Virus record (IMG/VR): IMGVR_UViG_3300013121_000018
Span: 32,001 to 96,000 of that record
Reading direction: 5' to 3' (one strand)
Length of the DNA stretch: 64,000 bases
Origin: a virus
Taxonomy: Duplodnaviria > Caudoviricetes
In this document: one piece after another, positions 1 to 64,000 of the stretch
How the letters are laid out: every line of letters starts with the position of its first letter
How positions within the stretch are numbered: position 1 is the stretch's first letter
Program-made: the position numbers and the translations under genes
The notes under the pieces: generated by a model
The model's input: only the letters and a program-made list of their open reading frames with translations
The model's database searches: none
What the model was told of the DNA's origin: nothing

Positions 1-56
1 GGTCACTTATTATAATATCGTTCATATTATCTAAGTGTACAACTCTTTAACTTGTT

Positions 57-142
57 GCTCCGGTGGTGGAATTGGTATACACGACAGACTTAAAATCTGT
101 TATCCATTATTTGGATTGAGGGTTCGAGTCCCTCTCGGAGTA
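57..142 (+). tRNA. tRNA-Leu(UAA)
   Basis: Acceptor stem gctccgg/tcggagt, D loop GG, anticodon arm acaga-cttaaaa-tctgt (TAA at 91-93), long variable arm, T loop GTTCGAGT. Confidence 0.95.
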
Positions 143-174
143 CAAAAATAATACTTATTATTGTATTAAAGATT

Positions 175-612
175 ATGATTAAAGCAACCATAACGCTGAC
201 CTTAACAGGAGGCGTGAGGCTTCTACGTGAAGCCAAGAGCTTGAGTAATCAAGACATTCAAAACGCATTGCAAAATGCAAACAATGATCCTGCTTTTGGT
301 AAAGTTTTTGCACATTTACCAAGCACACAAAAGAATCATGATGTTACTATTGAAGAAATTCCTTGCACACAACGTATCAACATCATGAATGTACAGTTCA
401 AAGAAATAATGTCAGGTCAAGCAAGACCTTCTGACAGTTTCTGCCTGAACAACAAATTGATGATCATCAAGAAAAAAGATGGTCGTCGTGTCAAGGAGTT
501 TATGTATGAAAAATGGCGGTCATTCTCGGAAGAAAAGCGTTTGGCATTGTTTTTCAATGAGGTTGCCCTTGATCGAAATGCAGAACTTGGAAATATTGAA
601 ATTCTCAAGTAA
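175..612 (+). CDS. hypothetical phage protein
   Basis: 145-aa ORF on the coding strand, tightly packed with neighbours. Confidence 0.7.
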   Translation: MIKATITLTLTGGVRLLREAKSLSNQDIQNALQNANNDPAFGKVFAHLPSTQKNHDVTIEEIPCTQRINIMNVQFKEIMSGQARPSDSFCLNNKLMIIKKKDGRRVKEFMYEKWRSFSEEKRLALFFNEVALDRNAELGNIEILK

Positions 613-666
613 ATAATGAAAACACGTTCTCTTATTTTAATTAATTCTATTAAATTAAATATTATT

Positions 667-1023
667 ATGGCACAATTTTTAAAAAGAACTGAAAAAAATG
701 GATCGCTTACTGATAACTTTACTGCAGTATTCAGGAAACCACCTGCTATTGGTGGATTGATTGACTGTAAAATTCTCAAAAAGAATCGTGAAGAAATTCT
801 TCACAAACATTTTTCCTTAATGCTCGATATGCCTGAATCAAAGGCATTAGAAAACGCCAAGAAGACGTATGTCAGGCTGGTGAAGAACTCAAAAGCAATT
901 GTCAAACGTCTACGTGTATTGTCCTATGAATGGGACACAGCCAACGAGAAATACATTGCCGTATTAACAGAAAATACATTACCATATTATCGAAAGAAAA
1001 ATGTGGAAATTAATGTACAATAA
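667..1023 (+). CDS. hypothetical phage protein
   Basis: ORF 616..1023; likelier start MAQFLKR at 667 after an AT-rich leader. Confidence 0.65.
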   Translation: MAQFLKRTEKNGSLTDNFTAVFRKPPAIGGLIDCKILKKNREEILHKHFSLMLDMPESKALENAKKTYVRLVKNSKAIVKRLRVLSYEWDTANEKYIAVLTENTLPYYRKKNVEINVQ

Positions 1024-1279
1024 TCAACTGTTAGAGAGGGGACAATCCATTCCTGTCGTTATTGACAACCTTAAAGTCAATATGCAGTACGGATTGTCTG
1101 CTCTCACAGTTGATGTAAACAAAATTGAAAATTTTAATAAGTATAGGTTAGGTAAAATAGAAGTTGTTTATCATAAGAACAAACAGAATACTGGTGCTGC
1201 GGCAAAGGTTCGTGTTCTATGTATAAATAATTGCTTTTTAGTGGTTACAGAATATAAGAAACCTATAATTTTAAAATAG
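1013..1279 (+). CDS. hypothetical phage protein
   Basis: ORF overlapping upstream gene end; ATG at 1013. Confidence 0.6.
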   Translation: MYNNQLLERGQSIPVVIDNLKVNMQYGLSALTVDVNKIENFNKYRLGKIEVVYHKNKQNTGAAAKVRVLCINNCFLVVTEYKKPIILK

Positions 1280-1317
1280 TTTTACTTTTTTTTAAAAATT
1301 AAAAAACAATTAAAAAA

Positions 1318-1872
1318 ATGATTACTAAGAATTCAACCAATCAGGAAATTCGTGATGCATTTAAAGATGTTGTAGCAACAGGTAAGGCATTTGTTTATGG
1401 TCTTTTTGAAACAGCTAACGCTGATTATATTCAACTTGGCATTGCACAAGAAGTTACCACTCCAGGTTCTGCCACTGCAGAACAACAACTGTTCTTAGGA
1501 TGGGGTGAGAATAAAAGTATTGTGCGTTGTTTGCAAAACGTTAAGAAAGAAGTTCTTGAGAACATCAAGAAATATTTCAACAGCGATTTGAATCCAGGTT
1601 CTATTCTGGATAAAGCAAATATTCAAATCACTGAAGCATTTACTCCAAACTCTTGGCCTGATGCTGATGGTACAATTGTGTATCAAAAAGCAAAAGTGTA
1701 TCCAGAATCTTCACAACATGCTGGTAAATTCATGGTAGACTCTGAAGGTCGCCGTGTATACCGCAATACATCTCTTGTTTTGGGTGAAGCAACACATACT
1801 TTTGTGAAAGATTGTGTGCCTGAAGCAGCACCAGCAAATGCAGTTTCTCTTGAAAGTCTTGCAACAGCTTAA
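1318..1872 (+). CDS. conserved crAss-like hypothetical protein
   Basis: 184 aa with A-rich leader; C-terminal GxxVYRNTxLVxGEAxHxF resembles a family seen in crAss-like phages (from memory). Confidence 0.7.
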   Translation: MITKNSTNQEIRDAFKDVVATGKAFVYGLFETANADYIQLGIAQEVTTPGSATAEQQLFLGWGENKSIVRCLQNVKKEVLENIKKYFNSDLNPGSILDKANIQITEAFTPNSWPDADGTIVYQKAKVYPESSQHAGKFMVDSEGRRVYRNTSLVLGEATHTFVKDCVPEAAPANAVSLESLATA

Positions 1873-1933
1873 GTAAACAACACCTCTCTCTAATTAAATT
1901 TTTTAACAAATCATTTTAAAAATCTATTTTTTT

Positions 1934-2326
1934 ATGAGCAAATTAACTTCTAAAGCAGTATTTCTTCTTTCAGCTCTTTTTTTGGCAACTGGTGACAACG
2001 CACCAGAATCAGATTTCTGTGTTCCCTCAAACGAGGGCGATTGGGAATCTGCTTACAAAGAACTTCAAGAAAATCGCATTCTTGATGAAAATAACAATCT
2101 TACCGGTTATGGTAAGGCTAGGGCACATGGGTGTCAATCGCAAGGCGTTAATTTGCAACGACTTGCTGAAAAGAATCCAAACATGGCTATTGCTATGTTA
2201 AGGGAATCTGTCAACGGTATTGAATATCATTACCAAAATGGTGTTGAATTCTCCGATAAGGCTTTTAAGCTTTTTGGTGAAACTTCAGCTAGACTTGGCC
2301 ATTTGGCTGCAACTACAGTATCGTAA
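1934..2326 (+). CDS. hypothetical phage protein
   Basis: 130-aa ORF followed by a hairpin. Confidence 0.7.
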   Translation: MSKLTSKAVFLLSALFLATGDNAPESDFCVPSNEGDWESAYKELQENRILDENNNLTGYGKARAHGCQSQGVNLQRLAEKNPNMAIAMLRESVNGIEYHYQNGVEFSDKAFKLFGETSARLGHLAATTVS

Positions 2327-2335
2327 TACAAAAAC

Positions 2336-2380
2336 AAATCCTCTAGTCCCGTAAGATTAGAGGATTTTAATATTTTTTTT
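2336..2380 (+). terminator. putative intrinsic terminator / hairpin
   Basis: aaatcctctagtc-ccgtaa-gattagaggattt stem followed by T-rich sequence. Confidence 0.6.
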
Positions 2381-2929
2381 ATGGACAAAGAGAAAAGAGA
2401 AGCCTATGTCCAATGGCTTACAAAGAAAGGAAAACCACAATTAGTTACTCCTTTAAAGTTTATTGGACTTAGAAAAAATAAACACGATCACGTCGTAACA
2501 TTTTACGATGCTGACGGGAGACCCTACAACGGGGAAGTATGGGATTGTCGTACACAGGATGGTAAAGTAAAACAATTTACTTTTCCTGTTGAGACAGCCT
2601 CTCAGGAAGAAGTAGGATGGAGTTTTAATTCTAATCCTATTGATGATAATAGTATTTACACTAATCAAGATGCTTGGCATTATGATGGTGAAAACTATAT
2701 TGTAATCCCTAATGAATGTAAATTAACAGAAAAAGAAGAAAAAGTAATGAGTTTTCTTCATAACTTTGTTAACAACACAGATGATGACGTTATGGGCACA
2801 TTGGCTCAATTAAAGTTAATGATGTTGACTACGCCGTCACAAAGGATATTAAAAGAGTACAAAGATTTTAGAACCAATCATGCCGAAAAGCATGATAAAC
2901 TAAACAATCTTATAGATGGAAGTATTTAA
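2381..2929 (+). CDS. hypothetical phage protein
   Basis: 182-aa ORF. Confidence 0.7.
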   Translation: MDKEKREAYVQWLTKKGKPQLVTPLKFIGLRKNKHDHVVTFYDADGRPYNGEVWDCRTQDGKVKQFTFPVETASQEEVGWSFNSNPIDDNSIYTNQDAWHYDGENYIVIPNECKLTEKEEKVMSFLHNFVNNTDDDVMGTLAQLKLMMLTTPSQRILKEYKDFRTNHAEKHDKLNNLIDGSI

Positions 2930-3110
2930 AAAGATTGGATTTTTTCTCCTTGCTGCAATTAGCGCATTTATATTGGCTTCAATAGCAATTGCTGCTAAAG
3001 CACTTGGAGGAATTGTTGGATTTATTTTTTCACACTTTGTTGATGGCTTCAAAGGACAAGCTGATGCCGTCAATGAATATTTTGAGTATTTAGACAGGAA
3101 AACCGATTAG
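2916..3110 (+). CDS. small membrane protein
   Basis: 64 aa with long hydrophobic N-terminal segment. Confidence 0.6.
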   Translation: MEVFKKIGFFLLAAISAFILASIAIAAKALGGIVGFIFSHFVDGFKGQADAVNEYFEYLDRKTD

Positions 3111-3117
3111 AGGTTTT

Positions 3118-3133
3118 GGCCCCGTAGCTCAGT
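3118..3133 (+). pseudogene. 5' remnant of a disrupted tRNA gene
   Basis: GGCCCCG-TAGCTCAGT is a classic tRNA 5' end; its acceptor half pairs with CGGGGTC at 3684-3690. Confidence 0.7.
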
Positions 3134-3491
3134 GTACTATTATGTGACGTATTCTATGACAGTTTGCACATAATAGTACACATTTATCCAATTCTTCTAA
3201 TATTTTATTCCAATTCATAATTCTTAATTTCGACCAATCATGATCTTTTAATTTAGGATTAAGATGATGAAATTCAAAAACAGCATAGTGCGAATTGTTT
3301 AATTCTAATAAACAATCATTACATTTACCACCTTTGTAAATAATAGCATCAATTTTACGTTTTATCCAACGTTGTTGACACCGTTTATTAAAACAGTTTT
3401 TACAGTAGCACATTGTATTTTGACTATGTGATTTTGAAGTATAAAACTCATTTAAAGGTTTAATAATTTTACAATCGGTACATATTTTCAT
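3129..3491 (-). CDS. HNH homing endonuclease with N-terminal Zn finger
   Basis: CxxC..CxxC N-terminus, GGKCxDC, FEFHH, LLCANCHRIRH HNH core; antisense to its neighbours. Confidence 0.85.
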   Translation of the reverse strand: MKICTDCKIIKPLNEFYTSKSHSQNTMCYCKNCFNKRCQQRWIKRKIDAIIYKGGKCNDCLLELNNSHYAVFEFHHLNPKLKDHDWSKLRIMNWNKILEELDKCVLLCANCHRIRHIIVH

Positions 3492-3524
3492 ATTATTTTA
3501 TTTTTTTTATTATTTGTAAATCAA

Positions 3525-3597
3525 GGCTTGGTCATTCTAACGGATAAGAAATCTGGCTTCTAACCAGAGAATAGGGGTTCGATTCCTCTCCAAGTCA
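3525..3597 (+). tRNA. tRNA-Arg(UCU)
   Basis: Acceptor ggcttgg/ccaagtc, anticodon arm tctgg-cttctaa-ccaga, T arm agggg-ttcgatt-cctct; slightly atypical D arm. Confidence 0.85.
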
Positions 3598-3605
3598 CAA
3601 AGATA
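3598..3605 (-). promoter_or_regulatory. putative Bacteroidota -7 promoter element for the HNH gene
   Basis: TATCTTTG on the - strand matches TAnnTTTG; the same 8-mer precedes the antisense GIY-YIG at 23578-23585. Confidence 0.5.
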
Positions 3606-3674
3606 ATATATAATATGCTTAGTAAATAAGTTTCTAAGCATATTATTAAATATTTAATAAATATTTAACAAAAA

Positions 3675-3693
3675 AACTCCTGTCGGGGTCACA
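3675..3693 (+). pseudogene. 3' remnant of the disrupted tRNA gene
   Basis: aact-cctgt-cggggtc-aca = end of T loop, 3' T stem, 3' acceptor stem and discriminator. Confidence 0.7.
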
Positions 3694-3705
3694 AATTAAG
3701 TTTTT

Positions 3706-3924
3706 ATGAATGTATTTAAAAAATCAGAAGTTCCTAAAGGAAAAAATTCTTTATATTCTGAAACTTATCAGGTTAACTTTTGGTTGACTGAAAATGGAAT
3801 AATTTCTAAACAACAAGAAATTTATCATACTGCTTCAAAAGGTAGACACAAGCAAGTTGAAGCTAAATGGAAAAAAGAATATAAAGATAAAGCAGTAAAA
3901 TTGATTTCTGTAATTTATGAATAA
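3706..3924 (+). CDS. hypothetical phage protein
   Basis: 72-aa ORF. Confidence 0.6.
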   Translation: MNVFKKSEVPKGKNSLYSETYQVNFWLTENGIISKQQEIYHTASKGRHKQVEAKWKKEYKDKAVKLISVIYE

Positions 3925-3930
3925 AATATT

Positions 3931-4170
3931 ATGGCAAAAGATAAAGAATTTGAGAAACGATACAAAGAAGAAGGAAACAGAAGAATGTCCATTAGAAAAG
4001 CAAAAAGAAATGAAAAATATTTTAAACTTACAAGAGAAGCCCAAGAATGTGGAAAACCTATTTGGGCAATAAAAGCAGGATATTGGCCTGATTCTAATAG
4101 TCCTACAGGATATTCACAAAAATGTGATTGGCAGGGTAATTGTCAATATCCCTGTAACGGAGATTGTTAA
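3931..4170 (+). CDS. hypothetical protein with Cys-rich C-terminus
   Basis: 79 aa ending CDWQGNCQYPCNGDC. Confidence 0.65.
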   Translation: MAKDKEFEKRYKEEGNRRMSIRKAKRNEKYFKLTREAQECGKPIWAIKAGYWPDSNSPTGYSQKCDWQGNCQYPCNGDC

Positions 4171-4175
4171 TACAT

Positions 4176-4233
4176 CGCAGGATAGCTTAGTGGTAGAGCT
4201 TTTAGCGGGTGTTCGATTCACTCTCCTGCAACA
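4176..4233 (+). ncRNA. tRNA-like RNA lacking the anticodon arm (or tRNA pseudogene)
   Basis: Acceptor cgcagga/tcctgca with C1-A72 mismatch, D arm gctt-agtggta-gagc, T arm gggtg-ttcgatt-cactc; only ~7 nt between D and T arms. Confidence 0.7.
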
Positions 4234-4249
4234 AATTAAAATTAAAATC

Positions 4250-4444
4250 ATGGAACTATTATCATTTGTAATTTGGTTATGTTTTTATCCTGTTTCTTGT
4301 GCAGTAGAAAAATATGTATTGGCAGAATTTTACAGAAAAAGAAACTGGAAATTTTTGTCCGAAACAAATAACTTTTTTTCTATAGTTTTTAATTTGTTTT
4401 TATATATTTTAATAGCACAATTTCTTTTCTTCAGGATTCCATAA
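4250..4444 (+). CDS. small membrane protein
   Basis: Two hydrophobic segments; start at MELLSF because the upstream extension overlaps the tRNA-like element. Confidence 0.55.
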   Translation: MELLSFVIWLCFYPVSCAVEKYVLAEFYRKRNWKFLSETNNFFSIVFNLFLYILIAQFLFFRIP

Positions 4445-4483
4445 CAGACTAAGAACAAACACCTAAACTTAAATCTTAAACTT

Positions 4484-4789
4484 ATGAAAAAATTATTATT
4501 ACTAGCATTTATTAGTTTGAGTGTTTGTTCTTATGCTCAAACCATTGGTCTTGAAATGGGAGCAAATCTTATTTCAGACAGAAAATTATTTCATGACAAT
4601 ACTCTTAACTGCCAACCACGGCCATTCACCTATGTTGGAGTGAATTATCAAATCAAAAGTATAACGACAAGACTGACTTATACTTTTGATTTACACATTA
4701 TTACTATTGGGTCTAGTATCCAATTATATAATGTGAATAGAAAAAGTAGAAGTTATGCTTTAATAAACAGAAACTATAACAAACATTAA
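4484..4789 (+). CDS. secreted / outer-membrane-like protein
   Basis: Sec signal MKKLLLLAFISLSVCSYA|Q; beta-strand-like alternating pattern. Confidence 0.65.
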   Translation: MKKLLLLAFISLSVCSYAQTIGLEMGANLISDRKLFHDNTLNCQPRPFTYVGVNYQIKSITTRLTYTFDLHIITIGSSIQLYNVNRKSRSYALINRNYNKH

Positions 4790-4810
4790 ACTATTAAAAT
4801 TAAAAAAATT

Positions 4811-5446
4811 ATGAGAAAATTGTTAATGTTTGTAACTTTTCTTACATTTAGCGTTATAATGACTGCACAATGTAAGATTGAAACTGGAAATCTGATTGTC
4901 GAATCATTAGGTAATCAAGAGTATAGCCTATATTTAAGCCAGAAACCAATTAACACCTGTTTCCCGGTTTCTGACAGCAGTTCATTATGGGTGGGTATAC
5001 TTTGTTCATCTACTGGTAATTATGCGTCAGAATGGCTGAAATGGTCTGATACGCTAAAATACACTTTTAGTGGTCATATTACACTGGTCGCTAAGATTAA
5101 GTGGTATAAGCAAGGGAATGCTTATGCTGAAACACATATCTTTGTACCAGATGTATTTGAAACTGGACATAACTGCTATACTAAAATTGGTACATATTCT
5201 GTTCCAAATATTATACCACCAGTAATCACACCACCTGTGTTTGTTCCAGAGTTTAATATTAACAATGAAATTATTACCACTAATGTTGGTGGCACGTTAA
5301 TAATTATGTCATATCCTAACTTTGATAATATCATTGTAAAGGAATATGACAATCAATTCACTTTTAATCTATTACCCGGATGGTGGTATTGTTATCTAAT
5401 ATTAGATGATGGGACAACATTGGGTAATACAATCATTCAAAACTAA
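4811..5446 (+). CDS. secreted protein with Pro-rich linker and possible T9SS-type C-terminal domain
   Basis: Signal peptide ...IMTA|Q, PNIIPPVITPP linker, C-terminal LLPGWWY...DG...TIIQN. Confidence 0.65.
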   Translation: MRKLLMFVTFLTFSVIMTAQCKIETGNLIVESLGNQEYSLYLSQKPINTCFPVSDSSSLWVGILCSSTGNYASEWLKWSDTLKYTFSGHITLVAKIKWYKQGNAYAETHIFVPDVFETGHNCYTKIGTYSVPNIIPPVITPPVFVPEFNINNEIITTNVGGTLIIMSYPNFDNIIVKEYDNQFTFNLLPGWWYCYLILDDGTTLGNTIIQN

Positions 5447-5817
5447 TGTATTTACTACTAACTTTTTTAGTTTTATCATTATTAATTTATTTTTTTGGAG
5501 GGAAGTTTCCGGATTCAGATGGTGTAGGTTTTTTAACTATTTTGATAGCAGTAGTTTCAATCTTAGGAATATGTGTATGTTTAATAATGATTCCTCTTAA
5601 AAGAATAGAATCATTACAACTTATTAGAAAAACCAATTCTTATCAAAATACAATTCAACTACATAGAGAATTTAACGTATCTGAAATTGAAAGAGCCGCA
5701 TTAACTCAAAAAATATTAGAAATTAATGCTGAAATAATAGAAGCACAATATTGGAATACTACTCAATGGGATTGGTGGTATGACGATAGTGTAATGAATA
5801 TTAAACCTATTGAATAA
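5446..5817 (+). CDS. membrane protein
   Basis: Two N-terminal TM helices; start overlaps upstream stop. Confidence 0.65.
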   Translation: MYLLLTFLVLSLLIYFFGGKFPDSDGVGFLTILIAVVSILGICVCLIMIPLKRIESLQLIRKTNSYQNTIQLHREFNVSEIERAALTQKILEINAEIIEAQYWNTTQWDWWYDDSVMNIKPIE

Positions 5818-5894
5818 AAACAAACAACTCCCCCATCACCGGATTAAAATTCCACGAAAACAGTCGTCTGGTGGTGCGGGGAGTATTCTTTATT

Positions 5895-6065
5895 ATGAAT
5901 AAATCAGAACCAAAGAAAATAATTAACTTGGCTTTACCAAAAGCCAAAGAAGTAATGTCCAAGTTTTCTATTAAATGGACATTTGGACAGAAAATCCTAG
6001 TCAAATGGCTAGGATTAAAAATATTCAGTAAAAAATTAAAGAAAAATGAACAGAACAACATTTAA
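5895..6065 (+). CDS. small basic hypothetical protein
   Basis: ATG after a GC-rich hairpin. Confidence 0.45.
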   Translation: MNKSEPKKIINLALPKAKEVMSKFSIKWTFGQKILVKWLGLKIFSKKLKKNEQNNI

Positions 6066-6226
6066 TATAGCTCTTAGTGCATTAGGAACATATCTTACAA
6101 AACCATATTTAGAACATGACCAAATATTTGTATTTGGAACAATAATGTTGATATGTTGGGGCATTGACCAATTAATCAGTTTAAAAGAAAAAAATACATT
6201 CAACGACCATCATTTAAACAATTAAA

Positions 6227-6667
6227 ATGAAAAAATTAATCAATTTATTGGCTATTATAGCCATTATTACTCTAAGTTCATGTAGAGCTTCATTCTACAC
6301 AGGAGAATTTACTATAGTAGATAAAAAGCCTTCTAAAACAGAAGGTTATTATCTCTATAAACTTAAGAATGTAAATCCAGACAAACCACGTCGTAAATAC
6401 GAGCATGGATACTACTCTTGGTATAGAGACAGTGTTAATTATCTCATTGGAGATACTTTTAGATTTGTATCAACAGATAAAGAAATGCTTTCTTTATATG
6501 AAGCATTATCTGGTTTAAAAAATATCAATGAAGGGCTATACATAGCCATGAAAGGTCTTGTCCAAAATGCATATAATAAAGCACTTTTTGAAGGTAAATC
6601 CCCAAAAGAAGCTTATGATGCTGCTCTAAAAGAAGCAAGATTAAGGTTAACAGAACTTTTAAAATGA
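6227..6667 (+). CDS. lipoprotein
   Basis: Lipobox MKKLINLLAIIAIITLSS|C. Confidence 0.7.
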   Translation: MKKLINLLAIIAIITLSSCRASFYTGEFTIVDKKPSKTEGYYLYKLKNVNPDKPRRKYEHGYYSWYRDSVNYLIGDTFRFVSTDKEMLSLYEALSGLKNINEGLYIAMKGLVQNAYNKALFEGKSPKEAYDAALKEARLRLTELLK

Positions 6668-7659
6668 AAAAAATACTAACAATATTATTGACTATAAGTA
6701 CAGTTTTGGCCTATAGTCAATCTTTTAACATAAAATCCCAATATTCATTGGGTAATCTACTTGGTGGTGTAAGTTTATCCTTAGATGAAAAGCCAGTAAT
6801 ATTTGAAACAGGTTTGTACTTAGACCAAAATGGTCAAATACACAATCAAATCAAAGCGGGTTTACATCTAAAACATACAGATGAACCTGTTAGAAGCAGA
6901 TTTATGTTCTATCCTATATGGCTTGATGGTAAACTTGGTGGCGAAGAATCAAATCACTTTACTGTAGCGCATAGTTTAGAGTTCACAAGACCTACTAAAA
7001 TCAAAAATAATTATTTGATTTGGTGTATAGGAGCATCTATGTCCAAAAAAGCAGACAAAGAGATGTTTCCTTACAAGGATTTTAAGATATTGCCACATGT
7101 AAGTCTTGAATACTCATTTGGTAAAAGATATTACTCTGATTATAAAAAAGTCAAAGAACCTATTGCTATGGATATGGGTGTTAATTGGAATAAGTTTAAT
7201 ACTGCTTCTCTTATATTAGGTATTGTTAATGGCATGGCTGCTGGTGGAATAGAAGTTATCAGAGCAGAACCACAAGCCTTTCAAGCATTTGTCAAAGCTG
7301 GCCCTTATGATTGGGGTGGTGTAAATGATTGGGAAAGAAATTACTACCATAATAGATATAGAAATGAAGATGGCTCTATTAATAAACATAAGCCAGAGTG
7401 GTTTGGAAATTTTGGTAGGGATGCTGACCACACGTTAAAAGATGTTTTCAAAGTATCCAGAGGGTTGTATGGTATTGGCATAGGTGCTTCTGCCACACAA
7501 CAAATACAAAAGACAATTAATTTATATAAAGGAACTCCTCGTTATAAAAAGGAACTTACCAAAACAATTCTACAGGAATTAGGTAAAGCTGCTTTTTGTA
7601 GAGTAGTTTCATCACTTACAGAACAACAGATTTATGAACACATCAGAGCAAACTACTAA
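6664..7659 (+). CDS. secreted / envelope protein
   Basis: Signal peptide ...LAYS|Q, beta-rich N-half, hydrophobic Gly-rich C-half. Confidence 0.7.
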   Translation: MKKILTILLTISTVLAYSQSFNIKSQYSLGNLLGGVSLSLDEKPVIFETGLYLDQNGQIHNQIKAGLHLKHTDEPVRSRFMFYPIWLDGKLGGEESNHFTVAHSLEFTRPTKIKNNYLIWCIGASMSKKADKEMFPYKDFKILPHVSLEYSFGKRYYSDYKKVKEPIAMDMGVNWNKFNTASLILGIVNGMAAGGIEVIRAEPQAFQAFVKAGPYDWGGVNDWERNYYHNRYRNEDGSINKHKPEWFGNFGRDADHTLKDVFKVSRGLYGIGIGASATQQIQKTINLYKGTPRYKKELTKTILQELGKAAFCRVVSSLTEQQIYEHIRANY

Positions 7660-7882
7660 TTTTAAAAAAGGTGATTACCTATATATTCAAGATGATAATG
7701 TAGAAATACTTTTCATCTTTGATGAAGTAATTAGCAACAGATATTTCACACCAAAGTATTACCAAATAATTGATGGTGAACATTGCTTCAAAGGTTCTGG
7801 TTATATTACCACAAATCAAGAAGTAGTAGAAGCTTCTCAAGACATCATTGATAGATTTTTAAATCATCCTAATTTTGTATGA
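7634..7882 (+). CDS. hypothetical phage protein
   Basis: 82-aa ORF in operon-like packing. Confidence 0.6.
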   Translation: MNTSEQTTNFKKGDYLYIQDDNVEILFIFDEVISNRYFTPKYYQIIDGEHCFKGSGYITTNQEVVEASQDIIDRFLNHPNFV

Positions 7883-8091
7883 ATTTAGTATTTTGTGAAA
7901 ATAATTGTTCAATATCTGATTTAGAAGAAGGTAAATGTAAATGTTACAATGAGGCTAAAGAAGAACTTCAAGAAGAAAACTCTGGTAAATATTATTGTGG
8001 CATTTGTAGTAAACCTTTTCTTAAATCAGAATTAACACCAATAACAAATGGATTAGCCTGTTGTGATAATTGTTTAAAAATTAAAATATGA
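7879..8091 (+). CDS. small Cys-rich (Zn-binding) protein
   Basis: CxxC..CCxxC motifs. Confidence 0.6.
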   Translation: MNLVFCENNCSISDLEEGKCKCYNEAKEELQEENSGKYYCGICSKPFLKSELTPITNGLACCDNCLKIKI

Positions 8092-8354
8092 AAAACATAG
8101 ATAAAACCTTAATTTATTTATCCTCAAGTATGTTCTTTATAGGAATTTGGGCAGGATTAACTTTTTCTACTATTGAATTTAAAAAGTATTCTGATAAAGA
8201 ACTACAATTAATCCATAAGGGATTTGTTTTAGGGTGGTATTATCACGAATCATCTATATTTGGGAGTAAAGTTCCATCTACTTCATTATATGAAGCATGG
8301 AAATCTCAAAAAGCTTCTTTAGAGGCAGAAAAAAAAACAATTAAAGATGAATAA
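8088..8354 (+). CDS. small membrane protein
   Basis: N-terminal hydrophobic helix; ATGA overlap. Confidence 0.55.
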   Translation: MKNIDKTLIYLSSSMFFIGIWAGLTFSTIEFKKYSDKELQLIHKGFVLGWYYHESSIFGSKVPSTSLYEAWKSQKASLEAEKKTIKDE

Positions 8355-8575
8355 TGAAAGACTATATAATCATCAATGGTCAAAAAATCAATGTTACTAG
8401 AATGTGGAATCGTCTTCAACAATTAGAGCATAAAATTAAGGTTTTAGAAAATGAACGAAATATGATGAATAACGAAAAAGAAATTAAATGGCCTTTTCAT
8501 AAGGCTGCACGGTTTATCATAGCTATTACTGTTATATTATGGTTTTTTATAATCATGTTGCTTATTGGTTTGTAA
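8354..8575 (+). CDS. coiled-coil protein with C-terminal TM helix
   Basis: 73 aa; TAATG overlap. Confidence 0.55.
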   Translation: MKDYIIINGQKINVTRMWNRLQQLEHKIKVLENERNMMNNEKEIKWPFHKAARFIIAITVILWFFIIMLLIGL

Positions 8576-8585
8576 ATTTGTCAAG

Positions 8586-8954
8586 ATGAAAAGAATTAAT
8601 ATTGAAACTGCTAAATTGACAAAAGAAATTGGGTATGATTTGGGTGCTTGTAATAAATACTATTATGATGGAATTATCAAATCATCCAAAATTCTATTAC
8701 AAGATATTAATAATTGTTATCCAGCACCATATCAAGCAGAATTACAAGAATGGTTAAGAAATAAACATGGTATAATAGTTTTAGTAGAATATTGTAAATT
8801 TTATGAAGTTCCTTGGTCAGCATGTATTCAAAAATTACAAGATGATTTTATTGAAGATTATCATAATTTTACAAATTACGAAGAAGCTCTAGAACAAGGA
8901 TTACAAGAAGCATTGAAATTAATTAAAAATGAACAATATGATGAAAATCCTTAG
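8586..8954 (+). CDS. hypothetical protein, paralog of 32123..32488
   Basis: AKLxKEIGYD..PAPxQ..W..YEEALExG pattern common in Bacteroidota phages. Confidence 0.7.
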   Translation: MKRINIETAKLTKEIGYDLGACNKYYYDGIIKSSKILLQDINNCYPAPYQAELQEWLRNKHGIIVLVEYCKFYEVPWSACIQKLQDDFIEDYHNFTNYEEALEQGLQEALKLIKNEQYDENP

Positions 8955-9066
8955 ATGGGTTCCTGTAATTGGAATATTTGTACCCATTAAGTATGCTGAT
9001 ATATATGATACTGTGTACCAGTATGTAATGGGTGCAATATTCTTGTGGTGGTTAAATGTGATTTGA
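8929..9066 (+). CDS. small membrane protein (45 aa, not in ORF track)
   Basis: MNNMMKILRWVPVIGIFV...FLWWLNVI*; its TGA overlaps the next ATG at 9066. Confidence 0.45.
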   Translation: MNNMMKILRWVPVIGIFVPIKYADIYDTVYQYVMGAIFLWWLNVI

Positions 9067-9098
9067 TGGAAAAAGAAGTATGGTTTTATGAAATTTAA
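9066..9098 (+). pseudogene. remnant 5' end of an ancestral polB gene
   Basis: Mini-ORF MEKEVWFYEI* aligns with the PolB N-terminus KKIYVYDLE; the GIY-YIG ATG lies inside its TAT-GA codons. Confidence 0.5.
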
Positions 9099-9789
9099 AG
9101 ACTTAAAAAGACACGCTCTCTTAGTAAATGGAATTTATAAAATAACTAATATTTTAAACAATAAATGTTATATTGGAAGCAGTGCTTCTAAGTATTATTT
9201 ATATAATAGATTATTAAATCATTTTAATAATCTAAGAAAAAATAAACATGTTAATTCTCATTTACAAAATGCATGGAATAAGTATGGAGAAGAGAATTTT
9301 ATTATTAGTATTTTAGAAACATGTTCTCCTGATAAATGTATTGAAAGAGAACAATATTATATTAATATTTTTTCTCCTGATTATAATATATGCCCTATTG
9401 CTAATAGTTCTTATGGAAGAACCTGCGATGAAAACACTAAAAGAAAAATATCTAATAAAAATAAAGAATGGTATGCTACTGAAGAGGGTATATTATTTAA
9501 ACAAAAATTATCGAAACTAAGAAAAAATTGTTCAAACTTAAAACACTCTGACGAATTTAAAAAAAGATTATCACTTTTATATAAAAATAGAATTGTTTCT
9601 GAAGAAACAAAAAATAAAATGAGAAAACCAAAAATATCATTAAGAAAATCTATTTTAGATTTAAATGATAATAACATCTATTCAAGTGAAGAATTATCTG
9701 AAAAATATAAAGTAAGTGTTAGTTATATAAGGTCTATTGCAAGACAAGAAAGAACTTCCTCTAAAATTAGAATAACATATGTACAATAA
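9088..9789 (+). CDS. free-standing GIY-YIG homing endonuclease with NUMOD3-like repeats
   Basis: GIYKITN..CYIGS, RL..H...L..NKH.N.HLQNAWNKYG, EREQYYI; HSDEFKKRLS and SEETKNKM motifs. Confidence 0.9.
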   Translation: MKFKDLKRHALLVNGIYKITNILNNKCYIGSSASKYYLYNRLLNHFNNLRKNKHVNSHLQNAWNKYGEENFIISILETCSPDKCIEREQYYINIFSPDYNICPIANSSYGRTCDENTKRKISNKNKEWYATEEGILFKQKLSKLRKNCSNLKHSDEFKKRLSLLYKNRIVSEETKNKMRKPKISLRKSILDLNDNNIYSSEELSEKYKVSVSYIRSIARQERTSSKIRITYVQ

Positions 9790-11683
9790 AAAAATATATG
9801 TTTATGACCTTGAATGTTACCCCCAGTTATTTTCTGCAACATTTTTACACAAGGATTCCGATGAAACAAGAGTGTTTTATATATTTAAAGAAGAAGATCA
9901 AAGAAAAGATTTATTTAATTTTCTTAATAATGAAGTAGAAGGTTTAATATCCTTTAATGGATTAAATTATGATTCTCAATTAATTGAATTTTTATATAGA
10001 AATCCTAACGCAACAACTTATGAATTAAGAAATTATTCAAATCAAATAGTAAATTCTGAAAATAGAAGAAATGATGTTCCTGAATATAAGTTACGAATTC
10101 CTCATTTAGACTTATACAAAATACATCATTTTGATAATAAAAATAGAAGAACCGGTTTAAAATGGATAGAATTTATGCTTGATTTGGAAAATATTGAAGA
10201 TTTACCTTCAGACGGAATCGGTGATAATTGGTTAGAACAGGTTCTTCATTACAATTTAAATGATGTTATAGCTACTAAAAAATTATTTGAAAATTCAAAG
10301 CAATTAATTAAGCTTCGTCAAGAGCTTTCTGAAATATACGGTATTAATTTAATAAATGCAAGTAATTCTAAAATAGGATCTGAATTGGCACTTCATTTAT
10401 ACTGTAATGCTACTGGAAAATATAAAAGAGATGTGAGATCAATGAGAACAGTACGAAATGAAGTAAATGTTAAAGATATTATATTTCCTTATATTAAATT
10501 TAAATCTAATGAATTTAATAATGTTCTTAACAAATTTAAAGATACTGTAGTAATAAATACTAAAGGAGATATTGAATTTTCAACAAAATATAAAGGTTTT
10601 CAATTTGATTACGGTGCGGGAGGTATACACGGTAGTTTAAATAATACAAAAATTGAAAGTGACGATTATTTTATAATAATCGACTGCGACGTAAGTAGCT
10701 TATATCCATCCATAGCTATAGTAAATAAACTTTTTCCAGAACATCTTGGAGAGGAGTTTTATAGTGTATATGAACGAGATATAGTTGCTATAAGACTTGC
10801 TGAAAAAGCAAAAAAAGAGAACGGTAATAAAGCTATTGTTGATGGTTTTAAAGAGGCTGCTAATAGCGTTTATGGTAAAAGTAATGATCAATATAGTTGG
10901 CTTCAGGACATGAAGTACACAATGGCAACTACAATTAACGGTCAGTTAATGTTATCTATGCTAGCGGAAATGTTAATGGAAATTGAAAATCTCCAAATGA
11001 TTCAAATTAATACTGACGGCCTTACTGTTAAATTACCAAGAAAATATGAAGACCAATATTATAACATATGTAAAGAATGGGAAAATATTACAAAACTTCA
11101 ACTTGAATATGTAGAATATTCTAAAATGGTTTTATTTGACGTAAATAATTATTTGGCAGTTTATAAAAATTTAAATAAAAAACCAAAATGTAAAGGCAGG
11201 TGTGAATTTGAGAACATTCCTTTACATAAGAACAAATCTCATTCAATAATAGCAAAATCGTTTCATGACTATTTTGTTCATAATATACCTGTTGAAGATA
11301 CAATTTTAAATCATAGAAATATTTTTGATTTCTGCGCTGGTGTAAAAGCTAAGAAATCAGAAAAACAGGGCAATTCTCATTATGAATTACATTCTATTGA
11401 AGGTACTGAAATAAAGAAAGAAAAACTTTCTAAAACTGTAAGGTATTATGTATCTAAAAAGGGCAAGTGGTTGTTTAAATGCTATGAAGACGGCTCTCAG
11501 GAACACGTAGAAGCTCCTACACAATTTGGTAGAGCATCTAAAGACTGGAAGGTAACTTATTTCAATAAGTCTTGGAAATGTGATAATTTTGAAGATTATG
11601 GTATTGATTATACATATTATATATACAATGCCAAGAAACAAATATCACAAATTCAAGATAAACAACAATTAAGCTTATTTTAA
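9779..11683 (+). CDS. polB: family B DNA polymerase (crAss-type) with 3'-5' exonuclease
   Basis: ExoI YDLE, ExoII FNGLNYD, ExoIII YNLND; polymerase motifs DVSSLYPS, KxxxNSVYGK, NTDG; C-terminal QLSLF. Confidence 0.95.
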   Translation: MYNKKIYVYDLECYPQLFSATFLHKDSDETRVFYIFKEEDQRKDLFNFLNNEVEGLISFNGLNYDSQLIEFLYRNPNATTYELRNYSNQIVNSENRRNDVPEYKLRIPHLDLYKIHHFDNKNRRTGLKWIEFMLDLENIEDLPSDGIGDNWLEQVLHYNLNDVIATKKLFENSKQLIKLRQELSEIYGINLINASNSKIGSELALHLYCNATGKYKRDVRSMRTVRNEVNVKDIIFPYIKFKSNEFNNVLNKFKDTVVINTKGDIEFSTKYKGFQFDYGAGGIHGSLNNTKIESDDYFIIIDCDVSSLYPSIAIVNKLFPEHLGEEFYSVYERDIVAIRLAEKAKKENGNKAIVDGFKEAANSVYGKSNDQYSWLQDMKYTMATTINGQLMLSMLAEMLMEIENLQMIQINTDGLTVKLPRKYEDQYYNICKEWENITKLQLEYVEYSKMVLFDVNNYLAVYKNLNKKPKCKGRCEFENIPLHKNKSHSIIAKSFHDYFVHNIPVEDTILNHRNIFDFCAGVKAKKSEKQGNSHYELHSIEGTEIKKEKLSKTVRYYVSKKGKWLFKCYEDGSQEHVEAPTQFGRASKDWKVTYFNKSWKCDNFEDYGIDYTYYIYNAKKQISQIQDKQQLSLF

Positions 11684-11684
11684 T

Positions 11685-11849
11685 ATGGATTGCTACAAAA
11701 TAATTTATGATGAAGAAACTTTGATTAATTTTATTAATTGGCTTCCTGATTTAAAAGACAATGAGATATTTTATTTAAGTTTATTTTGTAGAAAAAAATA
11801 TGCACCAACACATGTACCAAAGAAGTTTAACTTTAATTTTTCAATTTAG
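11685..11849 (+). CDS. 54-aa ORF, possibly truncated remnant of a longer phage gene
   Basis: MDCYKIIYDEETL..FINWLPDL..NEIFYLSLFCRKKY then low-complexity tail. Confidence 0.4.
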   Translation: MDCYKIIYDEETLINFINWLPDLKDNEIFYLSLFCRKKYAPTHVPKKFNFNFSI

Positions 11850-11853
11850 AATT

Positions 11854-12231
11854 ATGAAGACTTTTGTTCAAGTAATTGGTAAGAAGACAGCAACAACTAA
11901 AGCACAAGAAGTTGCATTGGGTTACATCATGGATTTGCAAACAGAAATTGCTGCAATTGAAGCTGCAAAGCCGTCTCTGGTAAAACAACAAGAGATGTAT
12001 GTTAGGAAAATGAAAATTGAAGCTGAACGTTGTTTTGAAGAATCTCTTGGTAATACAGAGAGGCCGAATTTGGATAAAATAATTGAAACTTATGCTACTT
12101 TGAAAGCAATTGAAGTTTCTGATAATCCATACACACAAAAAATTAAAGACGCTGAAGAACGGCTCGCAATATTGAAGGAAATACTTGCACTGTTTCCTGA
12201 AAATGTTGATAGTATCGTTGTAAGCGAATAA
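11854..12231 (+). CDS. coiled-coil hypothetical protein
   Basis: Start MKTFVQV at 11854; helical Ala/Glu/Lys-rich. Confidence 0.7.
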   Translation: MKTFVQVIGKKTATTKAQEVALGYIMDLQTEIAAIEAAKPSLVKQQEMYVRKMKIEAERCFEESLGNTERPNLDKIIETYATLKAIEVSDNPYTQKIKDAEERLAILKEILALFPENVDSIVVSE

Positions 12232-12237
12232 CAGTCA

Positions 12238-12300
12238 TTTTAAGACACTTTAATTGTTTTCTGGTATAATCTACTTGGAAATGATTAGAGTGTCTTAAAA
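12238..12300. repeat. long imperfect inverted repeat (hairpin A)
   Basis: ttttaagacactttaatt ... gattagagtgtcttaaaa. Confidence 0.75.
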
Positions 12301-12310
12301 CCTCTTAAAA

Positions 12311-12664
12311 ATGGGAAGTAGAAGAAGAAAAAAAGAAAAATGGAGTAAAAGAAAAGCAGCACTTCCAAAGATTATTGTAAAAAAAACATTTAAGTCTATT
12401 TCAGACGGTTCTCTTTTTTTGAATATAGAAATTTTAAGTAGAGGTGCTATTCTAGAAAATGGTAAAAAACAAAAAATTGGTATACTACATGCTATGACGA
12501 CTGCACCTGGTAGGTATATAATATCTGCAGTTAAAAGTGACCGTGATTTTTCTGCTGAAGAAGGAGAAGAATTGAGGTTTTTATACATCGATAAAAAGCT
12601 TGTAGAACAAGGCTATCCTACTAAGGAAAAAGACGAGTTTGAAAACAATCATCACTGTTGCTAA
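12311..12664 (+). CDS. basic hypothetical protein
   Basis: 117-aa ORF. Confidence 0.6.
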   Translation: MGSRRRKKEKWSKRKAALPKIIVKKTFKSISDGSLFLNIEILSRGAILENGKKQKIGILHAMTTAPGRYIISAVKSDRDFSAEEGEELRFLYIDKKLVEQGYPTKEKDEFENNHHCC

Positions 12665-12676
12665 AAAAGAATAAAT

Positions 12677-13651
12677 ATGGAGAATATGTTAATTCAAGGA
12701 GTTGCGTCTGATGACCACTTTTTTGATTTCGGGAAATATTTTTCTTTGAATCATAATTGTGTTGCCAGACATATAGCAACAAAAGATATGTACCATGTTG
12801 AGGATATGTTTGAAGAAATGAAATGTTGTTTAGAGGAATACAATCTCTATATTATAAGTGTTCAACATACAATACATAAACCAGAATGGTTTAAAGTAGA
12901 TGAAAAAAATATTTTTGTTTATAAAACCGCAGAAACTATGAGTTTCTTCTATGAACCAAAAAAAGAATATAGAGATTTCCTTTTTGATATTCTTTGCAGA
13001 CATAGAAGAAAACCTGCTGAAGAAGAAGCTTCGGTGAATTTATTAATGCCTTCTGCTGATGGAATGCAACTTCATAAGACTTTCTTTAAAGCAACCCCTT
13101 TAGAGCTTGATAAACACTATAATGATGATTTTGTTGAGGAATATGATAAGATTAGAAATCTTATCATTGAAAATGAATCTGGATTGGTGTTATGGCATGG
13201 TATGCCGGGTACTGGTAAAACTACAGCTTTAAAACATTTAATGTCTTTGAATCTTGGTAGAGAATTTATCTTTATTCCATCGGGATATGCTAAGACTTTA
13301 GGAGAACCTGGATTTAACAGTCTTTTAGCAAGAAATGAAGGAACTGTATTAATTATTGAAGATGCCGAAGCTTTATTGAAACAACAGGGTGACAGAAGCG
13401 CAGCAATGTCAAATCTTCTCAATATTACCGATGGTATTTTAAGAGAAGTGTTTAAATCATTGATAATCTGTACATTTAATACTGATTTGAAGAATATTGA
13501 TGAAGCTTTGTTGCGTGGCGGTCGTCTTCGCAGTCGGTATGAGTTTAAGAAACTTACTGCTGAAAAGACAGGTACAGAACCTCTTACATTATCCGAATTG
13601 ATATTTGGTAAAGAAGAGAAGAAAAATAAGGTTATTGGTTTTAAATCATAG
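12677..13651 (+). CDS. AAA+ ATPase
   Basis: Walker A GMPGTGKT, Walker B LIIEDAE, LLNITDG, TFN, ALLRGGRL second region of homology. Confidence 0.9.
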   Translation: MENMLIQGVASDDHFFDFGKYFSLNHNCVARHIATKDMYHVEDMFEEMKCCLEEYNLYIISVQHTIHKPEWFKVDEKNIFVYKTAETMSFFYEPKKEYRDFLFDILCRHRRKPAEEEASVNLLMPSADGMQLHKTFFKATPLELDKHYNDDFVEEYDKIRNLIIENESGLVLWHGMPGTGKTTALKHLMSLNLGREFIFIPSGYAKTLGEPGFNSLLARNEGTVLIIEDAEALLKQQGDRSAAMSNLLNITDGILREVFKSLIICTFNTDLKNIDEALLRGGRLRSRYEFKKLTAEKTGTEPLTLSELIFGKEEKKNKVIGFKS

Positions 13652-13656
13652 AAAAA

Positions 13657-13806
13657 ATGAAAACGGAACTGTGTAAACATTGCGGTAAAATTAGAACAGA
13701 AAATGATTACTGTAGTAAATGCGATCATAAAATTCCAGTGCTGCCGTTTATATTGTTTGCTATTGGATTTGTGATACTGTTTATGAAGGTATTAATCCTT
13801 AAATAA
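13657..13806 (+). CDS. zinc-ribbon protein with TM tail (49 aa, not in ORF track)
   Basis: CKHCG..YCSKC followed by a hydrophobic helix; TAATG overlap with next gene. Confidence 0.55.
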   Translation: MKTELCKHCGKIRTENDYCSKCDHKIPVLPFILFAIGFVILFMKVLILK

Positions 13807-14090
13807 TGAAAGTTCAACTTATTGAAACTTTAGCAGGAAAAGCAATTCTTGTTGATAACAGAGTTATAGTATTGTCTGAATTAGTAGAACTTACAAAGCC
13901 TAATCTTACAATTTCTACTACAAATTCCAACTGGTATGGAATTTATTATAAGCTGAAAGGCTCAAGTTATTATAGTTATTTATTCGACAAGCAATTTTAT
14001 AACAATGCCCAAAGTCAGGTTGAAGTCGATAAATACTTAAAAGACTTACTTAAGGTTTATGATGAAATAATTCAAAATTGGAAATTATGA
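13806..14090 (+). CDS. hypothetical phage protein
   Basis: 94-aa ORF. Confidence 0.6.
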   Translation: MKVQLIETLAGKAILVDNRVIVLSELVELTKPNLTISTTNSNWYGIYYKLKGSSYYSYLFDKQFYNNAQSQVEVDKYLKDLLKVYDEIIQNWKL

Positions 14091-14260
14091 CTTGGAAAAA
14101 ACTAATACAAGAAATACGGAGTAAATATCAAGAGGCACAAACTTTAACTGATATTGAAATTGTAGAAAAAACTCTTCCTATAGATTTTTCTAAAGTTACT
14201 TTAAAAGATAAAGCAATTGCTAATTTTGAAAAAAATATTATGAAAGATGAAACAACTTGA
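14078..14260 (+). CDS. hypothetical phage protein
   Basis: 60-aa ORF overlapping both neighbours. Confidence 0.5.
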   Translation: MEIMTWKKLIQEIRSKYQEAQTLTDIEIVEKTLPIDFSKVTLKDKAIANFEKNIMKDETT

Positions 14261-14672
14261 TTTGATTATTTTACATGGACCACCAGCATCAGGAAAATCT
14301 ACATATGCTAAAGAATGGCAACAAGAAGACCTTAATAATAGGGTTATTGTTTGCAGAGAAGACATCTGCAATATGTTAGGAGTACATCCTGGTGGTAAAA
14401 ATGAATTTGTAGATGACCTCGAAAAGACTATTGTAGAGCAATGTTTAATGTACAATAAGAATGTAATTATTGATTCTACAAGAAAGCTGTATTGGGAGGG
14501 TAATCTTGGAAGTCAAGAATTTGATCTTTGGCACTGGGAACAAAATGTAAAAATTAATTTCATCTACAAAGAATTTGGTGCAGATTTAAGTGTTGAAGAA
14601 CTTATTGAACGTGATAGAGCAAGAGGTTCTAAAACAGGAGAAGATGTTATTAAAAACTGGAGAAGAAAATGA
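14247..14672 (+). CDS. polynucleotide-kinase-like P-loop kinase (AAA_33)
   Basis: GPPASGKST, CREDI, VIIDST, ERDRARG lid. Confidence 0.8.
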   Translation: MKQLDLIILHGPPASGKSTYAKEWQQEDLNNRVIVCREDICNMLGVHPGGKNEFVDDLEKTIVEQCLMYNKNVIIDSTRKLYWEGNLGSQEFDLWHWEQNVKINFIYKEFGADLSVEELIERDRARGSKTGEDVIKNWRRK

Positions 14673-15283
14673 ATATAGAACAGCTTATTCAAAAAGCAGA
14701 ATTGGATATTAGATTTTATGCTGAAAGAGCAGAGCATCATACAAGATACAAGGGAGTTGTAAAAACTCGTTTGATGCAGCCAAACGGTTCTAGACCAGAT
14801 TATACATATGCTTTTTTATTCTCAAGCAGTGATAGTAACTGTGGTTTGATTTATTTAGACCATGTTACAAGTTTTGAAAGAGTGCTTCCTTACACATACG
14901 GGTCTTCTGTAGGAAAAGCGTTATATGCTATAGTATCAAAAATAAGTCCCGATGATAAAAGGAGAATGGAGCTTTCGCATAAATTCTTTTATTATTATCT
15001 TTATAACACATTGAAAGAGTTGAGAAAAGATTCTGAATATTTTAGAAAAAATTTATTATTTTGTCATGTTTCTATAGGCCGGAGGAAGCATGATTATGAA
15101 ATGACAGACTCTTATAAATTTTTTAGTCCTTTATTTGATTCATCGATGATTTCACCCATGAATAAGAATAGTGAAAACTATCAACTTCATGGTATTATTG
15201 ATTTTGAAAAAGTTGGCTTTATCCTAAGTCAACCTTTTAGTAAAGAACTAGAAGATTTGATAAATGCATATACTGATGCCTAA
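14669..15283 (+). CDS. hypothetical phage protein
   Basis: 204-aa ORF with ATGA overlap. Confidence 0.7.
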   Translation: MNIEQLIQKAELDIRFYAERAEHHTRYKGVVKTRLMQPNGSRPDYTYAFLFSSSDSNCGLIYLDHVTSFERVLPYTYGSSVGKALYAIVSKISPDDKRRMELSHKFFYYYLYNTLKELRKDSEYFRKNLLFCHVSIGRRKHDYEMTDSYKFFSPLFDSSMISPMNKNSENYQLHGIIDFEKVGFILSQPFSKELEDLINAYTDA

Positions 15284-15764
15284 GAAAAAGCTTAAAAATC
15301 CTGACAATTGTCAGGTACTTTTATACATTGTTGAAAATAATCTGTCTACACCGATACCAGAAATAGATCCTGAAGACTTGGATATGTTAATATTCATGAA
15401 AAAGATTGCTGTTGATTACAGTACAGGAACTTTGTATATACCTGAAAATAAAGAATTGAAAAGCTTTATTGAAGAGTATAGACAAATGTTTAATCAGAAA
15501 AATATTAACTATCCGGGAAAAATGGATAGCGCTAAGTCACATGTGGATAAATTTAAAAAATTCTTTAAGGAGAATGATACCACATATGACGAAGTATTAC
15601 AGGTTACAAGAGATTATATTGTGGAAAATATAAACAAACCACAGTATATCATGAAATCTAGTAATTTTGTATCTAAGTATGAAAATAAAATGTTTAAGTC
15701 GGAGTTGCAAGGAAGGCTTGAAAACAAAAAACAAACTACAGTAAACAACTTGTTTTTAGAATGA
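15276..15764 (+). CDS. replication-associated hypothetical protein
   Basis: Directly upstream of the helicase; function inferred from position only. Confidence 0.6.
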   Translation: MPKKKLKNPDNCQVLLYIVENNLSTPIPEIDPEDLDMLIFMKKIAVDYSTGTLYIPENKELKSFIEEYRQMFNQKNINYPGKMDSAKSHVDKFKKFFKENDTTYDEVLQVTRDYIVENINKPQYIMKSSNFVSKYENKMFKSELQGRLENKKQTTVNNLFLE

Positions 15765-15770
15765 TTGTAA

Positions 15771-17132
15771 ATGGATAAATTTAAAACGTTTTATGAATCT
15801 CTCGAAAGTCGTCAAAGACGCTTAAAAGAAGGGATTCCTACTTTAATCCCAATAAAGTTTCCAACACTGTCAAAGTATATTCCTGGTGTAATTCAGGATG
15901 ACCAGGTTATTGTTACAGCAGGACAAGGTGTGGGTGGATACAAAATGTAAGGTTTATAATATAAATTAATTTTTGCCCACAATAAATCGGATGAATTGCT
16001 GGAAAATCCTGAAGAGGACAATCAGCAGCCAAGTTAAAGTTTAAATGACTTTAAAAGGTTCAACGACTAGGTATTGAAACTAATTTACTTAGAATATAAT
16101 ATACCCAAGAGCGTCCGACATTCTAATGGAATGATGATATAGTCTGAACTGCATGTATAACTTGAAAAGAAGATGCAGAATTCAAGGATAAAGAACCTTG
16201 AAGATAACAAATTGAAAAGCCGTTTTGTACGAAAAGTTTTTGTGAAGGATATTATCGATTATGCAAATCAATCTGGATTAGAAGTACACATTATTCTCAA
16301 TTCTTTAGAAGAATCTGAAAATAAGGTTATTTCTACATTGGTTGCAAGTGACATTTATCGTAGATATGGTGTTCAGGTTAATTATTATGACCTGAATAAT
16401 TATTCTACAAAACCGATGTCATCTGAACAAATGAAAATGATTGCGGAATCGGAAGGTGCAATTGAAGACTACATGAAGTATGTTGATATTGTACACATAT
16501 CAAATCCTACTGGATTCTACAAGTATGTAATGGACTATTTGTATTCTACAGGTACATTTCTTTTGAAAGGACAACCTTTAAAGGAAAAGAAATATTACTC
16601 AACTGAATGGGATACTTATATTCCAGACAATCCAGCAAGAATTGTAGTTGCGATTTCAGATACAATGAATAAGTATCAACCGGAGAATGGTGACTTTTAT
16701 CGTACATTAAGGACATTTTCAGAGTTTTACAGCCGAAATCTTTTAGGATTAAGATGTGGAGTCATCTCCATAATAATCCAACAGCAGAAGGGCTCTAAAG
16801 AAGCCATAGATACTAATTTCAGAGGAGCAACTATCATTGAGAAGCTTAAACCAAGTATTGATGCTTTAGCAGACATAACCGGTAGTGCTCAAGATGCAAC
16901 TTTGATTTTAGGATTATTTTCTCCTCTAAAGTTTGGAGAATGTAACTATAATGGTTATCCTGATTTAACAAAGCTTAACGGTAAATTTCGAGTACTTTCT
17001 GTATTAAAAACTAGAGAAGGTGAATTGGAACAAAACAATGAAATTCCTTTATTTTGTCAATTAGCAATTGATGAATTTGAAGAATTACCATTACCAAAAG
17101 AAAGTGAACTTTTAAAAGCTTACTACAAATGA
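15771..17132 (+). CDS. DnaB-like replicative helicase, two exons (15771-15935, 16215-17132; 360 aa spliced)
   Basis: Splicing restores Walker A AGQGVG|KS; downstream NSLEE, ISDT, IIIQQ, QDATLILGLFSP and KTREG motifs. Confidence 0.88.
15936..16214 (+). mobile_element. group I intron (no ORF) in helicase Walker A
   Basis: 5' exon ends in U; P1 gtgggt/gcccac; P aattgctggaaa, Q aatcagcagcc, R gttcaacgactag, S gatatagtctga; terminal G. Confidence 0.92.
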
Positions 17133-17629
17133 TTTATGTTGATGCAAATAAGTATCCAGAAGTAAAACAAATTAAAACTGTTGAAGAATTTGTATACTGG
17201 TATTATGACAATCATAATCCAGCGACTTATCACAATGAAACTTGCAGATTTAATCAGCTACAATGTATGGCAGGATGCAATCGAAGTTTTGGAGATATGT
17301 TGGAGCTATGTGCTACATATTTTCCAGGAACAACTGAAGAAGATTTAGCATATATTTGGAAAGATTTGTGTATTAAAGGTAGGTTAAATACATTTTGCTG
17401 TCCTGATATTAACAGAATTGTGTCATATTTTGAATTCTTAGAAGAAGACGAATATACTCCAGAAGAAATTAAGAATTTTGATTGGCAAAGTGCTAATTGG
17501 AATTCTAGTATATTTGATTGTTATGGCTATGACAATTATTATGAGGATGATTACAGTATTGAAGCAATTAAAGAATTTGCAGAAATAAAACAAAAAAAGA
17601 AACAAAAAGAATTAGAAAAACAAAATTAA
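17129..17629 (+). CDS. hypothetical protein, RSFxD..C..YFP family copy 1
   Basis: Shares motif with 18430..18882 and 32543..32959. Confidence 0.7.
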   Translation: MIYVDANKYPEVKQIKTVEEFVYWYYDNHNPATYHNETCRFNQLQCMAGCNRSFGDMLELCATYFPGTTEEDLAYIWKDLCIKGRLNTFCCPDINRIVSYFEFLEEDEYTPEEIKNFDWQSANWNSSIFDCYGYDNYYEDDYSIEAIKEFAEIKQKKKQKELEKQN

Positions 17630-17633
17630 GTTT

Positions 17634-18425
17634 ATGATTAAGTTACCAGTAGCGCCAAGCGCACCCAAAACCAAAAACGCAAAAAGAATGTTGATTGCAT
17701 CTCAACCTAAAGTTGGGAAAACGAGTGCTGTAATGGCATTACCAAATTGTTTAGTAATAGACCTAGAATCTGGAGCAGACCAATATCCAGGAATGTCAAT
17801 TGATGTTAATGAAATTGCAAAGAAGATTTCTGCTGAAAATGATATTCCTTATTTGGAAGCTAAACTAGAAGCATATTTTAGTGTAGTAAATGAAATTAAA
17901 AATATGGATCATAAATATGACTATATTGCAATTGATAATACTACACGATTGGAAGATATGGCTTCTTATTATGCAACAATGTTGTATAAGAAAAGTACTA
18001 TCGGAAAGAATTTTAAAGGAGAAGACGTTGTAAGTGAATTACCTAGTGGTGGTGGTTATCTCTGGTTAAGAGAAGCTTTTGATAGGCTTGTTGATGCTGT
18101 TGATGGCTTGCCTAGAATTTGTAATATTTACATCGGTCACTTGAAGAAATCTTCTATTACTAAAAACGACCAAAGTATTACTGCTTTGGATTTGGAACTG
18201 TCCGGAAAAGGTAAAACTATTCTGACATCGTTAATGGATGCTAATGGTTTCCTTAGAAGGGAGAAGTCAACCAACAAGAATATTTTAAGCTTTAAAACAA
18301 GTGAAACGGACTTGCTTACTGGAGCAAGAACTATGCACTTAAGAGGTAATGAATTTCTACTTTCAGAATTAACAGATGATGGAAAATTCATTACTTATTG
18401 GGATAAAATTTTCTTAAAACAATAA
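17634..18425 (+). CDS. AAA_24 / Sak4-like ATPase (putative single-strand annealing recombinase)
   Basis: SQPKVGKT, IDLESG, IAIDN, YIGH motifs. Confidence 0.82.
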   Translation: MIKLPVAPSAPKTKNAKRMLIASQPKVGKTSAVMALPNCLVIDLESGADQYPGMSIDVNEIAKKISAENDIPYLEAKLEAYFSVVNEIKNMDHKYDYIAIDNTTRLEDMASYYATMLYKKSTIGKNFKGEDVVSELPSGGGYLWLREAFDRLVDAVDGLPRICNIYIGHLKKSSITKNDQSITALDLELSGKGKTILTSLMDANGFLRREKSTNKNILSFKTSETDLLTGARTMHLRGNEFLLSELTDDGKFITYWDKIFLKQ

Positions 18426-18429
18426 CAAA

Positions 18430-18882
18430 ATGCAGAGATTAAAATTAAATAAAAAAGATGAAGCTGATGCTAATATAGGTTCTCTAGAAGATTTTTTATC
18501 ATGGTATTTTAAAAACAGTCAGCCGGAAACATATAACTATAATGGAGATTTGCAAACTTCTAGAGGAAAATATAGATCGTTTTCTGATATACTCAGCTTA
18601 TGTTGTAATTATTTTCCAGACTGTACAGAAAAAGATTTGGCTAAGGTTTTAATTTCTTTTTGGGAAAAAAGAAACATTCATGCATTATTTTGTAGTAACA
18701 TTGGAAAAGTAGTATTTTGTGAAAGGCATAATAATGACCCTAATATAGATTTGCCCAGTTTAATTTCTCCAAAATATTTTAATCCAAATAATCCAGATGC
18801 TTATGCTCAATCCCATAATCAACCAACTAAAGTAGGAGTAGATGGACACTCCTTCATTGAAATTTACAACTTAACAATTTAA
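18430..18882 (+). CDS. hypothetical protein, RSFxD..C..YFP family copy 2
   Basis: ETY..Q...KYRSFSDILSLCCNYFPDCTEKDL. Confidence 0.7.
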   Translation: MQRLKLNKKDEADANIGSLEDFLSWYFKNSQPETYNYNGDLQTSRGKYRSFSDILSLCCNYFPDCTEKDLAKVLISFWEKRNIHALFCSNIGKVVFCERHNNDPNIDLPSLISPKYFNPNNPDAYAQSHNQPTKVGVDGHSFIEIYNLTI

Positions 18883-18887
18883 TAATT

Positions 18888-19709
18888 ATGTTCGACAACA
18901 ATCAAGAACAACTCCAAAAAGGCTCTGGCCAACAACAACTTTTCACCGGTCTGTATCCATTAAGGATTGTAGGAATTAACCCTACTGTAGAACAGCTTAC
19001 CAATATTATTGGTGAAGGTGCTTCTAAATTTAAGGTTGACTACAGTGTAGGACAGTATGGAAAACCTGTTACGTTTTGGTTTTCATCACCTGACAATAAA
19101 GTGAAACCTTTTAGCAAGACAATATTTCTTAAAGAAGAAACTATTGTCGTTCAAGATTCTGGAAAAACAATGCTGTTGAATGACAGTACAGGACAATACG
19201 GAACTGTTCAGTCAGCCTGGGCAGTATCTCCAGAGGATGTTCCACTATGGTTCTCTAAAGACGGTATTCGTCCTGCAAATAAGGGAGAATATGAATATTA
19301 TGACCTACTGGTTAAATTTCTTCGTTTCCGTGACAAGGAAGGTGGAAAGACTTATGTAGAATTTCTTTCTGAAGAGAAAGTAGATTTTGCATCAGTTATT
19401 AATGGTGATGACAGTGCGTTGCATAATCTAGCCGATTATTTTATGGATAATGCAAGTACTTGTGTAATTTTGCTGACAGTTCGTAGTGGTGAAAAGAATT
19501 ACCAAGATTGTGAACTTGGTAATTGTGTTTTTGGTCAGAATTCTGTTACCGATAAAGTAATTGAAAGGGCACAAAAACTCAATTCAAATGCTGATTATCC
19601 TATCAGCAAAAACGAATTCAGCTTTGAATTTGCAGAGTATACCGGAGCATCTGCTCCACCCACACCTAAAAAGGTAGACGCTCCTGCAAAGAAGCAAAGT
19701 TGGATTTAA
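18888..19709 (+). CDS. putative ssDNA-binding protein
   Basis: Lies between the Sak4-like ATPase and primase; RIVGINPT motif; Pro/Ala-rich tail. Confidence 0.55.
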   Translation: MFDNNQEQLQKGSGQQQLFTGLYPLRIVGINPTVEQLTNIIGEGASKFKVDYSVGQYGKPVTFWFSSPDNKVKPFSKTIFLKEETIVVQDSGKTMLLNDSTGQYGTVQSAWAVSPEDVPLWFSKDGIRPANKGEYEYYDLLVKFLRFRDKEGGKTYVEFLSEEKVDFASVINGDDSALHNLADYFMDNASTCVILLTVRSGEKNYQDCELGNCVFGQNSVTDKVIERAQKLNSNADYPISKNEFSFEFAEYTGASAPPTPKKVDAPAKKQSWI

Positions 19710-19722
19710 AAAATCCATAAAT

Positions 19723-20718
19723 GTGTTTAAAAATAAAACACAACTTCTAACAAAAGTAACGCCGGACATGATTGCTAGTAATAGTGATTATGTCTGGCTT
19801 ATTTTTTTTGGTGAATTGCCGTCTTATGGTAAAAGATTTTATTCTCCTTTCAGGTCTGATAGAAAGGCTGGTTGTAGATGGTCGTACAATAATAATCAAT
19901 GGTGGTTGGTAGATAATGCTGGTCACAATGGTAAACTTGCTTGGAGCATCTATGATTTTGTATCATGGTTGTATCCAACATATACGGCTAAAGAAGTGTA
20001 TCATTTAATTGCCAGTCGATTGGTTGAAACTGTTCCAAATATTCAAACCATTAGAAGACCTAATGTAGCATCTGTTAAAGATAACAATATCATTATTAAG
20101 TTTGAATATACAGATTGGACAGAAGATGATTATTTTTCTAGAATGTTTGACATTGACCTAAATTATTTGAATCAACAACCATATTATAAAGTTGTTAATT
20201 ATTGGGCAAATTCTAGAAAAGACAACACTTTAAGAAAAAATCCTTTTCATTCACCAAAAAGTGTAGAAACGATTGCTTATTATTTTGAAGACACAGACCA
20301 TACTAAGCTGTATTTCCCTGCAAAAAATGATTTTAAATGGTATAGCAATTGTAATGCTGATGATATATTTGGAGAACACAGATTGAAGGAATATGACAAC
20401 TCTCATATTGTAATTACTAAGTCTGCAAAAGACGAAATGATACTAAACTATCATTGTAATCTTCAAACATTAGCAGTACAATCAGAGGCAATTACTTCCA
20501 ATAAAAAATTAAATGATTTATGCAATCAATTTTCTCAAAAAATTATTTACTTCGACAACGATGACCCAGGAAGAAGAAATTCAAAGACTTTGGGAGAAAG
20601 CGTCGGAGCGTTATGCATCTTTAATGGAGACACAGAAGGAAAAGACGCTGCCGAGTTTTATGCACTCCAAAACAACAAGGAGAAATTCAAAGAAGGAATT
20701 AACAACAAATTCAAATGA
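19723..20718 (+). CDS. DNA primase (crAss-type TOPRIM)
   Basis: N-terminal SPFRxD..GC; ITKSAKD, YFDNDDPG and KDAAE TOPRIM motifs. Confidence 0.85.
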   Translation: MFKNKTQLLTKVTPDMIASNSDYVWLIFFGELPSYGKRFYSPFRSDRKAGCRWSYNNNQWWLVDNAGHNGKLAWSIYDFVSWLYPTYTAKEVYHLIASRLVETVPNIQTIRRPNVASVKDNNIIIKFEYTDWTEDDYFSRMFDIDLNYLNQQPYYKVVNYWANSRKDNTLRKNPFHSPKSVETIAYYFEDTDHTKLYFPAKNDFKWYSNCNADDIFGEHRLKEYDNSHIVITKSAKDEMILNYHCNLQTLAVQSEAITSNKKLNDLCNQFSQKIIYFDNDDPGRRNSKTLGESVGALCIFNGDTEGKDAAEFYALQNNKEKFKEGINNKFK

Positions 20719-20719
20719 T

Positions 20720-21514
20720 ATGAAAGAAAAAAGTATTAAATCGACAATGTTTCCCCCAGATTTGCATAGGGGGCAACTGTTGAAAAACGTAGGTAAAACG
20801 GGTGAACGCTACTTTGGTAGCATGGATTATGTTATTGTAAATGATGTTGGACGAGATAGAATGCTTGTTACAGGTTTTAATAAAGCTGCTCAACCTATGA
20901 GTATGGTGACCGTTAGTATTTCTGAGTATGAATCATTAACATCCTTAACTGGAGTATTAACGCCTTATGAGACAGAAAATAGTGTTAAATTTGATATTCG
21001 GCCTATTAAAGAAAGATTATTGGAACTTCCAGCAATTGAGAGAATTCTTCCATCAAATCTTAGGATTGATGAAGAACTATTTAATCTTGTAAAAGATGGG
21101 ACGATTCCAAGTCAAGATGAACTAAGGATTTTGGTACTTAGGTATCATAAAGCCTTGTGTACTGCAGAAGAAATTGTTACTTTGTATGATAGTGTTATAT
21201 TTGGTGATGAAAAAGAAAAAATGACTGCAAATACACCAAACATTCCTGACGGACAAATTGGTGTACATGAAGACAAATTCTCTTGGTCATTAGGAGGAAC
21301 GACTACTTTCGCTGAAGATCCTCTTCCTTATTTTATAGATCCTACTATAACATTAAAAAGACCAACAGGAGCTACAATAAAATCTTCAGCAGATACACCT
21401 CCAACTGGATTTTGGACTTATGAAGGTACTGATAAATTTCAAAAAGTTGAAGAAAACACTGAAGAAGAACATGATGAGGATTCTGAATTTATGGAAGGAG
21501 ATAGTCCATTTTAA
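20720..21514 (+). CDS. hypothetical protein with acidic tail ending DSPF
   Basis: Start MKEKSIK right after the primase stop. Confidence 0.65.
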   Translation: MKEKSIKSTMFPPDLHRGQLLKNVGKTGERYFGSMDYVIVNDVGRDRMLVTGFNKAAQPMSMVTVSISEYESLTSLTGVLTPYETENSVKFDIRPIKERLLELPAIERILPSNLRIDEELFNLVKDGTIPSQDELRILVLRYHKALCTAEEIVTLYDSVIFGDEKEKMTANTPNIPDGQIGVHEDKFSWSLGGTTTFAEDPLPYFIDPTITLKRPTGATIKSSADTPPTGFWTYEGTDKFQKVEENTEEEHDEDSEFMEGDSPF

Positions 21515-21522
21515 TAACAATT

Positions 21523-22230
21523 ATGCTAAGTAAATTAAATATACATGAAAGTTGGAATGATATTTTCGTTCCTCTTTTAAGTAGTGATACAGGACAAGAA
21601 TTGTTGCTACAGTTAGGTGATAAGTATCATCCTACAAAAGAAAGTATTTTCAGAGCATTCAGTATTCCTAAAGAGGACGTATGTCTTATTATAATAGGTC
21701 AAGATGTTTATCCTGATAAAAGACTTGCAACTGGATTAGCTTTTGGAGTACCTCCAGGAAAAGACTCTGTTTCTTTGAAAAATATAAGAACAGAAATTTA
21801 TCGAGATTTCCACGATGATCCTACAAGTGATATTTTCCTTATGAAAGAGGACGAATTTAACTTCTTATTCGATAACAGTTTAGAATATTGGCAAGAACAA
21901 GGTGTTCTTTTATTAAATTCTGCATTAACTTGTGGAGGAACTCCTGGTGATCATTGGGATATATGGCAACCGTTCATGTCATTATTAGTTACACAGCTTC
22001 CAGATGTACCTACAGTATTATTTGGAACTAAAGCAGCAACGTTGAAAGCTTTTATTAAAAATCCTATAATTGCTCCGCATCCAGCTTCAGATTCCTATGG
22101 AGGAGTCCGTAAGTTTTATGGATGTGGTGTATTTAGAGAAATACAAGAAAAAATACCAGACTTCAAATGGATAGAATACTTAAGTATTTCCTCACTTATG
22201 GAGGATACGACGGGGGATTTGCCTTTTTAG
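21523..22230 (+). CDS. ung: uracil-DNA glycosylase (family 1)
   Basis: IIGQDVYP, ATGLAF, SLKNI, W..QGVLLLNSALT, HPAS. Confidence 0.9.
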   Translation: MLSKLNIHESWNDIFVPLLSSDTGQELLLQLGDKYHPTKESIFRAFSIPKEDVCLIIIGQDVYPDKRLATGLAFGVPPGKDSVSLKNIRTEIYRDFHDDPTSDIFLMKEDEFNFLFDNSLEYWQEQGVLLLNSALTCGGTPGDHWDIWQPFMSLLVTQLPDVPTVLFGTKAATLKAFIKNPIIAPHPASDSYGGVRKFYGCGVFREIQEKIPDFKWIEYLSISSLMEDTTGDLPF

Positions 22231-23919
22231 GTAAATCTGTTAAGAATATTAACGATGCGGATTTGATTATTTTTACTGGTGGAGAAGATATTTCACCAGA
22301 ATTATATAATCAAAAAGCAAATACACATACAAGAGGTGTTAATATCAAACGTGATAGGCATGAAGTTGCTATATTCAACCTCTATAAAGATATTCCTAAA
22401 CTTGGTGTCTGTAGAGGACACCAACTAATTTCTGTGTTAGAGGGTGCTTCTTTGATTCAGCACGTTGATGGTCATCATACTAACCATAATATGAAAACGT
22501 TTGATGATCATACTATTGGAGTTACATCATGTCATCATCAAATGGTTATCTTCGACAAAGACATGGAAGAAGGTAAAGACTACTATCACTTAGGATGGTC
22601 TTCACCAGCAAAAGCTACTATGTATGTTGGAGAAAAAGGTATAGATATATATAGGGACGGTGTTAAACTTGCTAACAGATACTTTGAAGAATCCGAAATG
22701 GCTTTTTTTCCAAAATCAAATAGCTTGACTGTACAATTTCACCCTAAACATTTGGGGCTTGCATAAGTGATTGTGCATGAAACATCGCTTAAATTCGGTG
22801 AACTCCTTCAATATTTTGGAGAATACCGAGCCAAGCTATTCTTAGGTTAATAGAGAATAGAAGGTGTAACGACTACAGAGGTGAGCCTAACAATAATCCT
22901 CTGCACGAAAAAGCGATTACTTACTTTTATCAAAAACATCTTTATACTGCCACTTATATCCACCACAGGTAACATCTCTACCATTACAAACGTGTCTTAT
23001 ATTTTGTCTCCAAACATTATTTTTAATAGCAGCGTTTTGTAATGAGTAATATTCTTCAACAATATTTTCTTCAAAATCTAATTTATATACTGGTCGGCCA
23101 AGTTTTCTTTTTAAAGATTCTGGTCTATTTTTTCCTAATAAGCCTTGTCTTATTTTTTCACAAGTTTCTTTTCTTACTTTTCTTTTAAAGGTAATAGGAT
23201 GCTTCATGTTGGTGGAAATATTAAAACCTTTTTTTACTGAATTATATTTATTTATGTAATAAAGTTCTCGTTCCCATAAAAATTCATATGAGTTTTCATT
23301 AGGAATAAGTTCTAAAATATCAAATATAAAATTATTGACTCCGTATTTATTATACGCTCGTTGCAATTTTATATTATAATGCGCATTTTTTTCAAGTTTT
23401 AATAAATGGTTTTTCCATCTTTTATGAAAATTAGATTTGTTTCCTTTTGTGGAACCTATATAAGCTTTGTTATTTTTAACACAAAGTATTATATAAATAC
23501 CTGTAGATTTAATGTTTACCACAGATTCTGCAGTAGTAATGATGTTTGTATAAATTTTTACCATACTTGTTTTTTTACAAAGATAACTCTGTTTAAAAGT
23601 ACAAAATAGTTTTATGTAAAAAAATTAACAATTTTTGGTAATAACTAAGTTATAATGATAAAACAATTCTATATGAATGTAAATTCAATCATATGGAATG
23701 TAAGTAAATGATATAGTCTGAACTTACAGGATGATAAACTGTAAGAAGTATAGGATAAAGAGCCTATACGATAACATAATGGAATGGATGGACAATATGC
23801 TTGGACAAAAATATGTTAAAGAATTAGTTTTCAAGTTAGTTTCTAATAAACTTGAAGAACACATAATTCAATCAAAATTGAACATTGAATATGCACAAGA
23901 GCTCGATGCCCGTTTTTAA
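22167..23919 (+). CDS. class I glutamine amidotransferase / peptidase C26, two exons (22167-22745, 23782-23919; 238 aa spliced)
   Basis: TGGEDISP, GVCRGHQ nucleophile, SCHHQ; splicing restores QFHP|E. Confidence 0.88.
22917..23564 (-). CDS. intron-encoded GIY-YIG homing endonuclease (NUMOD1-like C-terminus)
   Basis: TGIYIIL..AYIGST, RWKNH, LQRAYNKYG, RELYYI, C-terminal GGYKWQY. Confidence 0.9.
   Translation of the reverse strand: MVKIYTNIITTAESVVNIKSTGIYIILCVKNNKAYIGSTKGNKSNFHKRWKNHLLKLEKNAHYNIKLQRAYNKYGVNNFIFDILELIPNENSYEFLWERELYYINKYNSVKKGFNISTNMKHPITFKRKVRKETCEKIRQGLLGKNRPESLKRKLGRPVYKLDFEENIVEEYYSLQNAAIKNNVWRQNIRHVCNGRDVTCGGYKWQYKDVFDKSK
23578..23585 (-). promoter_or_regulatory. putative Bacteroidota -7 promoter for the intron endonuclease
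   Basis: TATCTTTG (TAnnTTTG) 13 nt upstream of the ATG, with a TTTG further upstream. Confidence 0.6.
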
Positions 23920-24589
23920 TATTGTTAACTACAGTATAGGTAAATACTGTGAGGCTACAGATTACTTAGATCCACATCTAACATTATTGGAAGAAAATGG
24001 AAAAGATTTACATTGTTTATTTAAAGCATGTAGATGTAAGGACTTCTTCAACGAAGTTTTTAATAAAATATATACAGGTAACGACAGTACAATTTATGAC
24101 TTTTCCACGAACAATATTGATGTATCTAAGGTTAAAGATTCTGAATACTTTTATCTCCTTATGGTATCAAGAGAAGCCAATGATGCAAAAATATTTGATG
24201 CTGAAAACATTCAAAATTTCTTAGATTTATTTAATCCGAAATCTCAAGTAGTAAAAACAAACATGGAAAAAGGTATTGTCATTCGGTTTCATAGAAACTG
24301 GACAGACAGACCTTATCTGTTGTCAATGTTTTTAAATTTATGTAGAATAGGTTCCTTGTATAACAACGAAGGTTGGGAATCGTTTAAACAATTGTTGAGC
24401 AGCAAAGGCTTGTTTTGGAAACAAGGTTATGCAAGTTCACCTTGTTTAAATCAAGTAGCAAACAGTTTAAGAGTAATTGAAGATTATCTGAATGGAATTG
24501 TTCATGAACAAGCTTATTCAGATTATTCAAATACAAATGATTTACACAACCGTAGTGGAGCAGTAAGCTTCACTGCTAAATTAAAGTAA
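23891..24589 (+). CDS. hypothetical protein within the amidoligase cluster
   Basis: ~230-aa ORF with CRCKDFFNE motif; start uncertain. Confidence 0.7.
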   Translation: MHKSSMPVFNIVNYSIGKYCEATDYLDPHLTLLEENGKDLHCLFKACRCKDFFNEVFNKIYTGNDSTIYDFSTNNIDVSKVKDSEYFYLLMVSREANDAKIFDAENIQNFLDLFNPKSQVVKTNMEKGIVIRFHRNWTDRPYLLSMFLNLCRIGSLYNNEGWESFKQLLSSKGLFWKQGYASSPCLNQVANSLRVIEDYLNGIVHEQAYSDYSNTNDLHNRSGAVSFTAKLK

Positions 24590-24591
24590 TA

Positions 24592-25263
24592 ATGAAACAA
24601 ATAGGTCTTCTTTTGAAGGTAGATACCGGAAACGTCACAATTAATGACAGGTATATGCATTGGGTATCACAATTTGGAAACGTGCAATTCATCAACCCTC
24701 TTGATGAAAATGTATATGATTTAGATTTACTAATACTTCCTGGTGGAAGTGATGTGGATCCAGCAAGGTATGGTGAAAAACCAAAACCATATTGTCAGAA
24801 ACCCAATATCTTTGACGAATGGTTCGATAAGTTTATGTTGCCGAAATATATTGCAAAACAAATTCCTATTTTTGGAATTTGTAGAGGTTTTCAAACTTTG
24901 GCTGTACACTTTGGTGTTAAACTAACACAACATTTATATGCTCCGTATAGTGACCCAAGAGGAAAACTTGTAGAGAATTTGGAATTTAATCTTGAGGTAC
25001 AACCGTCTGATAGGGCATATAACATTGCTAAAATGGTTAAAAAAGGAAGTCCTGTTAAAGTAAACAGCTTACACCATCAAGGATTTTATCAATGGGATTG
25101 TGAAAAAAATCCTATGATACAAATTTTAGCAACTGCAAAAGAAGCATTGAATGTTGAAGTATTTAAAGTAAAGGATATGCCAATTTGTGCTGTACAATAC
25201 CATCCAGAAGAGATTGCATGTAACTATGCAGAAGCTCTTGTAAAAAGTTTATTAACAAAGTAA
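24592..25263 (+). CDS. peptidase C26 / gamma-glutamyl hydrolase-like class I GATase
   Basis: LPGGSDVDP.RYG, GICRGFQ, VNSLHHQ, AVQYHPE. Confidence 0.92.
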   Translation: MKQIGLLLKVDTGNVTINDRYMHWVSQFGNVQFINPLDENVYDLDLLILPGGSDVDPARYGEKPKPYCQKPNIFDEWFDKFMLPKYIAKQIPIFGICRGFQTLAVHFGVKLTQHLYAPYSDPRGKLVENLEFNLEVQPSDRAYNIAKMVKKGSPVKVNSLHHQGFYQWDCEKNPMIQILATAKEALNVEVFKVKDMPICAVQYHPEEIACNYAEALVKSLLTK

Positions 25264-25271
25264 TAACTTAA

Positions 25272-26126
25272 ATGACAAATAAAATTCAAAATATAACGTT
25301 GGGTTCAGACCCAGAGTATTTTGTAAAACACATTCCTACTAACACCATCGTTAGTGGGATTGGTTTTGTAGGTGGTACAAAAAATGAACCGCTTATTTTA
25401 GATAATGAAACTGGTATCACTCGTACAGAGGATTGTACCTTAGCAGAATTTCAGTTTCCACCAGTTACTTCTAAAGAGGATTGGTTGTATATGTTTAAGA
25501 AACTTGTTCAAAAAGGTAATGAACACCTTGGACAATATGATATGTGTCTAGTAACAGGTTCCTCACATATTTATGACGATGCTGAACTTCTTCATCCAAT
25601 GGCAAGAACATTTGGATGCTCTCCAAGTACTAATGCTTGGACAAAAGAAACACAGTATTCTTGTGGGCCAGAAGAAGCTGGTAATTTGCGTTCAGCAGGT
25701 GCACATATTCATATTGGAACTACTTCTGACATTTCTGAAGATGATGCATATAATCTTATTCGTGTTTTGGATGTATTTCTGGGAGTACCTTCTGTTTTGA
25801 TTGATACAGATACTCAAAGGAGGAAACTTTACGGAAAAGCCGGAGAATGCCGTTTTAGGGTTATCAAAGGTGTTATCGTAATGGAATATCGCACTTTAGG
25901 TGGCAATATGCTGGAATCGGAAGAGTTGATTGGTTGGATTTATGACCAAACTATGAAAGCAATTGAGTATTACAACACCGAGGGTGTAGAAAAAGTGAAT
26001 GCTTTCCGTGAAGAGATTATTGATTGTATTGATAATGTTAAAGAAAATCTTGCAAAAGATTTGATGTCAATCTTTAATCTAACAATTCCTTATTTGGAGT
26101 ATGTTAAAATCCATAACCATGCATAA
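25272..26126 (+). CDS. phiEco32-like COOH-NH2 ligase type 2
   Basis: TLGSDPEYF, GGTK, ED..LAEF, FGCSP, LRSAGAHIHIG, RRKLYGKAG, EYRTL. Confidence 0.88.
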   Translation: MTNKIQNITLGSDPEYFVKHIPTNTIVSGIGFVGGTKNEPLILDNETGITRTEDCTLAEFQFPPVTSKEDWLYMFKKLVQKGNEHLGQYDMCLVTGSSHIYDDAELLHPMARTFGCSPSTNAWTKETQYSCGPEEAGNLRSAGAHIHIGTTSDISEDDAYNLIRVLDVFLGVPSVLIDTDTQRRKLYGKAGECRFRVIKGVIVMEYRTLGGNMLESEELIGWIYDQTMKAIEYYNTEGVEKVNAFREEIIDCIDNVKENLAKDLMSIFNLTIPYLEYVKIHNHA

Positions 26127-26466
26127 AATAGCAGTATACGGAAGTTTAAGACAAGGTGAATATAATTTTGAGCGAATGTCTTATATAGGGGATATTCAAT
26201 ACGAAACAACAACAACCATTCAAGGATGGGACTTGTATAGTCTTGGTATGTATCCTGCAATAAAAAAGGGTACTGGTACAATTGTTGTAGATATTTTAAA
26301 CGTTGGTGATGAAGTATTGGATTTTATTCGTGGAATGGAATTTGGTGCAGGGTATCATGAAGAAACAGTCAATGTTGATGGACAAGATTGTTTCATTTAT
26401 GTATACAATTATGAACTATCTAGAAACCAGGTACTGTCTGGTGACTGGAAAAAACAAAACGATTAA
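26119..26466 (+). CDS. gamma-glutamylcyclotransferase (GGACT/AIG2-like)
   Basis: VYGSLRQG, LG.YPA, E..Y, SGDW. Confidence 0.9.
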   Translation: MHKIAVYGSLRQGEYNFERMSYIGDIQYETTTTIQGWDLYSLGMYPAIKKGTGTIVVDILNVGDEVLDFIRGMEFGAGYHEETVNVDGQDCFIYVYNYELSRNQVLSGDWKKQND

Positions 26467-26467
26467 T

Positions 26468-27922
26468 ATGTGTAATATAAGTGGAGCATTAAAACTACCG
26501 AATAAGAAATACCACAATAGTGATAAATTGAAACTTCTAGCACTATATGGTGCTGAAAGAGGTAAGGATTCTTTTGGTATTTGGTATGATGATAAAGTAC
26601 TTTATCATGTAAGGAGTACTTATGCAGTAACAGATGGCAACAGTTGTAGTGTATTTTTGAAATATCCGTTTCCAGAAAATATTCAGTCTAATATTGTACT
26701 TATGCACAATAGGCAGGCTACTGTAGGTGTTGTTAACGAAAATGCAGCACACCCATATATCATTGATAATGAAATGGTGGGAATGAAGAATGGTACTATT
26801 CACAATTATGAATATCTTGCCGATAAATATAAAATTAGTGAAAAAGAGTATGAGACTGATAGTGAACTCATACTGAAAATTATTCACAGGCATGGTTTGG
26901 AAGTCTTAAAAGAATATGTAGGTGGATGTGCAATTGCTTGGTTCAACTTGTCAGAACCCGACACTCTGTATCTCTGGAAAGGTGCTTCAATGGAATACAA
27001 TAGGTATGAAGAAGAACGTCCTCTATTCTACACATTCGATACAAACGGTACATTGTATTTCAACTCTTTGGAACCACCTCTAAAGTATGTTAATAATACA
27101 AGGACACCTATCCATAGTTTAAAAGAAAACACGGTATTTGCCTTTAAAAACGGTAAAATATCGGTTGTTGCTGAATTTGATCGTTCAAAAATGTCTCAGT
27201 CAAAACCATACAACAATACTGTATGGAACGGTTATTATGAAAAAGCAACCAATTCTTCAAAAGTAAAACATCTGCCGTCACCTAAACTTATTGAACCTTG
27301 TCCTCAAATAAGGGCTGCTGGAAACATTTACTATTACAAAGGTAAATACTGGAAAAACGGTCATATTGTTGAAGGTGTGCTTAATATCGATACTGATAGT
27401 GGAGAAATTTTATACGATAATAGTGGGACAAACTTGTTTTTTTACAAAGGTTGGTGGGTAAAGGATGCATTTACTTATAATAGGTTGAATTTTCCAGGAA
27501 ATGAAGATGCTCCTGATATTTTTGACATGCACCATGATGCTGTCACTGAATGTATTGACGGTTTCTTTTACAGAAATGGAAGTAAGTTGAATTATACATT
27601 CAAACCTAAGTTTGGTTATAACAATTACACCTTTTTAAACGGTTCCTTAACAGCAATTGCTGCAAATTTTGGGCCAGAGAAAACTGATAACACTAGAGAT
27701 GCTCTTCTTGATGCTGTTAATTACTATGTGTTTGGTAACTATACACAATGTTATTATAGCAGCAGAGAAGTTGCAGAAGCAGGTATTAAAGAGATTGATC
27801 CGACTATTAAGTTGAAGTGGACTACTGTTAATCAGATTCTGGAAGCATTGAAAAATTCAAAAAAAGCTAAAAACGAAGAAGAAATTGAAGAACAGCTTCT
27901 TCTTCAAAATTGGACAAGTTAA
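26468..27922 (+). CDS. class II (Ntn) glutamine amidotransferase with C-terminal extension
   Basis: Start MCNISG (N-terminal Cys nucleophile), RGKDSFG, HNRQAT, NAAHPY, NGTIHN, TDSE. Confidence 0.9.
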   Translation: MCNISGALKLPNKKYHNSDKLKLLALYGAERGKDSFGIWYDDKVLYHVRSTYAVTDGNSCSVFLKYPFPENIQSNIVLMHNRQATVGVVNENAAHPYIIDNEMVGMKNGTIHNYEYLADKYKISEKEYETDSELILKIIHRHGLEVLKEYVGGCAIAWFNLSEPDTLYLWKGASMEYNRYEEERPLFYTFDTNGTLYFNSLEPPLKYVNNTRTPIHSLKENTVFAFKNGKISVVAEFDRSKMSQSKPYNNTVWNGYYEKATNSSKVKHLPSPKLIEPCPQIRAAGNIYYYKGKYWKNGHIVEGVLNIDTDSGEILYDNSGTNLFFYKGWWVKDAFTYNRLNFPGNEDAPDIFDMHHDAVTECIDGFFYRNGSKLNYTFKPKFGYNNYTFLNGSLTAIAANFGPEKTDNTRDALLDAVNYYVFGNYTQCYYSSREVAEAGIKEIDPTIKLKWTTVNQILEALKNSKKAKNEEEIEEQLLLQNWTS

Positions 27923-27924
27923 AA

Positions 27925-29520
27925 ATGAGTACAAAAAAAAGTAAAAATAAGTTTGCTGCTCCTACATTAGCTGCTGTAAGTGAACCCAGTGTTGTAACAT
28001 ACACTGGGGATACTTATCCCAAAAGTGCCTGTAGGCGTATTGATAATGACTATTATCTTATCGGTGATAAAAATATCAAAGATTCTGGTCAAGTATTTCT
28101 TATCAATGATGTCTGGTATCGTCTGTCAACTAATAAGATTACATGGGACTATCGTAAAGAAGAATATGTAATTATTAGTAGTAGCACTTTGATTTACGGC
28201 TTGGTGGATGTCACAAAAGACAAAGAACCGGTTATGGGATATTTTACACCAGATGACCTGAAAGATATTATGGTCTATGATTACGGTGCGTCTGAATTTA
28301 TGGCTATGGATGAAAATATGGCATTAAAACTCCCAAATGCGGTACGATGTGTTTCAGATGGTGCTATAGTATTTTCCAAACTTAAAAACGTAAATTCTCT
28401 TAGTAGATTTGAAAAACATGCTAAAAGAAATTATCCCTCGTTTGATTTGAATAATTATGGATTTGCAAATAATCCTGGCGTTTCTCTTGTAAAAGAAAGG
28501 AATGCTAAATATATTAAAAGTAAAGAATTTACAGTAAATCCTACTATTGCAGAAATTGCAAAATTTCTTAAAGGCTATACATTTGGAGCAGAATTTGAAA
28601 CTGCATGTGGTACATTACCAACAAAAGAACTTCTTAAAACAGGATTAATTCCTGTTAAAGATGGTAGTATTTCTGGACATGAGTATGTTACTCTGGTTCA
28701 TCAAGGTGAACTAGGATTACAGCTTTTGATGGATGCAGCAAATGCATTAAGTACATGGACAACTCCAGATCAGTATTGTTCCTTACATATCCATATCGGA
28801 AATGTTCCTAGAACAAAAGAGTTTATCATCGCTATGTATATGTTGTCATACATGTTACAGCATGAATTACATGAAATCGTAGCTCCATACAAAAAAGATG
28901 TCGGTTATCTTGCATCTAAGAATCATGGCGCTAAAGACCACTGTAAATACTTGCAATCACTGAATCTATTTGGAAATCGCATTTATGATGTTCCTAAAGA
29001 ACAAAAACAAAGAGAAATCGATGTTGTCTTCAAAAATGTATTCGCATGGTTGAATGATGGACAGGGAGAAAATGTTAGAAATAATTTCGGAACAGGAGTA
29101 CATGTTAGACAAGACCGTCCTAAATGGGAATGGCAGTCTAGGTATTACTGGATGAATTTTTGCAATTTAGTATTTTCACCACATCATACAGTTGAGAACA
29201 GGTTGCATAGTGGAACAGTGAATCCAACTAAGACGTTGAATTGGTTATTGATTACTGTGGCAATGATAGATTTTGCCATTAATAATCAAGAAGAGATTAT
29301 TCGTGGCAAAACGAAGTATGCACTTGAGGATATTGTAAACAGATACTATAGAGTATCTGATAGTGGCAACATTATTGCCGATTATTTATTGGCATATATT
29401 CGTGACAGGAAAAACAATTTCTTTAATTTGTCTATGATGGGAGATATGTATGGCAATGAATTTGTAAATAAAAATACTTCCTTTGAACCTTGGGAAGTTT
29501 TGATTAAAAGACTCAAGTAA
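27925..29520 (+). CDS. putative amidoligase (Amidoligase_2, glutamine-synthetase-like fold)
   Basis: TFGAEFET, KDGSI, HEYVT, CSLHIHIG, RYYWMNF, TVENRLHSGT. Confidence 0.85.
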   Translation: MSTKKSKNKFAAPTLAAVSEPSVVTYTGDTYPKSACRRIDNDYYLIGDKNIKDSGQVFLINDVWYRLSTNKITWDYRKEEYVIISSSTLIYGLVDVTKDKEPVMGYFTPDDLKDIMVYDYGASEFMAMDENMALKLPNAVRCVSDGAIVFSKLKNVNSLSRFEKHAKRNYPSFDLNNYGFANNPGVSLVKERNAKYIKSKEFTVNPTIAEIAKFLKGYTFGAEFETACGTLPTKELLKTGLIPVKDGSISGHEYVTLVHQGELGLQLLMDAANALSTWTTPDQYCSLHIHIGNVPRTKEFIIAMYMLSYMLQHELHEIVAPYKKDVGYLASKNHGAKDHCKYLQSLNLFGNRIYDVPKEQKQREIDVVFKNVFAWLNDGQGENVRNNFGTGVHVRQDRPKWEWQSRYYWMNFCNLVFSPHHTVENRLHSGTVNPTKTLNWLLITVAMIDFAINNQEEIIRGKTKYALEDIVNRYYRVSDSGNIIADYLLAYIRDRKNNFFNLSMMGDMYGNEFVNKNTSFEPWEVLIKRLK

Positions 29521-29526
29521 AAGAGA

Positions 29527-30108
29527 ATGAACGGAAAAAGAAACAGAACTAAGGGGCATGATCTCGAAAGAGATTGTGCTTCCCTTTTTAGAAATTTGGG
29601 ATTTAGTTTTGCTAAAACTACTAGAGCAGAGTCTAAAACTTTAGATGATGCCGGAGTTGATATAGCGAACATACCCTTTCTGGTACAGTGTAAAGCAGGA
29701 TACGATGACAGATACCCAAGATTTCCTGAAATTTATAAAGGAATCAGGGAAAACATTAAAAAAGCATATCCTAAAGACAGTCCTTTACAGGAACTTCCTG
29801 TAATTCTGATACATAAGCCAAATAGAAATGCCCCATATTGGAGCATTGACCAAGCTTTTGCTTTGGAATTATTTAAGAAAGCAACTGTTAATGCAGATAT
29901 TATTGCAACTGCAATTGATGTTTTGACAAAAGCAAAACAAGAAATTCTTGCTTTAGAAGAAGCTTTACAACAATCTAATGAGAAAGTAGAAGAATACACA
30001 ATTTATGATGATGTAGAGGATGATGATAATATAATTCATAGTACACCAATTTTTAATGAAACTTATGATCAGATTGTGGCATTACTAGACACACTAAAAA
30101 TAATATAA
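29527..30108 (+). CDS. PD-(D/E)xK Holliday junction resolvase-like nuclease
   Basis: NRTKGHDLER, D.GVDI, LVQCK. Confidence 0.75.
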   Translation: MNGKRNRTKGHDLERDCASLFRNLGFSFAKTTRAESKTLDDAGVDIANIPFLVQCKAGYDDRYPRFPEIYKGIRENIKKAYPKDSPLQELPVILIHKPNRNAPYWSIDQAFALELFKKATVNADIIATAIDVLTKAKQEILALEEALQQSNEKVEEYTIYDDVEDDDNIIHSTPIFNETYDQIVALLDTLKII

Positions 30109-30112
30109 CTGT

Positions 30113-30721
30113 ATGCCAAGAGCCGCAAGTAGTGGTGCAAAAATACACTCTTTCACGCCAAACAGAACCTCAAAATACCTACTGGTCGCATTAAAAGATT
30201 GGGGAACAGCGTTTAACCAAGAATTTGAAACAGTTATAGAAAACATTTTAAAATTTGGAATACATGATGCTAAATACTATGAGGAAATAACAAATAATAT
30301 GTTTATTCTTTTCAAGGTAAATTCAAACTTGCAAAAATTTCTAGACTTTGTCAAAGAACATCCTGCTTATGTTCACGATTACAAATGCGGAAATAATCAT
30401 ATGTTAGTAGTATCTTTTCCTAATAAACATAGTCATTTAGTACCATTGTTTTTAGAAGGAAAATACTCAGAACTTTATTCTACAGAAGATGTTGATAGAT
30501 TGTTTCCTAAAAAAGTATTGATTGGAAATAAAGAAGAAATATATTCTTATTATAGAATATTAACTAAAGATAGTACATATATTCCGATATTTCAGTCAAT
30601 AATAAAAAAAGAATTTAATGTTGGTGATAAATTTGTTCCAAAAGCTAATGAAATTGTTGAACTCGATTTTCCTCCAAAATTGGAAGAAGAAATTTTTAAT
30701 TATGGGTTTAATGATTCATAG
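30113..30721 (+). CDS. conserved hypothetical protein
   Basis: 202 aa with NRTSKYLL and F.EGKYS motifs. Confidence 0.7.
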   Translation: MPRAASSGAKIHSFTPNRTSKYLLVALKDWGTAFNQEFETVIENILKFGIHDAKYYEEITNNMFILFKVNSNLQKFLDFVKEHPAYVHDYKCGNNHMLVVSFPNKHSHLVPLFLEGKYSELYSTEDVDRLFPKKVLIGNKEEIYSYYRILTKDSTYIPIFQSIIKKEFNVGDKFVPKANEIVELDFPPKLEEEIFNYGFNDS

Positions 30722-31115
30722 TATTGCTCTTGAGAATAAAATAAATATTATACCTCAAGATTCGGAGTGGAAACTGCTTACAAAGGCAGTTTCCCTCGAA
30801 TCTAAGGGAGAACCATTCATAGGACAACTATTCGTAGCACAAACAATTATAAACCGTAAAAACGGCTGTAATTGCCCTGTAAGAGAAGTACTTACTAAAA
30901 AGTTTCATAGTAATCCTAATTATATCAAATGGATTGAAGCAGAACCATTGGATACTGCTTTAATGAGAAAATTAAGAATACTAGAAAATGTAAAGATACA
31001 TAGCTTCTGGTATTTTTATAATCTAAAAACTGCTACAGATACAAAATTCCTAAGAGCTATGAAAAAGAAAAAACATAAACTTCAAATCTATAACCATATA
31101 TTTGTTGAAAAATGA
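30711..31115 (+). CDS. cell wall hydrolase (SleB / Hydrolase_2-like)
   Basis: LLTKAVSLESKGEPFIGQLFVAQTIINR, YFYN, IYNHIF; start may be 30702. Confidence 0.75.
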   Translation: MIHSIALENKINIIPQDSEWKLLTKAVSLESKGEPFIGQLFVAQTIINRKNGCNCPVREVLTKKFHSNPNYIKWIEAEPLDTALMRKLRILENVKIHSFWYFYNLKTATDTKFLRAMKKKKHKLQIYNHIFVEK

Positions 31116-31342
31116 CAACAATAACATACTTTGGAGTTACTACCGAAACAGGTGGTGGAAAAAGACCTATCAGAAAAAGACATAACCAAAATTATAAATT
31201 ATATTCTTCTTATTATACAGAAGAAAAATTTCTTAGTTTAGGTAGAACATATGCGCTCGAATATCTTAAATTTAGAACAGATGGTAAAGTGATAGGAAAT
31301 GCACTTACAAGAATTAAAATTAATGATAAATATTTAACATGA
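31112..31342 (+). CDS. hypothetical phage protein
   Basis: ATGA-coupled ORF. Confidence 0.55.
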   Translation: MTTITYFGVTTETGGGKRPIRKRHNQNYKLYSSYYTEEKFLSLGRTYALEYLKFRTDGKVIGNALTRIKINDKYLT

Positions 31343-31572
31343 AACCATTAACCGACAAACAAAAAATAACCTTGGAAAGAGGCAGAGTATTATACAGATT
31401 AAAAGGAATAAAAGATTTAGTTTCTTATACAGAAAGTAATAAATTTACAGAAGATGAAAAAGATGCTTTATTTTCTATAATGACAGAAATACATTCTTTA
31501 GAAACAAGATGGTCATTTAATAATAGTAAAATACTTGAACAACATGATAAGACAAAACAAAATACAATGTAA
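31339..31572 (+). CDS. hypothetical phage protein
   Basis: ATGA-coupled ORF. Confidence 0.55.
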   Translation: MKPLTDKQKITLERGRVLYRLKGIKDLVSYTESNKFTEDEKDALFSIMTEIHSLETRWSFNNSKILEQHDKTKQNTM

Positions 31573-31879
31573 TAATTGTGGTGATATTATTGAATCTGTA
31601 CACGTTCATGATTTTAAATGGTGTAGTTGTGGTAATTGTGCAGTTGATGGTGGAAGAGAATATCTTAAACGTAACGGCATTAATTACAAAGATTTATCAA
31701 CTGTAGATATAGAACTTGAAAAGTTAACACAGTTATATAAACTTTTAAATATGTCCTTAGAAGCATTTAATAACATTCAGAATCAAAAAGTTTTAATAAG
31801 CGAGGGTTATGCTGTAACAGATACTTATCAGATTGCAGCAGCAATTAATAAATTTCTAAAAGATGAAACAAATACCTAG
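31544..31879 (+). CDS. Zn-finger phage protein
   Basis: NKIQCxxCGDIIES..HDFxxCSCGxxAVDGG, a widespread phage motif. Confidence 0.75.
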   Translation: MIRQNKIQCNNCGDIIESVHVHDFKWCSCGNCAVDGGREYLKRNGINYKDLSTVDIELEKLTQLYKLLNMSLEAFNNIQNQKVLISEGYAVTDTYQIAAAINKFLKDETNT

Positions 31880-32126
31880 TGCAGAAGAATTTTTAGAAAA
31901 AGAAAATTTACCAGATTCTTTAAGTGGAGGAACTCTAAAATATGCAATGATTGAATTTGCTAAAATGCATGTAGAAGCAGCATTAGAAGCTGCTGCCGAA
32001 AATGTTGGTATGAAAAAAGAATGTGGTTGTAAAACAGAATCAGAATGCTATGCTGTAATTTGCTGTGATACAGTAATTGATAAGGAATCAATACTAGACG
32101 CTTATCCTGAAAATTTAATACAATGA
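31863..32126 (+). CDS. hypothetical phage protein
   Basis: MIEFAKMHVEAALEAA..IDKESILxAYP, pattern seen in Bacteroidota phages. Confidence 0.7.
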   Translation: MKQIPSAEEFLEKENLPDSLSGGTLKYAMIEFAKMHVEAALEAAAENVGMKKECGCKTESECYAVICCDTVIDKESILDAYPENLIQ

Positions 32127-32488
32127 CAGAACACTTTTGCAATTATGAGAATAGCTTGATGTTAAAAGAATTGGGATTTGATGAAGAAAGTATAGCTATT
32201 CATATAGGAGGAAGCGTTTTTATGGGAGTATACGGTAGAAAAAATTCTATACAGGATGATAATTATCCTATAGCTCCACTTCTTTCTCAGGTAATACAGT
32301 GGATTTATCTGGAAGAAAATTATATCATCATAATCAATTGGGATTCAGACTTATTAGGTTGGAGATACCAAATTTTAGATAATGTTTTAGGGCGTATTAA
32401 AAGCAGTAATCAAGCTTATGAAACCTGGAATCAATGTGCGCAAGATGCTATTACTACAACTTTAAAAATAATTAAAGAAGATGTTTAA
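32123..32488 (+). CDS. hypothetical protein, paralog of 8586..8954
   Basis: LKELGFDE..APLLSQVIQW pattern. Confidence 0.7.
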   Translation: MTEHFCNYENSLMLKELGFDEESIAIHIGGSVFMGVYGRKNSIQDDNYPIAPLLSQVIQWIYLEENYIIIINWDSDLLGWRYQILDNVLGRIKSSNQAYETWNQCAQDAITTTLKIIKEDV

Positions 32489-32542
32489 AAAATCAGAACA
32501 ATTAGATTCTGGAGAAGTTGATTTAGAAACCGCAGAAACAGT

Positions 32543-32959
32543 ATGAAGAAAAAAGAATTAAAAACACTAGAAGAAATTGAAGAATACTTTGCTAAACAGC
32601 CTAAGATATATATTAAAAAAGAATATTCTAATTATAAAGACTTAGCTAAAGATATGGCTTGTGGTAAAGTTCCTACTTTTTATAAGAGGGGGAGACAACA
32701 AGCATATCCTTCTTCATATAGAAGTCTTACGGATATAATCAGAACATGTAAAACATATTTTAACGTGTCTGCTAAAGAAGTGTTATTGTATTTAGATACC
32801 TTAAATAACACTAGAAATAGATGCCATGTCATACGAAAGTATGTTTTTCATCATAATGAATATCCTTGGGGATTTCAAAAAACTCCAGGTCAGCTTCAAG
32901 TAAAAACCGAAATAGGTGATATGCGCTATGGAGATTTAATTAAACTTTGCCAAGAATGA
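32543..32959 (+). CDS. hypothetical protein, RSFxD..C..YFP family copy 3
   Basis: PTFY..QQ...YRSLTDIIRTCKTYF. Confidence 0.65.
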   Translation: MKKKELKTLEEIEEYFAKQPKIYIKKEYSNYKDLAKDMACGKVPTFYKRGRQQAYPSSYRSLTDIIRTCKTYFNVSAKEVLLYLDTLNNTRNRCHVIRKYVFHHNEYPWGFQKTPGQLQVKTEIGDMRYGDLIKLCQE

Positions 32960-33474
32960 AAGTAATTTTTACGTATGGAATTTCTGGTTCAGGTAAAAGT
33001 ACTTGGACTAGAAATTTCATACAATCAAATCCCAATTATATCCGAATAAATCGAGATGCAATTAGGGAAACTTTAATACCAGACCATATAAACAACTGGT
33101 ATAATAGACCAGACCGAGAACAACTTGAAAAGTTAGTATCTTCAATTGAGTACGATTTGACTGATATAGCTTACATACATGATAAAGATATTGTTATTGA
33201 CTCTACAAATCTTGATAAAAAGCGTTTAGAGGCATTTTTAGTCTATTTAAAGAAACATCATGATGAAGTAGATATATCTATCAAGATTTTTGAATGTCGT
33301 CTTAGAATAGCTCAAAATAGGGTATATCGAAGAGATTATGCTGGAGAAACCTTTGATGATGATGAATACTTTGATTTAGCAAACAAACCTCAAGTAGCAT
33401 ATATTGAAAAACAGTACAATAAATTTCAAGGTAATTTACCTTGGATAAAATCTTTACCTTATAATATAATATAA
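32956..33474 (+). CDS. polynucleotide-kinase-like P-loop kinase (AAA_33), second copy
   Basis: GISGSGKST, INRDAIRE, IVIDSTNL, RVYRR. Confidence 0.85.
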   Translation: MKVIFTYGISGSGKSTWTRNFIQSNPNYIRINRDAIRETLIPDHINNWYNRPDREQLEKLVSSIEYDLTDIAYIHDKDIVIDSTNLDKKRLEAFLVYLKKHHDEVDISIKIFECRLRIAQNRVYRRDYAGETFDDDEYFDLANKPQVAYIEKQYNKFQGNLPWIKSLPYNII

Positions 33475-33480
33475 AAGAAA

Positions 33481-33708
33481 ATGACAATAGAAGAATTAGA
33501 AAAATTAGGATTTGGTCATTTACAATCTAAACTTTACCCAAGAAGATTTTTTATGCCCATACTTGGAGAAAAAGATATTCCTGAATACTATAAACTTGAA
33601 AACATTTTTGAAATGTATTATGATAAAGGTGTTACTGATGGAATTGAGAAAGGGAAACGAGAAAAAATAAATCAGTTTAGAAAGTTTTTAGAACTTAATG
33701 AATTATGA
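33481..33708 (+). CDS. hypothetical phage protein
   Basis: 75-aa ORF. Confidence 0.55.
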   Translation: MTIEELEKLGFGHLQSKLYPRRFFMPILGEKDIPEYYKLENIFEMYYDKGVTDGIEKGKREKINQFRKFLELNEL

Positions 33709-33935
33709 CAACACTAGAAATATTAACTAAACTACTCGAACAAGATAAACATAAACTAATAGATACTCCTTTAAATAATGAATTAGATTTTATTCAAGAA
33801 GCAATGAAATTATATGCTCAACAATTTATTGATGTTGCTAATAAAATAATTGGGCCGGCCTCAGATATATTGGGTGAAGAATATGATGAAGAATATGAAA
33901 ATTGGCATAAAATTCAAAAAATAAATGAAGATTAA
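33705..33935 (+). CDS. hypothetical phage protein
   Basis: 76-aa ORF; AMKLYA motif resembles SMITYA in the next ORF. Confidence 0.55.
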   Translation: MTTLEILTKLLEQDKHKLIDTPLNNELDFIQEAMKLYAQQFIDVANKIIGPASDILGEEYDEEYENWHKIQKINED

Positions 33936-34191
33936 AACAACAGAAGAAATATTAAATGATCTTTCACTAGGAGAGTATAATGATAAATTTGAACATGTTC
34001 TTCTTCATATGATGTATGACGAAGATAAATATTCGGATTCAGATTCTTTTTATAAATTTATCAGAGATTCGATGATTACTTATGCAAAAGAAATCCTGAA
34101 AAAATTGTTTGAGGACGGTCTGGGAAACATTGATACAAATCAAAGCATTGATGATATTATCAAAAACTACAAAAGTTTAAAGTTAATATGA
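33925..34191 (+). CDS. hypothetical phage protein
   Basis: 88-aa ORF. Confidence 0.55.
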   Translation: MKIKTTEEILNDLSLGEYNDKFEHVLLHMMYDEDKYSDSDSFYKFIRDSMITYAKEILKKLFEDGLGNIDTNQSIDDIIKNYKSLKLI

Positions 34192-34808
34192 TAAAATTTG
34201 AAAAACTAGAATTTTCTCCAGAAGATATATGGTTTACATCAGACTTACATTATAATCATAAAAACATATCAAAAGATTCTGTATGGGACAGAACTGCTGC
34301 TGATGAAGACATTCGTCCTTGGGGTGTTGAAGAAATGAATCAAATTATTATCGATGAAATTAATTCTAAAGTACCTTATAATGGATTATTAATTCATCTT
34401 GGTGATTGGTCATTTGGTGGTTATCAAAAAGCTGTAGAGCTTAGAAGCAACGTATTCTGTGAAAACATTATAGGTTGTTATGGTAATCATGATCATAACA
34501 TACTGAATAAGAATGACTTAAGAAGTATGTTTTCTTATATAGACCATATTCTTTATTTGAATGTTGATAATCAAAATATAATGTGCAGTCATTATCCAAT
34601 GATTTCTTGGCATCAACAAAATAAAGGAACGTGGATGTTACACGGTCATTGTCATGGAAATCTTCTAGATAATCCTAATTTGAAATCTTTAGATGTAGGT
34701 TTTGATACTAAATTGTACAACCACAAACAATATACTCTGTATTCATTTGCTGAATTAAAAGCAATTATGGAACAGAAGGTATTTAAACCAGTAGACCATC
34801 ATGGATGA
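34188..34808 (+). CDS. calcineurin-like metallophosphoesterase
   Basis: TSDLH, HLGD, GNHD, SHYP, HGHCH, DVG. Confidence 0.92.
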   Translation: MIKFEKLEFSPEDIWFTSDLHYNHKNISKDSVWDRTAADEDIRPWGVEEMNQIIIDEINSKVPYNGLLIHLGDWSFGGYQKAVELRSNVFCENIIGCYGNHDHNILNKNDLRSMFSYIDHILYLNVDNQNIMCSHYPMISWHQQNKGTWMLHGHCHGNLLDNPNLKSLDVGFDTKLYNHKQYTLYSFAELKAIMEQKVFKPVDHHG

Positions 34809-35115
34809 TTTATTAATTGCTATAAGTGATATTGCACAAACTCGTAATCCATATGAATATGGACTTCCGACACATGATGAAGAATTATTAGCATTAATGT
34901 GTGAACAAATAAAACAATTTGTTAGTAAAAAATGTGCTGAACAAAGACAATTGTGTGTCGATAATGCTAAAATAAATGTTGAAGCTAAATTTAAAGGAGA
35001 AGTAAGAAATACACAAGCGAATTCTTATTTTTATGATTTTAAAGAACAAGGTGGGAAACGTGAAATTACTGTATACATAGAATCAATCATTAATGCACCA
35101 GAACCAATACTATGA
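34801..35115 (+). CDS. hypothetical phage protein
   Basis: 104-aa ORF. Confidence 0.6.
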   Translation: MDDLLIAISDIAQTRNPYEYGLPTHDEELLALMCEQIKQFVSKKCAEQRQLCVDNAKINVEAKFKGEVRNTQANSYFYDFKEQGGKREITVYIESIINAPEPIL

Positions 35116-35303
35116 AAAGTGATAAATACGAGAAGGAAACTCTAGTAATTTACAGAAAAGATGGAAGTATTCTTAAAGAAATTGATGTAACCAATTGGTC
35201 TTATATTCGTAAACTGGAAAAAAGAAATTCTTGTATGACAAAATTATTATCAGCAGATCATTGGGACATCATCCAAATAAGAAAAAAAGATGACGAAGAC
35301 TGA
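35112..35303 (+). CDS. hypothetical phage protein
   Basis: 63-aa ORF. Confidence 0.5.
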   Translation: MKSDKYEKETLVIYRKDGSILKEIDVTNWSYIRKLEKRNSCMTKLLSADHWDIIQIRKKDDED

Positions 35304-35440
35304 AGCAATCTATCAGGCATTTTGTGAGATTGTGCCGTTTACAAAAAAAGAAGTAACGGTGAGAGTTGAGGATGATACTGATGAATATGGTAATTTTGTT
35401 AGAGTGTATTTTGAAAAATCTGTTTCATCAAAAGTAAGAT

Positions 35441-35779
35441 ATGACAATAACATACGATGAAAGAATAATCGGAAATAAACTTATTGCTAACTTCATGGGT
35501 GGTAAGTATAAGATTTCTCAGGAGTATTTACCTATGGATTCTATGTGGCTTCCTACTCATGGTATATGTAAACATGATACTATAGAATTGGGAAAAGGTA
35601 AGATTTTTCAATATCATGCATCTTGGGATTGGTTAATACCAGTTGCAGCTAAAATTGCTATTATTTCTGAAGAACCTGAAGAATTAGATTCTTTAAAATC
35701 TGCAATATTATTTAATGATATTAACACTGCTTGGAAAGATTGTGTAAATTGGCTTAAAGAGCATACAATAAAACTATGA
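35441..35779 (+). CDS. hypothetical phage protein
   Basis: NKLIANFMG..YH.SWDWLIPV..KI motif common in Bacteroidota phages. Confidence 0.7.
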   Translation: MTITYDERIIGNKLIANFMGGKYKISQEYLPMDSMWLPTHGICKHDTIELGKGKIFQYHASWDWLIPVAAKIAIISEEPEELDSLKSAILFNDINTAWKDCVNWLKEHTIKL

Positions 35780-35952
35780 ACAACAGGAGAGTAATCAACA
35801 CTGTACAGTAGGTTTACTACTGAGGTGTACAAACATACTTTGAAACACTATGTTTGACTTGTTGTTTATCATTGGAATTACCGATGTTGTTGTTGGTTTT
35901 GTCGATTATTTAGCAATAATTGGCATTACTGATATAGAAGTCGGTTAATTCC
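35776..35952 (+). ncRNA. candidate structured ncRNA
   Basis: Multibranch domain closed by atgaacaacagg/cttgttgtttat, then a long G-U-rich hairpin ggaattaccga...tcggttaattcc. Confidence 0.5.
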
Positions 35953-35953
35953 T

Positions 35954-35984
35954 GAAGCGTCTGAAATATGACGCTTCTTTTTTT
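35954..35984 (+). terminator. intrinsic terminator
   Basis: gaagcgtc-tgaaatat-gacgcttc + T7. Confidence 0.85.
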
Positions 35985-35992
35985 AAAATTAT

Positions 35993-36505
35993 ATGACAAA
36001 AATAAAAATAGGATTAGACCTTGACGGCTGTATTGTCGATTTTACTGGTGGATTCTTTAAATGGTTTGATGAACCATTGCCTAAAATTACACAGTGGGAA
36101 GTTGATTTTATAAATGAGAATTTTGAACATATTGCTAACGATAAAGATTTTTGGCTTAGTTTAGATCCACTTATAGATCCAAAAGAACTGGAAGGAATTC
36201 CAGTTTACTGTTACATTACTGCTAGACCTGTAGATCCACATATAAGCTTTAAATGGCTTGAAATGCATGGATTTCCACTTGCACCAGTATTCGGTGTAGG
36301 TTCTGATGGTGCAAAGCATGACACTAAAACAGAAATTATTAGAGAACTTGGTATCAATTACTTTGTTGATGATAAGCGTCAACACTTTGATGAAATTAAT
36401 TCATGTACAGATTGTACATGTTTTCTAATGAATACACCTTGGACTGAATGGGAAACTGTTCAGCCTAAAATACACACGTTTCAAGAATTAAAAGAAGTAC
36501 TTTAA
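35993..36505 (+). CDS. HAD-family 5'(3')-deoxyribonucleotidase-like phosphatase
   Basis: GLDLDG, YITAR, K, FVDD. Confidence 0.85.
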   Translation: MTKIKIGLDLDGCIVDFTGGFFKWFDEPLPKITQWEVDFINENFEHIANDKDFWLSLDPLIDPKELEGIPVYCYITARPVDPHISFKWLEMHGFPLAPVFGVGSDGAKHDTKTEIIRELGINYFVDDKRQHFDEINSCTDCTCFLMNTPWTEWETVQPKIHTFQELKEVL

Positions 36506-36831
36506 TGGAACTTGGTGATAGATATAATGAAGGAAAACCGATGATGTCTTTAGTACCGCCAATTGCAATGACAGAAGTTGCTAAGGTGTTAACATATGGT
36601 GCTCAGAAATATGCAAAGAACAATTGGTTGAAGGGAAGACCTCACATGGAGTTTATTGACAGCATGGAAAGACATGTTGCTGAATGGAAGAAATGTATTG
36701 ATATTGACCCTGAAAGTGGGTTACATCATATTTCACATGCAGCATGTAATCTTATGATGCTGTTAGAATTAATAGCCTTACGTCCAGATTTGGATGATAG
36801 GCCATTAGAGTTTTACAATGAAAAAAAGTAA
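36505..36831 (+). CDS. dATP/dGTP diphosphohydrolase domain protein (DUF5664)
   Basis: G.RYNEGKP..SLVP, VLTYGAQKY..NNW..G, SMERH, DPESGLHH..HAACN. Confidence 0.85.
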   Translation: MELGDRYNEGKPMMSLVPPIAMTEVAKVLTYGAQKYAKNNWLKGRPHMEFIDSMERHVAEWKKCIDIDPESGLHHISHAACNLMMLLELIALRPDLDDRPLEFYNEKK

Positions 36832-37096
36832 ATATATGTACACATTGTTTTTTAAAAGTAAAGGTGGAGATTCTACAACAGGACAAGATACTGAATATCA
36901 TGCAGAAGTTGCTACTATTGAAGCAAATAATTTTGTCGAACTAGGAACTCAGGCTGATAAAATTATTTCAAATTTAGGACAGAATGTTGATGATTTTGCT
37001 ATCGATGTTTTAAATAGAGGTTCTGAATATGAAAACGCAAACGGAACAGGAAAAGAAATCATGAAAAATTATAATTCAAACTCAACATTAAAATGA
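36818..37096 (+). CDS. hypothetical phage protein
   Basis: 92-aa ORF. Confidence 0.55.
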   Translation: MKKSKYMYTLFFKSKGGDSTTGQDTEYHAEVATIEANNFVELGTQADKIISNLGQNVDDFAIDVLNRGSEYENANGTGKEIMKNYNSNSTLK

Positions 37097-37293
37097 GAGA
37101 CAAAATTACAGATGTATTAATTGGAATGTCGGCTGCTTATGAAGCCGCATTTAGGGAATTAACAGAAAAGTTCAAAGAAGTAAAAGAGCATATGGTTGAA
37201 TATCAAGAAACAACTTTACCAAATGGTAAAAAATCTGTACGTGCATATGCCGCAAACTTTGGTTATTCTTCATCATATGAGTTTCCGGCATAA
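37093..37293 (+). CDS. hypothetical phage protein
   Basis: 66-aa ORF. Confidence 0.55.
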   Translation: MRDKITDVLIGMSAAYEAAFRELTEKFKEVKEHMVEYQETTLPNGKKSVRAYAANFGYSSSYEFPA

Positions 37294-37531
37294 ATCTTTA
37301 AAAGAAGCATTGGAAAATACCACAGTTGAAGATTTAACAAGTGAATGGTATTCATTATCAGATTCTGAAATGAAACGACCTAAGATTGAAATTGCAGGTC
37401 GTTTATTTTCTTCAATTAAAGAAGCGGCACAACAAAGTGGTTTTGGTATTGGACAACTAAGAGGTTGGCTTAGAAGTAAAAACCCAACTAAAAGAATTCA
37501 ACATAAAATAAGAAGAGTCTATGAAGACTAA
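37277..37531 (+). CDS. small HTH (NUMOD1-like) DNA-binding protein
   Basis: KIEIAGRLFSSIKEAAQQSG...LRGWL. Confidence 0.6.
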   Translation: MSFRHKSLKEALENTTVEDLTSEWYSLSDSEMKRPKIEIAGRLFSSIKEAAQQSGFGIGQLRGWLRSKNPTKRIQHKIRRVYED

Positions 37532-38342
37532 ATTCAAAAAAAGATTTGCAAGAATCAGAAGCAAGCATCCTTCACATGCTCCACTTCGGGCAGCCATTCC
37601 TATAGATACCAAAGCTGTTGTAAGATTTGGTAGTACTACAGAAATGCCATCAGAATTCATTGAAATTAATCATAAAGATGTTGCTAGAATATCAGGTAAT
37701 AAACTGAAGATGAAACAAGCTTTTGATGAAGCTGGTGCTCAAACAGCCGTATGGATTAATCCAAGGTTATGTACAGGCACATCAGGTACAACTGTAGCAA
37801 ATGAATGTGCTAAATTAGGATTTCCAATTGTGGCAAAACATATATTTGGTTCTCAAGGTAAAGGCAACACTCTAATTAAATCAGAAGAAGAACTTTCAGA
37901 ATATTTGCAGGGTAAAACAGTAAACAATTATATCTTTGAAAAGTTTTATAACTACAGCAGAGAATATCGTTTACATGTTGATGCAGAAGGTTGTTTCTAT
38001 GCTTGTAGAAAGATGCTTAAATCAGATACTCCAGCAGAAGAAAGGTGGCACAGACATTCTGATACATCTGTATGGATTGTAGAAGAAAACGAAATGTTTC
38101 AAAGACCTAATACATGGGATGATATTGTAGAAGATTGTGTTGCTATTCTTAATGAAATCGGTGCTGATTTTCTTGCATTTGATGTTAAAGTCCAAAGTGA
38201 TGTAGACTCTAAAGGTTATCCTCGTGACAGACAAGAATATATCATCATTGAAGCAAATTCAGCTCCTTCATTGGGGGATAAAGGAATTGAAATCTACAAG
38301 AAAAGAATACCGCAAATGATTAAAAGAAAGACCGCCGTATGA
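37521..38342 (+). CDS. ATP-grasp amidoligase (phiEco32-like)
   Basis: VVRFGS, NKLKMK, FPIVAK..GSQGKG, EYRLHV, AFDV, IIEANSAP. Confidence 0.88.
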   Translation: MKTKFKKRFARIRSKHPSHAPLRAAIPIDTKAVVRFGSTTEMPSEFIEINHKDVARISGNKLKMKQAFDEAGAQTAVWINPRLCTGTSGTTVANECAKLGFPIVAKHIFGSQGKGNTLIKSEEELSEYLQGKTVNNYIFEKFYNYSREYRLHVDAEGCFYACRKMLKSDTPAEERWHRHSDTSVWIVEENEMFQRPNTWDDIVEDCVAILNEIGADFLAFDVKVQSDVDSKGYPRDRQEYIIIEANSAPSLGDKGIEIYKKRIPQMIKRKTAV

Positions 38343-38770
38343 ACGTAAAATGCAAACTTATTAATCCAGAAATCAATACTAAAATACCCATTTATAGCAA
38401 GCCTGGTGATGCCGGGCTTGACTTTTGGGCTACAAGTGAAAGTTTGACTAAGAATGTAGAATATGGTTATATTGAATACGGAACCAATATTGCTGTAGAA
38501 ATTCCTGAAGGATTTGTAGGATTGTTATTTCCAAGAAGTTCTATTTCAGAAACAGGTTTAATTCTTGCAAATTCTGTAGGAGTTGTTGATTCTGGTTACA
38601 GAGGTGAGATTAAATTTAGATTCAAGTATATTCCTGAAACAAAAAAATATAAAGTGGGGGAAAGGGTGGGACAAATGGTGATAATGCCATATCCACAAGT
38701 AGAATTTGAATTAGTGGAGGAACTATCTTCTACTGATAGAGGTGAGGGTGGATTTGGTAGTACAAATTAA
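38339..38770 (+). CDS. dut: trimeric dUTPase
   Basis: AGLD, PRSS, GVVDSGYRGE, GQMV, RGEGGFGST. Confidence 0.95.
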   Translation: MNVKCKLINPEINTKIPIYSKPGDAGLDFWATSESLTKNVEYGYIEYGTNIAVEIPEGFVGLLFPRSSISETGLILANSVGVVDSGYRGEIKFRFKYIPETKKYKVGERVGQMVIMPYPQVEFELVEELSSTDRGEGGFGSTN

Positions 38771-38776
38771 TTATAA

Positions 38777-38808
38777 GGGTTATGGCGCTTCGCTGTAACC
38801 CCCTTTTT
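38777..38808 (+). terminator. terminator of the + strand arm
   Basis: gggttatggcg-ctt-cgctgtaaccc + T tract. Confidence 0.8.
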
Positions 38809-38821
38809 GACATAGCGGAAT

Positions 38822-38854
38822 AAAAAAAGGGAAGTACTCCTAAGAATACTCCCC
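38822..38854 (-). terminator. terminator of the - strand arm
   Basis: On - strand ggggagtattc-ttag-gagtacttccc + T7. Confidence 0.8.
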
Positions 38855-38875
38855 CTATGAAAAGATTGATGACTA

Positions 38876-41800
38876 TTACTCGTCTTCAAATGCTTCGCTT
38901 ATTAAAGGTTCATCTAGAACCCGTGTTTTTTGCCAATCCGGAATTAATTGTAATGAGAACAATGTTGGTACAAATTTAGCAATTTTATGTTTAAATCTAG
39001 ATTCTCCTGAATATGGGCCGGCTTCGTATTCGTCTTCACCAATTACAAGTTTACCTGTAGCATTAAATAGATTTGCTGTATCATCTAGCAACTTTAACAT
39101 TGGTACAGCATTCTGTGCAAAATTTGACATCTGAAAAGGATTAGAAAATAGCTCCAAGTCTGCACTTTGACGTAATAGATTATTTACAATTACATTATGT
39201 GCAATTCTTCTCATACTGTCTTTTTCATCATCATCATCAAACAAGAATAATTTTGCAAGAATATATGATGTAAATAACATTAAAAGTATTTGAAGTTCTT
39301 GCATGTTTTGTCTTAACATAGCAGCATCTACTTCAGAAAACTTTTCATCAAAATTAGTCTTCTGAAACATTAATTTTCTTACAAGTTGTTTAGCATTAAA
39401 TACTAAATCTTGCCCGAAAGACATATCTGTTTCATTCTTACCAAGATACTTACCTAAAGCGAATCCAATACCACTACCAATACCAGGCATAATAATTGTG
39501 CCTATAGCAGCACCAAATATAGCTGCCCCACCAGAAGAATAAGAACGATACCTACCTTTAGTTGTTACTCCTGTTAACAAAGAAGTTCTTTCATTACCAA
39601 ATCTAGAATTAATAGCTTCTGGAAGCCATGTCTTAAATTGTGTAGCTGCTCTACCAAGAGCATACTTCTTTACACGCATTCTTGATAGATTGGAATAATC
39701 ACCATGAGTTTGACGAATAATATCCTCCATAGCAAGTTTAAACTGTGTAATATCGTCTCCGATACCAGTTTCCCATTGCATGTTTTCATCTGTTTTAAAA
39801 TCTTCTAAAAGATTACCAGATTCATCTAGTGCATTCCATACAGATGATTTATTTCCGTTTTTATCAGTAATAAATGTATTTCTTAGTCTTGCAATAACTA
39901 AAGGAGATTGGTTGAAGTATTCTGTTCTTTGTACAATATGATATGGAGTCAGTTTCTGAAACTTACCCGATACGTTACCAACAGAAGCTTTAAACAATTC
40001 TGATGTAGGTACTTGCAGAATATCCAATCTGTCCATAATAGACTTAGTTTTATCTGCAGTTCCAGCAACTACTTTATTAAAAGTAAGAAACTTCAATGAA
40101 CTGAAAAACATTTGTCTAAGACCATACATATAGTCTGACATAGAAAAATATCTTCCGTCAGATGCCGTAATAAGATTAGACCATAAACCTGCTAAAAGGT
40201 TTCCCATCTGGGCAGGAACGTTCCATCCCATAGACTTTAACTGAATCCATCGTAATCCGGCATCAGTAACACCGCTTCCTGTGATATACCCACCAAGTTT
40301 TTCTTCTTCTAGTCTTAATACTGATGCGTTTGTCAATAACAAAAGTAATTTCTTCAGTTCATTGATTTCATCAACATCTGTTGTTGACCGCATTGCAATA
40401 TCAACTTCTACAACTTCTGCAGCTAAAGCAGTACTGTCCATTTTCTTATACTTCTCAGGTATATTCATCTTCTGAATAACAGAATCTATTTCAGATTTTT
40501 CCTGTTTATCTGTAGCATTTAATACCGCCTTTTTAGATAACGGCATTTCTATAAGATTTGTAGGTCTGTTTAAGAAGAAATCTAATTGGTGTGCCATTTG
40601 TTTATTGGCATTTTCCCTTTCTCCAAACTTTTCAGCTTCTCCAAAATCATTTTTCTTAATTATCCCAAATATGTTTGTTGTTTCCGCAGCTTTTACTTTA
40701 GAGTATTCTTTTTGTAATACAGATAAAGTAGGTATAACCCTTTCTTTATGTTCTGCCATTACAACGTATGCTGTAAACAATTTTAGAATCTTTCCTAAAT
40801 CATGCGAAGACTTCTTTGCAACATCATCTTTAGCTTGTTCTAACAGGTCAGAAAATTCTTGTGCTGTGGGTTCCCTTTCATTTTTTGCAACAAAATCTGC
40901 ATATAAAAGTTTTTCCCTTTTTCCTACAAGTTTATTTCTTTCATTCAATCCTAAACCAGAATAATTGTATTTCAAATCAGTTTTTCCGGTTACAGGGTCT
41001 TTCATATCTACAGATGTAGCAAGATTTTCTTTATCCGATAAAACGTCAATAATGCTATTCCACATATCAGTGGTCATTGCAGATAAGTTCTTATCTAAAA
41101 GAAGTTCAGAAAATTCCTGTTTAAACAAGGGTAATTGCATCGGCCCTTGTTTAACATCTGGTGGTAACATTGCATTCAGTGTTTGAAGCAACGTAAACAC
41201 ATTTTCATAGAATTTATTTAACGTAGAATTTGCAGAAATCCTTCTGTAGTTTTCATCATAATATTCATTTTTATCTTTAGGAACAAATAGCAAATAATTT
41301 TGTCCTTGAGAACCAAATATTTGATTGTTGCCGTCCATAATAGGAGTGGCATCAATTCTTTCTTTAATTCCATGAAAAGGGTTATTCCTAAATACATAGT
41401 AATTCTTTACTTCATCAACATTTTGAATATTAGGATTGTTCTCAATATTTGCAAAACTTGTTTCTTCAGCAGCAATATATTCTTCTAATTGTTCAATTTG
41501 CTGTTTTAACATTTGCCTGTACATCTTCTCACCTACAAGAGATATAATCTCCTGTTTATGATTTTCATCATTAGGTTGTCTAAATTTGGCAAACTTATTT
41601 TGCATTTCAGGATCCATTAAATCCCACAAATCATCAAGTTTTCTTATATCAAATGTAACAGCATTTTCTCTATACCAAGCATCAATACCTTTTTGCGCTT
41701 CAGTTATATCAGATAAGACTTGTTTTCTTACAGTCTTGTCCTTATTGGTATAGTAAGTCTTCCACATAGACTTTATTGCTCTCCAATGTCTTTTGGTAAC

Positions 41801-42766
41801 AGCATTTCTATCAGAATAAAACTTATTAGAAACCTGTGAAATAAGATTTCCAGTTTCTTTTCCATTAACTTTTTCAAAGAAAATATCAAAAGTTTTAGAA
41901 CCAGTATATCCTAAAGAATTTAATTCTTTTATAGCTTCTTGTGTCAGAGCATCTAATTTAGATGTTTTATCTTTTATTTCAGAGGTAGCTTCTTCATTTG
42001 TTTTGGCCATATGGTAAAACATAAGTTCTGCTAGAATACTTTGTTCTCCTGATACTATACCTGTTTTAGATACGTTTAAGAAATCTCTAGTAAATTTATC
42101 TATATCTGGAATAGCTTCTACAAGTTCAGCATAAGTAAATTTCTTTCCAAGCTTTTGTTGAATATCTTTATTGCTATTAATGTGATTAACAAGTCGTTCT
42201 TGCAACAAGGTTTCCAAATCTAAAGAATACTTTGATACACCGGCAGCCATACTTGTAAGTATATTGATATTCTCTGGACTTAGTTTTACCAAAGCATCTC
42301 TTTCAAATATAGGATTGTTTTCATCAATACTTCCAATTGCTCTATAAAACTTTATGATATTTTCTGCTTCTTGAATTTCAGTAAATGCTTTAGGATTCTT
42401 TCTAATCATTGATATGTATGTATTTAATGTTTCAATATCAGATTTATACATTACATTGAATACATAATCAATAGTCTTAGAATTATTAAATCCATGAAGT
42501 TGCTCTTCTATTTTCTTAATAGCATCTTCTTTCTGTTTTGCAAATATTTGAAGTTCTTTTCTTTTAGCAGTATTTTTTTCATTAGAAATTTGAAAACGAA
42601 TATCATTAAGTTCCTTTTGTCTCCTACCAAGTGTTTGTTTCTTAGAAGAAACTATATTTTCCCATTTTGTATTTATTACTGTTGGAGAACTCATGTAATC
42701 TGAATAAAGTTCTTTCAATTCAGATTCAGTATATTCTTTTCCATTATGAATAAATTTACAATTCAT
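38876..42766 (-). CDS. large internal virion (ejected cargo) protein
   Basis: 1296 aa, helical, Gly-rich hydrophobic segment near C-terminus; downstream of the virion RNAP as in crAss-like phages. Confidence 0.7.
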   Translation of the reverse strand: MNCKFIHNGKEYTESELKELYSDYMSSPTVINTKWENIVSSKKQTLGRRQKELNDIRFQISNEKNTAKRKELQIFAKQKEDAIKKIEEQLHGFNNSKTIDYVFNVMYKSDIETLNTYISMIRKNPKAFTEIQEAENIIKFYRAIGSIDENNPIFERDALVKLSPENINILTSMAAGVSKYSLDLETLLQERLVNHINSNKDIQQKLGKKFTYAELVEAIPDIDKFTRDFLNVSKTGIVSGEQSILAELMFYHMAKTNEEATSEIKDKTSKLDALTQEAIKELNSLGYTGSKTFDIFFEKVNGKETGNLISQVSNKFYSDRNAVTKRHWRAIKSMWKTYYTNKDKTVRKQVLSDITEAQKGIDAWYRENAVTFDIRKLDDLWDLMDPEMQNKFAKFRQPNDENHKQEIISLVGEKMYRQMLKQQIEQLEEYIAAEETSFANIENNPNIQNVDEVKNYYVFRNNPFHGIKERIDATPIMDGNNQIFGSQGQNYLLFVPKDKNEYYDENYRRISANSTLNKFYENVFTLLQTLNAMLPPDVKQGPMQLPLFKQEFSELLLDKNLSAMTTDMWNSIIDVLSDKENLATSVDMKDPVTGKTDLKYNYSGLGLNERNKLVGKREKLLYADFVAKNEREPTAQEFSDLLEQAKDDVAKKSSHDLGKILKLFTAYVVMAEHKERVIPTLSVLQKEYSKVKAAETTNIFGIIKKNDFGEAEKFGERENANKQMAHQLDFFLNRPTNLIEMPLSKKAVLNATDKQEKSEIDSVIQKMNIPEKYKKMDSTALAAEVVEVDIAMRSTTDVDEINELKKLLLLLTNASVLRLEEEKLGGYITGSGVTDAGLRWIQLKSMGWNVPAQMGNLLAGLWSNLITASDGRYFSMSDYMYGLRQMFFSSLKFLTFNKVVAGTADKTKSIMDRLDILQVPTSELFKASVGNVSGKFQKLTPYHIVQRTEYFNQSPLVIARLRNTFITDKNGNKSSVWNALDESGNLLEDFKTDENMQWETGIGDDITQFKLAMEDIIRQTHGDYSNLSRMRVKKYALGRAATQFKTWLPEAINSRFGNERTSLLTGVTTKGRYRSYSSGGAAIFGAAIGTIIMPGIGSGIGFALGKYLGKNETDMSFGQDLVFNAKQLVRKLMFQKTNFDEKFSEVDAAMLRQNMQELQILLMLFTSYILAKLFLFDDDDEKDSMRRIAHNVIVNNLLRQSADLELFSNPFQMSNFAQNAVPMLKLLDDTANLFNATGKLVIGEDEYEAGPYSGESRFKHKIAKFVPTLFSLQLIPDWQKTRVLDEPLISEAFEDE

Positions 42767-42779
42767 TATTTTCTATTTA

Positions 42780-42865
42780 GGGCCATTTTAAGACGTTTTG
42801 CAGACAGAAAAGGTCTTGAGCAGTACTTACTACTACTCAAGACCAAGAATGTCTTAAATCGGCTT
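42780..42865. repeat. nested inverted repeat (hairpin B)
   Basis: tttaagacgttt...gaatgtcttaaa enclosing ggtcttgag...ctcaagacc. Confidence 0.75.
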
Positions 42866-42872
42866 ATATAGG

Positions 42873-43286
42873 CTAATGTAAGTTTTTAAGCTTATATAAA
42901 GTTGTATATAACAATTCTAGAATATTATCTATTAATTGTTGTAGATAACCTTCAGTCAGTGTTGATCTGAAGGAGTTTACTTTAGGAACACATTGTTCCA
43001 AGTAAGAAGTAAAATCTGAACCTTCTGCAATCATACCGCAGTTGTATCCAGTAATTATTCCATATTGCCCTTGATAAGCCTCTGCAAACGCATCTGCTGC
43101 ATCAACAATTCCATCATACAATTCATTTAGTGCCTTATGTGCAGCAAACGATTGTGTCTGTAAATGTGCAATATGAGCATTGGTTCTTATTTCAAATAGT
43201 AATGAAATAAAACCACCAGCAGAGGATGATGGAGCAGATTGCTTTGTCATCATCCCCTGCAGTTGTGTTTTTGTAAGTAATGCCAT
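42873..43286 (-). CDS. ferritin/Dps-like protein (DUF5856-like)
   Basis: AHIAHLQTQSFAAHKALNELYDGI...D.FAEAYQG. Confidence 0.75.
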   Translation of the reverse strand: MALLTKTQLQGMMTKQSAPSSSAGGFISLLFEIRTNAHIAHLQTQSFAAHKALNELYDGIVDAADAFAEAYQGQYGIITGYNCGMIAEGSDFTSYLEQCVPKVNSFRSTLTEGYLQQLIDNILELLYTTLYKLKNLH

Positions 43287-46200
43287 TATTTACATTTTTT
43301 TTGTAGTGAATCTCTAAAATCTTCAAATGTTGTAGTGGAGGGTGATTTATTCATCCATTTTTCAAAATCTTTATCTGTATATCCACCACCGTCTTCATCA
43401 AATCTTAATTGTCCTGTTTCATCATTATCAGATTTAGTCTTTTTTCCTAATCCTGCTAGAAAACCAGCAGAAGGTGCTGTTTCTACATTTACTGATTGCT
43501 TTTTAGATTCTTCCGCTAATTTATTTAAACCTACAAGAAACTTTATATCATAACCAGGATCTTTTTTAGAAATTTCAACAATCTTTTGAGATACTTTTGG
43601 AATACTCAACATTTGTCCTTTAGCTGGAGTTTCTATAATTAATCCATCTGGAAAAGTAAATTTATAAAATTTATCATTAACTGTTTCAGTATAATCTATT
43701 TTAGGTTTTCCTAATGCATCTAATACAATATTTTTATAAGTTTCTCTTAACTGCTCCGATACATTTGTAGGATTATAATTGTAAACAGAGATTTGTGGCT
43801 TCAATCCACTTAAAAACACATCTGAAACTTCTGTTTTAGTTTGTAAAACTTCGCCTTCAATAAGATTAAGTACTTGATTTACGGCTTGAGCAGTTACACT
43901 TTCTGGAAGAATACCTGTTCTTGTTAACAATCTTTTAATTAGATTGAAGAATCTTTCAAGAATTGATAAATCAAATCCTTCAGCTTTAGTCTGACCTAAT
44001 TCTTTCTGAAATTCCGGTTCTGTCATAATTTGAGTTACAAATTCTTCAACACCAGAAATATCATTGTCATGTGTTAATACACCATAGAATCTTTGTCTGT
44101 TAACTTCAGATAAAGTTTTGTTCTTCTTGAAATCTTCAGCTACCTTAGCAATATTTTCTGCACCATATTTATCTGCTAGAACCTTTCTTGCTTGAGTTTT
44201 AAGCTTTAGAAGATTCTTTTTAATATCTGTATTACCAGGTTCACGAAGTTTCTTTATTGTAAGCTTATGCAAAAACTCATGTAAAATTGCTCTTTCAAAT
44301 TCTTCTGTTGAAGAAAACTTATTACTCAATTCAATTTTATTAGCATTGAAAAAATATCTAGCTTCATTTAACCCTAAAGATTTATTAACTACAATTTCTA
44401 TTTTGTTATCAGCAGCAAATTTATCAAAATATTCAGCTAAATTCTTGAAGTTTTCATTTGCAGATTTTAATGCAATTGATTTTAATATACTACTAATAGA
44501 ATCTCCATTATCGTAATGATATGAAATTATATCAGCTTTTTTATCAGGAACTACTTGTTGAGAAGATTTGACTTTAGATTCTGGTTCGATGTATGTTTGA
44601 TTATACATTTCATTAAGAATCTCAGATAAAGCCCTTGCTTGATTAATTTCTGTATTTGCAAAAGTATCTGTTAAAGTTCTTCCATAGGCTCTTTCAGACA
44701 ATTCCTTCATTAACTCAGGATTTTGGTCAGCCCAAGCTTTCCATAATCCTTTATAATATTTCCAAGAATCTTCTCTAGATATATTGTACTTAGGTGGTTT
44801 TCCTTTTCCTTCACGAATAGTATCATACCCTTTTATACCAACTTGATATAATTCTTCAATAGAACTTTCTTTATTTGTCAATACATGTCCTCTCTGCGTA
44901 AGAATACTTGTTTTAGGTTTTAATTTCGCATTAAAAGCACTAAATCTAGTATCTCCCTTAGAAGATACTTCATAATTTTTATCTGCTCTTCTTGCCCAAG
45001 TATACGTCATATCTTTTTTCTGCAAAGATACAACATTTTCCTTATTTACCGAAACATTATTTACAATACTTTTAACAAAATTCTGACCAAGTTGATATTC
45101 ATTCATTCCAAATACACCAAGAATAGGTATTCTATGATATGTACCATCTTGTAACAATTCAAAAAGTCTCCAACGATTCTTTTTATTAACTGTATTAAGA
45201 TTATCTATGTAATATGAAACATACTTAACTTCACCGTATTTTTCAACAAACGATTGTGTTGCTGTAAAAGATTCTGCTTTAACAATATCCGGCCCTTTAA
45301 TACCTGTCATTTCACTTAACATTTCCATAGGGATTTGTGTAGTCTTTCCAGGGTTATGTTGGAAGTATTGTCTTTCAAAACCTACATACAGTTCTTCATC
45401 ATTCGCCATTATACGCTTGTTAATATCTCTAGAATATTGATTTGTACCAGAAATTTCTAGAACTTCATTAGGAATGAACTTAACAAACTGTGTTGCTTGT
45501 TGAATAGGATCACCAGCATAAGCATACAATGTAAGATACTGCATAAGTTTTCTGGTAGTCATTTCTTCACCATTAAAATCAGGCAACGTTTTATTATCAG
45601 AAAATAAACTAAATGCAGCATCGTAGATAATATTTTCATCAATATCATCTGCAGCAGCATTATTATAGCTTATTCTTGATGGAAGACCTGTATTAACAAC
45701 ATGTGTTTCCAACCTATTGATAAAACTATTATTCATCAAAGGTTTAATATCATTAATATAAGACGCTAAAGATTGATTTTCATCTGTATCAAAGAACAAT
45801 TTCTTTCTTACATCTTCAACTTCTTCTGTTGATAACCCTGAACCACGAACATCTGAGTATATTGCACGTTTAAATTCTGTTAAAACATGTGATTGTAAAT
45901 CAGCAAGCTTTGTAATAGAAGCGTCGTTATCAATCCTAGAATGTTCAAGAATAGAATTAACTACTCCCATAAAACCAGACTGTTGATACGGAAATAAATG
46001 TTTCCACATATTAAATGCAGAACCTAATCCATATGCTAATGCAGAACCAGAAATATGTGAAGGCTTAATTCTAAATTTACCGAAGGCAACAAAATCTTTT
46101 GCCCTTGGAGTATCTTTGATAGCATTCCATTCAGGACTGTTATCTTCTAGTACAACACCAATAAGTTCAGAAACATTAGAAATACTTCCACCATTAATAG

Positions 46201-49200
46201 TTTTACCTGCTTTAACAACAGCTTGAATTACTTCAGGAATAGATTTACCAAAGCCTCTAGAATCAATATTCATGATTTGCTGAACTTTAGCAATTTCTTT
46301 ACCATAGAAATCAGCAACTAAAAATAAATCTAAAGCTCTTCCTTGTAAATTATGAAAGGCATTAACTCTTGCTTCATAAGTAGCATCACTTTCACCTTCT
46401 TCTTTTACAGGAAAATTAAGAGATTGTGTTAATCTTTCAGATGTAATACTTGCAGTTGCATCAAAGAAGTCTTTACCTAAATCGTTCTTAAAACCTAAAT
46501 CCACATTGGAATGTGTATTATACTTGGTTAAAAGTTTATCAATAAGTTTTGCTTCAAAATCAGGATCATACTCGGATAAAGCAGACATCTGTTTCTTCAT
46601 CATCTGAACATAGTCTTTAACTATTGGTTGAGACAATAACATATATCTAATATTATTTCCGTCTTTTCCTTTATCAAAACCTAAAAGTCTTAATGTTCTT
46701 TCAGCAGCAAATGTTAAATCGTTTATATTCAATTTACCAAAGGCTTGAACAGAAGCGTTGTCAACTGCAGCGTTTTGCATTTCAGAGTTTGCAACAGAAA
46801 TATATTCTTTTTTATCCAGAGTTTGTTCTAAACCAAGTTTACCAACAGATTTTACATTGTCGATTTTAAGAGATAATGGCTTGCCTTCTTTGGTCATCAA
46901 TGTAAGTGGTGAACCAGTTGTATTTGCAATTTGTGCAATACTATGAAAGGTTACATCCAAAGATGTTGTACCTACACCAATCTTACCAGAAGCAAGTTGT
47001 ATAAGTTTATCCCTTTGCCATGTATCATTCAATAAGGTTCTATACTTACGTTTAGACGTTTTAGAATCTACAAGTTCTGCTTGTTTCTCAATATGGTCTG
47101 TAGTTAATGGTCGTAGTATCTGCTCCTGAACAACTTTGTTATTGTTAGACATAACACTATGATGAATGTCAATAATATCATTTTTTAATTGTTTAGTTTC
47201 GTCAGAATTATCTACAACTATTTTAGTCGATTCATACAGAGATTCTTTTAATGCTATTACCTCTTTTAATATTCCTGAAAATTCTCTACCTGCAGATTTA
47301 ATAGTTTTTATTCTAGTAAGGACTTCATCAATACTTGAAAACTTATCTTTCAGTAAAACATTGTATTCTTGTAATACTTTTTTAACTTCAGAATAAAATT
47401 CAAAATCATCTGGATATTTACTTCTTAAAGAATTATCACCTTTTATAAAACGTGAACTATTAATGTCAGATAACAATTCTGTCGATGCTGTGAGAATAAA
47501 ACTCTTTACATCTTCTTTAGATGTAAGTTCAGCAATATTTTCTCTGTTCGCTTCATGAAATTTATTTTCCTGAATATTAAAGAAATTATCTGCATATTCT
47601 ACAAGTTCATCCCATTGTTTGGCATCTTCTGAATTAAGATATTGTTTAAGTTCCGGTAATTGCTTTGAAAGCTCTTTTAAAGTTTTCTTAGTTTCTGCAG
47701 TGAATTCTACAGTATGATATTTCATATAAGTGTATAACTTATCAATATCGAACCTTATGTTCCCGATGATTCGTTATGTCATCGGCGGAATTAAATCCAG
47801 CTACACATTTCTGTGCAGAGCAGACTATATCATTACCTTCATCTACTTGATTATCAAGTTCTGGTAAGGTACTCCCCATTTCCATCCACTTGGATGTACT
47901 ATGTTGTTTATCAAAATGAATTTTGTATTTCATACAATCAGGAATATAATCTTTTATAATTTCAATAAATTTCTTCCCCTCCTGCGTTCCGCAACATAAA
48001 GAATAAAATTTACCTTTTTCCATAAAAGTATAAAAGTTAATATCCCAATAATCTTTAAAGTAATTAATAACAATTTCTGCTTCTTCTTTAGTTCTAAAGC
48101 AGGTGGATATTTTAATATAAAACCCTATAATACGTTGCTTATCTTTAGTATATCGCATATTTAGATGTCCATCATCCATATACCATATAGCCAATCCTTG
48201 AGCATCCAATCTTTTAAGAAGTTTTATATTTACAAATCTTTTTTGAGGTATGTATAATATTCTTCTTAAAAGTTTAATAAAAGGTTTTATAGAAAGTTGT
48301 GTATAATACACAGTTGTTCCTACAGCATAACCTTTAGACTGTATATAAGTTTTTATTCCACTGTTTTTAATATGGTATTTGTTTAGTAAATCAACTTTAT
48401 ATTTTAAATAATCTAGTTGATTTTGGCCATGTGCCATTTTAAAAACATAATTGTTGGAGATTGTACCATCTCCTATAGCCATTGCTATTAATAAATTACG
48501 TTGTGATTTATTCATTTTTGAATTAGTTTTCTATTAAAGAAACTTTTTATTATTATTTAGTCGTTACACTTTATTTCATTTTTCAATGAAATCTTAGCTC
48601 GGTATTATCTTCAGCATTATCTGGTCAGACTTTCACCGAATTAAAGGAGTTTTTCATTACTTATTTCTAAGTAAGCGGACAATTACGGGTTATCCGAACC
48701 CATTTGCTTTGTAAAATCTCTAGGAGCAATTACTAAGTCACCAGATTCTTCTGGAAGAAAACCTACAATTTCAATTCCAGACATAGACATTAAGCCTGAT
48801 GTTGGAATACGGAAACCAAATATCTTTAAAAGCGATGGGTCTAATTTATCATTATCTAGGATATATTTTCCATCAACCTTCTTGGCAAATTTCCTCATAT
48901 CAATCAAACGACCATTTTGTTTAAATCTAGATGGAACAAGTACCTGTGCAAAACCACCATTTTGTATAGCAGGTTTTAAGTATCCTTCCCATTTATCTGT
49001 ATAAACAATACTGTCATCTTCCGGTATAGTTTCAGAAACTTTAGTTTTAAATCCTTCTTCACTTCCAAGAACAAATGGAGAACCTGGCATAGCAATTTTA
49101 AGTACTCTATTCCTTACAATTGCAGTAAGCAAATTCTCATATCTATGATGTGATGCAGATAACCACAAAGGAAGTGCAAGTTCACCATCATCTGTGACAG

Positions 49201-52200
49201 ATAATGCTAAAACATCCTTCTTTGGATAATCTCTGGAATCAGCTTCTTCTCTTAAAATATCAACAATCTTTTGTAACAGTTCTTTTTTCTTAGTAATATC
49301 TGTATTATCAGGACTTAATGTTTTTGCAATTTCATCATAAGATTCTTGACCAAGTTCTTCTAAAAGATTTTGAGATTGAATATCAAACAGTTTAGACATT
49401 CTGGTTTCATATTCTCTATAAAGAGCAAAACCTTTTACCTTTTTACCATTCCATTTAAAACCATCTACATTCAATAAGTTTGTAAATATAGTTTTAGATT
49501 CTTGTGTACCTCTGTTTATTTCTTCCTTTTCACCTTTAAAGGGAACTTCTTGTTGTATCTTAAAATTCCTTCTATCAAGAGTTAATGCATGTGCATCTAA
49601 AATATCAACATCATATTCCATGAAGTTACCTTCATTATTCATTACCGGAAGATTTACTTCAGGTGCTCCAACCTTATTAGCACTCTTAAAAGAAGCCCTT
49701 ACGGTTCCACCTACAATACTACCATCTTTGAATAACAACTTGCGAGATTCAAGCTTTTCCATTGCAATGCGTATCTTATCAATCTCCTTTCCTGCTGTTA
49801 AATTTGGATTTAACGCAAAAGATGAAGATTTAATATACATATCACGCATTACAGGGTGATCACCATTCTGAAAATAATCTCCAGTGTATACTGGTTTTCT
49901 AGGTTGTAAAACCCAGTCATCAAATTCTTCAGCAACAGCAGTATCCTTAACAGCTTGTTTTAATTCAGGCATATAATAATGATTTCCTTTCTTTATTTCA
50001 TCTGAAATAGTTTTAGAAATCAAATCATAAAATCCTTTAGAAACCTCACCGTTCTTATAAGCAACATAAAGTTCTTCTAGAACAGTTGTGTATTCTTGAC
50101 CATCTGTACCTTCAATAGCACCATAAACATCAGCATCTCCTGCAAATAGTTCTTTTAATTCAGCTAAAGCTTTAGAAGACATTTTAGTGTCATCTAAAAA
50201 CACTTGAGTAAATGTTTCAGAATCAGAATCTGCTAATTTTGTTCCTGGTGCAATATTTGCTGCTAAACGTTTTGTTATGTTCGTATCTGTACCGAAGTAA
50301 TTCTTTTTCCAGTATTGTGCAGGATCACCTACAAATACTTTAAAGCTTTCTGCATTTGAAATTAAGTAGTTTACTACATAATCTTGAGCAGCAGTTTTAA
50401 TTTTTTCGCCTACAAGTTTTGAAGTGTATTGTGAATCAAGTTTTTCATCGATACCAAGTTCTTTCCAATCTTCAACTTTATCTCTTACAATGAAGTTTAC
50501 AATTGATTTTAATCTTGTAGTCAATGCAGCTTCAACTTCTTCAAATATTTTTGCAGGAGTTTCTTCACCACTTGTATCAAGAAGTTCTGTTACCTTAGTT
50601 CCATTTATTTCAATTTCATTGAATTCAGGGAACATGATAAACTTATTAGCACCATCTTTGTAACCAGCAATATTGATTTGTTTACCAAATTGATTGAATT
50701 GAAAAATTCTATCAACTTCAGGTTTTACCAATAGACTGTAAAGATGTTTCCAACCATCATCATTAATATTACCTTCTTCATCAATATACTTAGAATCGTT
50801 TGTACCAAAATCTTCAGCAATTGTCTGAATAAGAATCATTTGCGATTTATCAGACAATGTAGGAAAGAATGTTTTAATAGTTCTTCCATATTTAGAAACA
50901 CCCTGCTTTGTATCCTGAAACAATGCAACTTTTACAAGTTCATGTTCAGAATCATCAAGACTTTGAATTTTTCTGTCATCTGAGTATTTCTTACCAAGTT
51001 CTTTTAATGCAGACAAAGATAAGTGGTCTATATCAAATACACTACGAAAATGTTTACCAGCTTCAGTATCAGCAGTTAATGCTTTCAGCCAAGAACTTCC
51101 TTTTGAAAATTCAGTTGCTAACAATTGTTGTAAAACAAAGTATTCCGGGTCTTTCTTATTTAAAAGATTTTCAGCATCTTGTTTTAACCAATTCAACCTA
51201 TCCGTAGTTTTTTGTTCTAGGATATAAGTATACAATTGTTTTTCACCTTCTCTAAAAGAATTAGGACGCACTTCTGTACTCGTAGCAGCTTCAATCTTTG
51301 CAAGAGTTTTACTAATTACAGAATCCGTTATAGGTGTATCTTTATTAGTTACATCATCGGTTTCATCATTTATGATATTCTCTGCAGAAGCTCTATTAAG
51401 ACCGTTTGCTATTTGTACAAGAAATGAAGGGCTATTTGCTTGAAGCTTCTTATTATCGCCTAAGTCTTTCCAAGAAACCTTTTGCTTATTATGTCTGTAT
51501 CCGTTCTTTACAAGATTACTCCAAGCCACATCATTAAAAGTAATACCAACGTTTTCCAACCAGGTTCTTACTGTTTGTGGATCAAGTTCTCCCCAAGATT
51601 TAAATTCTTCTATAAGTCCTTGAGCTTTATCTTTATCAAAAAGATATTCACCAGTAGTATTATCAACAGTATACAGACTATTGTACATTTGACGAGTCCA
51701 ATTATTAAATACAGCATCTTTAGCAGACGATGTATTTGTTTTCATTACTCGTAGTACAGTACCTTTTTTACTGTCACTATAGCCAGCATAAACCATTTTT
51801 AAAGCATGTCCAGGCATTCTGGAAACAAACTGTATAATAGTTTTAGGGTCTGCGGTTTTAAGCTTATTTACAACTTCTTGTACCCAAGGTCTATTTTGAA
51901 CTTCAGCTTCAAGTATTTCAGAAATCTTCTTCAAGTCATGAGGAGCATCTACAAGAATATCTTTCAACATGTTGTAAGCACTTTCCCAATGGATGTATTT
52001 ATCTTGACTTAAAAAGTTATACCTCTTAGAACCATCTGTATTTAAATCCAATATACCTGATAAGAACAATCTTAATTCAGTACCAATTCTAATTTTATCA
52101 TCTTTTTCAAAAGAGGCTTTATCCCAAATTTCATCAACAATATCATCGTCGTTTTCATAAGCATCTTTATCATCTCTAAATTTAGAAAGTTTTTCAAACC

Positions 52201-55200
52201 TCTTTTTAGAAATTTTACCAATCTTACTCCAATTTTCAGATACTATTTTTAGATTATTAAGGTGTTGCTCAATTCTGTCAAGTTCATCTGCATATTCAGG
52301 ATCATTTTTTAAATCCTCAAATGTATCAATTTCATCACGAATATCATTATGAATAGAATCTAGTATTTGTAAAGGAGTTCCTTTTCCTGATTCTAAACCT
52401 TGAGCAAATTTATTTATAATAAAATAAACAGTGTCATTGACTTTATCAGCAGTTAATCCTTCAATATAATCTGGATCATTTGCTTCACGTTGAGCAGTCT
52501 GAATTTGTACATCTTCTTCTGGTAATACTTTAGGAGACAACCTTGTACCGTCATTTAAAAAATAACTATACTTAACTTGACCTGCACTAGAATACTTTGA
52601 AGTTTCTCTTGGAGTATATATTTGTTTTGCTAATCTGTCATATTTTATAAACTTTAATTCATTAGCGTTATTTACAGGAATAATCGGAACCTGTAAAAAG
52701 TTTGCCAAGTTTATTAACTTTTGTATATCAAACTTTTTCTTAGACGATGTATTTAAATAAATAGCTTTTATAGAACCTGGATAAGCTGTAATAAAAACCT
52801 CTTCATACTTTGCATTAAGGTTTTGCTCATATTTATCATCTATAACTCTATTTTTAAATTTACCTACTATTCGATTTTTTTCAGAATCTAAAGTTGAACC
52901 GACATCTTGGTTAAATGCAACATCTATTCTATGCTGTTCATGGAAAGATAACCAAAATGTTCCATCTAACATATTTTTACTTCTGCCAGTAAAAGCAGCT
53001 AATTGTAAAGTATTTCCTCTTTTAAAGAGTTCTATAAAATTATCAATAGCTTTATCAACAGTAGAAATGTTAGCATTATTCATGTAAGCACCTACACCAT
53101 GAAATACTCCATCAAAATCTTTAACACTAAAAGATTTTGCTTTTGTAAAAACATCTTTTCTTTTATAATTTGTATTTACAATTCCACCATAAACCAAAAT
53201 ATTAGCAACATCCTGTAAAGTTAAAGATTTTGGTAATTTTAAATAATCTAATGCAAGTTGATTGTGATAAACAAGTTTTTCTTTAAAAGAGTTATTTTCT
53301 TTTATTAAAACCGTTTCTATCAAACCTAGCATCTTTTTTATAAATCTTATTAAAGAATTTATAAAACTAGGAGTAGCCGTATTTAATTTTCCAGAAGAAT
53401 ATCTAGCTATAGTTTCAACAATAGCTTCTTCCATCTGTTCTTCCGCAGAAAGATTTTTATATTTTTCTTTTACATCTTTTAATATTTCACGTCCTTCTTT
53501 TGTACCATTTATTTGAGATTTTAAATCTGAATACGCAGATGAATTATTGTTTTTTAATGTTTCTATTAAAGGATGTGCAAATTCATGGAAGACTGATGTA
53601 GAATTTAAATATCTCTTATTTAAATATACAACACCATTTTCAAACTTACCTGACCATTTTCCGCTATCAAATACAAATTCAACATGAATAGAAAATCTAT
53701 CACTTAACCCTTTTGCTAGTTTTTCAATATTCCAAGTATCTGTTTGATTTTCTAAAAACAAAGACAGTCTCGTATCAGCCTGTTTAAGACGATTTAAGGC
53801 AGCCTTTTTCTTAGTGACATCTTGTACCTTAGTTTCTGTTTTAAATGTTTCTACAGGCTTAAGCTCATCTTTAAATATTACCTTACTGCCATCACTGGGA
53901 TTTTCTAAACTTTTTACAATAGAAATATTAGCTTCGCTTCCAGATAACAAACCAAAATTACCCTGATCATCTATAATATTCGCAACAGGAGATAAGGTAT
54001 CTGTAGTACCATCTATAAAAGTTACAATAGTAAATTGATTTTTTCTAAACTTTTTAAATTTACTAATTGCTTCTTTTAAATCAGTAGGAGCAGCCCCCTT
54101 ATTTACCTCCAGACTGCTCTCTGAAACTGATACATCTTTCATAGAAATATTGATATAAGGCTGAACAGTATAAGCATACTTTCCATTTCCTACATCAATA
54201 CCTTCAATATTAGTATGAACTAATTCTTTTACAAAGTCTTTATATTTCCAAGTATCATCGCCAAGTTTAATATCCTTATTGGATTCCATATGCTTTGCAG
54301 AAGTTGCTGTATAAGATTCAGCAAGAACTTCATTCAATATACCTAAGATAAGTTTTTTAGCATCTTCACCAACTTGCATATCATTTGATAAACGAATATA
54401 GTTTACTTTACTTGCAACAGGTTTTCCATCTGTTCTGGATATAATTAAAGCACCTTCTTTTGGAATAATATTATACTGATAACTAACTTTAGTGTACTTG
54501 TTTTTATTTCCACCATCGCCTCTCCAATTAATAAATTGACGAATATGGTCTGTCAATACATTTATATTTCTATCCTTTTCAGGAAGAGAAATAAATCTTT
54601 CTACAGTACGAGTAATATTATCAACAATTCTTTGTCCAACGGGAGTTTCACTTAATTTCTTATGCCATACTGGTACAGCTACATGTTCGTTACCACGTAC
54701 TTGAAGAATAGAATATGTTTGACCAATGTGATTCTCAGAAGCTATTTTAGGTGCATTTATTACTTTTCCATCTTTAAACAATGGATGTAATTCATTACCA
54801 TCAAATAGTCTACCTTCAGAACCTACATAAGCAATTGATGCTGTTGGTTGATACTTTGCAACACTTGCTTGTGGCTTCTTACCACGAGAAGTATTAAATT
54901 GACCATAACCTTTAAACTCAATAGTAGTTTCAACTTTACCGGTTTCAAATACTTGTTGTCTAAAGTTATTAAGAATATCAAGTTGTTCCTGTGCTTCAGC
55001 AGGACTGATAGGAACTTCTCTACTCCAAGTTTTATTGGAATTAGTATACTTTACTTTATCAGATACTTCATAATGACTTTCATTAGTCAATCCACCAATG
55101 AGAACATCACCATCAACAGTTCTAACTTCCATATACTTAGTTTGATATGGACGTTTTTCATCATCGATTCTAGAAGCTTCATCTGGATGTGGTGCAAGTT

Positions 55201-57724
55201 GTACATAAATTTTTGTTCCAGGTAAAAGATTATCTGGATTGATATTATATGTATAATCTACTTTATCAGTACCATCAGTAATTTCATCTGCAGTCCTTGT
55301 ATAAGGAATATTTAAGAACATCAACCTTGATGCATCCTGAAACGGATTCTTAGAAGAATCATCATCTGCAGATTGTTCTGTAATAGACTTCTCTGTAAAT
55401 TCATCAGTTGCATCTGGATTAATTACTTTTGCAATTTCAGCTTGCTTTGCAGCAGCTTCTTGCATTTGTTGTTCTACAGGGATAGGTTCCCCAAAAACAT
55501 CATCGAGATTCGTTACTTCTCCGGATTCTTTTGCCTGTTTCTTTAGACCGGCCATGAAATCACTTTCATCAAATCCAAACAATTCATTAACAGCTACAGG
55601 TTTTTCAATTTCCTGTTCTGCAACTTCAGCTTTACTTTGTACTTGAGTTTGCTTTACAGCTTGTTGTGCATTCTGCTTTACAGGCTGTGTAACTTCTTCA
55701 GGAAGGTCTGCTTCTTGAATAGCATTTTCAATTTCTTCTTTGTACTTAGAATCTTTCTTAGGATTCTTATTTTCAATTTCATTGACCTTTTCGGCAAACT
55801 CTGTTTGTTTAGAAAGCTTTTGTTGAAATTCATCAGATGTGATTTCATCATACTCATTCTTTAAGTCTTCAATACTTTGTGCTAAAGAATCTGTTTTATC
55901 TTTGATGTCTTTAGCATCACGATATTCTTTTGTATTTCTTAAATAATTTGCTGTCTTGTTATAAGTAGCCGCAGCTTTTCCTTCATTTGGATTATTTCCA
56001 GAAAGAATATCTTCTGCATTATAAGAAAGAATCTTTTCTCTAGTAAGAGTATTATTTGTACCAGCTTCTTGAATAGTTTCTGATGCACCTGACCTAGTTG
56101 TATACTTTCCTGCTTTTATACCAGATTCAATTCTACTAGACAACTTAGAAGTTGCACCATTTAATTTATCTTGGTATTCGTTTAAAAGCTTTTCTTGTAA
56201 AAGAATATTTGCCGCAGTAGTATAAACTTGAGAAGAATTTTGATAATTACTTGCTTCAATAAATTGACTTTCAAGTTCTTTAATTGTACTTACAGCTTCT
56301 GCTGCTTTCTGCTTTGCAAATTGCGGATCAAGACCTTGAGCTTCATATTGTTCATCTGTAAAGCTTCCAAGCTTCTGATAAACATCTAATAGGTTTTCGG
56401 TTGTACCAGATTCAAATGCTCTTTGTGCTTGGTATATTAACAGATTATCTGTGGCCTTTTGAAAAGCTTCTTTATTACCAGTAGCAGCTACAGCATTAAC
56501 ATTTGCTAAAAGATTTTGTTGTTCTTCTGCAGATGTAAATGCATCAGTCAATCCTTTAAAACCAGAAACATTTGCAATTGTATTTTGTTGTGCAATTACT
56601 TTCTGTTGTTCATCGTACCTTTGATTATTCAGGAAATTTGATGAAACAAGTTTTCCTTCATCTGTACGATGTGCAGGAATGCTTTTTGAAAAATGTGTCA
56701 ATGCTGTTTGACCAGCACCACCAACAAAACCAAGCAATGCATTTTCAGCACCTTGTTTTGTAAGTACATCTGACAAAGCTTCAGACCATCCATACTTTTT
56801 ACCAGCAGCTTCAGCCCTTGCTTTATTTTCAGCAATCATGTTTACAGTCTCCTCACCCATTTCTTGAAAACCTTCCTTACCCATTTCACCAAGGGCACGT
56901 TTACCCGTAGATTTTGTAAGAAGTTGTCTTGTAAGAGTTGGAGGACGAACAAATGCTTTAGCACTTGTAATATTCAATAGAATATTAATTCTATTCAAAT
57001 CTATAGATGTAGATGCTGCAGTTGCAGCAGCCATCTTAGCAGCTTCTGGAGAAAGTCCTTCTTGCAACTTTTCATTATAAACATCGTTATAAACATTTGT
57101 TGCAATACCAATAGATTCTGCTTGATTAAGTGCTGCAGAGTTTGCCAACCATTTTGCACCTTCAACTGCTTTAGTAGTATTGTTAAGTGAATTAAGCCAT
57201 TTAACACTATTTGCAGCCTTTCCAAGCATACCTATTCCAGCACCAGTCAAATAACCAGTAGCAACAAATGATGTTGCTGATTCAACTAAGGAAGAACCAT
57301 TATCCCACCACCAAGCAGGATCACCTATGTCTAAAGGTTTTCCTGGTTCCGCCCTATAAATTGGAGCAGATTCTTTGATGTCAGTCTTAATAGACTCCAT
57401 AGCATTTGTCAACCAGTTTCCTACTTCATCATCTTGATTCATGTAATCCTCAAAATCAAGAGCACTGGCAACATTTCCTATAATACTAAACGGAATTTGA
57501 AACAATCTTTTTGAAGCTTGGATACCCATATCCAATCCTGTCTGATTAGAGTTGCGTATCTTTTGCTGCAAATCAGCGGCAGACCGTCCCAGTCCTGTAT
57601 CATAGGTGTTGACTTCTTCTCCACCCGGAGGCGTATAAAACCTATTACTTTGCATCAGGTAATCAGAAGGCACTACTGCTTGTTCTTTACCTTCAATAAG
57701 ATCTATTATTCTCGATTTAGCCAT
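43286..57724 (-). CDS. giant virion RNA polymerase polyprotein, two exons (57724-48692, 47752-43286; ~4,499 aa spliced)
   Basis: Splicing restores FRIPT...QMGSD|FDIDKLY, the two-barrel RNAP catalytic DFDID; start MAKSRII coupled to the upstream TAA; HEFAH and HEFLH zincin motifs. Confidence 0.9.
47742..48515 (-). CDS. intron-encoded LAGLIDADG homing endonuclease
   Basis: LIAMAIGDGTI and LAIWYMDDG motifs, CMKYKI; ORF reads through the intron 3' core into exon 2. Confidence 0.9.
   Translation of the reverse strand: MNKSQRNLLIAMAIGDGTISNNYVFKMAHGQNQLDYLKYKVDLLNKYHIKNSGIKTYIQSKGYAVGTTVYYTQLSIKPFIKLLRRILYIPQKRFVNIKLLKRLDAQGLAIWYMDDGHLNMRYTKDKQRIIGFYIKISTCFRTKEEAEIVINYFKDYWDINFYTFMEKGKFYSLCCGTQEGKKFIEIIKDYIPDCMKYKIHFDKQHSTSKWMEMGSTLPELDNQVDEGNDIVCSAQKCVAGFNSADDITNHREHKVRY
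47753..48691 (-). mobile_element. group I intron in the RNAP catalytic motif
   Basis: P1 cggat/gtccg; P aattcggtgaa, Q aataccgagc, R gtgtaacgacta, S gatatagtctg; terminal G. Confidence 0.92.
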
Positions 57725-59772
57725 TATTTTATTTTTGTATTTCTTGTTACGTTGTCTACATCTTGTGCAGTCCAAACACGTTTAGTGCCGTCTGGATTGT
57801 AAAGAACATTACCATCATCATCCAATATATTAACAGGTTGATTTGTTAATGGATTAATAAGAGCAACATCTTTCATTACAAATGAATTCTCGTAAGGATT
57901 CTTATTTAAATTACTCCACTGTTCCCAAGCAGCCAAAGCATCTTTTTGAGAAGCTTGTCCTTTTGTTACAGCATCTTGTATTTTCCTATAATTTTCGTAT
58001 GCTAGGTCTTTTGCATAAACATCTTTAGAAACTACCTTAATACCAGCAGGAAACTGTTCTCTTAAAACAGGATTGACTGGTTGAAATGTAACATCAGGTG
58101 TAGCATCATTAAGTTTTGCTTGATTGATTCTATATGAATCACTATTCAAAGTTTCTTCTTGTAAGCTTTTAGGGCCAACCACAAAAGTCCAAGCTTTTCC
58201 GTTTTCATCAACATAAGATGCTTTTTGTCCAGAAGGCATTACACCATTAGGTACATCCATTTCTTCTGTAATAGAACCATTTTCAATAAGACGTTTAAGT
58301 TTTCCTTCGTTAAAAGTACCATCAGTATTTACTATTCCCATTTGTTTACCTAATTCTATACCAGTCATTGTTCCAACTTCTCCAGGCATTATAGTTGTAA
58401 CTGTCATATCATTTGTAAACATTGAACCTGCTGTAGCACCTTCTTTACCTTTAGTTACACCGAACAATGCTGAAGTCCACATATCTCTTTCTTTTTCATC
58501 ATACAGTTTTACAATAGCATCTGTATTAGAAAGAGCCTGTCTTTTTTCATTATATTTTTGTTGCATGAAAGCGTATGCTTGTTCATTTGACATTTTAGAT
58601 AAATTAGATGCAAATTCATCTGCAATACCTTTAATTTGTGGAGGAGCATTTTCCAACCAAGTTTTAAATGGAACATTTGTATATTCCCTTACTTTTTTAG
58701 GAGTTCCTATAAATTCATTTCCACCAACAGTTCTTGCATCAGAATAGTCTACTCTTTCTACATAAGGTCTTCCTTGTTCATCTAAACCAGAAGCTATATC
58801 GCTCCACTCAGGCATACCAGAATTTGAATTAAATATCTGTGTTCTTAGATAAACATCATTCATTGTAAGTTTATCTTTTTCTTCCTTAGTACGAAGTCTT
58901 GATTTAAGTTCCTCCATTTCGGCCTCATGAGTTACCTGATTATAGTCATAACTAGATTTAGAATATGCTTTACCAGTAGCTGCTGCATCAAGCATTTTAT
59001 TTATTCCAGCAATGGCATCTGTACCAGTAGCTTCTCCATAAACAACAGCACTTGTTAGCATTTCAGGGGAAATTTGACCAACTAAAGCATCAAGAACTTT
59101 TTTCTTGTCAATATGTTCTACTTTACCTGTTCTAAAAAAACTTTTTAATGATACACCAGAAGGAATAAGACCAGGTTGAATTGAAAATTGGTCTGCTTCA
59201 ATATTATCAAGAATAGTATCAATATGCTTAGTCCACTTTTCAGGACTGAAGTATTGATACATATTAGGTTGATTTACTGAACCATAACCGGTATCTGTCT
59301 TATATGGTTGAATATCAATATTTTTCTTATAGTATTTATACAACTCTGGTGCATACTGATCTGATTTAGGATCGAGATATGTTTCTTGTAATCGTTTATC
59401 AATTTCAGTATACTTCTGCAACCGCTGTTGAAACATATCTGCTGCACCACCAGGTTGAAAATCCATTTTTCTTTTAGCAGTTACTTCACGTAAGAGTTGA
59501 TTACCTTTAGTAATATCTCCAGAAGCAAAAGCATCTGTTACATTTTTAATATCAGCCTGAACTGTTTTATTATAAGTTTCAACATCAGGTCTGTCTTGTT
59601 CCATGTGTTTAGGAATCAAAGCACTTAAAGCAGGAATTGTATCATAAGTTTCTTGTTGCTTATCAAGTGTCTTCAACCATTCATCATACTTTGGCTCCCA
59701 AATTTGTATATTCGGATTAACCCATGAATAATCTTTATTCACAGGTTTCATAAATCTATTTATTGCTGCCAT
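57724..59772 (-). CDS. internal virion / cargo protein
   Basis: 682 aa in the structural arm directly upstream of the RNAP. Confidence 0.65.
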   Translation of the reverse strand: MAAINRFMKPVNKDYSWVNPNIQIWEPKYDEWLKTLDKQQETYDTIPALSALIPKHMEQDRPDVETYNKTVQADIKNVTDAFASGDITKGNQLLREVTAKRKMDFQPGGAADMFQQRLQKYTEIDKRLQETYLDPKSDQYAPELYKYYKKNIDIQPYKTDTGYGSVNQPNMYQYFSPEKWTKHIDTILDNIEADQFSIQPGLIPSGVSLKSFFRTGKVEHIDKKKVLDALVGQISPEMLTSAVVYGEATGTDAIAGINKMLDAAATGKAYSKSSYDYNQVTHEAEMEELKSRLRTKEEKDKLTMNDVYLRTQIFNSNSGMPEWSDIASGLDEQGRPYVERVDYSDARTVGGNEFIGTPKKVREYTNVPFKTWLENAPPQIKGIADEFASNLSKMSNEQAYAFMQQKYNEKRQALSNTDAIVKLYDEKERDMWTSALFGVTKGKEGATAGSMFTNDMTVTTIMPGEVGTMTGIELGKQMGIVNTDGTFNEGKLKRLIENGSITEEMDVPNGVMPSGQKASYVDENGKAWTFVVGPKSLQEETLNSDSYRINQAKLNDATPDVTFQPVNPVLREQFPAGIKVVSKDVYAKDLAYENYRKIQDAVTKGQASQKDALAAWEQWSNLNKNPYENSFVMKDVALINPLTNQPVNILDDDGNVLYNPDGTKRVWTAQDVDNVTRNTKIK

Positions 59773-59773
59773 A

Positions 59774-60721
59774 TTACTTTGTATTATTTAATGTATTAAT
59801 TACAAGGTCAACATCATCGATAACACATTCATGGCGACCTTCAAACTCTTTTAACGGCATGTATTTGTATGGTTTTAATATTTTTAGTAATTTGTGTTCT
59901 AAGTCCCAAATATATTTAGGTGAACCTATTGTTACATCAATAATTTCCAAAGTGTATCCTTGTTTTGAACTAAACCTTTGCATAACATTTTTCTTTGAAG
60001 TAATTCCTATTTTAATAAAAGATTCTATTGAATCTTTAAATCTTATAATATATAATTTTGGAATTTTATTTTCACATCTTTTTTCCCAATTTGAATATGT
60101 CCAACCTACATTATACTTTCCACATTCAGGACATCCTTTTCCCGCTAAATGAGCACCTGGTGTTTGGTTAAACATGCCATGTTCGGGGCATGTTATAATT
60201 ACTTTAGTTTTATTATTAATATAATTTACAATATCGTAATTATATCGATTAGTATGTATCTTTTTAGCAGCATCTATAAAATAATTTGTATCTTTTCTAT
60301 GATTTAAACCATTTACTATACTTCCACAAATGGCACAGCCACTACCCGCCAAATGACTTGCTGCAGTAATAGAGAATTGTCCATGTTGAGGACAAATAAC
60401 ATTAATAAAATTAACACAACCTGTATATTCAACTAAAGAATAATCATATTTGTTTTCATGTTTTAACACCAATTCTTGAATAAATTCTTCAGTAGTTCTT
60501 TTTAATCTTCCTTTTAATAAATTTGCTGTGTTTAAGGTAGAACATAGAGGACACCCTGCTCCATTTAAATGGTTATAATATCTTTGCTTAAATATACCGT
60601 GCTCTTTACAAATAATATTTATATCATTAGTAGAACCTGTATAAGTTACTAAAGAATAATCATATTTATTTCCGTGAATTTCTATAGCAGAATCAATAAT
60701 GTTTTCTGTAGTTCTCTTCAT
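59774..60721 (-). CDS. free-standing putative homing endonuclease (three HG.KYDYS..C..HG.F..GCP.C repeats + GIY-YIG-like C-terminus)
   Basis: Repeated Zn-ribbon units; LYIIRF..FIKIGIT..RF..LE..G.HEC. Confidence 0.8.
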   Translation of the reverse strand: MKRTTENIIDSAIEIHGNKYDYSLVTYTGSTNDINIICKEHGIFKQRYYNHLNGAGCPLCSTLNTANLLKGRLKRTTEEFIQELVLKHENKYDYSLVEYTGCVNFINVICPQHGQFSITAASHLAGSGCAICGSIVNGLNHRKDTNYFIDAAKKIHTNRYNYDIVNYINNKTKVIITCPEHGMFNQTPGAHLAGKGCPECGKYNVGWTYSNWEKRCENKIPKLYIIRFKDSIESFIKIGITSKKNVMQRFSSKQGYTLEIIDVTIGSPKYIWDLEHKLLKILKPYKYMPLKEFEGRHECVIDDVDLVINTLNNTK

Positions 60722-62268
60722 TTTCTGAAAGATATAGGACTCTTTCCTTCTTTAATGGACTGTAAGAATTCTTCTGCTTCACCTACTGTGAAGTTCAAAC
60801 CTCTGGCTTTAGCCAAAGCAGAAAACTCTTTCATATTCATATCGGCAATGTCCTTTCTATTTGCAAGTTCTTCTCTAAAACCTTGATACTGATTAAATGA
60901 ACTTCCTATTTGTGTAAGTTCAGAAAACATTTGATCATTGAATTGTTGTTTAGCAGCTTCATTTTGAAGATTATCAACTTGATTTTGATAAGTTCTATTT
61001 GCAATATCTTGAGCTTTTCCTGCACGATATTGTCCTCTTGTAACATCTAATTGAGAATTAGTATTTCTTTCTGCCATATTAATTCCAGAAAGTTTATCTT
61101 GCAAATCTGCAATCCTTGCTTGTTCTCTATTACGGAATTGTTGAAATCCAGAAGATGTTCCACGATTCATATTTGACAAATAATTTGATACACCTAAAGC
61201 ATCTTGTTCTGCAGAAGTATAATCAATAGAGGCTCTATTAAATGAATTATCTGCATCTTGGTAATCTGGAAGAATTAATCTTTCTTTCTGAGCCGGTTTA
61301 AGGGCATTTGCGACACTTCCTGCAAAACCTAAACCCTTAGCAACCAAAGCTGGTATATTGTAGTTAAAAGGCTTCTTTTCAGGTGTAGCACCACCTGTGA
61401 TACCAGACTTGTCATCAAAAACAGGGCTTACATCTGTAGGATTCCCTCTAGGTGTAGTTTCAGCATTATCAAAAGAATATGGAGTATCGTCGTAAGTTTT
61501 ATTTGGGCTTTTAGTCAAAGTTGCTTTTACAAATTCAGCTATACTTTTAGGTCTAGTACCATAAGAAACTTCTTCTCGTTTTAAAGATTCTTGTGGAGTT
61601 ATTCCAAACCAAGGATCAGGTACTGTTGGTACTGAAATATCATAAGCGCCGTCTCCAAACGAAAAAGGATCGCTTATGTGTGGTAAGTTTTCATTACCCG
61701 CTTGTCCAACCATTCCTGGAGTTACTTTATAAGGTAACTGTGGAAGAGGTTCTAAATCAATTCCATTTGGTGCTTGTGGCATTGCTGAATCAATTGCTTC
61801 AGAAACACTTCTAACAACATCATTTGTTTTAGAAAGATTTTCTGCTTCAACATTTAAACCAGCCTTCTTAATCATATCCATGTCAGAACCTTTGTATTTC
61901 TTTACAAGTTTCTGCATATCAATATTAAATTTATTTCCTGTTTTCGGATTTGTAAGTTCGTCTGAGTACACGTAATTCTTAAATGTGTTTTCGTTATTTT
62001 GTATTTCCGCTACAGGTTTAGTTGTAGAAGGATTACCATTTGCATCAACTGTTTGCCCACCTTGAGCATGGTCTGGTGCAGAATACTGTGTAAATTCATT
62101 TGGAAGAATTCCTCCTTTTTTCATCTTACCGTAAGGACTAGCATTATACGTCATGTCAGGAACAACCGGAGCAGCAGTAATCTGCTCCAGCTTTTCCTGA
62201 AGAATGGGTTCTATTAATTGAGCAGCAGTTAATAAACCGCCCAAAGGATATTTTTTATTTTTTCTCAT
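60718..62268 (-). CDS. crAss-type structural / cargo protein
   Basis: H.QGG..AEI...E..YVYSD.L motif; Gln/Asn-rich coiled-coil C-terminus. Confidence 0.7.
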   Translation of the reverse strand: MRKNKKYPLGGLLTAAQLIEPILQEKLEQITAAPVVPDMTYNASPYGKMKKGGILPNEFTQYSAPDHAQGGQTVDANGNPSTTKPVAEIQNNENTFKNYVYSDELTNPKTGNKFNIDMQKLVKKYKGSDMDMIKKAGLNVEAENLSKTNDVVRSVSEAIDSAMPQAPNGIDLEPLPQLPYKVTPGMVGQAGNENLPHISDPFSFGDGAYDISVPTVPDPWFGITPQESLKREEVSYGTRPKSIAEFVKATLTKSPNKTYDDTPYSFDNAETTPRGNPTDVSPVFDDKSGITGGATPEKKPFNYNIPALVAKGLGFAGSVANALKPAQKERLILPDYQDADNSFNRASIDYTSAEQDALGVSNYLSNMNRGTSSGFQQFRNREQARIADLQDKLSGINMAERNTNSQLDVTRGQYRAGKAQDIANRTYQNQVDNLQNEAAKQQFNDQMFSELTQIGSSFNQYQGFREELANRKDIADMNMKEFSALAKARGLNFTVGEAEEFLQSIKEGKSPISFRK

Positions 62269-62269
62269 T

Positions 62270-64000
62270 TTATCTTATACTATTATTTGTAGAAGTATTT
62301 GTAAAATAAATAAGTTTTTTAACTGTTTCTTCTGGTTTGAAATACAGTCTGGTTTTAAACCATTTGTCTTTTAAAGGTCTTAAATTCCTCTGTGCTCTGG
62401 TGTAATCAATATTATCATCATTTGATACAATATCAATATAACCTTGACCATCTTCATATTCAGATTGAATTAAATTCCAATCAGAAGAAACAACTGGTTG
62501 TTGTACAGACATATCCCATATTTGACCAATCTTATAATTCTTATCGGTTCTTGTTACATTTTTTGCTGTAGCAGAATATGTAAGATTACCATAAGGATTT
62601 TTATCTTGAAGTATTAAATTCAAATCTTGAATACCTGTGGATTGATATTGATTATATACAAGCATTCTATTAAAGGTTACATCACGATTTTCAATCCATT
62701 GGTCAGAATCAGAATCTAAACTTAAAGTTTGTCCATAATAATGTACATTTCTTAAATCTTGTGTTGCAGGATTGTTTGAAACATACTCGATAATAAAATC
62801 ATATTTTCTATCATAGAATGTCTGATAATTACCATCGTGTAAATGTTTCCAACATTCATTGTCTACACATGAGTAAAAGCTGTGTGTATCATACATCATG
62901 AATTGTGGTTGATATGAATGCCAACTTACCCAAGATTGGGTTTCATAGCTGTATGATAATGTCCAAGACTTATTTATAAATAAATCTTTATTAGTAATAT
63001 CAACAAAATAAGAACTTCCAAATCCAGTTACTTTCCATTTACCATTATTAATATTAACTTGTAAACCGAATGTAAAATCATCATCAGATTCTACAACTCC
63101 TGTAAATAAGAGTTTAGCATCCTTTGTTAAATCATAATCTGATTTATGTACAAGTAATCTATCATATAATGGATCATATGATAACTGCATTCCTACACCA
63201 GCAATTGTGGATTTAAATGCAAGCTTTTCACTATAAGCATTGTAAATGGTTTCATTAATGGCAAAACCCATATTGTCTATAAACCAGTATTCTAGTTCAC
63301 CACTAAGACTTTTAATACCATCACCAAATTCATGCAATTGTCCATTTAGAACATCGGCCCAGACATAACCGTATTTTGTATTTATAGTTGCAAGTTTGTC
63401 TTGCAGTCCACCATAACCAATATCAGATTGTACAATTTCTTGTGGTGGTATTGCTAAGAAATCACCAGTAGTAATATATGCAAGATTCTGGTCTGTTGCT
63501 ATTTGTTGTGGATTAGGTTGTAGTATAAAAGAACCTTCTTCACAGTTAACAACTAATTGATTACGCTTGTATTTAAGACCGAGTATCTGTCCTTTATTCG
63601 CAGATACATCTTTATAGTCTTCAGATAAAGTTACTCTATATGTATCTGTAAGTTCCTCGTCAAATGATTGAGGACTGTATATAATTCTTGTAGTTCTGTA
63701 ATTCTTACATTGTCCACAGTAATTATATGTTTGAGGAATTGGTACATAAGTATAATCAAAGTTCAACCTTGAATAATCTTTATTGTAACCATAAAACTCT
63801 TTACATGGAGTTGTTCTTTGTTCAAAAGCACCACTTACAAGAGTGGTAATCTGTGAATAAGCATAATCATTGATATTATCAAAATCATTATTTTCGGGAA
63901 TAAAATATTTACTACATTCATCAGTTCCAGAATGTCTTAGTGCAGAATTGATTTCTGATTCAAACCATAAGTCTGAAGCATAGTTTACTTCAGCATCTCT
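62270..64000 (-). CDS. tail stabilization / muzzle-like protein (5' partial)
   Basis: Frame open to the window end (FESEINSALRH..FYGYNKDYS); SWTLSYS..WVSWHSY.P motif. Confidence 0.7.
   Translation of the reverse strand, partial: RDAEVNYASDLWFESEINSALRHSGTDECSKYFIPENNDFDNINDYAYSQITTLVSGAFEQRTTPCKEFYGYNKDYSRLNFDYTYVPIPQTYNYCGQCKNYRTTRIIYSPQSFDEELTDTYRVTLSEDYKDVSANKGQILGLKYKRNQLVVNCEEGSFILQPNPQQIATDQNLAYITTGDFLAIPPQEIVQSDIGYGGLQDKLATINTKYGYVWADVLNGQLHEFGDGIKSLSGELEYWFIDNMGFAINETIYNAYSEKLAFKSTIAGVGMQLSYDPLYDRLLVHKSDYDLTKDAKLLFTGVVESDDDFTFGLQVNINNGKWKVTGFGSSYFVDITNKDLFINKSWTLSYSYETQSWVSWHSYQPQFMMYDTHSFYSCVDNECWKHLHDGNYQTFYDRKYDFIIEYVSNNPATQDLRNVHYYGQTLSLDSDSDQWIENRDVTFNRMLVYNQYQSTGIQDLNLILQDKNPYGNLTYSATAKNVTRTDKNYKIGQIWDMSVQQPVVSSDWNLIQSEYEDGQGYIDIVSNDDNIDYTRAQRNLRPLKDKWFKTRLYFKPEETVKKLIYFTNTSTNNSIR

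Follow-up and report, generated by a model that had tools for sequence, protein, structure and literature searches.

A GIY-YIG endonuclease gene at the start of a phage DNA polymerase gene: probable one-sided homing with replacement of the gene's 5′ end

In fungal mitochondria, mORFs give rise to hybrid genes, as described for atp6 of Allomyces macrogynus and for atp6, atp9, cox2, and nad3 of Glomus (PMC3630166). These mobile endonuclease ORFs each carry a duplicate of one terminus of an essential gene; the terminus thus imported works, and the native one is left orphaned or untranslated beside the endonuclease (PMC3630166). For the free-standing seg and mob genes of T4-like phages, flanking DNA is co-converted during intronless homing (PMC2988022, PMC2330249). 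Experiments in T4 have demonstrated one-sided homing, with illegitimate junctions at microhomology (Parker, Belisle and Belfort 1999, as summarised in PMC2988022). Endonuclease insertions also split phage genes, as with mobE in nrdA of Aeh1 and a seg-like gene in gene 43 of Aeromonas phage 25 (PMC2988022).

The locus considered here lies in the window, by which we mean the whole 64,000-nt stretch that was analyzed (positions 32,001 to 96,000 of IMG/VR record IMGVR_UViG_3300013121_000018), from a genome of 26% GC. All of the features below are on the plus strand. A gene at 8565..8954 (phrog_12005, E=7e-16), which has no assigned function and is a conserved left neighbor of polB, is followed by a 45-aa hydrophobic ORF at 8929..9066 that gave no family match in the Pfam and PHROG comparison. 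The TGA stop of this ORF (9064-9066) overlaps, within TGATG, the ATG (9066-9068) of a mini-ORF at 9066..9098 (ATG GAA AAA GAA GTA TGG TTT TAT GAA ATT TAA) that encodes MEKEVWFYEI before its stop. The first 26 nt, 9066..9091, are probably the vestige of an original polB 5′ end, here called the stump: eight codons, MEKEVWFY, and the GA of the ExoI Asp codon. The GIY-YIG endonuclease gene, which is intact (9088..9789; 233 aa), has its ATG at 9088-9090 inside T-ATG-A, and the TATGA at 9087..9091 forms a left junction common to the Tyr-Asp codons of the stump and the start codon of the endonuclease. Both the TGATG-coupled mini-ORF and the endonuclease ATG inside TAT-GA had been described in a first-pass annotation of this DNA, and both can be read directly from the sequence, the latter at 9087-9091. 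The family-B DNA polymerase gene, polB, is likewise intact (9779..11683; 634 aa). It starts MYNKKIYVYDLE, with its ATG within the last codons of the endonuclease gene (ACA TAT GTA CAA TAA), and its working 5′ end extends over 9779..9807 to a second TATGA. The two copies of TATGA, at 9087-9091 and 9803-9807, make a direct repeat, the second being the ExoI Tyr-Asp codons of polB; removing the 716 nt between them would leave an intact polB starting MEKEVWFYDLECY. Given the start/stop overlaps at each boundary, the 45-aa ORF, the mini-ORF, the GIY-YIG ORF, and polB form an unbroken chain. We think it probable, at roughly 0.7, that a cassette composed of the endonuclease gene and a fused polB start entered polB by one-sided homing and that 9066-9091 is the original start.

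The product of 9088..9789 is predicted to be a free-standing, I-TevI-like GIY-YIG homing endonuclease. It matches Pfam GIY-YIG (PF01541, E=1.1e-7, above the cutoff) and the homing endonuclease family phrog_314 (E=2e-26), and the conserved GIY, YIG, Arg, Glu, and Asn of the catalytic domain are all present, at 15-17, 28-30, R41, E88, and N100, each invariant or nearly so in 65 homologues. In an AlphaFold model (pLDDT 94), the N-terminal domain superimposes on the catalytic domain of I-TevI (1LN0/1MK0) with a TM score of 0.83-0.85, an rmsd of 1.4-1.8 Å, and 37-38% identity. Resemblance of the tail to the DNA-binding domain of I-TevI (1I3J) is weak (E=0.02, probability 0.97, low TM), a NUMOD3 match falls below the Pfam cutoff (E=0.0035), and the C-terminal half is conserved only among four polB-associated members. 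Such a modeled two-domain fold would fit an enzyme that cuts away from its binding site in conserved polB sequence. The gene lies outside any self-splicing intron or intein. A group I intron reading was dropped, as no Rfam match at E<=1, and hence no ribozyme, was seen in 8000-12000; the gene also leaves no room for a ribozyme, because its ORF overlaps its neighbors at both ends. The downstream gene was correctly named PolB in the first-pass annotation. The ExoI motif YDLE and motifs A (DVSSLYPS), B (KEAANSVYG), and C (NTDG) can be read in its translation, and the protein matches phrog_1252, 'DNA polymerase' (E=7e-144), and the PolB-like exonuclease family PF13482 (E=2.7e-5); no PDB relative was found at the sequence level. 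The same polB family carries mid-gene GIY-YIG interruptions elsewhere (L129, L086, L128, L131, L132, and L119).

The resemblance of the mini-ORF to a polB start is real rather than a matter of chance. KEVWFY had been said to parallel the polB start at the ExoI motif, and a position-specific score agrees: derived from the N-termini of related polymerases (77 distinct sequences, positions -7 to -1 relative to the ExoI Asp), it ranks EKEVWFY 3rd among 127,960 six-frame window positions (p=2.3e-5 per position) and the true polB start 1st. Relatives whose polB has an EKEVWFYD-like start were sought, and many endonuclease-free ones were found, among them MEKRVWIFDLE, MEKKVWIFDLE, MEKRVWVFDLE, MEKKIWIYDLE, and MEKKLWVYDLE. 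The expectation of endonuclease-free relatives starting MEKEVWFYD was thus borne out for similar MEK[RK]VW[IV][FY]D starts but not to the letter, there being no match in IMG/VR to the degenerate MEKxVWFYD pattern or to a 24-nt junction pattern for the exact empty-site allele. The position of the stump, overlapping the stop of the preceding ORF, matches that of the polB starts of the endonuclease-free L171 and L004 (ATGA). Similarly, in L180 and L181, also endonuclease-free, polB comes straight after a homologue of the 8565-8954 gene, the stop and start overlapping in ATGA, and at least 10 endonuclease-free relatives have their polB start directly at the upstream gene. At the DNA level, the stump agrees with other polB starts at 12-16 of 20 positions; as this range covers all of them, DNA similarity is uninformative as a pointer to a particular polB start.

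One can envision that the mini-ORF simply serves the endonuclease gene as a leader peptide or as a means of coupling, with no polB ancestry. It has only 10 codons, in a 26%-GC genome, and it overlaps the endonuclease ATG in a manner that permits reinitiation. This explanation was already disfavored, and we regard it as very improbable: the low per-position p value falls at the one site where a polB start is expected, independent stumps are present in L007 (a stronger one) and L006, and a regulatory role is compatible with descent from a polB start and so is no alternative to it.

Two other phage lineages show the anatomy of the window locus again, each with its own stump. A search of 5.8 billion proteins gave just three full-length endonuclease relatives, at 52-55% identity (P0122 is the closest, at 55%, and the L007 relative is 53% identical), and the only loci with readable DNA that carry one are L006 and L007. 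A scan of IMG/VR and genome contigs with the C-terminal half of the endonuclease gave no further full-length relatives, and whole-protein alignment scans gave generic GIY-YIG genes only. In both L006 and L007, a stump overlapping the stop of the preceding ORF is followed by the endonuclease gene and then by polB, starting in the last codons of the endonuclease gene. The overlap of the endonuclease stop with the polB ATG is kept in 3/3 endonuclease-bearing loci and uses an invariant Tyr codon, TAT, then G; the upstream stumps differ. The L007 stump, MNKRIWI before its stop, scores 17.0, against 17.2 for the true start, a level found at 0 of 128,000 null positions; for the L006 stump, MDKKV before its stop, p=2e-5 counting the Met. 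The polB genes of the three loci with the endonuclease fall in three different polB clades, and the nearest members of each (L003 and L184; L171; L172 and L180) are free of it. There is, then, a presence/absence polymorphism, the endonuclease gene being found ahead of polB in three loci (the window, L006, and L007) and missing from that site in L001-L005, L171, L172, L180, L181, L183, and L184. The Bacteroidota -7 box TAnnTTTG is not enriched in the window (116 versus 110 expected) and, from 8581 to 11319, has no plus-strand match, for which reason boxes upstream of the L006 and L007 endonuclease genes are motif-level hints only.

DNA homology between the L006 and L007 cassettes begins about 60 nt ahead of the endonuclease ATG and continues into polB, but their stumps, which differ in length, and their upstream genes are unrelated, which argues that these stumps are derived from the recipients and that the insertions were independent. 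This bears on whether the window stump could be a fossil of an earlier host's polB start, travelling with the endonuclease and uninformative on the original polB of this genome. Four metagenome runs, X1-X4, from soil, sediment, and freshwater samples, were compared with 8000-12000 and gave only 150-300-nt low-coverage contigs, some 99-100% identical; one bridges the endonuclease/polB junction (9619-9870), and none joins across the endonuclease gene. Among them, a 151-nt contig from run X3 matches 9066-9107 at 41/42 and has unrelated sequence just before 9066, as a travelling stump would predict, but the match is short, low coverage, and AT rich, with a rough chance expectation of 0.003-0.3. 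It seems improbable that the stump came with the cassette, given that the homologous L006 and L007 cassettes have nonhomologous stumps, each overlapping the stop of a different upstream gene, and that the window stump sits in a TGATG overlap, downstream of the gene that neighbors polB in L180.

A search for a recombination breakpoint within polB had also been proposed; one was found in L007 but not at the 5′ end of the window polB. In L007, a DNA triplet test (MaxChi) placed a breakpoint at about nt 179 (chi2=52.6, permutation p=0.0002). Within nt 1-178, 27 of 34 informative sites favor L006 and 7 favor the clade-mate L171; to the right of the breakpoint, 179 of 223 favor L171 and 44 favor L006. 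Four-taxon sites support the clade grouping at 3/16 informative sites in nt 1-180 and at 105/129 afterwards. By these DNA comparisons, the first ~178 nt of L007 polB are demonstrably foreign to its own clade. At the protein level, mismatches of L007 to the clade-B consensus gave no significant signal (p=0.2), and a test of clade-diagnostic residues had too few sites; the DNA triplet test was the decisive one. Mosaicism of L006 polB at residue 165 was considered and rejected, the nearest clade being the same for both halves. For the window polB, no 5′ breakpoint was seen against the available relatives, the nearest of which is 77% identical: the 29 of 38 informative sites in the first 200 nt are in line with 176 of 255 over the stretch before nt ~1500, where the sole breakpoint was found. 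With neither a close relative nor a 5′ breakpoint, we infer by analogy that the working start of the window polB may be foreign.

The missing 5′ breakpoint would suit a duplication in situ, in which the endonuclease gene alone inserted illegitimately and the first ~26 nt of the resident polB were duplicated in the manner of a target site, the working start being native and the stump its decayed copy. Consistent with this, the working start, MYNKKIYVYDLECY, is of the kind usual in the window's polB clade (compare MNKKIYIYDLECY in P0002), its DNA identity to the stump, 15/20, is no worse than that of any other pair, and the L006 stump, ATGGATAAAAAAGTTT, equals its working start except for a 6-nt indel. 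Still, we consider such a duplication unlikely. The overlap of the endonuclease 3′ end with the polB ATG has been kept across three polB clades, suggesting that the endonuclease and the polB start move as one unit, and the working 5′ end of L007 is foreign to its clade. The differences between the window stump and the working start, moreover, are substitutions seen within the family (TGG Trp in place of TAT Tyr alters two bases), and the stump resembles the starts of other clades, unlike the product of random decay.

One-sided homing with gene-end replacement therefore remains our preferred reading, and we imagine that it could have proceeded as follows. In the incoming cassette, the 3′ end of the endonuclease gene would be physically fused to a polB 5′ end. 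During co-infection, a polB that lacks the endonuclease would be cut by it close to the ExoI Tyr-Asp codons, the presumed cleavage site. On the downstream side, homologous recombination within polB, the presumed repair pathway, would copy in the donor's polB start. The upstream end would be joined illegitimately, at the microhomology ATGA, because the upstream genes of different phages share no homology, and the recipient's first eight polB codons would be left behind as the stump. This corresponds to the cut-and-replace insertion at the YD codons, with the endonuclease bringing its own polB start, that the first-pass annotation had put forward, and it gains support from the recurrence of the anatomy in L006 and L007 and from the L007 breakpoint. 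The reading frame of the stump closes 8 nt past the endonuclease ATG. As it ends there and is still TGATG-coupled to the preceding ORF, the stump probably now serves as a translational relay, with a presumed coupling that runs from the upstream ORF through the stump and the endonuclease to polB.

Judging by a comparison of filled and empty sites, another GIY-YIG gene made the mirror-image swap at the 3′ end of polB in L001. The L001 polB is 98-100% identical to P0005 over residues 1-600, but its last 31 residues agree at only 17/31. A 259-aa GIY-YIG ORF begins 2 nt past the polB stop and ends in 18 aa of polB C terminus, 100% identical to that of P0104 and 17/18 to that of P0005. Beyond the ~775-nt insert, this vestigial 3′ end (L001 4838-4888) matches the last 51 nt of the endonuclease-free L183 polB at 96% (49/51), in contrast to the 17/31 of the working end. 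A gene terminus is duplicated around the endonuclease in all of these cases, as 9066-9091 (vestigial) and 9779-9807 (working) in the window and likewise in L006, L007, and, at the 3′ end, L001. The analogy to fungal atp6 that had been drawn for the window is therefore apt, L001 being a true mirror-image case.

These natural loci are evidence, from sequence, that homing endonuclease genes of phages can enter genomes with which they share homology on only one side of the cut. They apparently spread by bringing the missing end of the target gene, and a recognizable stump marks the insertion point. Gene-end replacement, known in fungal mitochondria, would thereby be extended to phage genomes and also to 5′ gene ends, and would account for mosaic ends of an essential replication gene. 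More tentatively, endonuclease-driven end swapping may be a general, two-ended shuffling of the essential polB of crAss-like phages, in which cassettes carry a replacement terminus at either end and ends of up to ~180 codons (P0005/P0104) move between distant clades. If so, terminus-carrying cassettes could invade genomes with homology on one side only, and an endonuclease gene that contains the polB start codon and uses the old start as a relay would not easily be lost, since its deletion would silence the polymerase. Short orphan starts or ends beside endonuclease genes may serve as footprints for mapping homing sites in metagenomic phage genomes, and mini-ORFs adjoining such genes should be annotated with the caution that they may be gene fossils.

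The literature searched describes no such arrangement for phages, crAss-like ones included, and the known systems each resemble it in part. With I-TevI, the window endonuclease shares the N-terminal GIY-YIG catalytic domain, and its extended C-terminal region is weakly similar to the DNA-binding domain of I-TevI; it differs in not being intron encoded and in its predicted target. Gene-splitting insertions likewise place a homing endonuclease gene inside an essential replication gene, a family-B polymerase gene included, but leave two polypeptides, whereas the window polB remains intact, its missing end probably having come with the cassette. Like SegB, SegF, SegG, and MobE, the endonuclease gene here lies between genes and outside introns, and its inferred target is in the neighboring essential gene of endonuclease-free relatives. 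The classical seg and mob cases, however, are homologous on two sides and have no duplicated gene end, in contrast to the illegitimate left junction and stump of the window. One-sided homing has homology on one side and the other junction at microhomology after resection, as we propose for TATGA, although the known case is an engineered laboratory system and ours is deduced from natural genomes. Fungal mORFs likewise have an endonuclease that travels with a gene end, and L001 reproduces their arrangement exactly at the 3′ end. The window departs from it in having a phage host, a 26-nt stump, and an endonuclease gene that overlaps the polB start rather than being fused in frame to polB. It also concerns the 5′ end, and because the swapped end is the 5′ one, the start codon and the translational coupling of the gene would have been replaced as well.

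Replacement of the ends of polB, the family-B DNA polymerase gene, by cassettes in which an endonuclease gene is fused to a polB end is well supported by comparison with relatives. The window belongs to a 107.6-kb virus record (97% complete; bases 32001-96000). Direct reading of 8900-9830 revealed four plus-strand ORFs in an unbroken overlap chain, and the coordinates and sequences in the first-pass annotation were all correct. A 45-aa ORF (8929..9066) is followed by a mini-ORF, MEKEVWFYEI and a stop (9066..9098), whose ATG overlaps the preceding stop as TGATG. The 233-aa endonuclease ORF (9088..9789) starts within the mini-ORF, in T-ATG-A, and the 634-aa polymerase ORF (9779..11683) starts inside the final codons of the endonuclease (ACA TAT GTA CAA TAA). 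TATGA is present twice, at 9087-9091 and at 9803-9807, the latter copy encoding Tyr-Asp of the polymerase YDLE; a deletion of 716 nt from one copy to the other would give back a polB starting MEKEVWFYDLECY. Elsewhere in the window, ARAGORN places a tRNA-Arg(TCT) at 3525-3598.

The 233-aa ORF encodes an intact homing endonuclease of the GIY-YIG family (Pfam GIY-YIG, E=1.1e-7; phrog_314, E=2e-26), with GIY, YIG, Arg41, Glu88, and Asn100 kept across 65 homologues. In its AlphaFold model (pLDDT 94), the first ~95 residues match the I-TevI catalytic domain (TM 0.83-0.85, rmsd 1.4-1.8 A, 37-38% identity), and structure comparison gave a weak match of the tail to the I-TevI DNA-binding domain (E=0.02). 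The gene lies outside any intron, since there is no space for one and an Rfam search around it returned no match. The product of the 634-aa ORF belongs to the family-B DNA polymerases (phrog_1252, E=7e-144; about 36% identity to annotated phage polymerases), with ExoI YDLE, motif A DVSSLYPS, motif B KEAANSVYG, and motif C NTDG. Two more GIY-YIG genes are found in the same genome, at 23067-23504 (-) in the window and, just ahead of it, at 29337-29696 (-) of the full record (36% and 48% identity in the catalytic domain).

Its sequence marks the mini-ORF as a polB start. Of 119 polymerase relatives (50-77% identity), many start with MEKRVWIFDLE, MEKKVWIFDLE, MEKRVWVFDLE, MEKKIWIYDLE, or MEKKLWVYDLE. 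For a position-specific score, 77 distinct N-termini were used, over positions -7 to -1 relative to the ExoI Asp and leaving out the window's own protein. EKEVWFY scored 12.0 bits, third of 127,960 six-frame positions in the window, with the true polB start first; this is p=2.3e-5 per position, at the sole place where a polB start is expected. The resemblance to a PolB start noticed at first pass is borne out by this rank and by the relatives beginning MEK[RK]VW. Endonuclease-free relatives with the predicted MEKEVWFYD start were found only in similar form, and a search for the exact empty-site allele found none. The place of the mini-ORF agrees as well, for in two endonuclease-free loci (L004, L171) polB overlaps the stop of the preceding gene as ATGA; the same overlap recurs in two others (L180, L181), where the preceding gene is a homologue of window gene 8565-8954.

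Out of 5.8 billion proteins searched, only three proved related to the endonuclease over its full length (52-55% identity); the remaining matches have the catalytic half alone in common or identity of at most 37%. DNA was at hand for two of the three, on contigs L006 and L007, and in both the endonuclease gene lies immediately 5' of polB. The polB ATG there is made from the TAT codon of the endonuclease's penultimate Tyr and the following G, so that one codon is under constraint from two genes; this Tyr is invariant in the four polB-associated members (window 9776-9781, L006:5698-5703, L007:1001-1006). Both contigs also carry a polB-start stump about 90-100 nt before the endonuclease ATG, overlapping the preceding ORF's stop. 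The L007 stump, ATG AAT AAA AGA ATA TGG ATA TAG (MNKRIWI and a stop), scores 17.0 versus 17.2 for the real start, equaled by 0 of 128,000 null positions; that of L006 reads MDKKV before its stop (p=2e-5 with Met counted). The leader common to the two cassettes (L006:4940-5000; L007:243-303), absent from the window's cassette, has TAcaTTTG or TAtcTTTG some 25-30 nt ahead of the endonuclease start codon; this looks like the -7 promoter box of Bacteroidota, a motif not enriched genome-wide.

That the stump instead traveled with the cassette is unlikely, although one contig could favor it. In a sediment metagenome (run X3), a 151-nt contig agrees with 9066-9107 at 41/42 positions and has unlike flanks on both sides, starting exactly at the stump ATG; it represents a relative whose upstream context differs, or else an AT-rich match arising by chance. 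Against this, the DNA of the L006 and L007 cassettes can be aligned from about 60 nt before the endonuclease ATG through into polB, whereas their stumps and upstream genes are unrelated; the stumps therefore derive from the recipients, and the insertions were independent. No two of the three endonuclease-bearing polB genes fall in the same polB clade, and within each clade the nearest members are endonuclease-free.

L007 shows, by DNA comparison, that a polB 5' end arrives with the cassette. In a triplet test against L006, endonuclease-bearing and from another clade, and L171, its nearest clade-mate and endonuclease-free, L007 polB has a breakpoint at nt ~179 (chi2=52.6, permutation p=0.0002). 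To its left, 27/34 informative sites, including a run of 18, side with L006; to its right, 179/223 side with L171. Four-taxon site counts are concordant, and the L007 protein has VFIISNTKDNRKELFHFL, resembling L006, instead of the clade-B signature VFVIDNELDD.E.MFEFL. A cruder protein consensus test of L007 was not significant.

The breakpoint expected within polB appears in a relative; in the window's own polB, no 5' breakpoint is detectable against available relatives, the nearest being 77% identical with no flanking genes in common. In four metagenome runs, the near-identical contigs were all tiny and none spanned the endonuclease gene. The working start is typical of its own clade, and at DNA level the stump resembles other polB starts no more closely than it does the window's working start. 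Duplication of the polB start in situ is an improbable account of this pair. Import of the working start by the endonuclease, as first proposed, is what we infer for the window by analogy with L007 and with L001, the locus of another relative.

In L001, polB (2211-4106) is followed after 2 nt by a different GIY-YIG ORF of 259 aa (4109-4888), whose final 18 residues, HAKKQITDIINKEQLKLF, are a polB C-terminus (100% to the related protein P0104 and 17/18 to P0005). Over residues 1-600, L001 polB shares 98-100% identity with P0005, but only 17/31 of the last 31 residues match. The P0005 contig, L183, aligns to L001 until 42 nt before its polB stop; its last 51 nt (3548-3598) recur at L001 4838-4888 (96%, 49/51 nt), past a roughly 775-nt insert. 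As read from these sequences, this filled-site versus empty-site comparison shows a cassette of replacement polB 3' end plus endonuclease gene; the last ~30 residues of the working polB are foreign, the native C-terminus being orphaned at the end of the GIY-YIG ORF (L001:4063-4888).

Between P0005 and P0104, identity is about 40% at residues 1-450 and about 94% at 451-632, so large 3' tracts of polB (~180 codons) have moved between distant clades. In the window, the special similarity of polB (nt ~1500 to end, 11280-11683) to its nearest relative, L003, is lost in the last ~400 nt. MaxChi against L004, L172, and L180 gave p=0.0005. Either the window's genome or that of L003 may have a 3' recombination tract here; downstream of polB, the window has no endonuclease gene. 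The same family is also broken mid-gene, once or twice, by GIY-YIG genes, which may make split genes, introns, or inteins (L129:409-4328; L086:1715-4590; L128, L131, and L132:~1738-4829; L119:3816-6151). polB is a hot spot for GIY-YIG elements.

We propose that the endonuclease would cut near the ExoI codons of a polB that lacks it; measured to the Asp codon, the ends of the three stumps lie no more than about 10 nt apart. The downstream end would be mended by homologous recombination within polB. The upstream end would lack a homologous partner, because the genes 5' of polB differ among these phages, and may be joined at microhomology: in the window, ATGA, common to the recipient's TAT GA(Y) and the endonuclease start ATG A. 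The window cassette would begin at the endonuclease ATG itself, and those of L006 and L007 would include about 60-95 nt of leader. The stump, coupled to the upstream ORF and with its frame stopping 8 nt past the endonuclease ATG, probably now relays translation from that ORF to the endonuclease.

In the literature searched, we found no description of a phage version of endonuclease-borne gene-end replacement, of a 5'-end version where a start codon inside the endonuclease takes the place of the old one, or of end replacement at both ends of one gene family. Phage polymerase genes split by endonuclease insertions are known (PMC2988022), and in T4-like phages free-standing GIY-YIG genes adjoin target genes and flanks are co-converted (PMC2988022, PMC2330249). 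One-sided, illegitimate homing was shown experimentally in T4 (Parker et al. 1999, as summarised in PMC2988022) and, going by that summary, is the same as the process proposed here. In fungal mitochondria, endonuclease ORFs carry replacement gene ends (PMC3630166). The atp6 parallel drawn in the first-pass annotation holds at the 3' end: the Allomyces/Glomus pattern is exactly that of L001 set against L183, an endonuclease gene joined to a replacement 3' end, beyond which the native end persists.

Follow-up and report, generated by a model that had tools for sequence, protein, structure and literature searches.

A crAss-like phage copy of the phiEco32/LUZ24-type amidoligase cassette, with predicted enzymes for gamma-glutamyl ligation and removal

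The window analyzed here is a 64,000-nucleotide stretch of a 107.6-kb virus record that is probably crAss-like. Its early/replication arm carries a cassette of ligase, amidotransferase and hydrolase genes, all eight features of which named in an earlier sequence-only reading were recovered in place by Pfam, PHROG and fold searches. The cassette and its flanking markers are as follows:

19723–20718, plus strand: DNA primase (phrog_12622, E = 1e-21); flanking marker, outside the pathway
21523–22230, plus strand: family 1 uracil-DNA glycosylase (UDG); flanking marker, outside the pathway
22167–22766, plus strand: C26a, class I glutamine amidotransferase (GATase)/peptidase C26 paralogue (PF07722, E = 2.1e-17); aberrant copy
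22917–23564, minus strand (antisense): GIY-YIG homing endonuclease (PF01541, E = 1.2e-11; phrog_314, E = 7.1e-27)
23885–24589, plus strand: protein without a known family; no family match
24592–25263, plus strand: C26b, intact class I GATase/gamma-glutamyl hydrolase-type enzyme (PF07722, E = 2.8e-28)
25272–26126, plus strand: COOH-NH2 ligase type 2, phiEco32-type (GCS2/YbdK-like carboxylate-amine ligase; PF14395, phrog_3815)
26101–26466, plus strand: GGACT/AIG2-like gamma-glutamyl cyclotransferase (PF06094, E = 5.7e-15)
26468–27922, plus strand: class II (Ntn) GATase, 484 aa (PF13522, E = 4.6e-15)
27925–29520, plus strand: long amidoligase (Amidoligase_2), 531 aa, GS/GCS/PafA fold (phrog_2443, E = 5.5e-32)
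29527–30108, plus strand: RusA-like resolvase (phrog_244, E = 7.4e-10); downstream flanking marker
37521–38342, plus strand: ATP-grasp ligase (RimK/PurK-like; PF02222, 28.1 bits; phrog_2599, E = 2.8e-23)

From C26b through the RusA-like gene the genes are closely spaced (−26 to +8 bases apart between 24592 and 30108). A stretch of about 7 kb (30113–37520) filled with small unrelated genes separates the amidoligase block from the ATP-grasp gene, which overlaps the start of a dUTPase gene. Three of the products are predicted ATP-dependent carboxylate-amine ligases of distinct types (ATP-grasp, GCS2-like COOH-NH2 ligase and GS-fold amidoligase), and all three keep the residues conserved in their families. 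Predicted catalytic residues in the cassette are conserved over 25–90 orthologues. The amidoligase scores 19.8 bits against the Amidoligase_2 Pfam cutoff of 22, and sequence-level similarity to any solved chain was not found. Its structure model (pLDDT 88.5) comprises an N-terminal all-beta domain (residues ~20–170) and a GS/GCS/PafA-fold catalytic domain (~192–516), which matches ligases of this fold with Z scores of 9–11; the nearest solved fold relatives are gamma-glutamyl-forming ligases (1-naphthylamine GS, GmaS, GCS and PafA/Dop), and residues E223, E225, E253, H288, E424, R426 and H428 are invariant. The COOH-NH2 ligase scores 46.3 bits for PF14395 (cutoff, 25) and matches phrog_3815 at E = 1.2e-53, with an Arg/Glu set conserved across related loci and homologues in 306 phage records. 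By tblastn it shares 32.8% identity with phiEco32 gp86 (E = 2e-25) and also matches LUZ24 gp16. Despite lying ~8 kb downstream, the ATP-grasp ligase does belong to the set, as had been supposed: it is orthologous to the ATP-grasp that relatives have within the cassette (45% identity to Cellulophaga phage phi14:2 g038, E = 5e-82), is present in 79 of 83 related loci and has the same downstream placement in loci L029 and L046.

The folds of these ligases bear on the proposal, made from the sequence alone, of a 'write/erase' system, in which a GS/PafA-fold ligase and a RimK-like ATP-grasp would put glutamate or a small peptide on a host or phage protein and C26 and GGACT would erase it. The amidoligase catalytic domain shares the GS-like fold of the pupylation enzymes PafA and Dop (Z = 8.8–9.7), the ATP-grasp has weak RimK-family matches and epsilon-(gamma-glutamyl)-lysine is a substrate of human GGACT. 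However, the PafA scores are no higher than those to the GS and GCS enzymes that act on small molecules, no small conserved gene for a substrate, Pup-like or otherwise, turned up in or beside the cassette in 83 loci, and the window's cassette, unlike PafA/Dop, has no proteasome context. Among this arm's 85 plus-strand products, no C-terminal peptide of at least five residues is shared by three or more; the sole shared C-terminal 5-mer, TLKII, is in two proteins. We consider such protein tagging quite unlikely. By itself, the sequence is compatible both with write/erase glutamylation and with the small-peptide metabolite proposed alongside it.

The class II GATase starts at the ATG at 26468, one base past the GGACT stop, which yields Met-Cys with the Cys as the predicted Ntn nucleophile, and not at the TTG at 26303. 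A glutaminase domain (residues 1–240) is followed by a disordered linker, a beta domain of no assigned fold (~280–400) and a tail modeled at low confidence. The model matches PurF, GlmS, AsnB and EgtC with Z scores of 21–24, and C2, R82, N108, G109 and D131 are invariant among orthologues, residues that we take to correspond to the GlmS/PurF pocket binding free L-glutamine or a gamma-glutamyl head group. The domain may be a glutaminase or a gamma-glutamyl hydrolase, its conserved residues being compatible with either. Its long C-terminal part had been put forward as possibly lineage-specific, but the GATases of phiEco32 (676 aa) and LUZ24 (510 aa) are also long C-terminally, with no detectable sequence similarity between their extensions and that in the window. 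The amidoligase extra domain, of which the same had been suggested, is indeed clade-specific and absent from phiEco32 and LUZ24; it is the only clade-specific extra part. It drew 159 matches (E ≤ 0.001) among the cluster representatives of a set of 1.84 billion proteins and, among the 150 matches listed, was nearly always N-terminal in a protein of amidoligase length.

Two kinds of gamma-glutamyl-bond-cleaving enzyme are predicted from the sequences, namely GGACT, which profile searches link to phiEco32 gp77 and LUZ24 gp22, and a PuuD-like C26 enzyme. C26b has predicted catalytic residues Cys97, His204 and Glu206, conserved in related loci, and among solved structures it comes closest to PuuD (6vtv, E = 1.4e-7) and a probable glutamine amidotransferase of P. 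aeruginosa (7d4r), the nearest being gamma-glutamyl-amide hydrolases. C26a keeps the Cys, but HPK replaces the family HPE, removing the triad Glu, and the protein stops six residues past the His without the C-terminal helix, whereas HPE and at least 20 further residues are kept in all 25 C26a-type proteins inspected from related loci. This truncation and the missing Glu were overlooked in the earlier reading. Since C26a is probably defective, 'two hydrolases' overstates this phage's set. Nor is the C26 duplication lineage-specific, as had been suggested: two copies are most common, in 36 of 66 loci, and the Leptolyngbya phage Lbo-JY46 has both paralogues. Between the two C26 genes lies a ~1.8-kb insertion, made up of the GIY-YIG gene and the gene at 23885–24589; in relatives L007, L008 and L011, C26b directly follows C26a. 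The antisense homing endonuclease, absent from the earlier reading, is outside the pathway. The neighboring protein, previously listed with the pathway, has no match in Pfam, PHROG or NCBIfam, only Bacteroidota hypotheticals among its Atlas matches and an Atlas model of pLDDT 0.33; it does not belong to the pathway and is not conserved in the cassette, and its homologues in 20 loci mostly lie 9–10 kb downstream of the amidoligase.

We surveyed co-occurrence, as the sequence-only reading had proposed. The long amidoligase is encoded in at least 189 IMG/VR loci, with the co-occurrence counts taken from the 66 with full flanks. The ATP-grasp, COOH-NH2 ligase, Ntn GATase and amidoligase occur together in 64 of these 66, a figure that overstates the number of independent tests because the loci are phylogenetically non-independent. 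All 66 encode at least one gamma-glutamyl-cleaving enzyme: 52 have GGACT and C26, 7 only C26 and 6 only GGACT (1 of the last without ATP-grasp), and none lacks both. Ntn GATase and amidoligase genes are neighbors in all 83 loci as well as in phiEco32 and LUZ24, and one report describes OM43 phages with just these two genes (PMC10580990). No further conserved family was found inside the cassette in related loci. The same families recur in 64 of 66 loci and in the unrelated phages phiEco32 and LUZ24; their clustering is far beyond chance. The survey also weighs on a salvage role, in which the set would serve chiefly to degrade gamma-glutamyl compounds of the host (polyamine conjugates, gamma-glutamyl peptides) and channel glutamate and ammonia into nucleotide synthesis for the phage. 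Both C26 and GGACT are enzymes of breakdown, with C26b closest to PuuD, and the copy number of both families varies from 0 to 3 by locus, but what stays invariant is a core of three ligases that consume ATP, together with the Ntn enzyme; the hydrolases fall outside it, and salvage would not need three different ligases. Such a role is very improbable.

The gene set is a crAss-like phage copy of the phiEco32/LUZ24-type amidoligase cassette, which was first predicted computationally in 2009 (Iyer, Abhiman, Burroughs and Aravind, Mol Biosyst) and includes the Pfam families PF14395 and PF12224. phiEco32 and LUZ24 are podophages unrelated to the window's phage. Their cassettes (gp77–gp88 and gp14–gp22) have five families in common with the window (GGCT-like, ATP-grasp, COOH-NH2 ligase type 2, Ntn-GATase and GS-fold amidoligase), likewise place the GATase next to the amidoligase and have a primase gene as neighbor in the early/replication arm. 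Besides the gp86 match, hhalign ties the GATase and amidoligase to phiEco32 gp83 and gp84, bearing out the link first drawn from the sequence. Gene order differs, however; the window's amidoligase (531 aa) has an extra N-terminal beta domain of ~170 aa relative to the 367–391 aa of theirs, the C26 hydrolases are extra, and the partner proteins of no known function (phiEco32 gp85/87/88 and LUZ24 gp14/15/17) have no detectable homologue in the window. Other related copies are those of phi14:2 (g037–g041), the crAss-like phage cr108_1 (gp028–gp034; Steigviridae, Asinivirinae) and the cyanophage Lbo-JY46, which encode the same long amidoligase (28–32% identity over ~90% of its length), long Ntn-GATase, COOH-NH2 ligase and ATP-grasp (42–45% identity to phi14:2 and cr108_1, 35% to Lbo-JY46). 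In all three the ATP-grasp is inside the cassette, whereas the window has it beside the dUTPase, and the window differs further in its truncated C26a and in the homing endonuclease and unrelated gene between its C26 genes. In phi14:2 and cr108_1, both crAss-like, the cassette sits between primase and UDG, whereas in the window UDG is upstream. Taken as a whole, the earlier interpretation held for the phiEco32 link, co-occurrence and the ATP-grasp, but not for the C26 duplication and GATase extension as lineage-specific traits.

The surroundings raise the idea of DNA or nucleotide hypermodification, in which the ligases would decorate a modified base or nucleotide precursor. The cassette lies in a replication/nucleotide-metabolism arm, near primase (upstream of it in 76 related loci), UDG, dUTPase and a MazZ-like diphosphohydrolase domain. 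A role of this kind has been suggested for amidoligase and amidotransferase genes close to thymidine-hypermodification genes, and Lee et al. 2021 (PMC8989533) noted Pfam amidoligase and glutaminotransferase genes on some contigs encoding 5-HMUDK/aGPT-Pplase. However, no thymidylate-synthase-like hydroxymethylase, aGPT-Pplase, TET/JBP or DpdA was found among the Pfam-scanned plus-strand ORFs, which include every one of at least 250 aa in the window, and the cassette itself showed no domain for DNA binding or base flipping. The two AAA_33 P-loop kinases lie far from it; a close relative has one of them ~1.5 kb downstream of the gene for an RNA ligase, indicative of RNA repair. The UDG matches solved UDGs (phmmer, E = 1e-14) and retains the family 1 Asp and His motifs (GQD..., HP[AS]S; here GQDVYP and HPAS). 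Hypermodification is very improbable.

Peptidoglycan stem peptides contain gamma-linked D-Glu, amidated in many bacteria, which invites a cell-envelope reading: the enzymes would act on the stem peptide of peptidoglycan precursors, or on a related envelope polymer, attaching glutamate-type residues, for instance, or amidating them, and would thereby block superinfection or tune lysis. A hydrophobic leader of 22–48 aa ahead of the catalytic Cys in 41 of 81 Ntn GATase orthologues, including phi14:2 g040, hints at membrane proximity, but the window's own enzyme has none. Mur-ligase, transpeptidase, lipid-carrier and exported components were not found in the cassette, its hosts differ greatly in their walls (Bacteroidota-type, Pseudomonadota, cyanobacteria), and the ATP requirement of the ligases would confine their substrates to cytoplasmic precursors. 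Envelope modification, an Iyer et al. 2009 proposal cited in later papers (PMC11945000, PMC10580990), is on balance unlikely.

We regard as probable that the cassette is a crAss-like version of the phiEco32/LUZ24-type set that carries out ATP-dependent gamma-glutamyl ligation, amidation and trimming on a non-DNA acceptor. A GS/GCS-fold ligase would convert a glutamate-type gamma-carboxylate to an acyl phosphate and join it to an amine acceptor, to which the ATP-grasp would add another residue. The Ntn amidotransferase and adjoining amidoligase would form a two-protein unit, either passing glutamine-derived ammonia to an amidoligase-activated carboxylate or removing a gamma-glutamyl group as EgtC does. 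GGACT and/or C26 would then release the gamma-glutamyl group as 5-oxoproline or glutamate, which would make it a transient carrier or protecting group. Analogy with characterized folds supplies both the step order and the carboxylate taken to be activated. In the carrier and protecting-group pathways PuuA/PuuD (E. coli), BtrJ/BtrG (butirosin) and EgtA/EgtC (ergothioneine), a GS/GCS or ATP-grasp ligase forms a gamma-glutamyl amide that a C26, GGCT-fold or Ntn enzyme removes. The window shares this fold pairing (C26b is nearest PuuD; Ntn domain versus EgtC, Z = 21.8) but not orthology, with all NCBIfam scores far under equivalog cutoffs; it has three ligases where those pathways have one ligase and one hydrolase, and, unlike them, no substrate-modifying enzyme between ligation and removal.

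The favored acceptor is a cytoplasmic small amine or peptide rather than DNA, with the cell-wall precursor proposed by Iyer et al. (2009) as one candidate. In agreement with the sequence-only reading, no paper showing a product of the cassette was found in the literature searched. Gene sets of this kind, predicted to build and trim amide bonds of the glutamate type, are already known to be widespread in phages, and the present copy contributes comparative clues only.

The genes at 22167-29520, together with an ATP-grasp gene at 37521-38342, form a phiEco32-type amidoligase cassette, with the same five families as the annotated regions of phiEco32 and LUZ24. All eight genes named in a sequence-only reading are present, with Pfam and PHROG scans confirming each, and the scans added an antisense homing endonuclease gene that was absent from that reading:

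22167-22766, plus strand: first peptidase C26 copy (C26a)
22917-23564, minus strand (antisense): GIY-YIG homing endonuclease
23885-24589, plus strand: family-less protein
24592-25263, plus strand: second peptidase C26 copy (C26b)
25272-26126, plus strand: phiEco32-type COOH-NH2 ligase
26101-26466, plus strand: GGACT-like cyclotransferase (GGACT)
26468-27922, plus strand: class II glutamine amidotransferase, 484 aa (Ntn amidotransferase)
27925-29520, plus strand: amidoligase, 531 aa
37521-38342, plus strand: ATP-grasp ligase

Two of these genes had been called correctly but with the wrong start. The class II amidotransferase begins at the ATG at 26468, one base past the GGACT stop, and this Met-Cys start would place the Ntn nucleophile at position 1 once Met is removed; the amidoligase start was corrected to 27925. 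Across 24592-30108, which spans C26b to the RusA-like gene, intergenic spacing ranges from -26 to +8 bases, which fits a single transcription unit. Family assignments rest on PF14395 (46.3 bits versus a cutoff of 25) and phrog_3815 (E = 1.2e-53) for the COOH-NH2 ligase and on PF06094 (E = 5.7e-15) for GGACT, whereas the amidoligase falls below the Pfam Amidoligase_2 cutoff (19.8 versus 22 bits) and was assigned by phrog_2443 (E = 5.5e-32). Profile and sequence searches with the COOH-NH2 ligase and the amidoligase returned no match among solved structures.

The link to phiEco32 and LUZ24 extends to individual proteins. The COOH-NH2 ligase is 32.8% identical to phiEco32 gp86 (E = 2e-25) and also homologous to LUZ24 gp16. 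Its homologues are spread over 306 phage records, among them 120 of Pseudomonas phages, 93 of Escherichia phages and 21 of Vibrio phages. Profile comparisons connected the Ntn domain to phiEco32 gp83 (hhalign probability 98.5%), the amidoligase catalytic motif to phiEco32 gp84 (87%, E = 4e-6, 54 columns), GGACT to phiEco32 gp77 and LUZ24 gp22, and the ATP-grasp ligase to its counterparts in both phages. As in the window, the phiEco32 and LUZ24 cassettes abut a primase or primase/helicase gene. No homologue of phiEco32 gp85, gp87 or gp88, or of LUZ24 gp14, gp15 or gp17, was detected in any of the related crAss-like loci, and gp85 did not match the N-terminal domain of the amidoligase. The cassette was reportedly described by Iyer et al. 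in 2009 using comparative genomics, as later papers cite it, and its genes are already annotated in phages phi14:2 and cr108_1. Our literature search found no paper reporting an enzymatic product or substrate.

Megablast of the cluster gave no match in the phage collection, and tblastn with the amidoligase yielded only five among isolate and reference phages: the Steigviridae phages phi14:2 and cr108_1 (two records each) and Leptolyngbya phage Lbo-JY46. The same families are clustered in all three, and in both crAss-like phages the cassette lies between primase and uracil-DNA glycosylase (UDG) genes. Scanning viral contigs with the single amidoligase protein found nothing, but an alignment-based scan of IMG/VR, using a profile of 25 homologues, revealed at least 189 loci, many on contigs of 95-109 kb. 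We labelled ORFs by iterative profile search in 80 IMG/VR loci and the three isolates (83 in total), including 66 full-flank loci, defined as having 8 kb or more on the upstream side and 5 kb or more on the downstream side. Because these loci are related to one another, counts over them are not independent trials. The Ntn amidotransferase and amidoligase genes were adjacent in 83 of 83, and the ATP-grasp ligase, COOH-NH2 ligase, Ntn amidotransferase and amidoligase occurred together in 64 of the 66 full-flank loci. At least one gamma-glutamyl-cleaving enzyme was found in all 66 (GGACT with C26 in 52, C26 alone in 7, GGACT alone in 6), and two C26 copies were the modal state (36/66). Gene order differs among the loci, and clustering of all regional ORFs revealed no further conserved family within the cassette. 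With the same families also grouped in phiEco32 and LUZ24, the co-occurrence across phages implied by the sequence-only reading is upheld.

Counting the ATP-grasp gene with the cluster likewise proved sound, although it lies roughly 8 kb downstream of the other members. The protein is orthologous to the in-cassette ATP-grasp of phi14:2 (45% identity, E = 5e-82), and in two related loci (L029 and L046) the gene is also downstream, past the RusA-like gene and a homologue of the gene at 30113-30721; together, the orthology and these positions identify it as a displaced member of the set. The 30113-30721 gene itself (202 aa, phrog_14962) has homologues in 68 of the 83 loci, where they follow the amidoligase at a distance of 2-5 kb, and is probably a replication-module gene rather than a cassette member. 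In cr108-like phages (L002:4147-6048, L079, L081 and L083), a paralogous pair of uncharacterised proteins of about 300 aa each is encoded within the cassette, ahead of the C26 and COOH-NH2 ligase genes. Its position resembles that of phiEco32 gp87/gp88 and LUZ24 gp14/gp15, with no sequence similarity detected among the three pairs.

The two C26 copies differ in integrity. C26b has a complete fold and keeps the full triad (Cys97, His204 and Glu206), and its best solved relative is PuuD, a gamma-glutamyl-GABA hydrolase. C26a keeps Cys82 and His192 but carries Lys for Glu at position 194 and ends 6 aa past the His, whereas all 25 C26a-type proteins inspected in related loci have HPE followed by at least 20 further aa; no remnant of the missing end was found downstream. 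In relatives of the same layout (L007, L008 and L011), C26a is directly followed by C26b, but in the window about 1.8 kb, comprising the homing endonuclease and family-less genes, lies between them. The contigs of the nearest relatives (L087 and L088) end before the C26 region. The inserted 1.8 kb may have disturbed the 3' end of C26a, which is probably impaired. The family-less gene had been counted as a member of the cluster, but we infer that it is a passenger: its homologues in 20 other loci normally lie 9-10 kb downstream of the amidoligase. The protein matched nothing in Pfam, PHROG or NCBIfam, and the Atlas returned hypothetical proteins only and a poor model.

The record holding the window (its bases 32001-96000) is 107,581 bp long and rated 97% complete, and GC content in the window is about 31%. 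The early/replication arm, on the plus strand, runs up to 38770 and is followed by an opposed minus-strand late arm. The phage may be Crassvirales-like: the 107.6-kb size of the record, the two opposed arms, synteny with Steigviridae phages in the order Sak4-primase-cassette-UDG and giant ORFs matching phrog_16227 speak for this, and a 516-aa protein of the late arm, which had no tblastn match in the phage collection, speaks against it. Two giant minus-strand ORFs within 43286-57775 (48683-57775, 3030 aa; 43286-47725, 1479 aa) match phrog_16227, a virion structural protein of 4401 positions, and align to consecutive stretches of it. A LAGLIDADG homing endonuclease gene (47742-48515) sits between them and appears to have split the giant virion protein gene. 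Overall, the window carries at least four homing endonuclease genes, at 9088-9789 (plus), 22917-23564 (minus), 47742-48515 (minus) and 59774-60721 (minus), which fall into three classes (two GIY-YIG, one LAGLIDADG and one HNH).

Other genes of the window were recorded in passing. Two tRNA genes, Leu(TAA) and Arg(TCT), lie at 57-143 and 3525-3598. The 206-aa product of 34188-34808 matches SNAPC3, a subunit of the eukaryotic snRNA-activating complex, in Pfam (E = 1.4e-6, 28.5 bits versus a cutoff of 23.8). The 108-aa product of 36505-36831 resembles the N-terminal domain of dATP/dGTP diphosphohydrolase (PF18909, E = 3.7e-31) and is MazZ-like, a type occurring in phages whose genomes contain 2-aminoadenine; the ORFs scanned included no PurZ-like gene. 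The ORF at 20513-21514, upstream of UDG, ends in ...EDSEFMEGDSPF, and UDG (21523-22230) ends in ...TTGDLPF, both of which recall the acidic tail of bacterial SSB. Primases with the ending acidic-x-[ILMVF]PF number 18 in the related loci, and UDG orthologues there end in I-x-W or I-x-F instead. Scans for sigma-70-type promoters and for the Bacteroidota TAnnTTTG motif performed no better than chance, and terminator-like hairpins (11 versus 3.5 in shuffles) fell mostly within genes. In a search of sequencing runs, DNA runs contained only small fractions of the words, and no RNA run was among those listed.

Structural models were informative for both members of the invariant gene pair. In the amidoligase model (pLDDT 88.5), residues 192-516 resemble glutamine synthetase (GS), gamma-glutamylcysteine synthetase, gamma-glutamylmethylamide synthetase, 1-naphthylamine GS, YbdK and PafA/Dop at Z 9-11. 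The invariant residues E223, E225, E253, H288, E424, R426 and H428 resemble the metal- and phosphate-binding set of the GS-type fold. Residues 20-170 are modelled as an all-beta domain, which is missing from the amidoligases of phiEco32 and LUZ24 (367-391 aa). Fold matches covered residues 192-516 only, leaving no informative match for the N-terminal domain, and none appeared among named clusters in the Atlas. Searching 1.84 billion cluster representatives with this domain yielded 159 matches at E <= 0.001; among the 150 listed it stands at the N terminus of proteins that are mostly of amidoligase length, with some short ones, and thus gave no clue from context.

The Ntn amidotransferase is modelled in three parts: a glutaminase domain (residues 1-240) similar to PurF, GlmS, AsnB and EgtC (Z 21-24), a disordered linker, and a beta domain (residues 280-400; moderately confident model) with conserved Tyr/Gly motifs and no relative detected in phiEco32 or LUZ24. 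Its invariant residues (C2, R82, N108-G109 and D131) look equivalent to the GlmS/PurF active-site residues that bind glutamine or a gamma-glutamyl compound through its free alpha-amino and alpha-carboxyl groups. As a sequence pattern, they fit an ammonia donor and an EgtC-like gamma-glutamyl hydrolase alike. In 41 of 81 Ntn orthologues (for example, L028:8089-10008 and phi14:2 g040, L001:7092-9008), a leader of 22-48 aa, consisting of one strongly hydrophobic helix, a basic stretch and a small residue, directly precedes the catalytic Cys and must therefore be removed for Ntn activity. The remaining 40, including the window copy, start with Met-Cys or nearly so (two have 3-4 residues before Cys), and leader presence varies even between close relatives.

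The clade-specific extension domains of the two proteins occur together and are absent or different in phiEco32 and LUZ24, which suggests that they may dock on each other; hhalign detected no homology between the amidoligase N-terminal and amidotransferase C-terminal domains. A fuller proposal, which we consider rather unlikely, is that these two beta domains dock and that the adjacent pair would then form a class II amidotransferase of a novel type, its 'synthase' half being a separate GS-fold ligase fed ammonia in trans. The gamma-glutamyl compound that it amidates would serve in the contest with the host, either as a metabolite made by the phage or as an envelope modification.

The three carboxylate-amine ligases of the cassette are all ATP-dependent, differ in fold and retain family-conserved residues. 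By analogy with the chemistry of characterised members of the same folds, a glutamate-type gamma-carboxylate would be activated and joined to an amine, and a further residue would be added; glutamine-derived ammonia would then amidate a carboxylate, or the Ntn enzyme would remove a gamma-glutamyl group, and GGACT or C26 would finally strip a gamma-glutamyl group. The same logic operates in the Puu, butirosin (BtrJ/BtrG) and ergothioneine (EgtA/EgtC) pathways, where gamma-glutamyl is a transient carrier.

Candidate acceptors were considered in turn. Nothing pointing to DNA was found: among the scanned plus-strand ORFs (including all of at least 250 aa in the window), there was no Pfam match to dUMP hydroxymethylase, aGPT-Pplase, TET/JBP or DpdA, nor to the 5-hmU DNA kinase of the thymidine hypermodification set (Lee et al. 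2018, 2021). Of two AAA_33 P-loop kinases, one is encoded 8 kb upstream of the cassette and the other 3.4 kb downstream of it. The UDG retains both the Asp and the His motif typical of family 1 enzymes. No candidate protein substrate emerged, with no conserved small gene in the cassette and no C-terminal peptide common to more than two products of the plus-strand arm. The cell wall, which Iyer et al. 2009 put forward according to papers citing that study, is a possible alternative.

The cassette is among the most widespread phage enzyme sets without a known product: its marker ligase has homologues in 306 records of isolate phages, and the crAss-like form by itself accounts for at least 189 loci in IMG/VR. 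The window's copy leaves this overall picture unaltered. Its displaced ATP-grasp gene, intruding homing endonuclease and damaged C26 paralogue are ordinary phage genome turnover. Pared down to six families with no conserved extra partner, the crAss-like form shows which parts of the cassette are obligatory (the three ligases, the Ntn enzyme and one or more enzymes that cleave gamma-glutamyl bonds) and reveals the Ntn amidotransferase and amidoligase as always-paired genes; this narrows the proteins worth expressing and assaying to a small number. The same form of the cassette is present in Cellulophaga phage phi14:2, which has been isolated and whose host is in culture.

Follow-up and report, generated by a model that had tools for sequence, protein, structure and literature searches.

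The window analysed here, a stretch of 64,000 nucleotides from a virus of the Caudoviricetes (positions 32,001 to 96,000 of the IMG/VR record IMGVR_UViG_3300013121_000018), codes for a giant crAss-like virion RNA polymerase in which we found a minimal, Asp-type (DarT1-associated) NADAR domain (44605..45010, minus strand; residues 906-1040 of the exon-2 ORF and ~3943-4077 of the spliced protein). By analogy with phage NADARs described elsewhere, we lean towards the view that this domain is an active enzyme and that, as cargo of an injected polymerase, it cancels a DarT1-like defence; to judge by related virion proteins, it probably enters the cell in finished form together with the phage DNA.

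An intron-split virion polymerase with an embedded NADAR domain

The minus-strand translation of 44605-45010 is an uninterrupted segment of 135 aa inside a 1479-aa ORF (43286..47725, minus strand). It contains the motifs YEVSSKGDTRFSAFN, SIEELYQVGIKGY, TLTDTF, and INQARAL, and all those quoted in an initial annotation of this DNA are present in it. The gene to which it belongs is split into exon 1 (48692..57775, minus strand), which codes for 3028 aa ending in GSD, and exon 2 (43286..47752, minus strand), which codes for 1488 aa starting with FDIDK. Between them lies a 939-nt group I intron (47753..48691, minus strand) that interrupts the catalytic DFDID motif and carries a LAGLIDADG endonuclease ORF (47742..48515; PF03161, E 4.5e-20), on either side of which the Rfam model Intron_gpI gave two sub-threshold matches (34.2 and 24.7 bits). 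The last nucleotide is U in exon 1 and G in the intron, and the splice junction yields GSDFDIDK, identical to the sequence in gp66 of the Cellulophaga phage phi14:2. The exon-2 frame is open from 47773, with FDIDK located upstream of the called ATG, and the spliced polymerase has 4516 aa.

Residues 2214-3028 of exon 1 match residues 562-1361 of phi14:2 gp66 (E 6.5e-24, ~800 residues), annotated from MS/MS as "Catalytic RNA polymerase subunit," while residues 175-500 of the exon-2 protein P0002 match gp66 1471-1758 (E 0.002). Residues 72-232 of exon 1 match crAssphage gp45, an "RNAP associated protein fused to zincin protease." The initial annotation had described the protein as a crAss-like virion RNA polymerase with the NADAR domain C-terminal to the RNAP core; both points agree with the homology to gp66, and splicing restores DFDID.

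After the remainder of the polymerase module, exon 2 continues with the NADAR domain, a zincin module, and a tail; the NADAR domain is placed between the polymerase and zincin modules. The HEFLH zincin motif (44267..44281, minus strand), one of two HExxH motifs in the polyprotein, is found ~110 residues past the NADAR domain and aligns with HEIMH of phi14:2 gp65 (E 2e-4) and with HEVIH of gp32 of the Flavobacterium phage FpV4 (E 5e-10), the zincin module being common to both proteins. The arrangement is therefore similar to that of phi14:2 gp66/gp65/gp67 in having a homologous catalytic module with DFDID and a gp65-like zincin module, but here, as in FpV4 gp32, a single gene holds the fused modules; a group I intron interrupts this gene, and there is an extra NADAR domain at the gp66|gp65 junction.

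Exon 2 is colinear with FpV4 gp32, a "virion structural protein" by annotation. Since FpV4 gp32 has 83 aa at the position where the intron-split polymerase has 243 aa, and the domain had no match in any Flavobacterium phage, the NADAR module is, by sequence comparison, an insertion relative to FpV4 gp32. The comparison with related polymerases proposed along with the initial annotation has thus produced an orthologue devoid of the domain. Two scans of IMG/VR for closer relatives of the exon-2 protein gave no confirmed loci, and the comparison with near relatives is that with the Flavobacterium phages. The GC content is ~0.29-0.32 in both the domain and its flanks, with no base-composition signal of recent acquisition of the domain.

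Fold, family, and active site

The PHROG family phrog_9995 matches the NADAR segment from end to end (E 1.7e-33), which argues that the motifs listed above are not there by chance. This family, with 124 positions, consists of stand-alone phage proteins of unannotated function. The ends of the NADAR domain coincide with those of its stand-alone homologues, and the stand-alone members of the family are 116-147 aa long.

The AlphaFold2 model of the segment has a pLDDT of 94.3. When it was compared with 48,161 chains of known structure, the top three matches were all NADARs (8bat, Z 8.9; 8bau, Z 6.9; 2b3w, Z 6.8), and the best non-NADAR match had a Z of 3.8. The first of them, 8bat, is the DarT1-associated NADAR of Geobacter lovleyi, which superposes on the model with an rmsd of 2.9 over 112 residues at 24% identity and was also the sole match near significance with Foldseek (E 1.4e-3, prob 1.00). 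DarG1 (E. coli C7; G. lovleyi 8BAT; PF22397) is hence the best structural match of the domain. The alpha+beta fold of NADARs, which the initial annotation had left to structure prediction to decide, is borne out by a confident model that matches only NADAR structures, a DarT1-associated one best.

Direct searches at the sequence level had a much shorter reach. The Pfam NADAR model (PF08719) matched neither the protein (E<=1) nor the family members or the six-frame genome (E<=10), a result that reflects the reach of the model and is compatible with homology. The Pfam NADAR-DarT1 model (PF22397) had no match to the query at E<=10 and none in the phage genome. Sequence-only searches against solved structures retrieved no NADAR, whether started from the query, a 16-sequence profile, a 46-sequence profile, or the family member P0016, and none of the PADLOC defence models matched. 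In BFVD, the strong matches were the domain's own family only, the annotated viral NADARs being weak (E 0.1-1.5).

The connection could be made through intermediates. P0016 matches PF22397 with an E of 4.5e-4, and bacterial relatives do so with E values of 4e-6 to 2e-5; one relative scored 33.8 bits, over the cut-off. These relatives are in turn matched by the family profile at 55-95 bits and, with scores reaching 36.7 bits, by a profile built from four genuine DarT1 NADARs. These four, which we used as reference set, are genuine Pfam NADAR-DarT1 proteins, three of which adjoin a DarT gene. With hhalign, the family aligned to them with a P of 0.0077 without intermediates and of 6.8e-7 (92%) once these were added, the reversed control giving a P of 0.52. 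Structure, intermediates, and profile-profile comparison together support the assignment of the segment to the Asp-type branch, of which the DarT1 antitoxins are part. The motifs of DarT1 NADARs that the initial annotation gave (EISSK, LSAFN, VExxFQ, FTD, CQA) proved correct against the four reference proteins. A YbiA-like role in the riboflavin pathway was considered and rejected, since the domain belongs to the Asp type and not to the YbiA Glu type, and is located in a virion polymerase.

In DarG1, K95 contacts the phosphate, and an Asp on the last strand is the mark of the BC4488/DarT1 branch of NADARs. According to the hhalign alignment, E52 (codon 44855..44857, minus strand), K60 (44831..44833, minus strand), K69 (44804..44806, minus strand), and D115 (44666..44668, minus strand) correspond to E88, K95, K115, and the catalytic, last-strand D171 of E. 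coli C7 DarG1, and each of the four is the same in 46/46 embedded copies, that is, NADAR modules inside proteins of at least 1000 aa. The ExxxQxxK motif, with E43/K50 in P. nicotianae and E88/K95 in E. coli C7, aligns with E52, Q56, and K60, and D115 pairs with the Asp that is invariant in the TD-x-(E)F motif of the reference NADAR-DarT1 proteins. K69 is invariant in A1 and A2 and pairs, in both hhalign runs, with a Lys that is invariant among the four references. All four DarG1 residues are essential in the E. coli C7 protein, in which E88 contacts the distal ribose, and the lysine at K115 is specific to DarT1-associated NADARs and required against DarT1 (PMC11543638).

The domain thus shares with DarG1 the motif series EhSSK / (L/F)SAFN / (I/V)ExxhQ..K / TD.F / NxQA, as well as the last-strand Asp and the equivalents of E88, K95, K115, and D171, which suggests that it is catalytically intact. 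It differs from DarG1 in its size (~135 aa versus ~230 aa), with a shorter middle part and without the N-terminal extension of ~50 residues, the alignment beginning at reference position 55. Without the extension and the mid-domain segment, its specificity may differ from that of DarG1. Unlike that free antitoxin, it is also embedded in a predicted virion protein of 4516 aa, and no DarT partner was found in the genome.

This small size, much below that of DarG1, could also be expected of a structural spacer or a non-catalytic binding module, for example, one sequestering an ART or binding ADP-ribose, and a phage NADAR with no need for enzymatic activity has been mentioned (PMC11825919). However, E52, Q56, K60, K69, D115, and Q124 do not vary in any of the 46 embedded copies and vary little or not at all among the stand-alone proteins, as expected of an enzyme under selection, and we consider the non-catalytic explanation highly unlikely.

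Distribution of the module and candidate substrates

A search of 1.8 billion proteins with the profile of the NADAR segment recovered 1012 cluster representatives. Among the 150 best, 47 are at least 1000 aa long; about half of these have marks of crAss-type polymerases, with the NADAR domain before or after the DxDxD motif, and Pfam identifies one as an N4-like vRNAP. The position of the module varies among crAss-like polymerases; in the human-gut crAss-like phage cr118_1, it is found downstream of the polymerase motif. Stand-alone copies are present in phiKZ-like and N4-like phages, including phiKZ 082.1 and gp18 of Delftia phage RG-2014; in N4-like phages they are located near the genome start, and in Delftia phage RG-2014 upstream of the RNAP subunit genes. 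Bacterial copies adjoin genes for ArdC-like anti-restriction proteins and PcfJ, and among short family members there are fusions to Macro, YAcAr-SLOG, and DUF4326 domains. DarT (PF14487) had no match across the 107.6-kb phage genome at E<=10; with no DarT1 adjacent, the phage NADAR is an orphan and not the antitoxin of a toxin-antitoxin pair.

That the module recurs in virion polymerases of two unrelated classes, and that bacterial copies adjoin ArdC-like genes, strengthens the prediction of a pre-made eraser of ADP-ribose that would be injected with the DNA to counter a DarT1-type defence. It is possible, although we put it forward only tentatively, that a minimal NADAR cassette was repeatedly captured, at varied positions, by crAss-type two-barrel and N4-type single-subunit vRNAPs as a pre-packaged eraser acting in cis. 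In that case, ADP-ribosylation of the incoming DNA would be an immediate-early barrier, and an eraser tethered to the template would clean the DNA in cis during the first transcripts.

The fusion of NADAR to RNA polymerases of two unrelated classes would also be expected if the tethered domain acted on RNA, either by removing ADP-ribose from modified transcripts or by processing nascent early RNA whose 5' ends are NAD-capped or ADPr-linked. A defence system that ADP-ribosylates RNA has been mentioned (PMC11825919), and ScARP modifies both DNA and RNA, its cytidine modification being reversed by certain NADARs (PMC12945103). However, the widely varying position of the module within the polymerase and its frequent occurrence alone point to cargo rather than to coupling with polymerase catalysis, and we give little credence to an RNA substrate.

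Another candidate substrate is a soluble ADPr-derived immune signal or toxic by-product (cADPR-type, ADPr-1''P) instead of DNA, in which case an active NADAR would quench NAD-derived signalling early in the infection. Iyer et al., who also predict that NADARs are packaged in virions, assign the Macro, SLOG, and DUF4326 partners to the processing of low-molecular-weight ADPr derivatives (PMC9503650), and these are the fusions seen in the short family members. Against this, the active-site set is that of the DarT1 antitoxins, including the equivalent of K115 (PMC11543638), guanine-ADPr on DNA is hydrolysed by all non-YbiA NADARs tested (PMC11825919, PMC11125620), and the ArdC-like neighbours of the bacterial copies are genes for the protection of entering DNA. 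Considering both sides, a soluble substrate seems rather unlikely.

The modification to be erased could instead be written by the same polyprotein, if a candidate insert in exon 1 (residues ~1490-1747) were an ART forming with the NADAR a couple like the YarT-YbiA pair. Three of the four nearest named clusters among the language-model look-alikes of this insert are ART families, weak leads with scores of 0.76-0.78; ARTs fused to N4-like RNAPs have been described (PMC5512222), and so have ART-NADAR toxin-antitoxin pairs (PMC11125620). Yet no homologues of similar length were found for the insert, its single-sequence AlphaFold2 model (pLDDT 40) was too poor for a structure search, and the Pfam ART-PolyVal and DarT models match nothing in the phage genome at E<=10. 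In addition, the NADAR module stands alone in many phages and occurs in polymerases of differing make-up. That such an ART modifies host or phage nucleic acid while the NADAR limits or reverses the modification on phage DNA is, in our view, improbable.

Early infection and relation to known phage proteins

The use of the domain that we favour is the removal of ADP-ribose from phage DNA. By homology to gp66 and FpV4 gp32, we infer that the capsid contains the polyprotein, which would be ejected together with the genome and would transcribe the early genes. If ejected with the genome, it would bring the NADAR module, a predicted ADP-ribosyl N-glycohydrolase cargo between the gp66-like polymerase and gp65-like zincin modules, into the cell from the first moment of the infection. 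On phage DNA that is entering the cell or being transcribed, the enzyme would cleave ADP-ribose from guanine, and possibly from other bases, and a DarT1-like ADP-ribosyltransferase defence would be cancelled ahead of phage gene expression. The zincin may release the NADAR domain.

The closest functional parallel is AdfN (T4 gp30.3, Bas32, Bas60; PMC11825919), a phage NADAR that also has no toxin partner, lacks the N-terminal extension of DarG1, and has the job expected here by analogy, the removal of DarT1's ADP-ribose from phage DNA. These stand-alone NADARs neutralise DarTG1, and T4 AdfN requires the phage context for full activity (PMC11825919), so that NADAR function can be context-dependent. 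However, AdfN is made after infection, whereas the module described here would arrive pre-made on an injected protein, and where the module has the Asp D115, the T4 AdfN clade has, by the published rule, a His (PMC11543638, PMC11825919).

The giant, presumably virion-associated, multi-domain architecture with zincin-like HExxH modules and enzymatic cargo also resembles that of the polyvalent proteins (Iyer et al. 2017, PMC5512222), for which injection with the DNA is likewise predicted. In contrast, NADAR and YbiA are absent from that work, and the scaffold here is a crAss-type two-barrel polymerase. A later survey describes phage NADARs as "typically standalone" (PMC9503650). With the polymerase studied here, NADAR would join the cargo domains already known from giant injected proteins.

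DarT can block the transcription and replication of the entering genome, and the known counter-measures against DarTG (AdfA, AdfB, AdfN, and AdfM) need prior expression by the phage. A capsid-borne de-ADP-ribosylase on the polymerase that makes the first transcripts would therefore, if the reading is correct, solve this problem of timing. PHROG 9995, a large unannotated phage family of more than 1000 clusters at 50% identity, with phiKZ 082.1 and the genes close to the start of N4-like phage genomes among its members, gains a predicted function, for which the cultured N4-like and phiKZ-like phages would be an easy test ground. The prediction is also relevant to human-gut crAss-like phages, of which cr118_1 has the module as well.

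NADAR domain within a split virion polymerase

The domain lies on the minus strand at 44605-45010, an open stretch of 135 codons that corresponds to residues 906-1040 of a 1,479-aa ORF (43286..47725, minus strand), and every motif quoted in the initial annotation was present in its translation. In the PHROG search it matched end to end (E 1.7e-33) phrog_9995, a family of 124 positions whose members are stand-alone phage proteins with no assigned function, and free-standing homologues of 116-147 aa were 39-48% identical to it across 88-99% of its length. An alignment of 16 sequences revealed the invariant columns SSKGD, S-A, IE..YQ, K, D.F, and QA, a pattern with the look of an enzyme. Judging from the end-to-end match, the free-standing homologues, and these conserved columns, the stretch is a discrete domain. 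Nothing in its GC content points to recent acquisition.

The 1,479-aa ORF and the one upstream (48683..57775, minus strand; 3,030 aa) both match PHROG 16227, a virion structural protein of 4,401 positions, and are colinear with gp32 of Flavobacterium phage FpV4 (4,287 aa, "virion structural protein"). In the first ORF, residues 2214-3028 match gp66 of Cellulophaga phage phi14:2 at 562-1361 (E 6.5e-24), a protein whose annotation, based on MS/MS evidence, is that of catalytic subunit in the crAss-like virion RNA polymerase, and residues 175-500 of the second product (P0002) match gp66 1471-1758 (E 0.002). The catalytic motif is found as GSDFDIDK at gp66 1361 and DYDIDK at gp32 3116. Here, the first ORF ends in GSD, and FDIDK is read in frame upstream of the ATG of the second. 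The gene is split inside this DFDID motif (GSD|FDIDK) by a 939-nt group I intron (47753-48691, minus strand) containing a LAGLIDADG homing endonuclease ORF (47742-48515, minus strand; PF03161, E 4.5e-20), which crosses the 3' intron core, stops 11 nt into exon 2, and is flanked by two group I intron matches, both subthreshold. Excising 48691..47753 restores the catalytic motif in frame, with U as the last base of exon 1 and G as that of the intron, and the predicted spliced product is a single protein of 3028 + 1488 = 4516 aa. On the basis of the homology to gp66, the two motif halves, and the endonuclease ORF with its intron matches between the ORFs, we identify the host protein as a crAss-like virion polymerase, the setting proposed initially. 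Two database proteins, P0034 (1,537 aa) and P0068 (1,084 aa), start at the counterpart of the exon-2 start of this phage; the polymerase gene may be split at the same catalytic site in other phages.

The NADAR domain comes after the gp66-like residues 175-500, C-terminal to the polymerase core as had been claimed. In the module C-terminal of it, HEFLH at residue 1149 aligns with HEVIH in gp32 and with HEIMH in gp65, which in phi14:2 is the RNAP-associated protein. With a gp66-like part before it and a gp65-like HExxH module after it, the domain sits exactly at the gp66|gp65 gene boundary of phi14:2. This site holds 83 residues in FpV4 gp32 versus 243 in our phage, and the domain is absent from the Flavobacterium phages. 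Directly adjoining the polymerase gene at its 3' end is an ORF of 137 aa (42873-43286, minus strand) with matches to DUF5856 (E 5e-21) and to PHROG 858, which is annotated as "starvation-inducible transcriptional regulator." Exon 1 contains an insert (52535-53779, minus strand; residues 1333-1747) with a second HExxH, HEFAH at 1397, followed by ca. 250 residues. One rival explanation is that the NADAR domain is the eraser for an ART suspected on the same polyprotein; for these 250 residues there were weak language-model leads to ART families, a search for HMM matches and homologues found none, and the single-sequence structure model was unusable.

Kinship with DarT1-associated antitoxins

The general NADAR model of Pfam gave no match to the domain in a direct search, nor did the PDB yield one when searched by sequence. 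Pfam has a separate model, PF22397, for the DarT1-associated NADAR antitoxins. One family member (P0016) matches it (E 4.5e-4), as do bacterial relatives collected with the pattern [CVM]SSKGDxRFS (E 4e-6 to 2e-5); a relative from Paenibacillus, at 33.8 bits, is over the Pfam cutoff. The domain thus appears connected to PF22397 through intermediates, a connection that direct searches miss. As a reference, we used four genuine PF22397 proteins (243-307 bits), three of which are adjoined by a DarT gene; their motifs (LEISSKS, LSAFNL, VESVFQSSK, AFTDIEF, INCQA) bear out those given for DarT1-NADARs in the initial annotation. The intermediates scored 55-95 bits with the family profile and up to 36.7 bits with the DarT1-NADAR profile. 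Aligning the family with the DarT1-NADARs in hhalign gave P 0.0077 over 106 columns, and adding the intermediates gave 92% probability and P 6.8e-7 over 107 columns, while the reversed references used as control gave P 0.52.

In DarG1 of Escherichia coli C7, E88, K95, and D171 are required for guanine de-ADP-ribosylation, and K115, conserved among DarT1-associated NADARs, is required to counter DarT1 (Schuller et al., PMC11543638). In both hhalign runs these four residues align with E52, K60, K69, and D115 of the domain. The BC4488/DarT1 branch is marked by Asp as the last-strand residue, where YbiA has Glu and the T4-type phage NADARs have His (PMC11543638; PMC11125620). The 46 copies embedded in proteins of at least 1,000 aa all retain E52, Q56, K60, K69, D115, and Q124, a conservation pattern that argues against a noncatalytic role of the domain. 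Compared with DarG1, it lacks the N-terminal extension of ca. 50 residues and part of the middle; by sequence it is a minimal NADAR and in this resembles the majority of the phage NADARs that Johannesman et al. describe (PMC11825919).

The AlphaFold2 model, built on the 16-sequence alignment, had a pLDDT of 94.3 and a pTM of 0.89. Of 48,161 PDB representatives compared with it in an all-against-all structural search, the top match was the DarT1-associated NADAR of G. lovleyi (8bat; Z 8.9, rmsd 2.9 Å, 112 residues, 24% identity), followed by the P. nicotianae NADAR (8bau; Z 6.9) and E. coli YbiA (2b3w; Z 6.8); the first chain after these had a Z of 3.8. With Foldseek, 8bat was the sole match near significance (E 1.4e-3, prob 1.00). 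Since the three top structures are all NADARs and Foldseek points to one of them, the fold initially assigned stands.

Distribution in giant and stand-alone proteins

The family profile retrieved 1,012 representatives at 50% clustering, and 4,534 short proteins had E ≤ 1. Among the best 150 representatives, 47 have at least 1,000 aa, and about half of these giants either resemble crAss-type polymerases or contain a D[FY]D[IVL]D motif; their NADAR domain may lie N-terminal to the catalytic motif, directly ahead of it, or a long way past it. One representative, P0065 (3,506 aa; NADAR at 625-745), has three Pfam vRNAP domains that mark it as an N4-like virion RNA polymerase, a polymerase class unrelated to the crAss type. 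A contig binned as Candidatus Saccharibacteria (L004:92-4555) codes for a 1,488-aa protein that has only the NADAR domain in common with the phage protein; their 55% identity there far exceeds the similarity of the scaffolds, suggesting that domains are shuffled among giant proteins. An HExxH lies within ca. 300 residues of the NADAR domain in the polymerase of this phage and, on either side, in 15 of the 47 giants (e.g., P0028, P0033, P0037, P0046, P0058, P0081); motif and domain may move together as one cassette.

Stand-alone copies are found in phiKZ-like jumbo phages (PHIKZ082.1) and, near the genome start, in N4-like Achromobacter and Delftia phages; in Delftia phage RG-2014 the RNAP subunit genes lie downstream of the copy. 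The gut crAss-like phage cr118_1 (NC_055872.1) has a NADAR-like match (28990-29442, E 9e-5) ca. 3 kb downstream of the polymerase motif. This match falls in ORFs annotated as "DNA helicase" and "exonuclease V," annotations that look doubtful.

Distant bacterial members adjoin ArdC-like antirestriction genes and PcfJ, or a primase. At three Clostridia loci (L013:2130-4414, L014:3112-4405, and L018:1483-4408), distant NADAR-DarT1-like genes are just downstream of ArdC-like genes coding for an ssDNA-binding N-domain and a metallopeptidase, with a PcfJ-like gene also upstream in L013 and L014. These loci look like an antidefense cluster of conjugative elements, and they echo the NADAR-zincin adjacency of the phage giant proteins.

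Fusion partners of the short members include Macro, YAcAr-SLOG, and DUF4326, domains that belong to the ADP-ribose network. Rival substrates for the domain are soluble ADPr signals, whose hydrolysis Iyer et al. propose for phage NADARs (PMC9503650), and ADP-ribosylated or NAD-linked RNA.

A putative injected eraser

Earlier work covers the NADAR fold, the chemistry of DarG1, the orphan NADARs with which phages counter DarT1, polyvalent injected proteins, and fusions of ARTs to vRNAPs, and the packaging of phage NADARs had been predicted from gene neighborhoods. The 2017 paper on polyvalent proteins mentions neither NADAR nor YbiA (PMC5512222), a 2022 survey describes phage NADARs as "typically standalone" with no mention of crAss (PMC9503650), the term NADAR is absent from the top-ranked crAss and vRNAP literature in the library searched, and the macrodomain AdfM is the only factor reported in the phiKZ anti-DarT paper. 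New are a minimal Asp-type NADAR clade missed by standard models and the repeated insertion of this clade into virion polymerases of two unrelated kinds.

Alongside the observed fold, homology, active-site conservation, location, and recurrence, the best-supported reading is that of an injected NADAR cargo removing DarT1-type guanine ADP-ribosylation, and it has three parts. The domain would be an active ADP-ribosyl N-glycohydrolase; it would ride as the cargo of a polymerase that, judging by its homologues, is probably a packaged virion component ejected together with the DNA, with the zincin possibly releasing it. Finally, the domain would clear the entering genome of this modification before the expression of any phage gene. 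There is experimental precedent in AdfN, the stand-alone phage NADARs that neutralize DarTG1 (PMC11825919).
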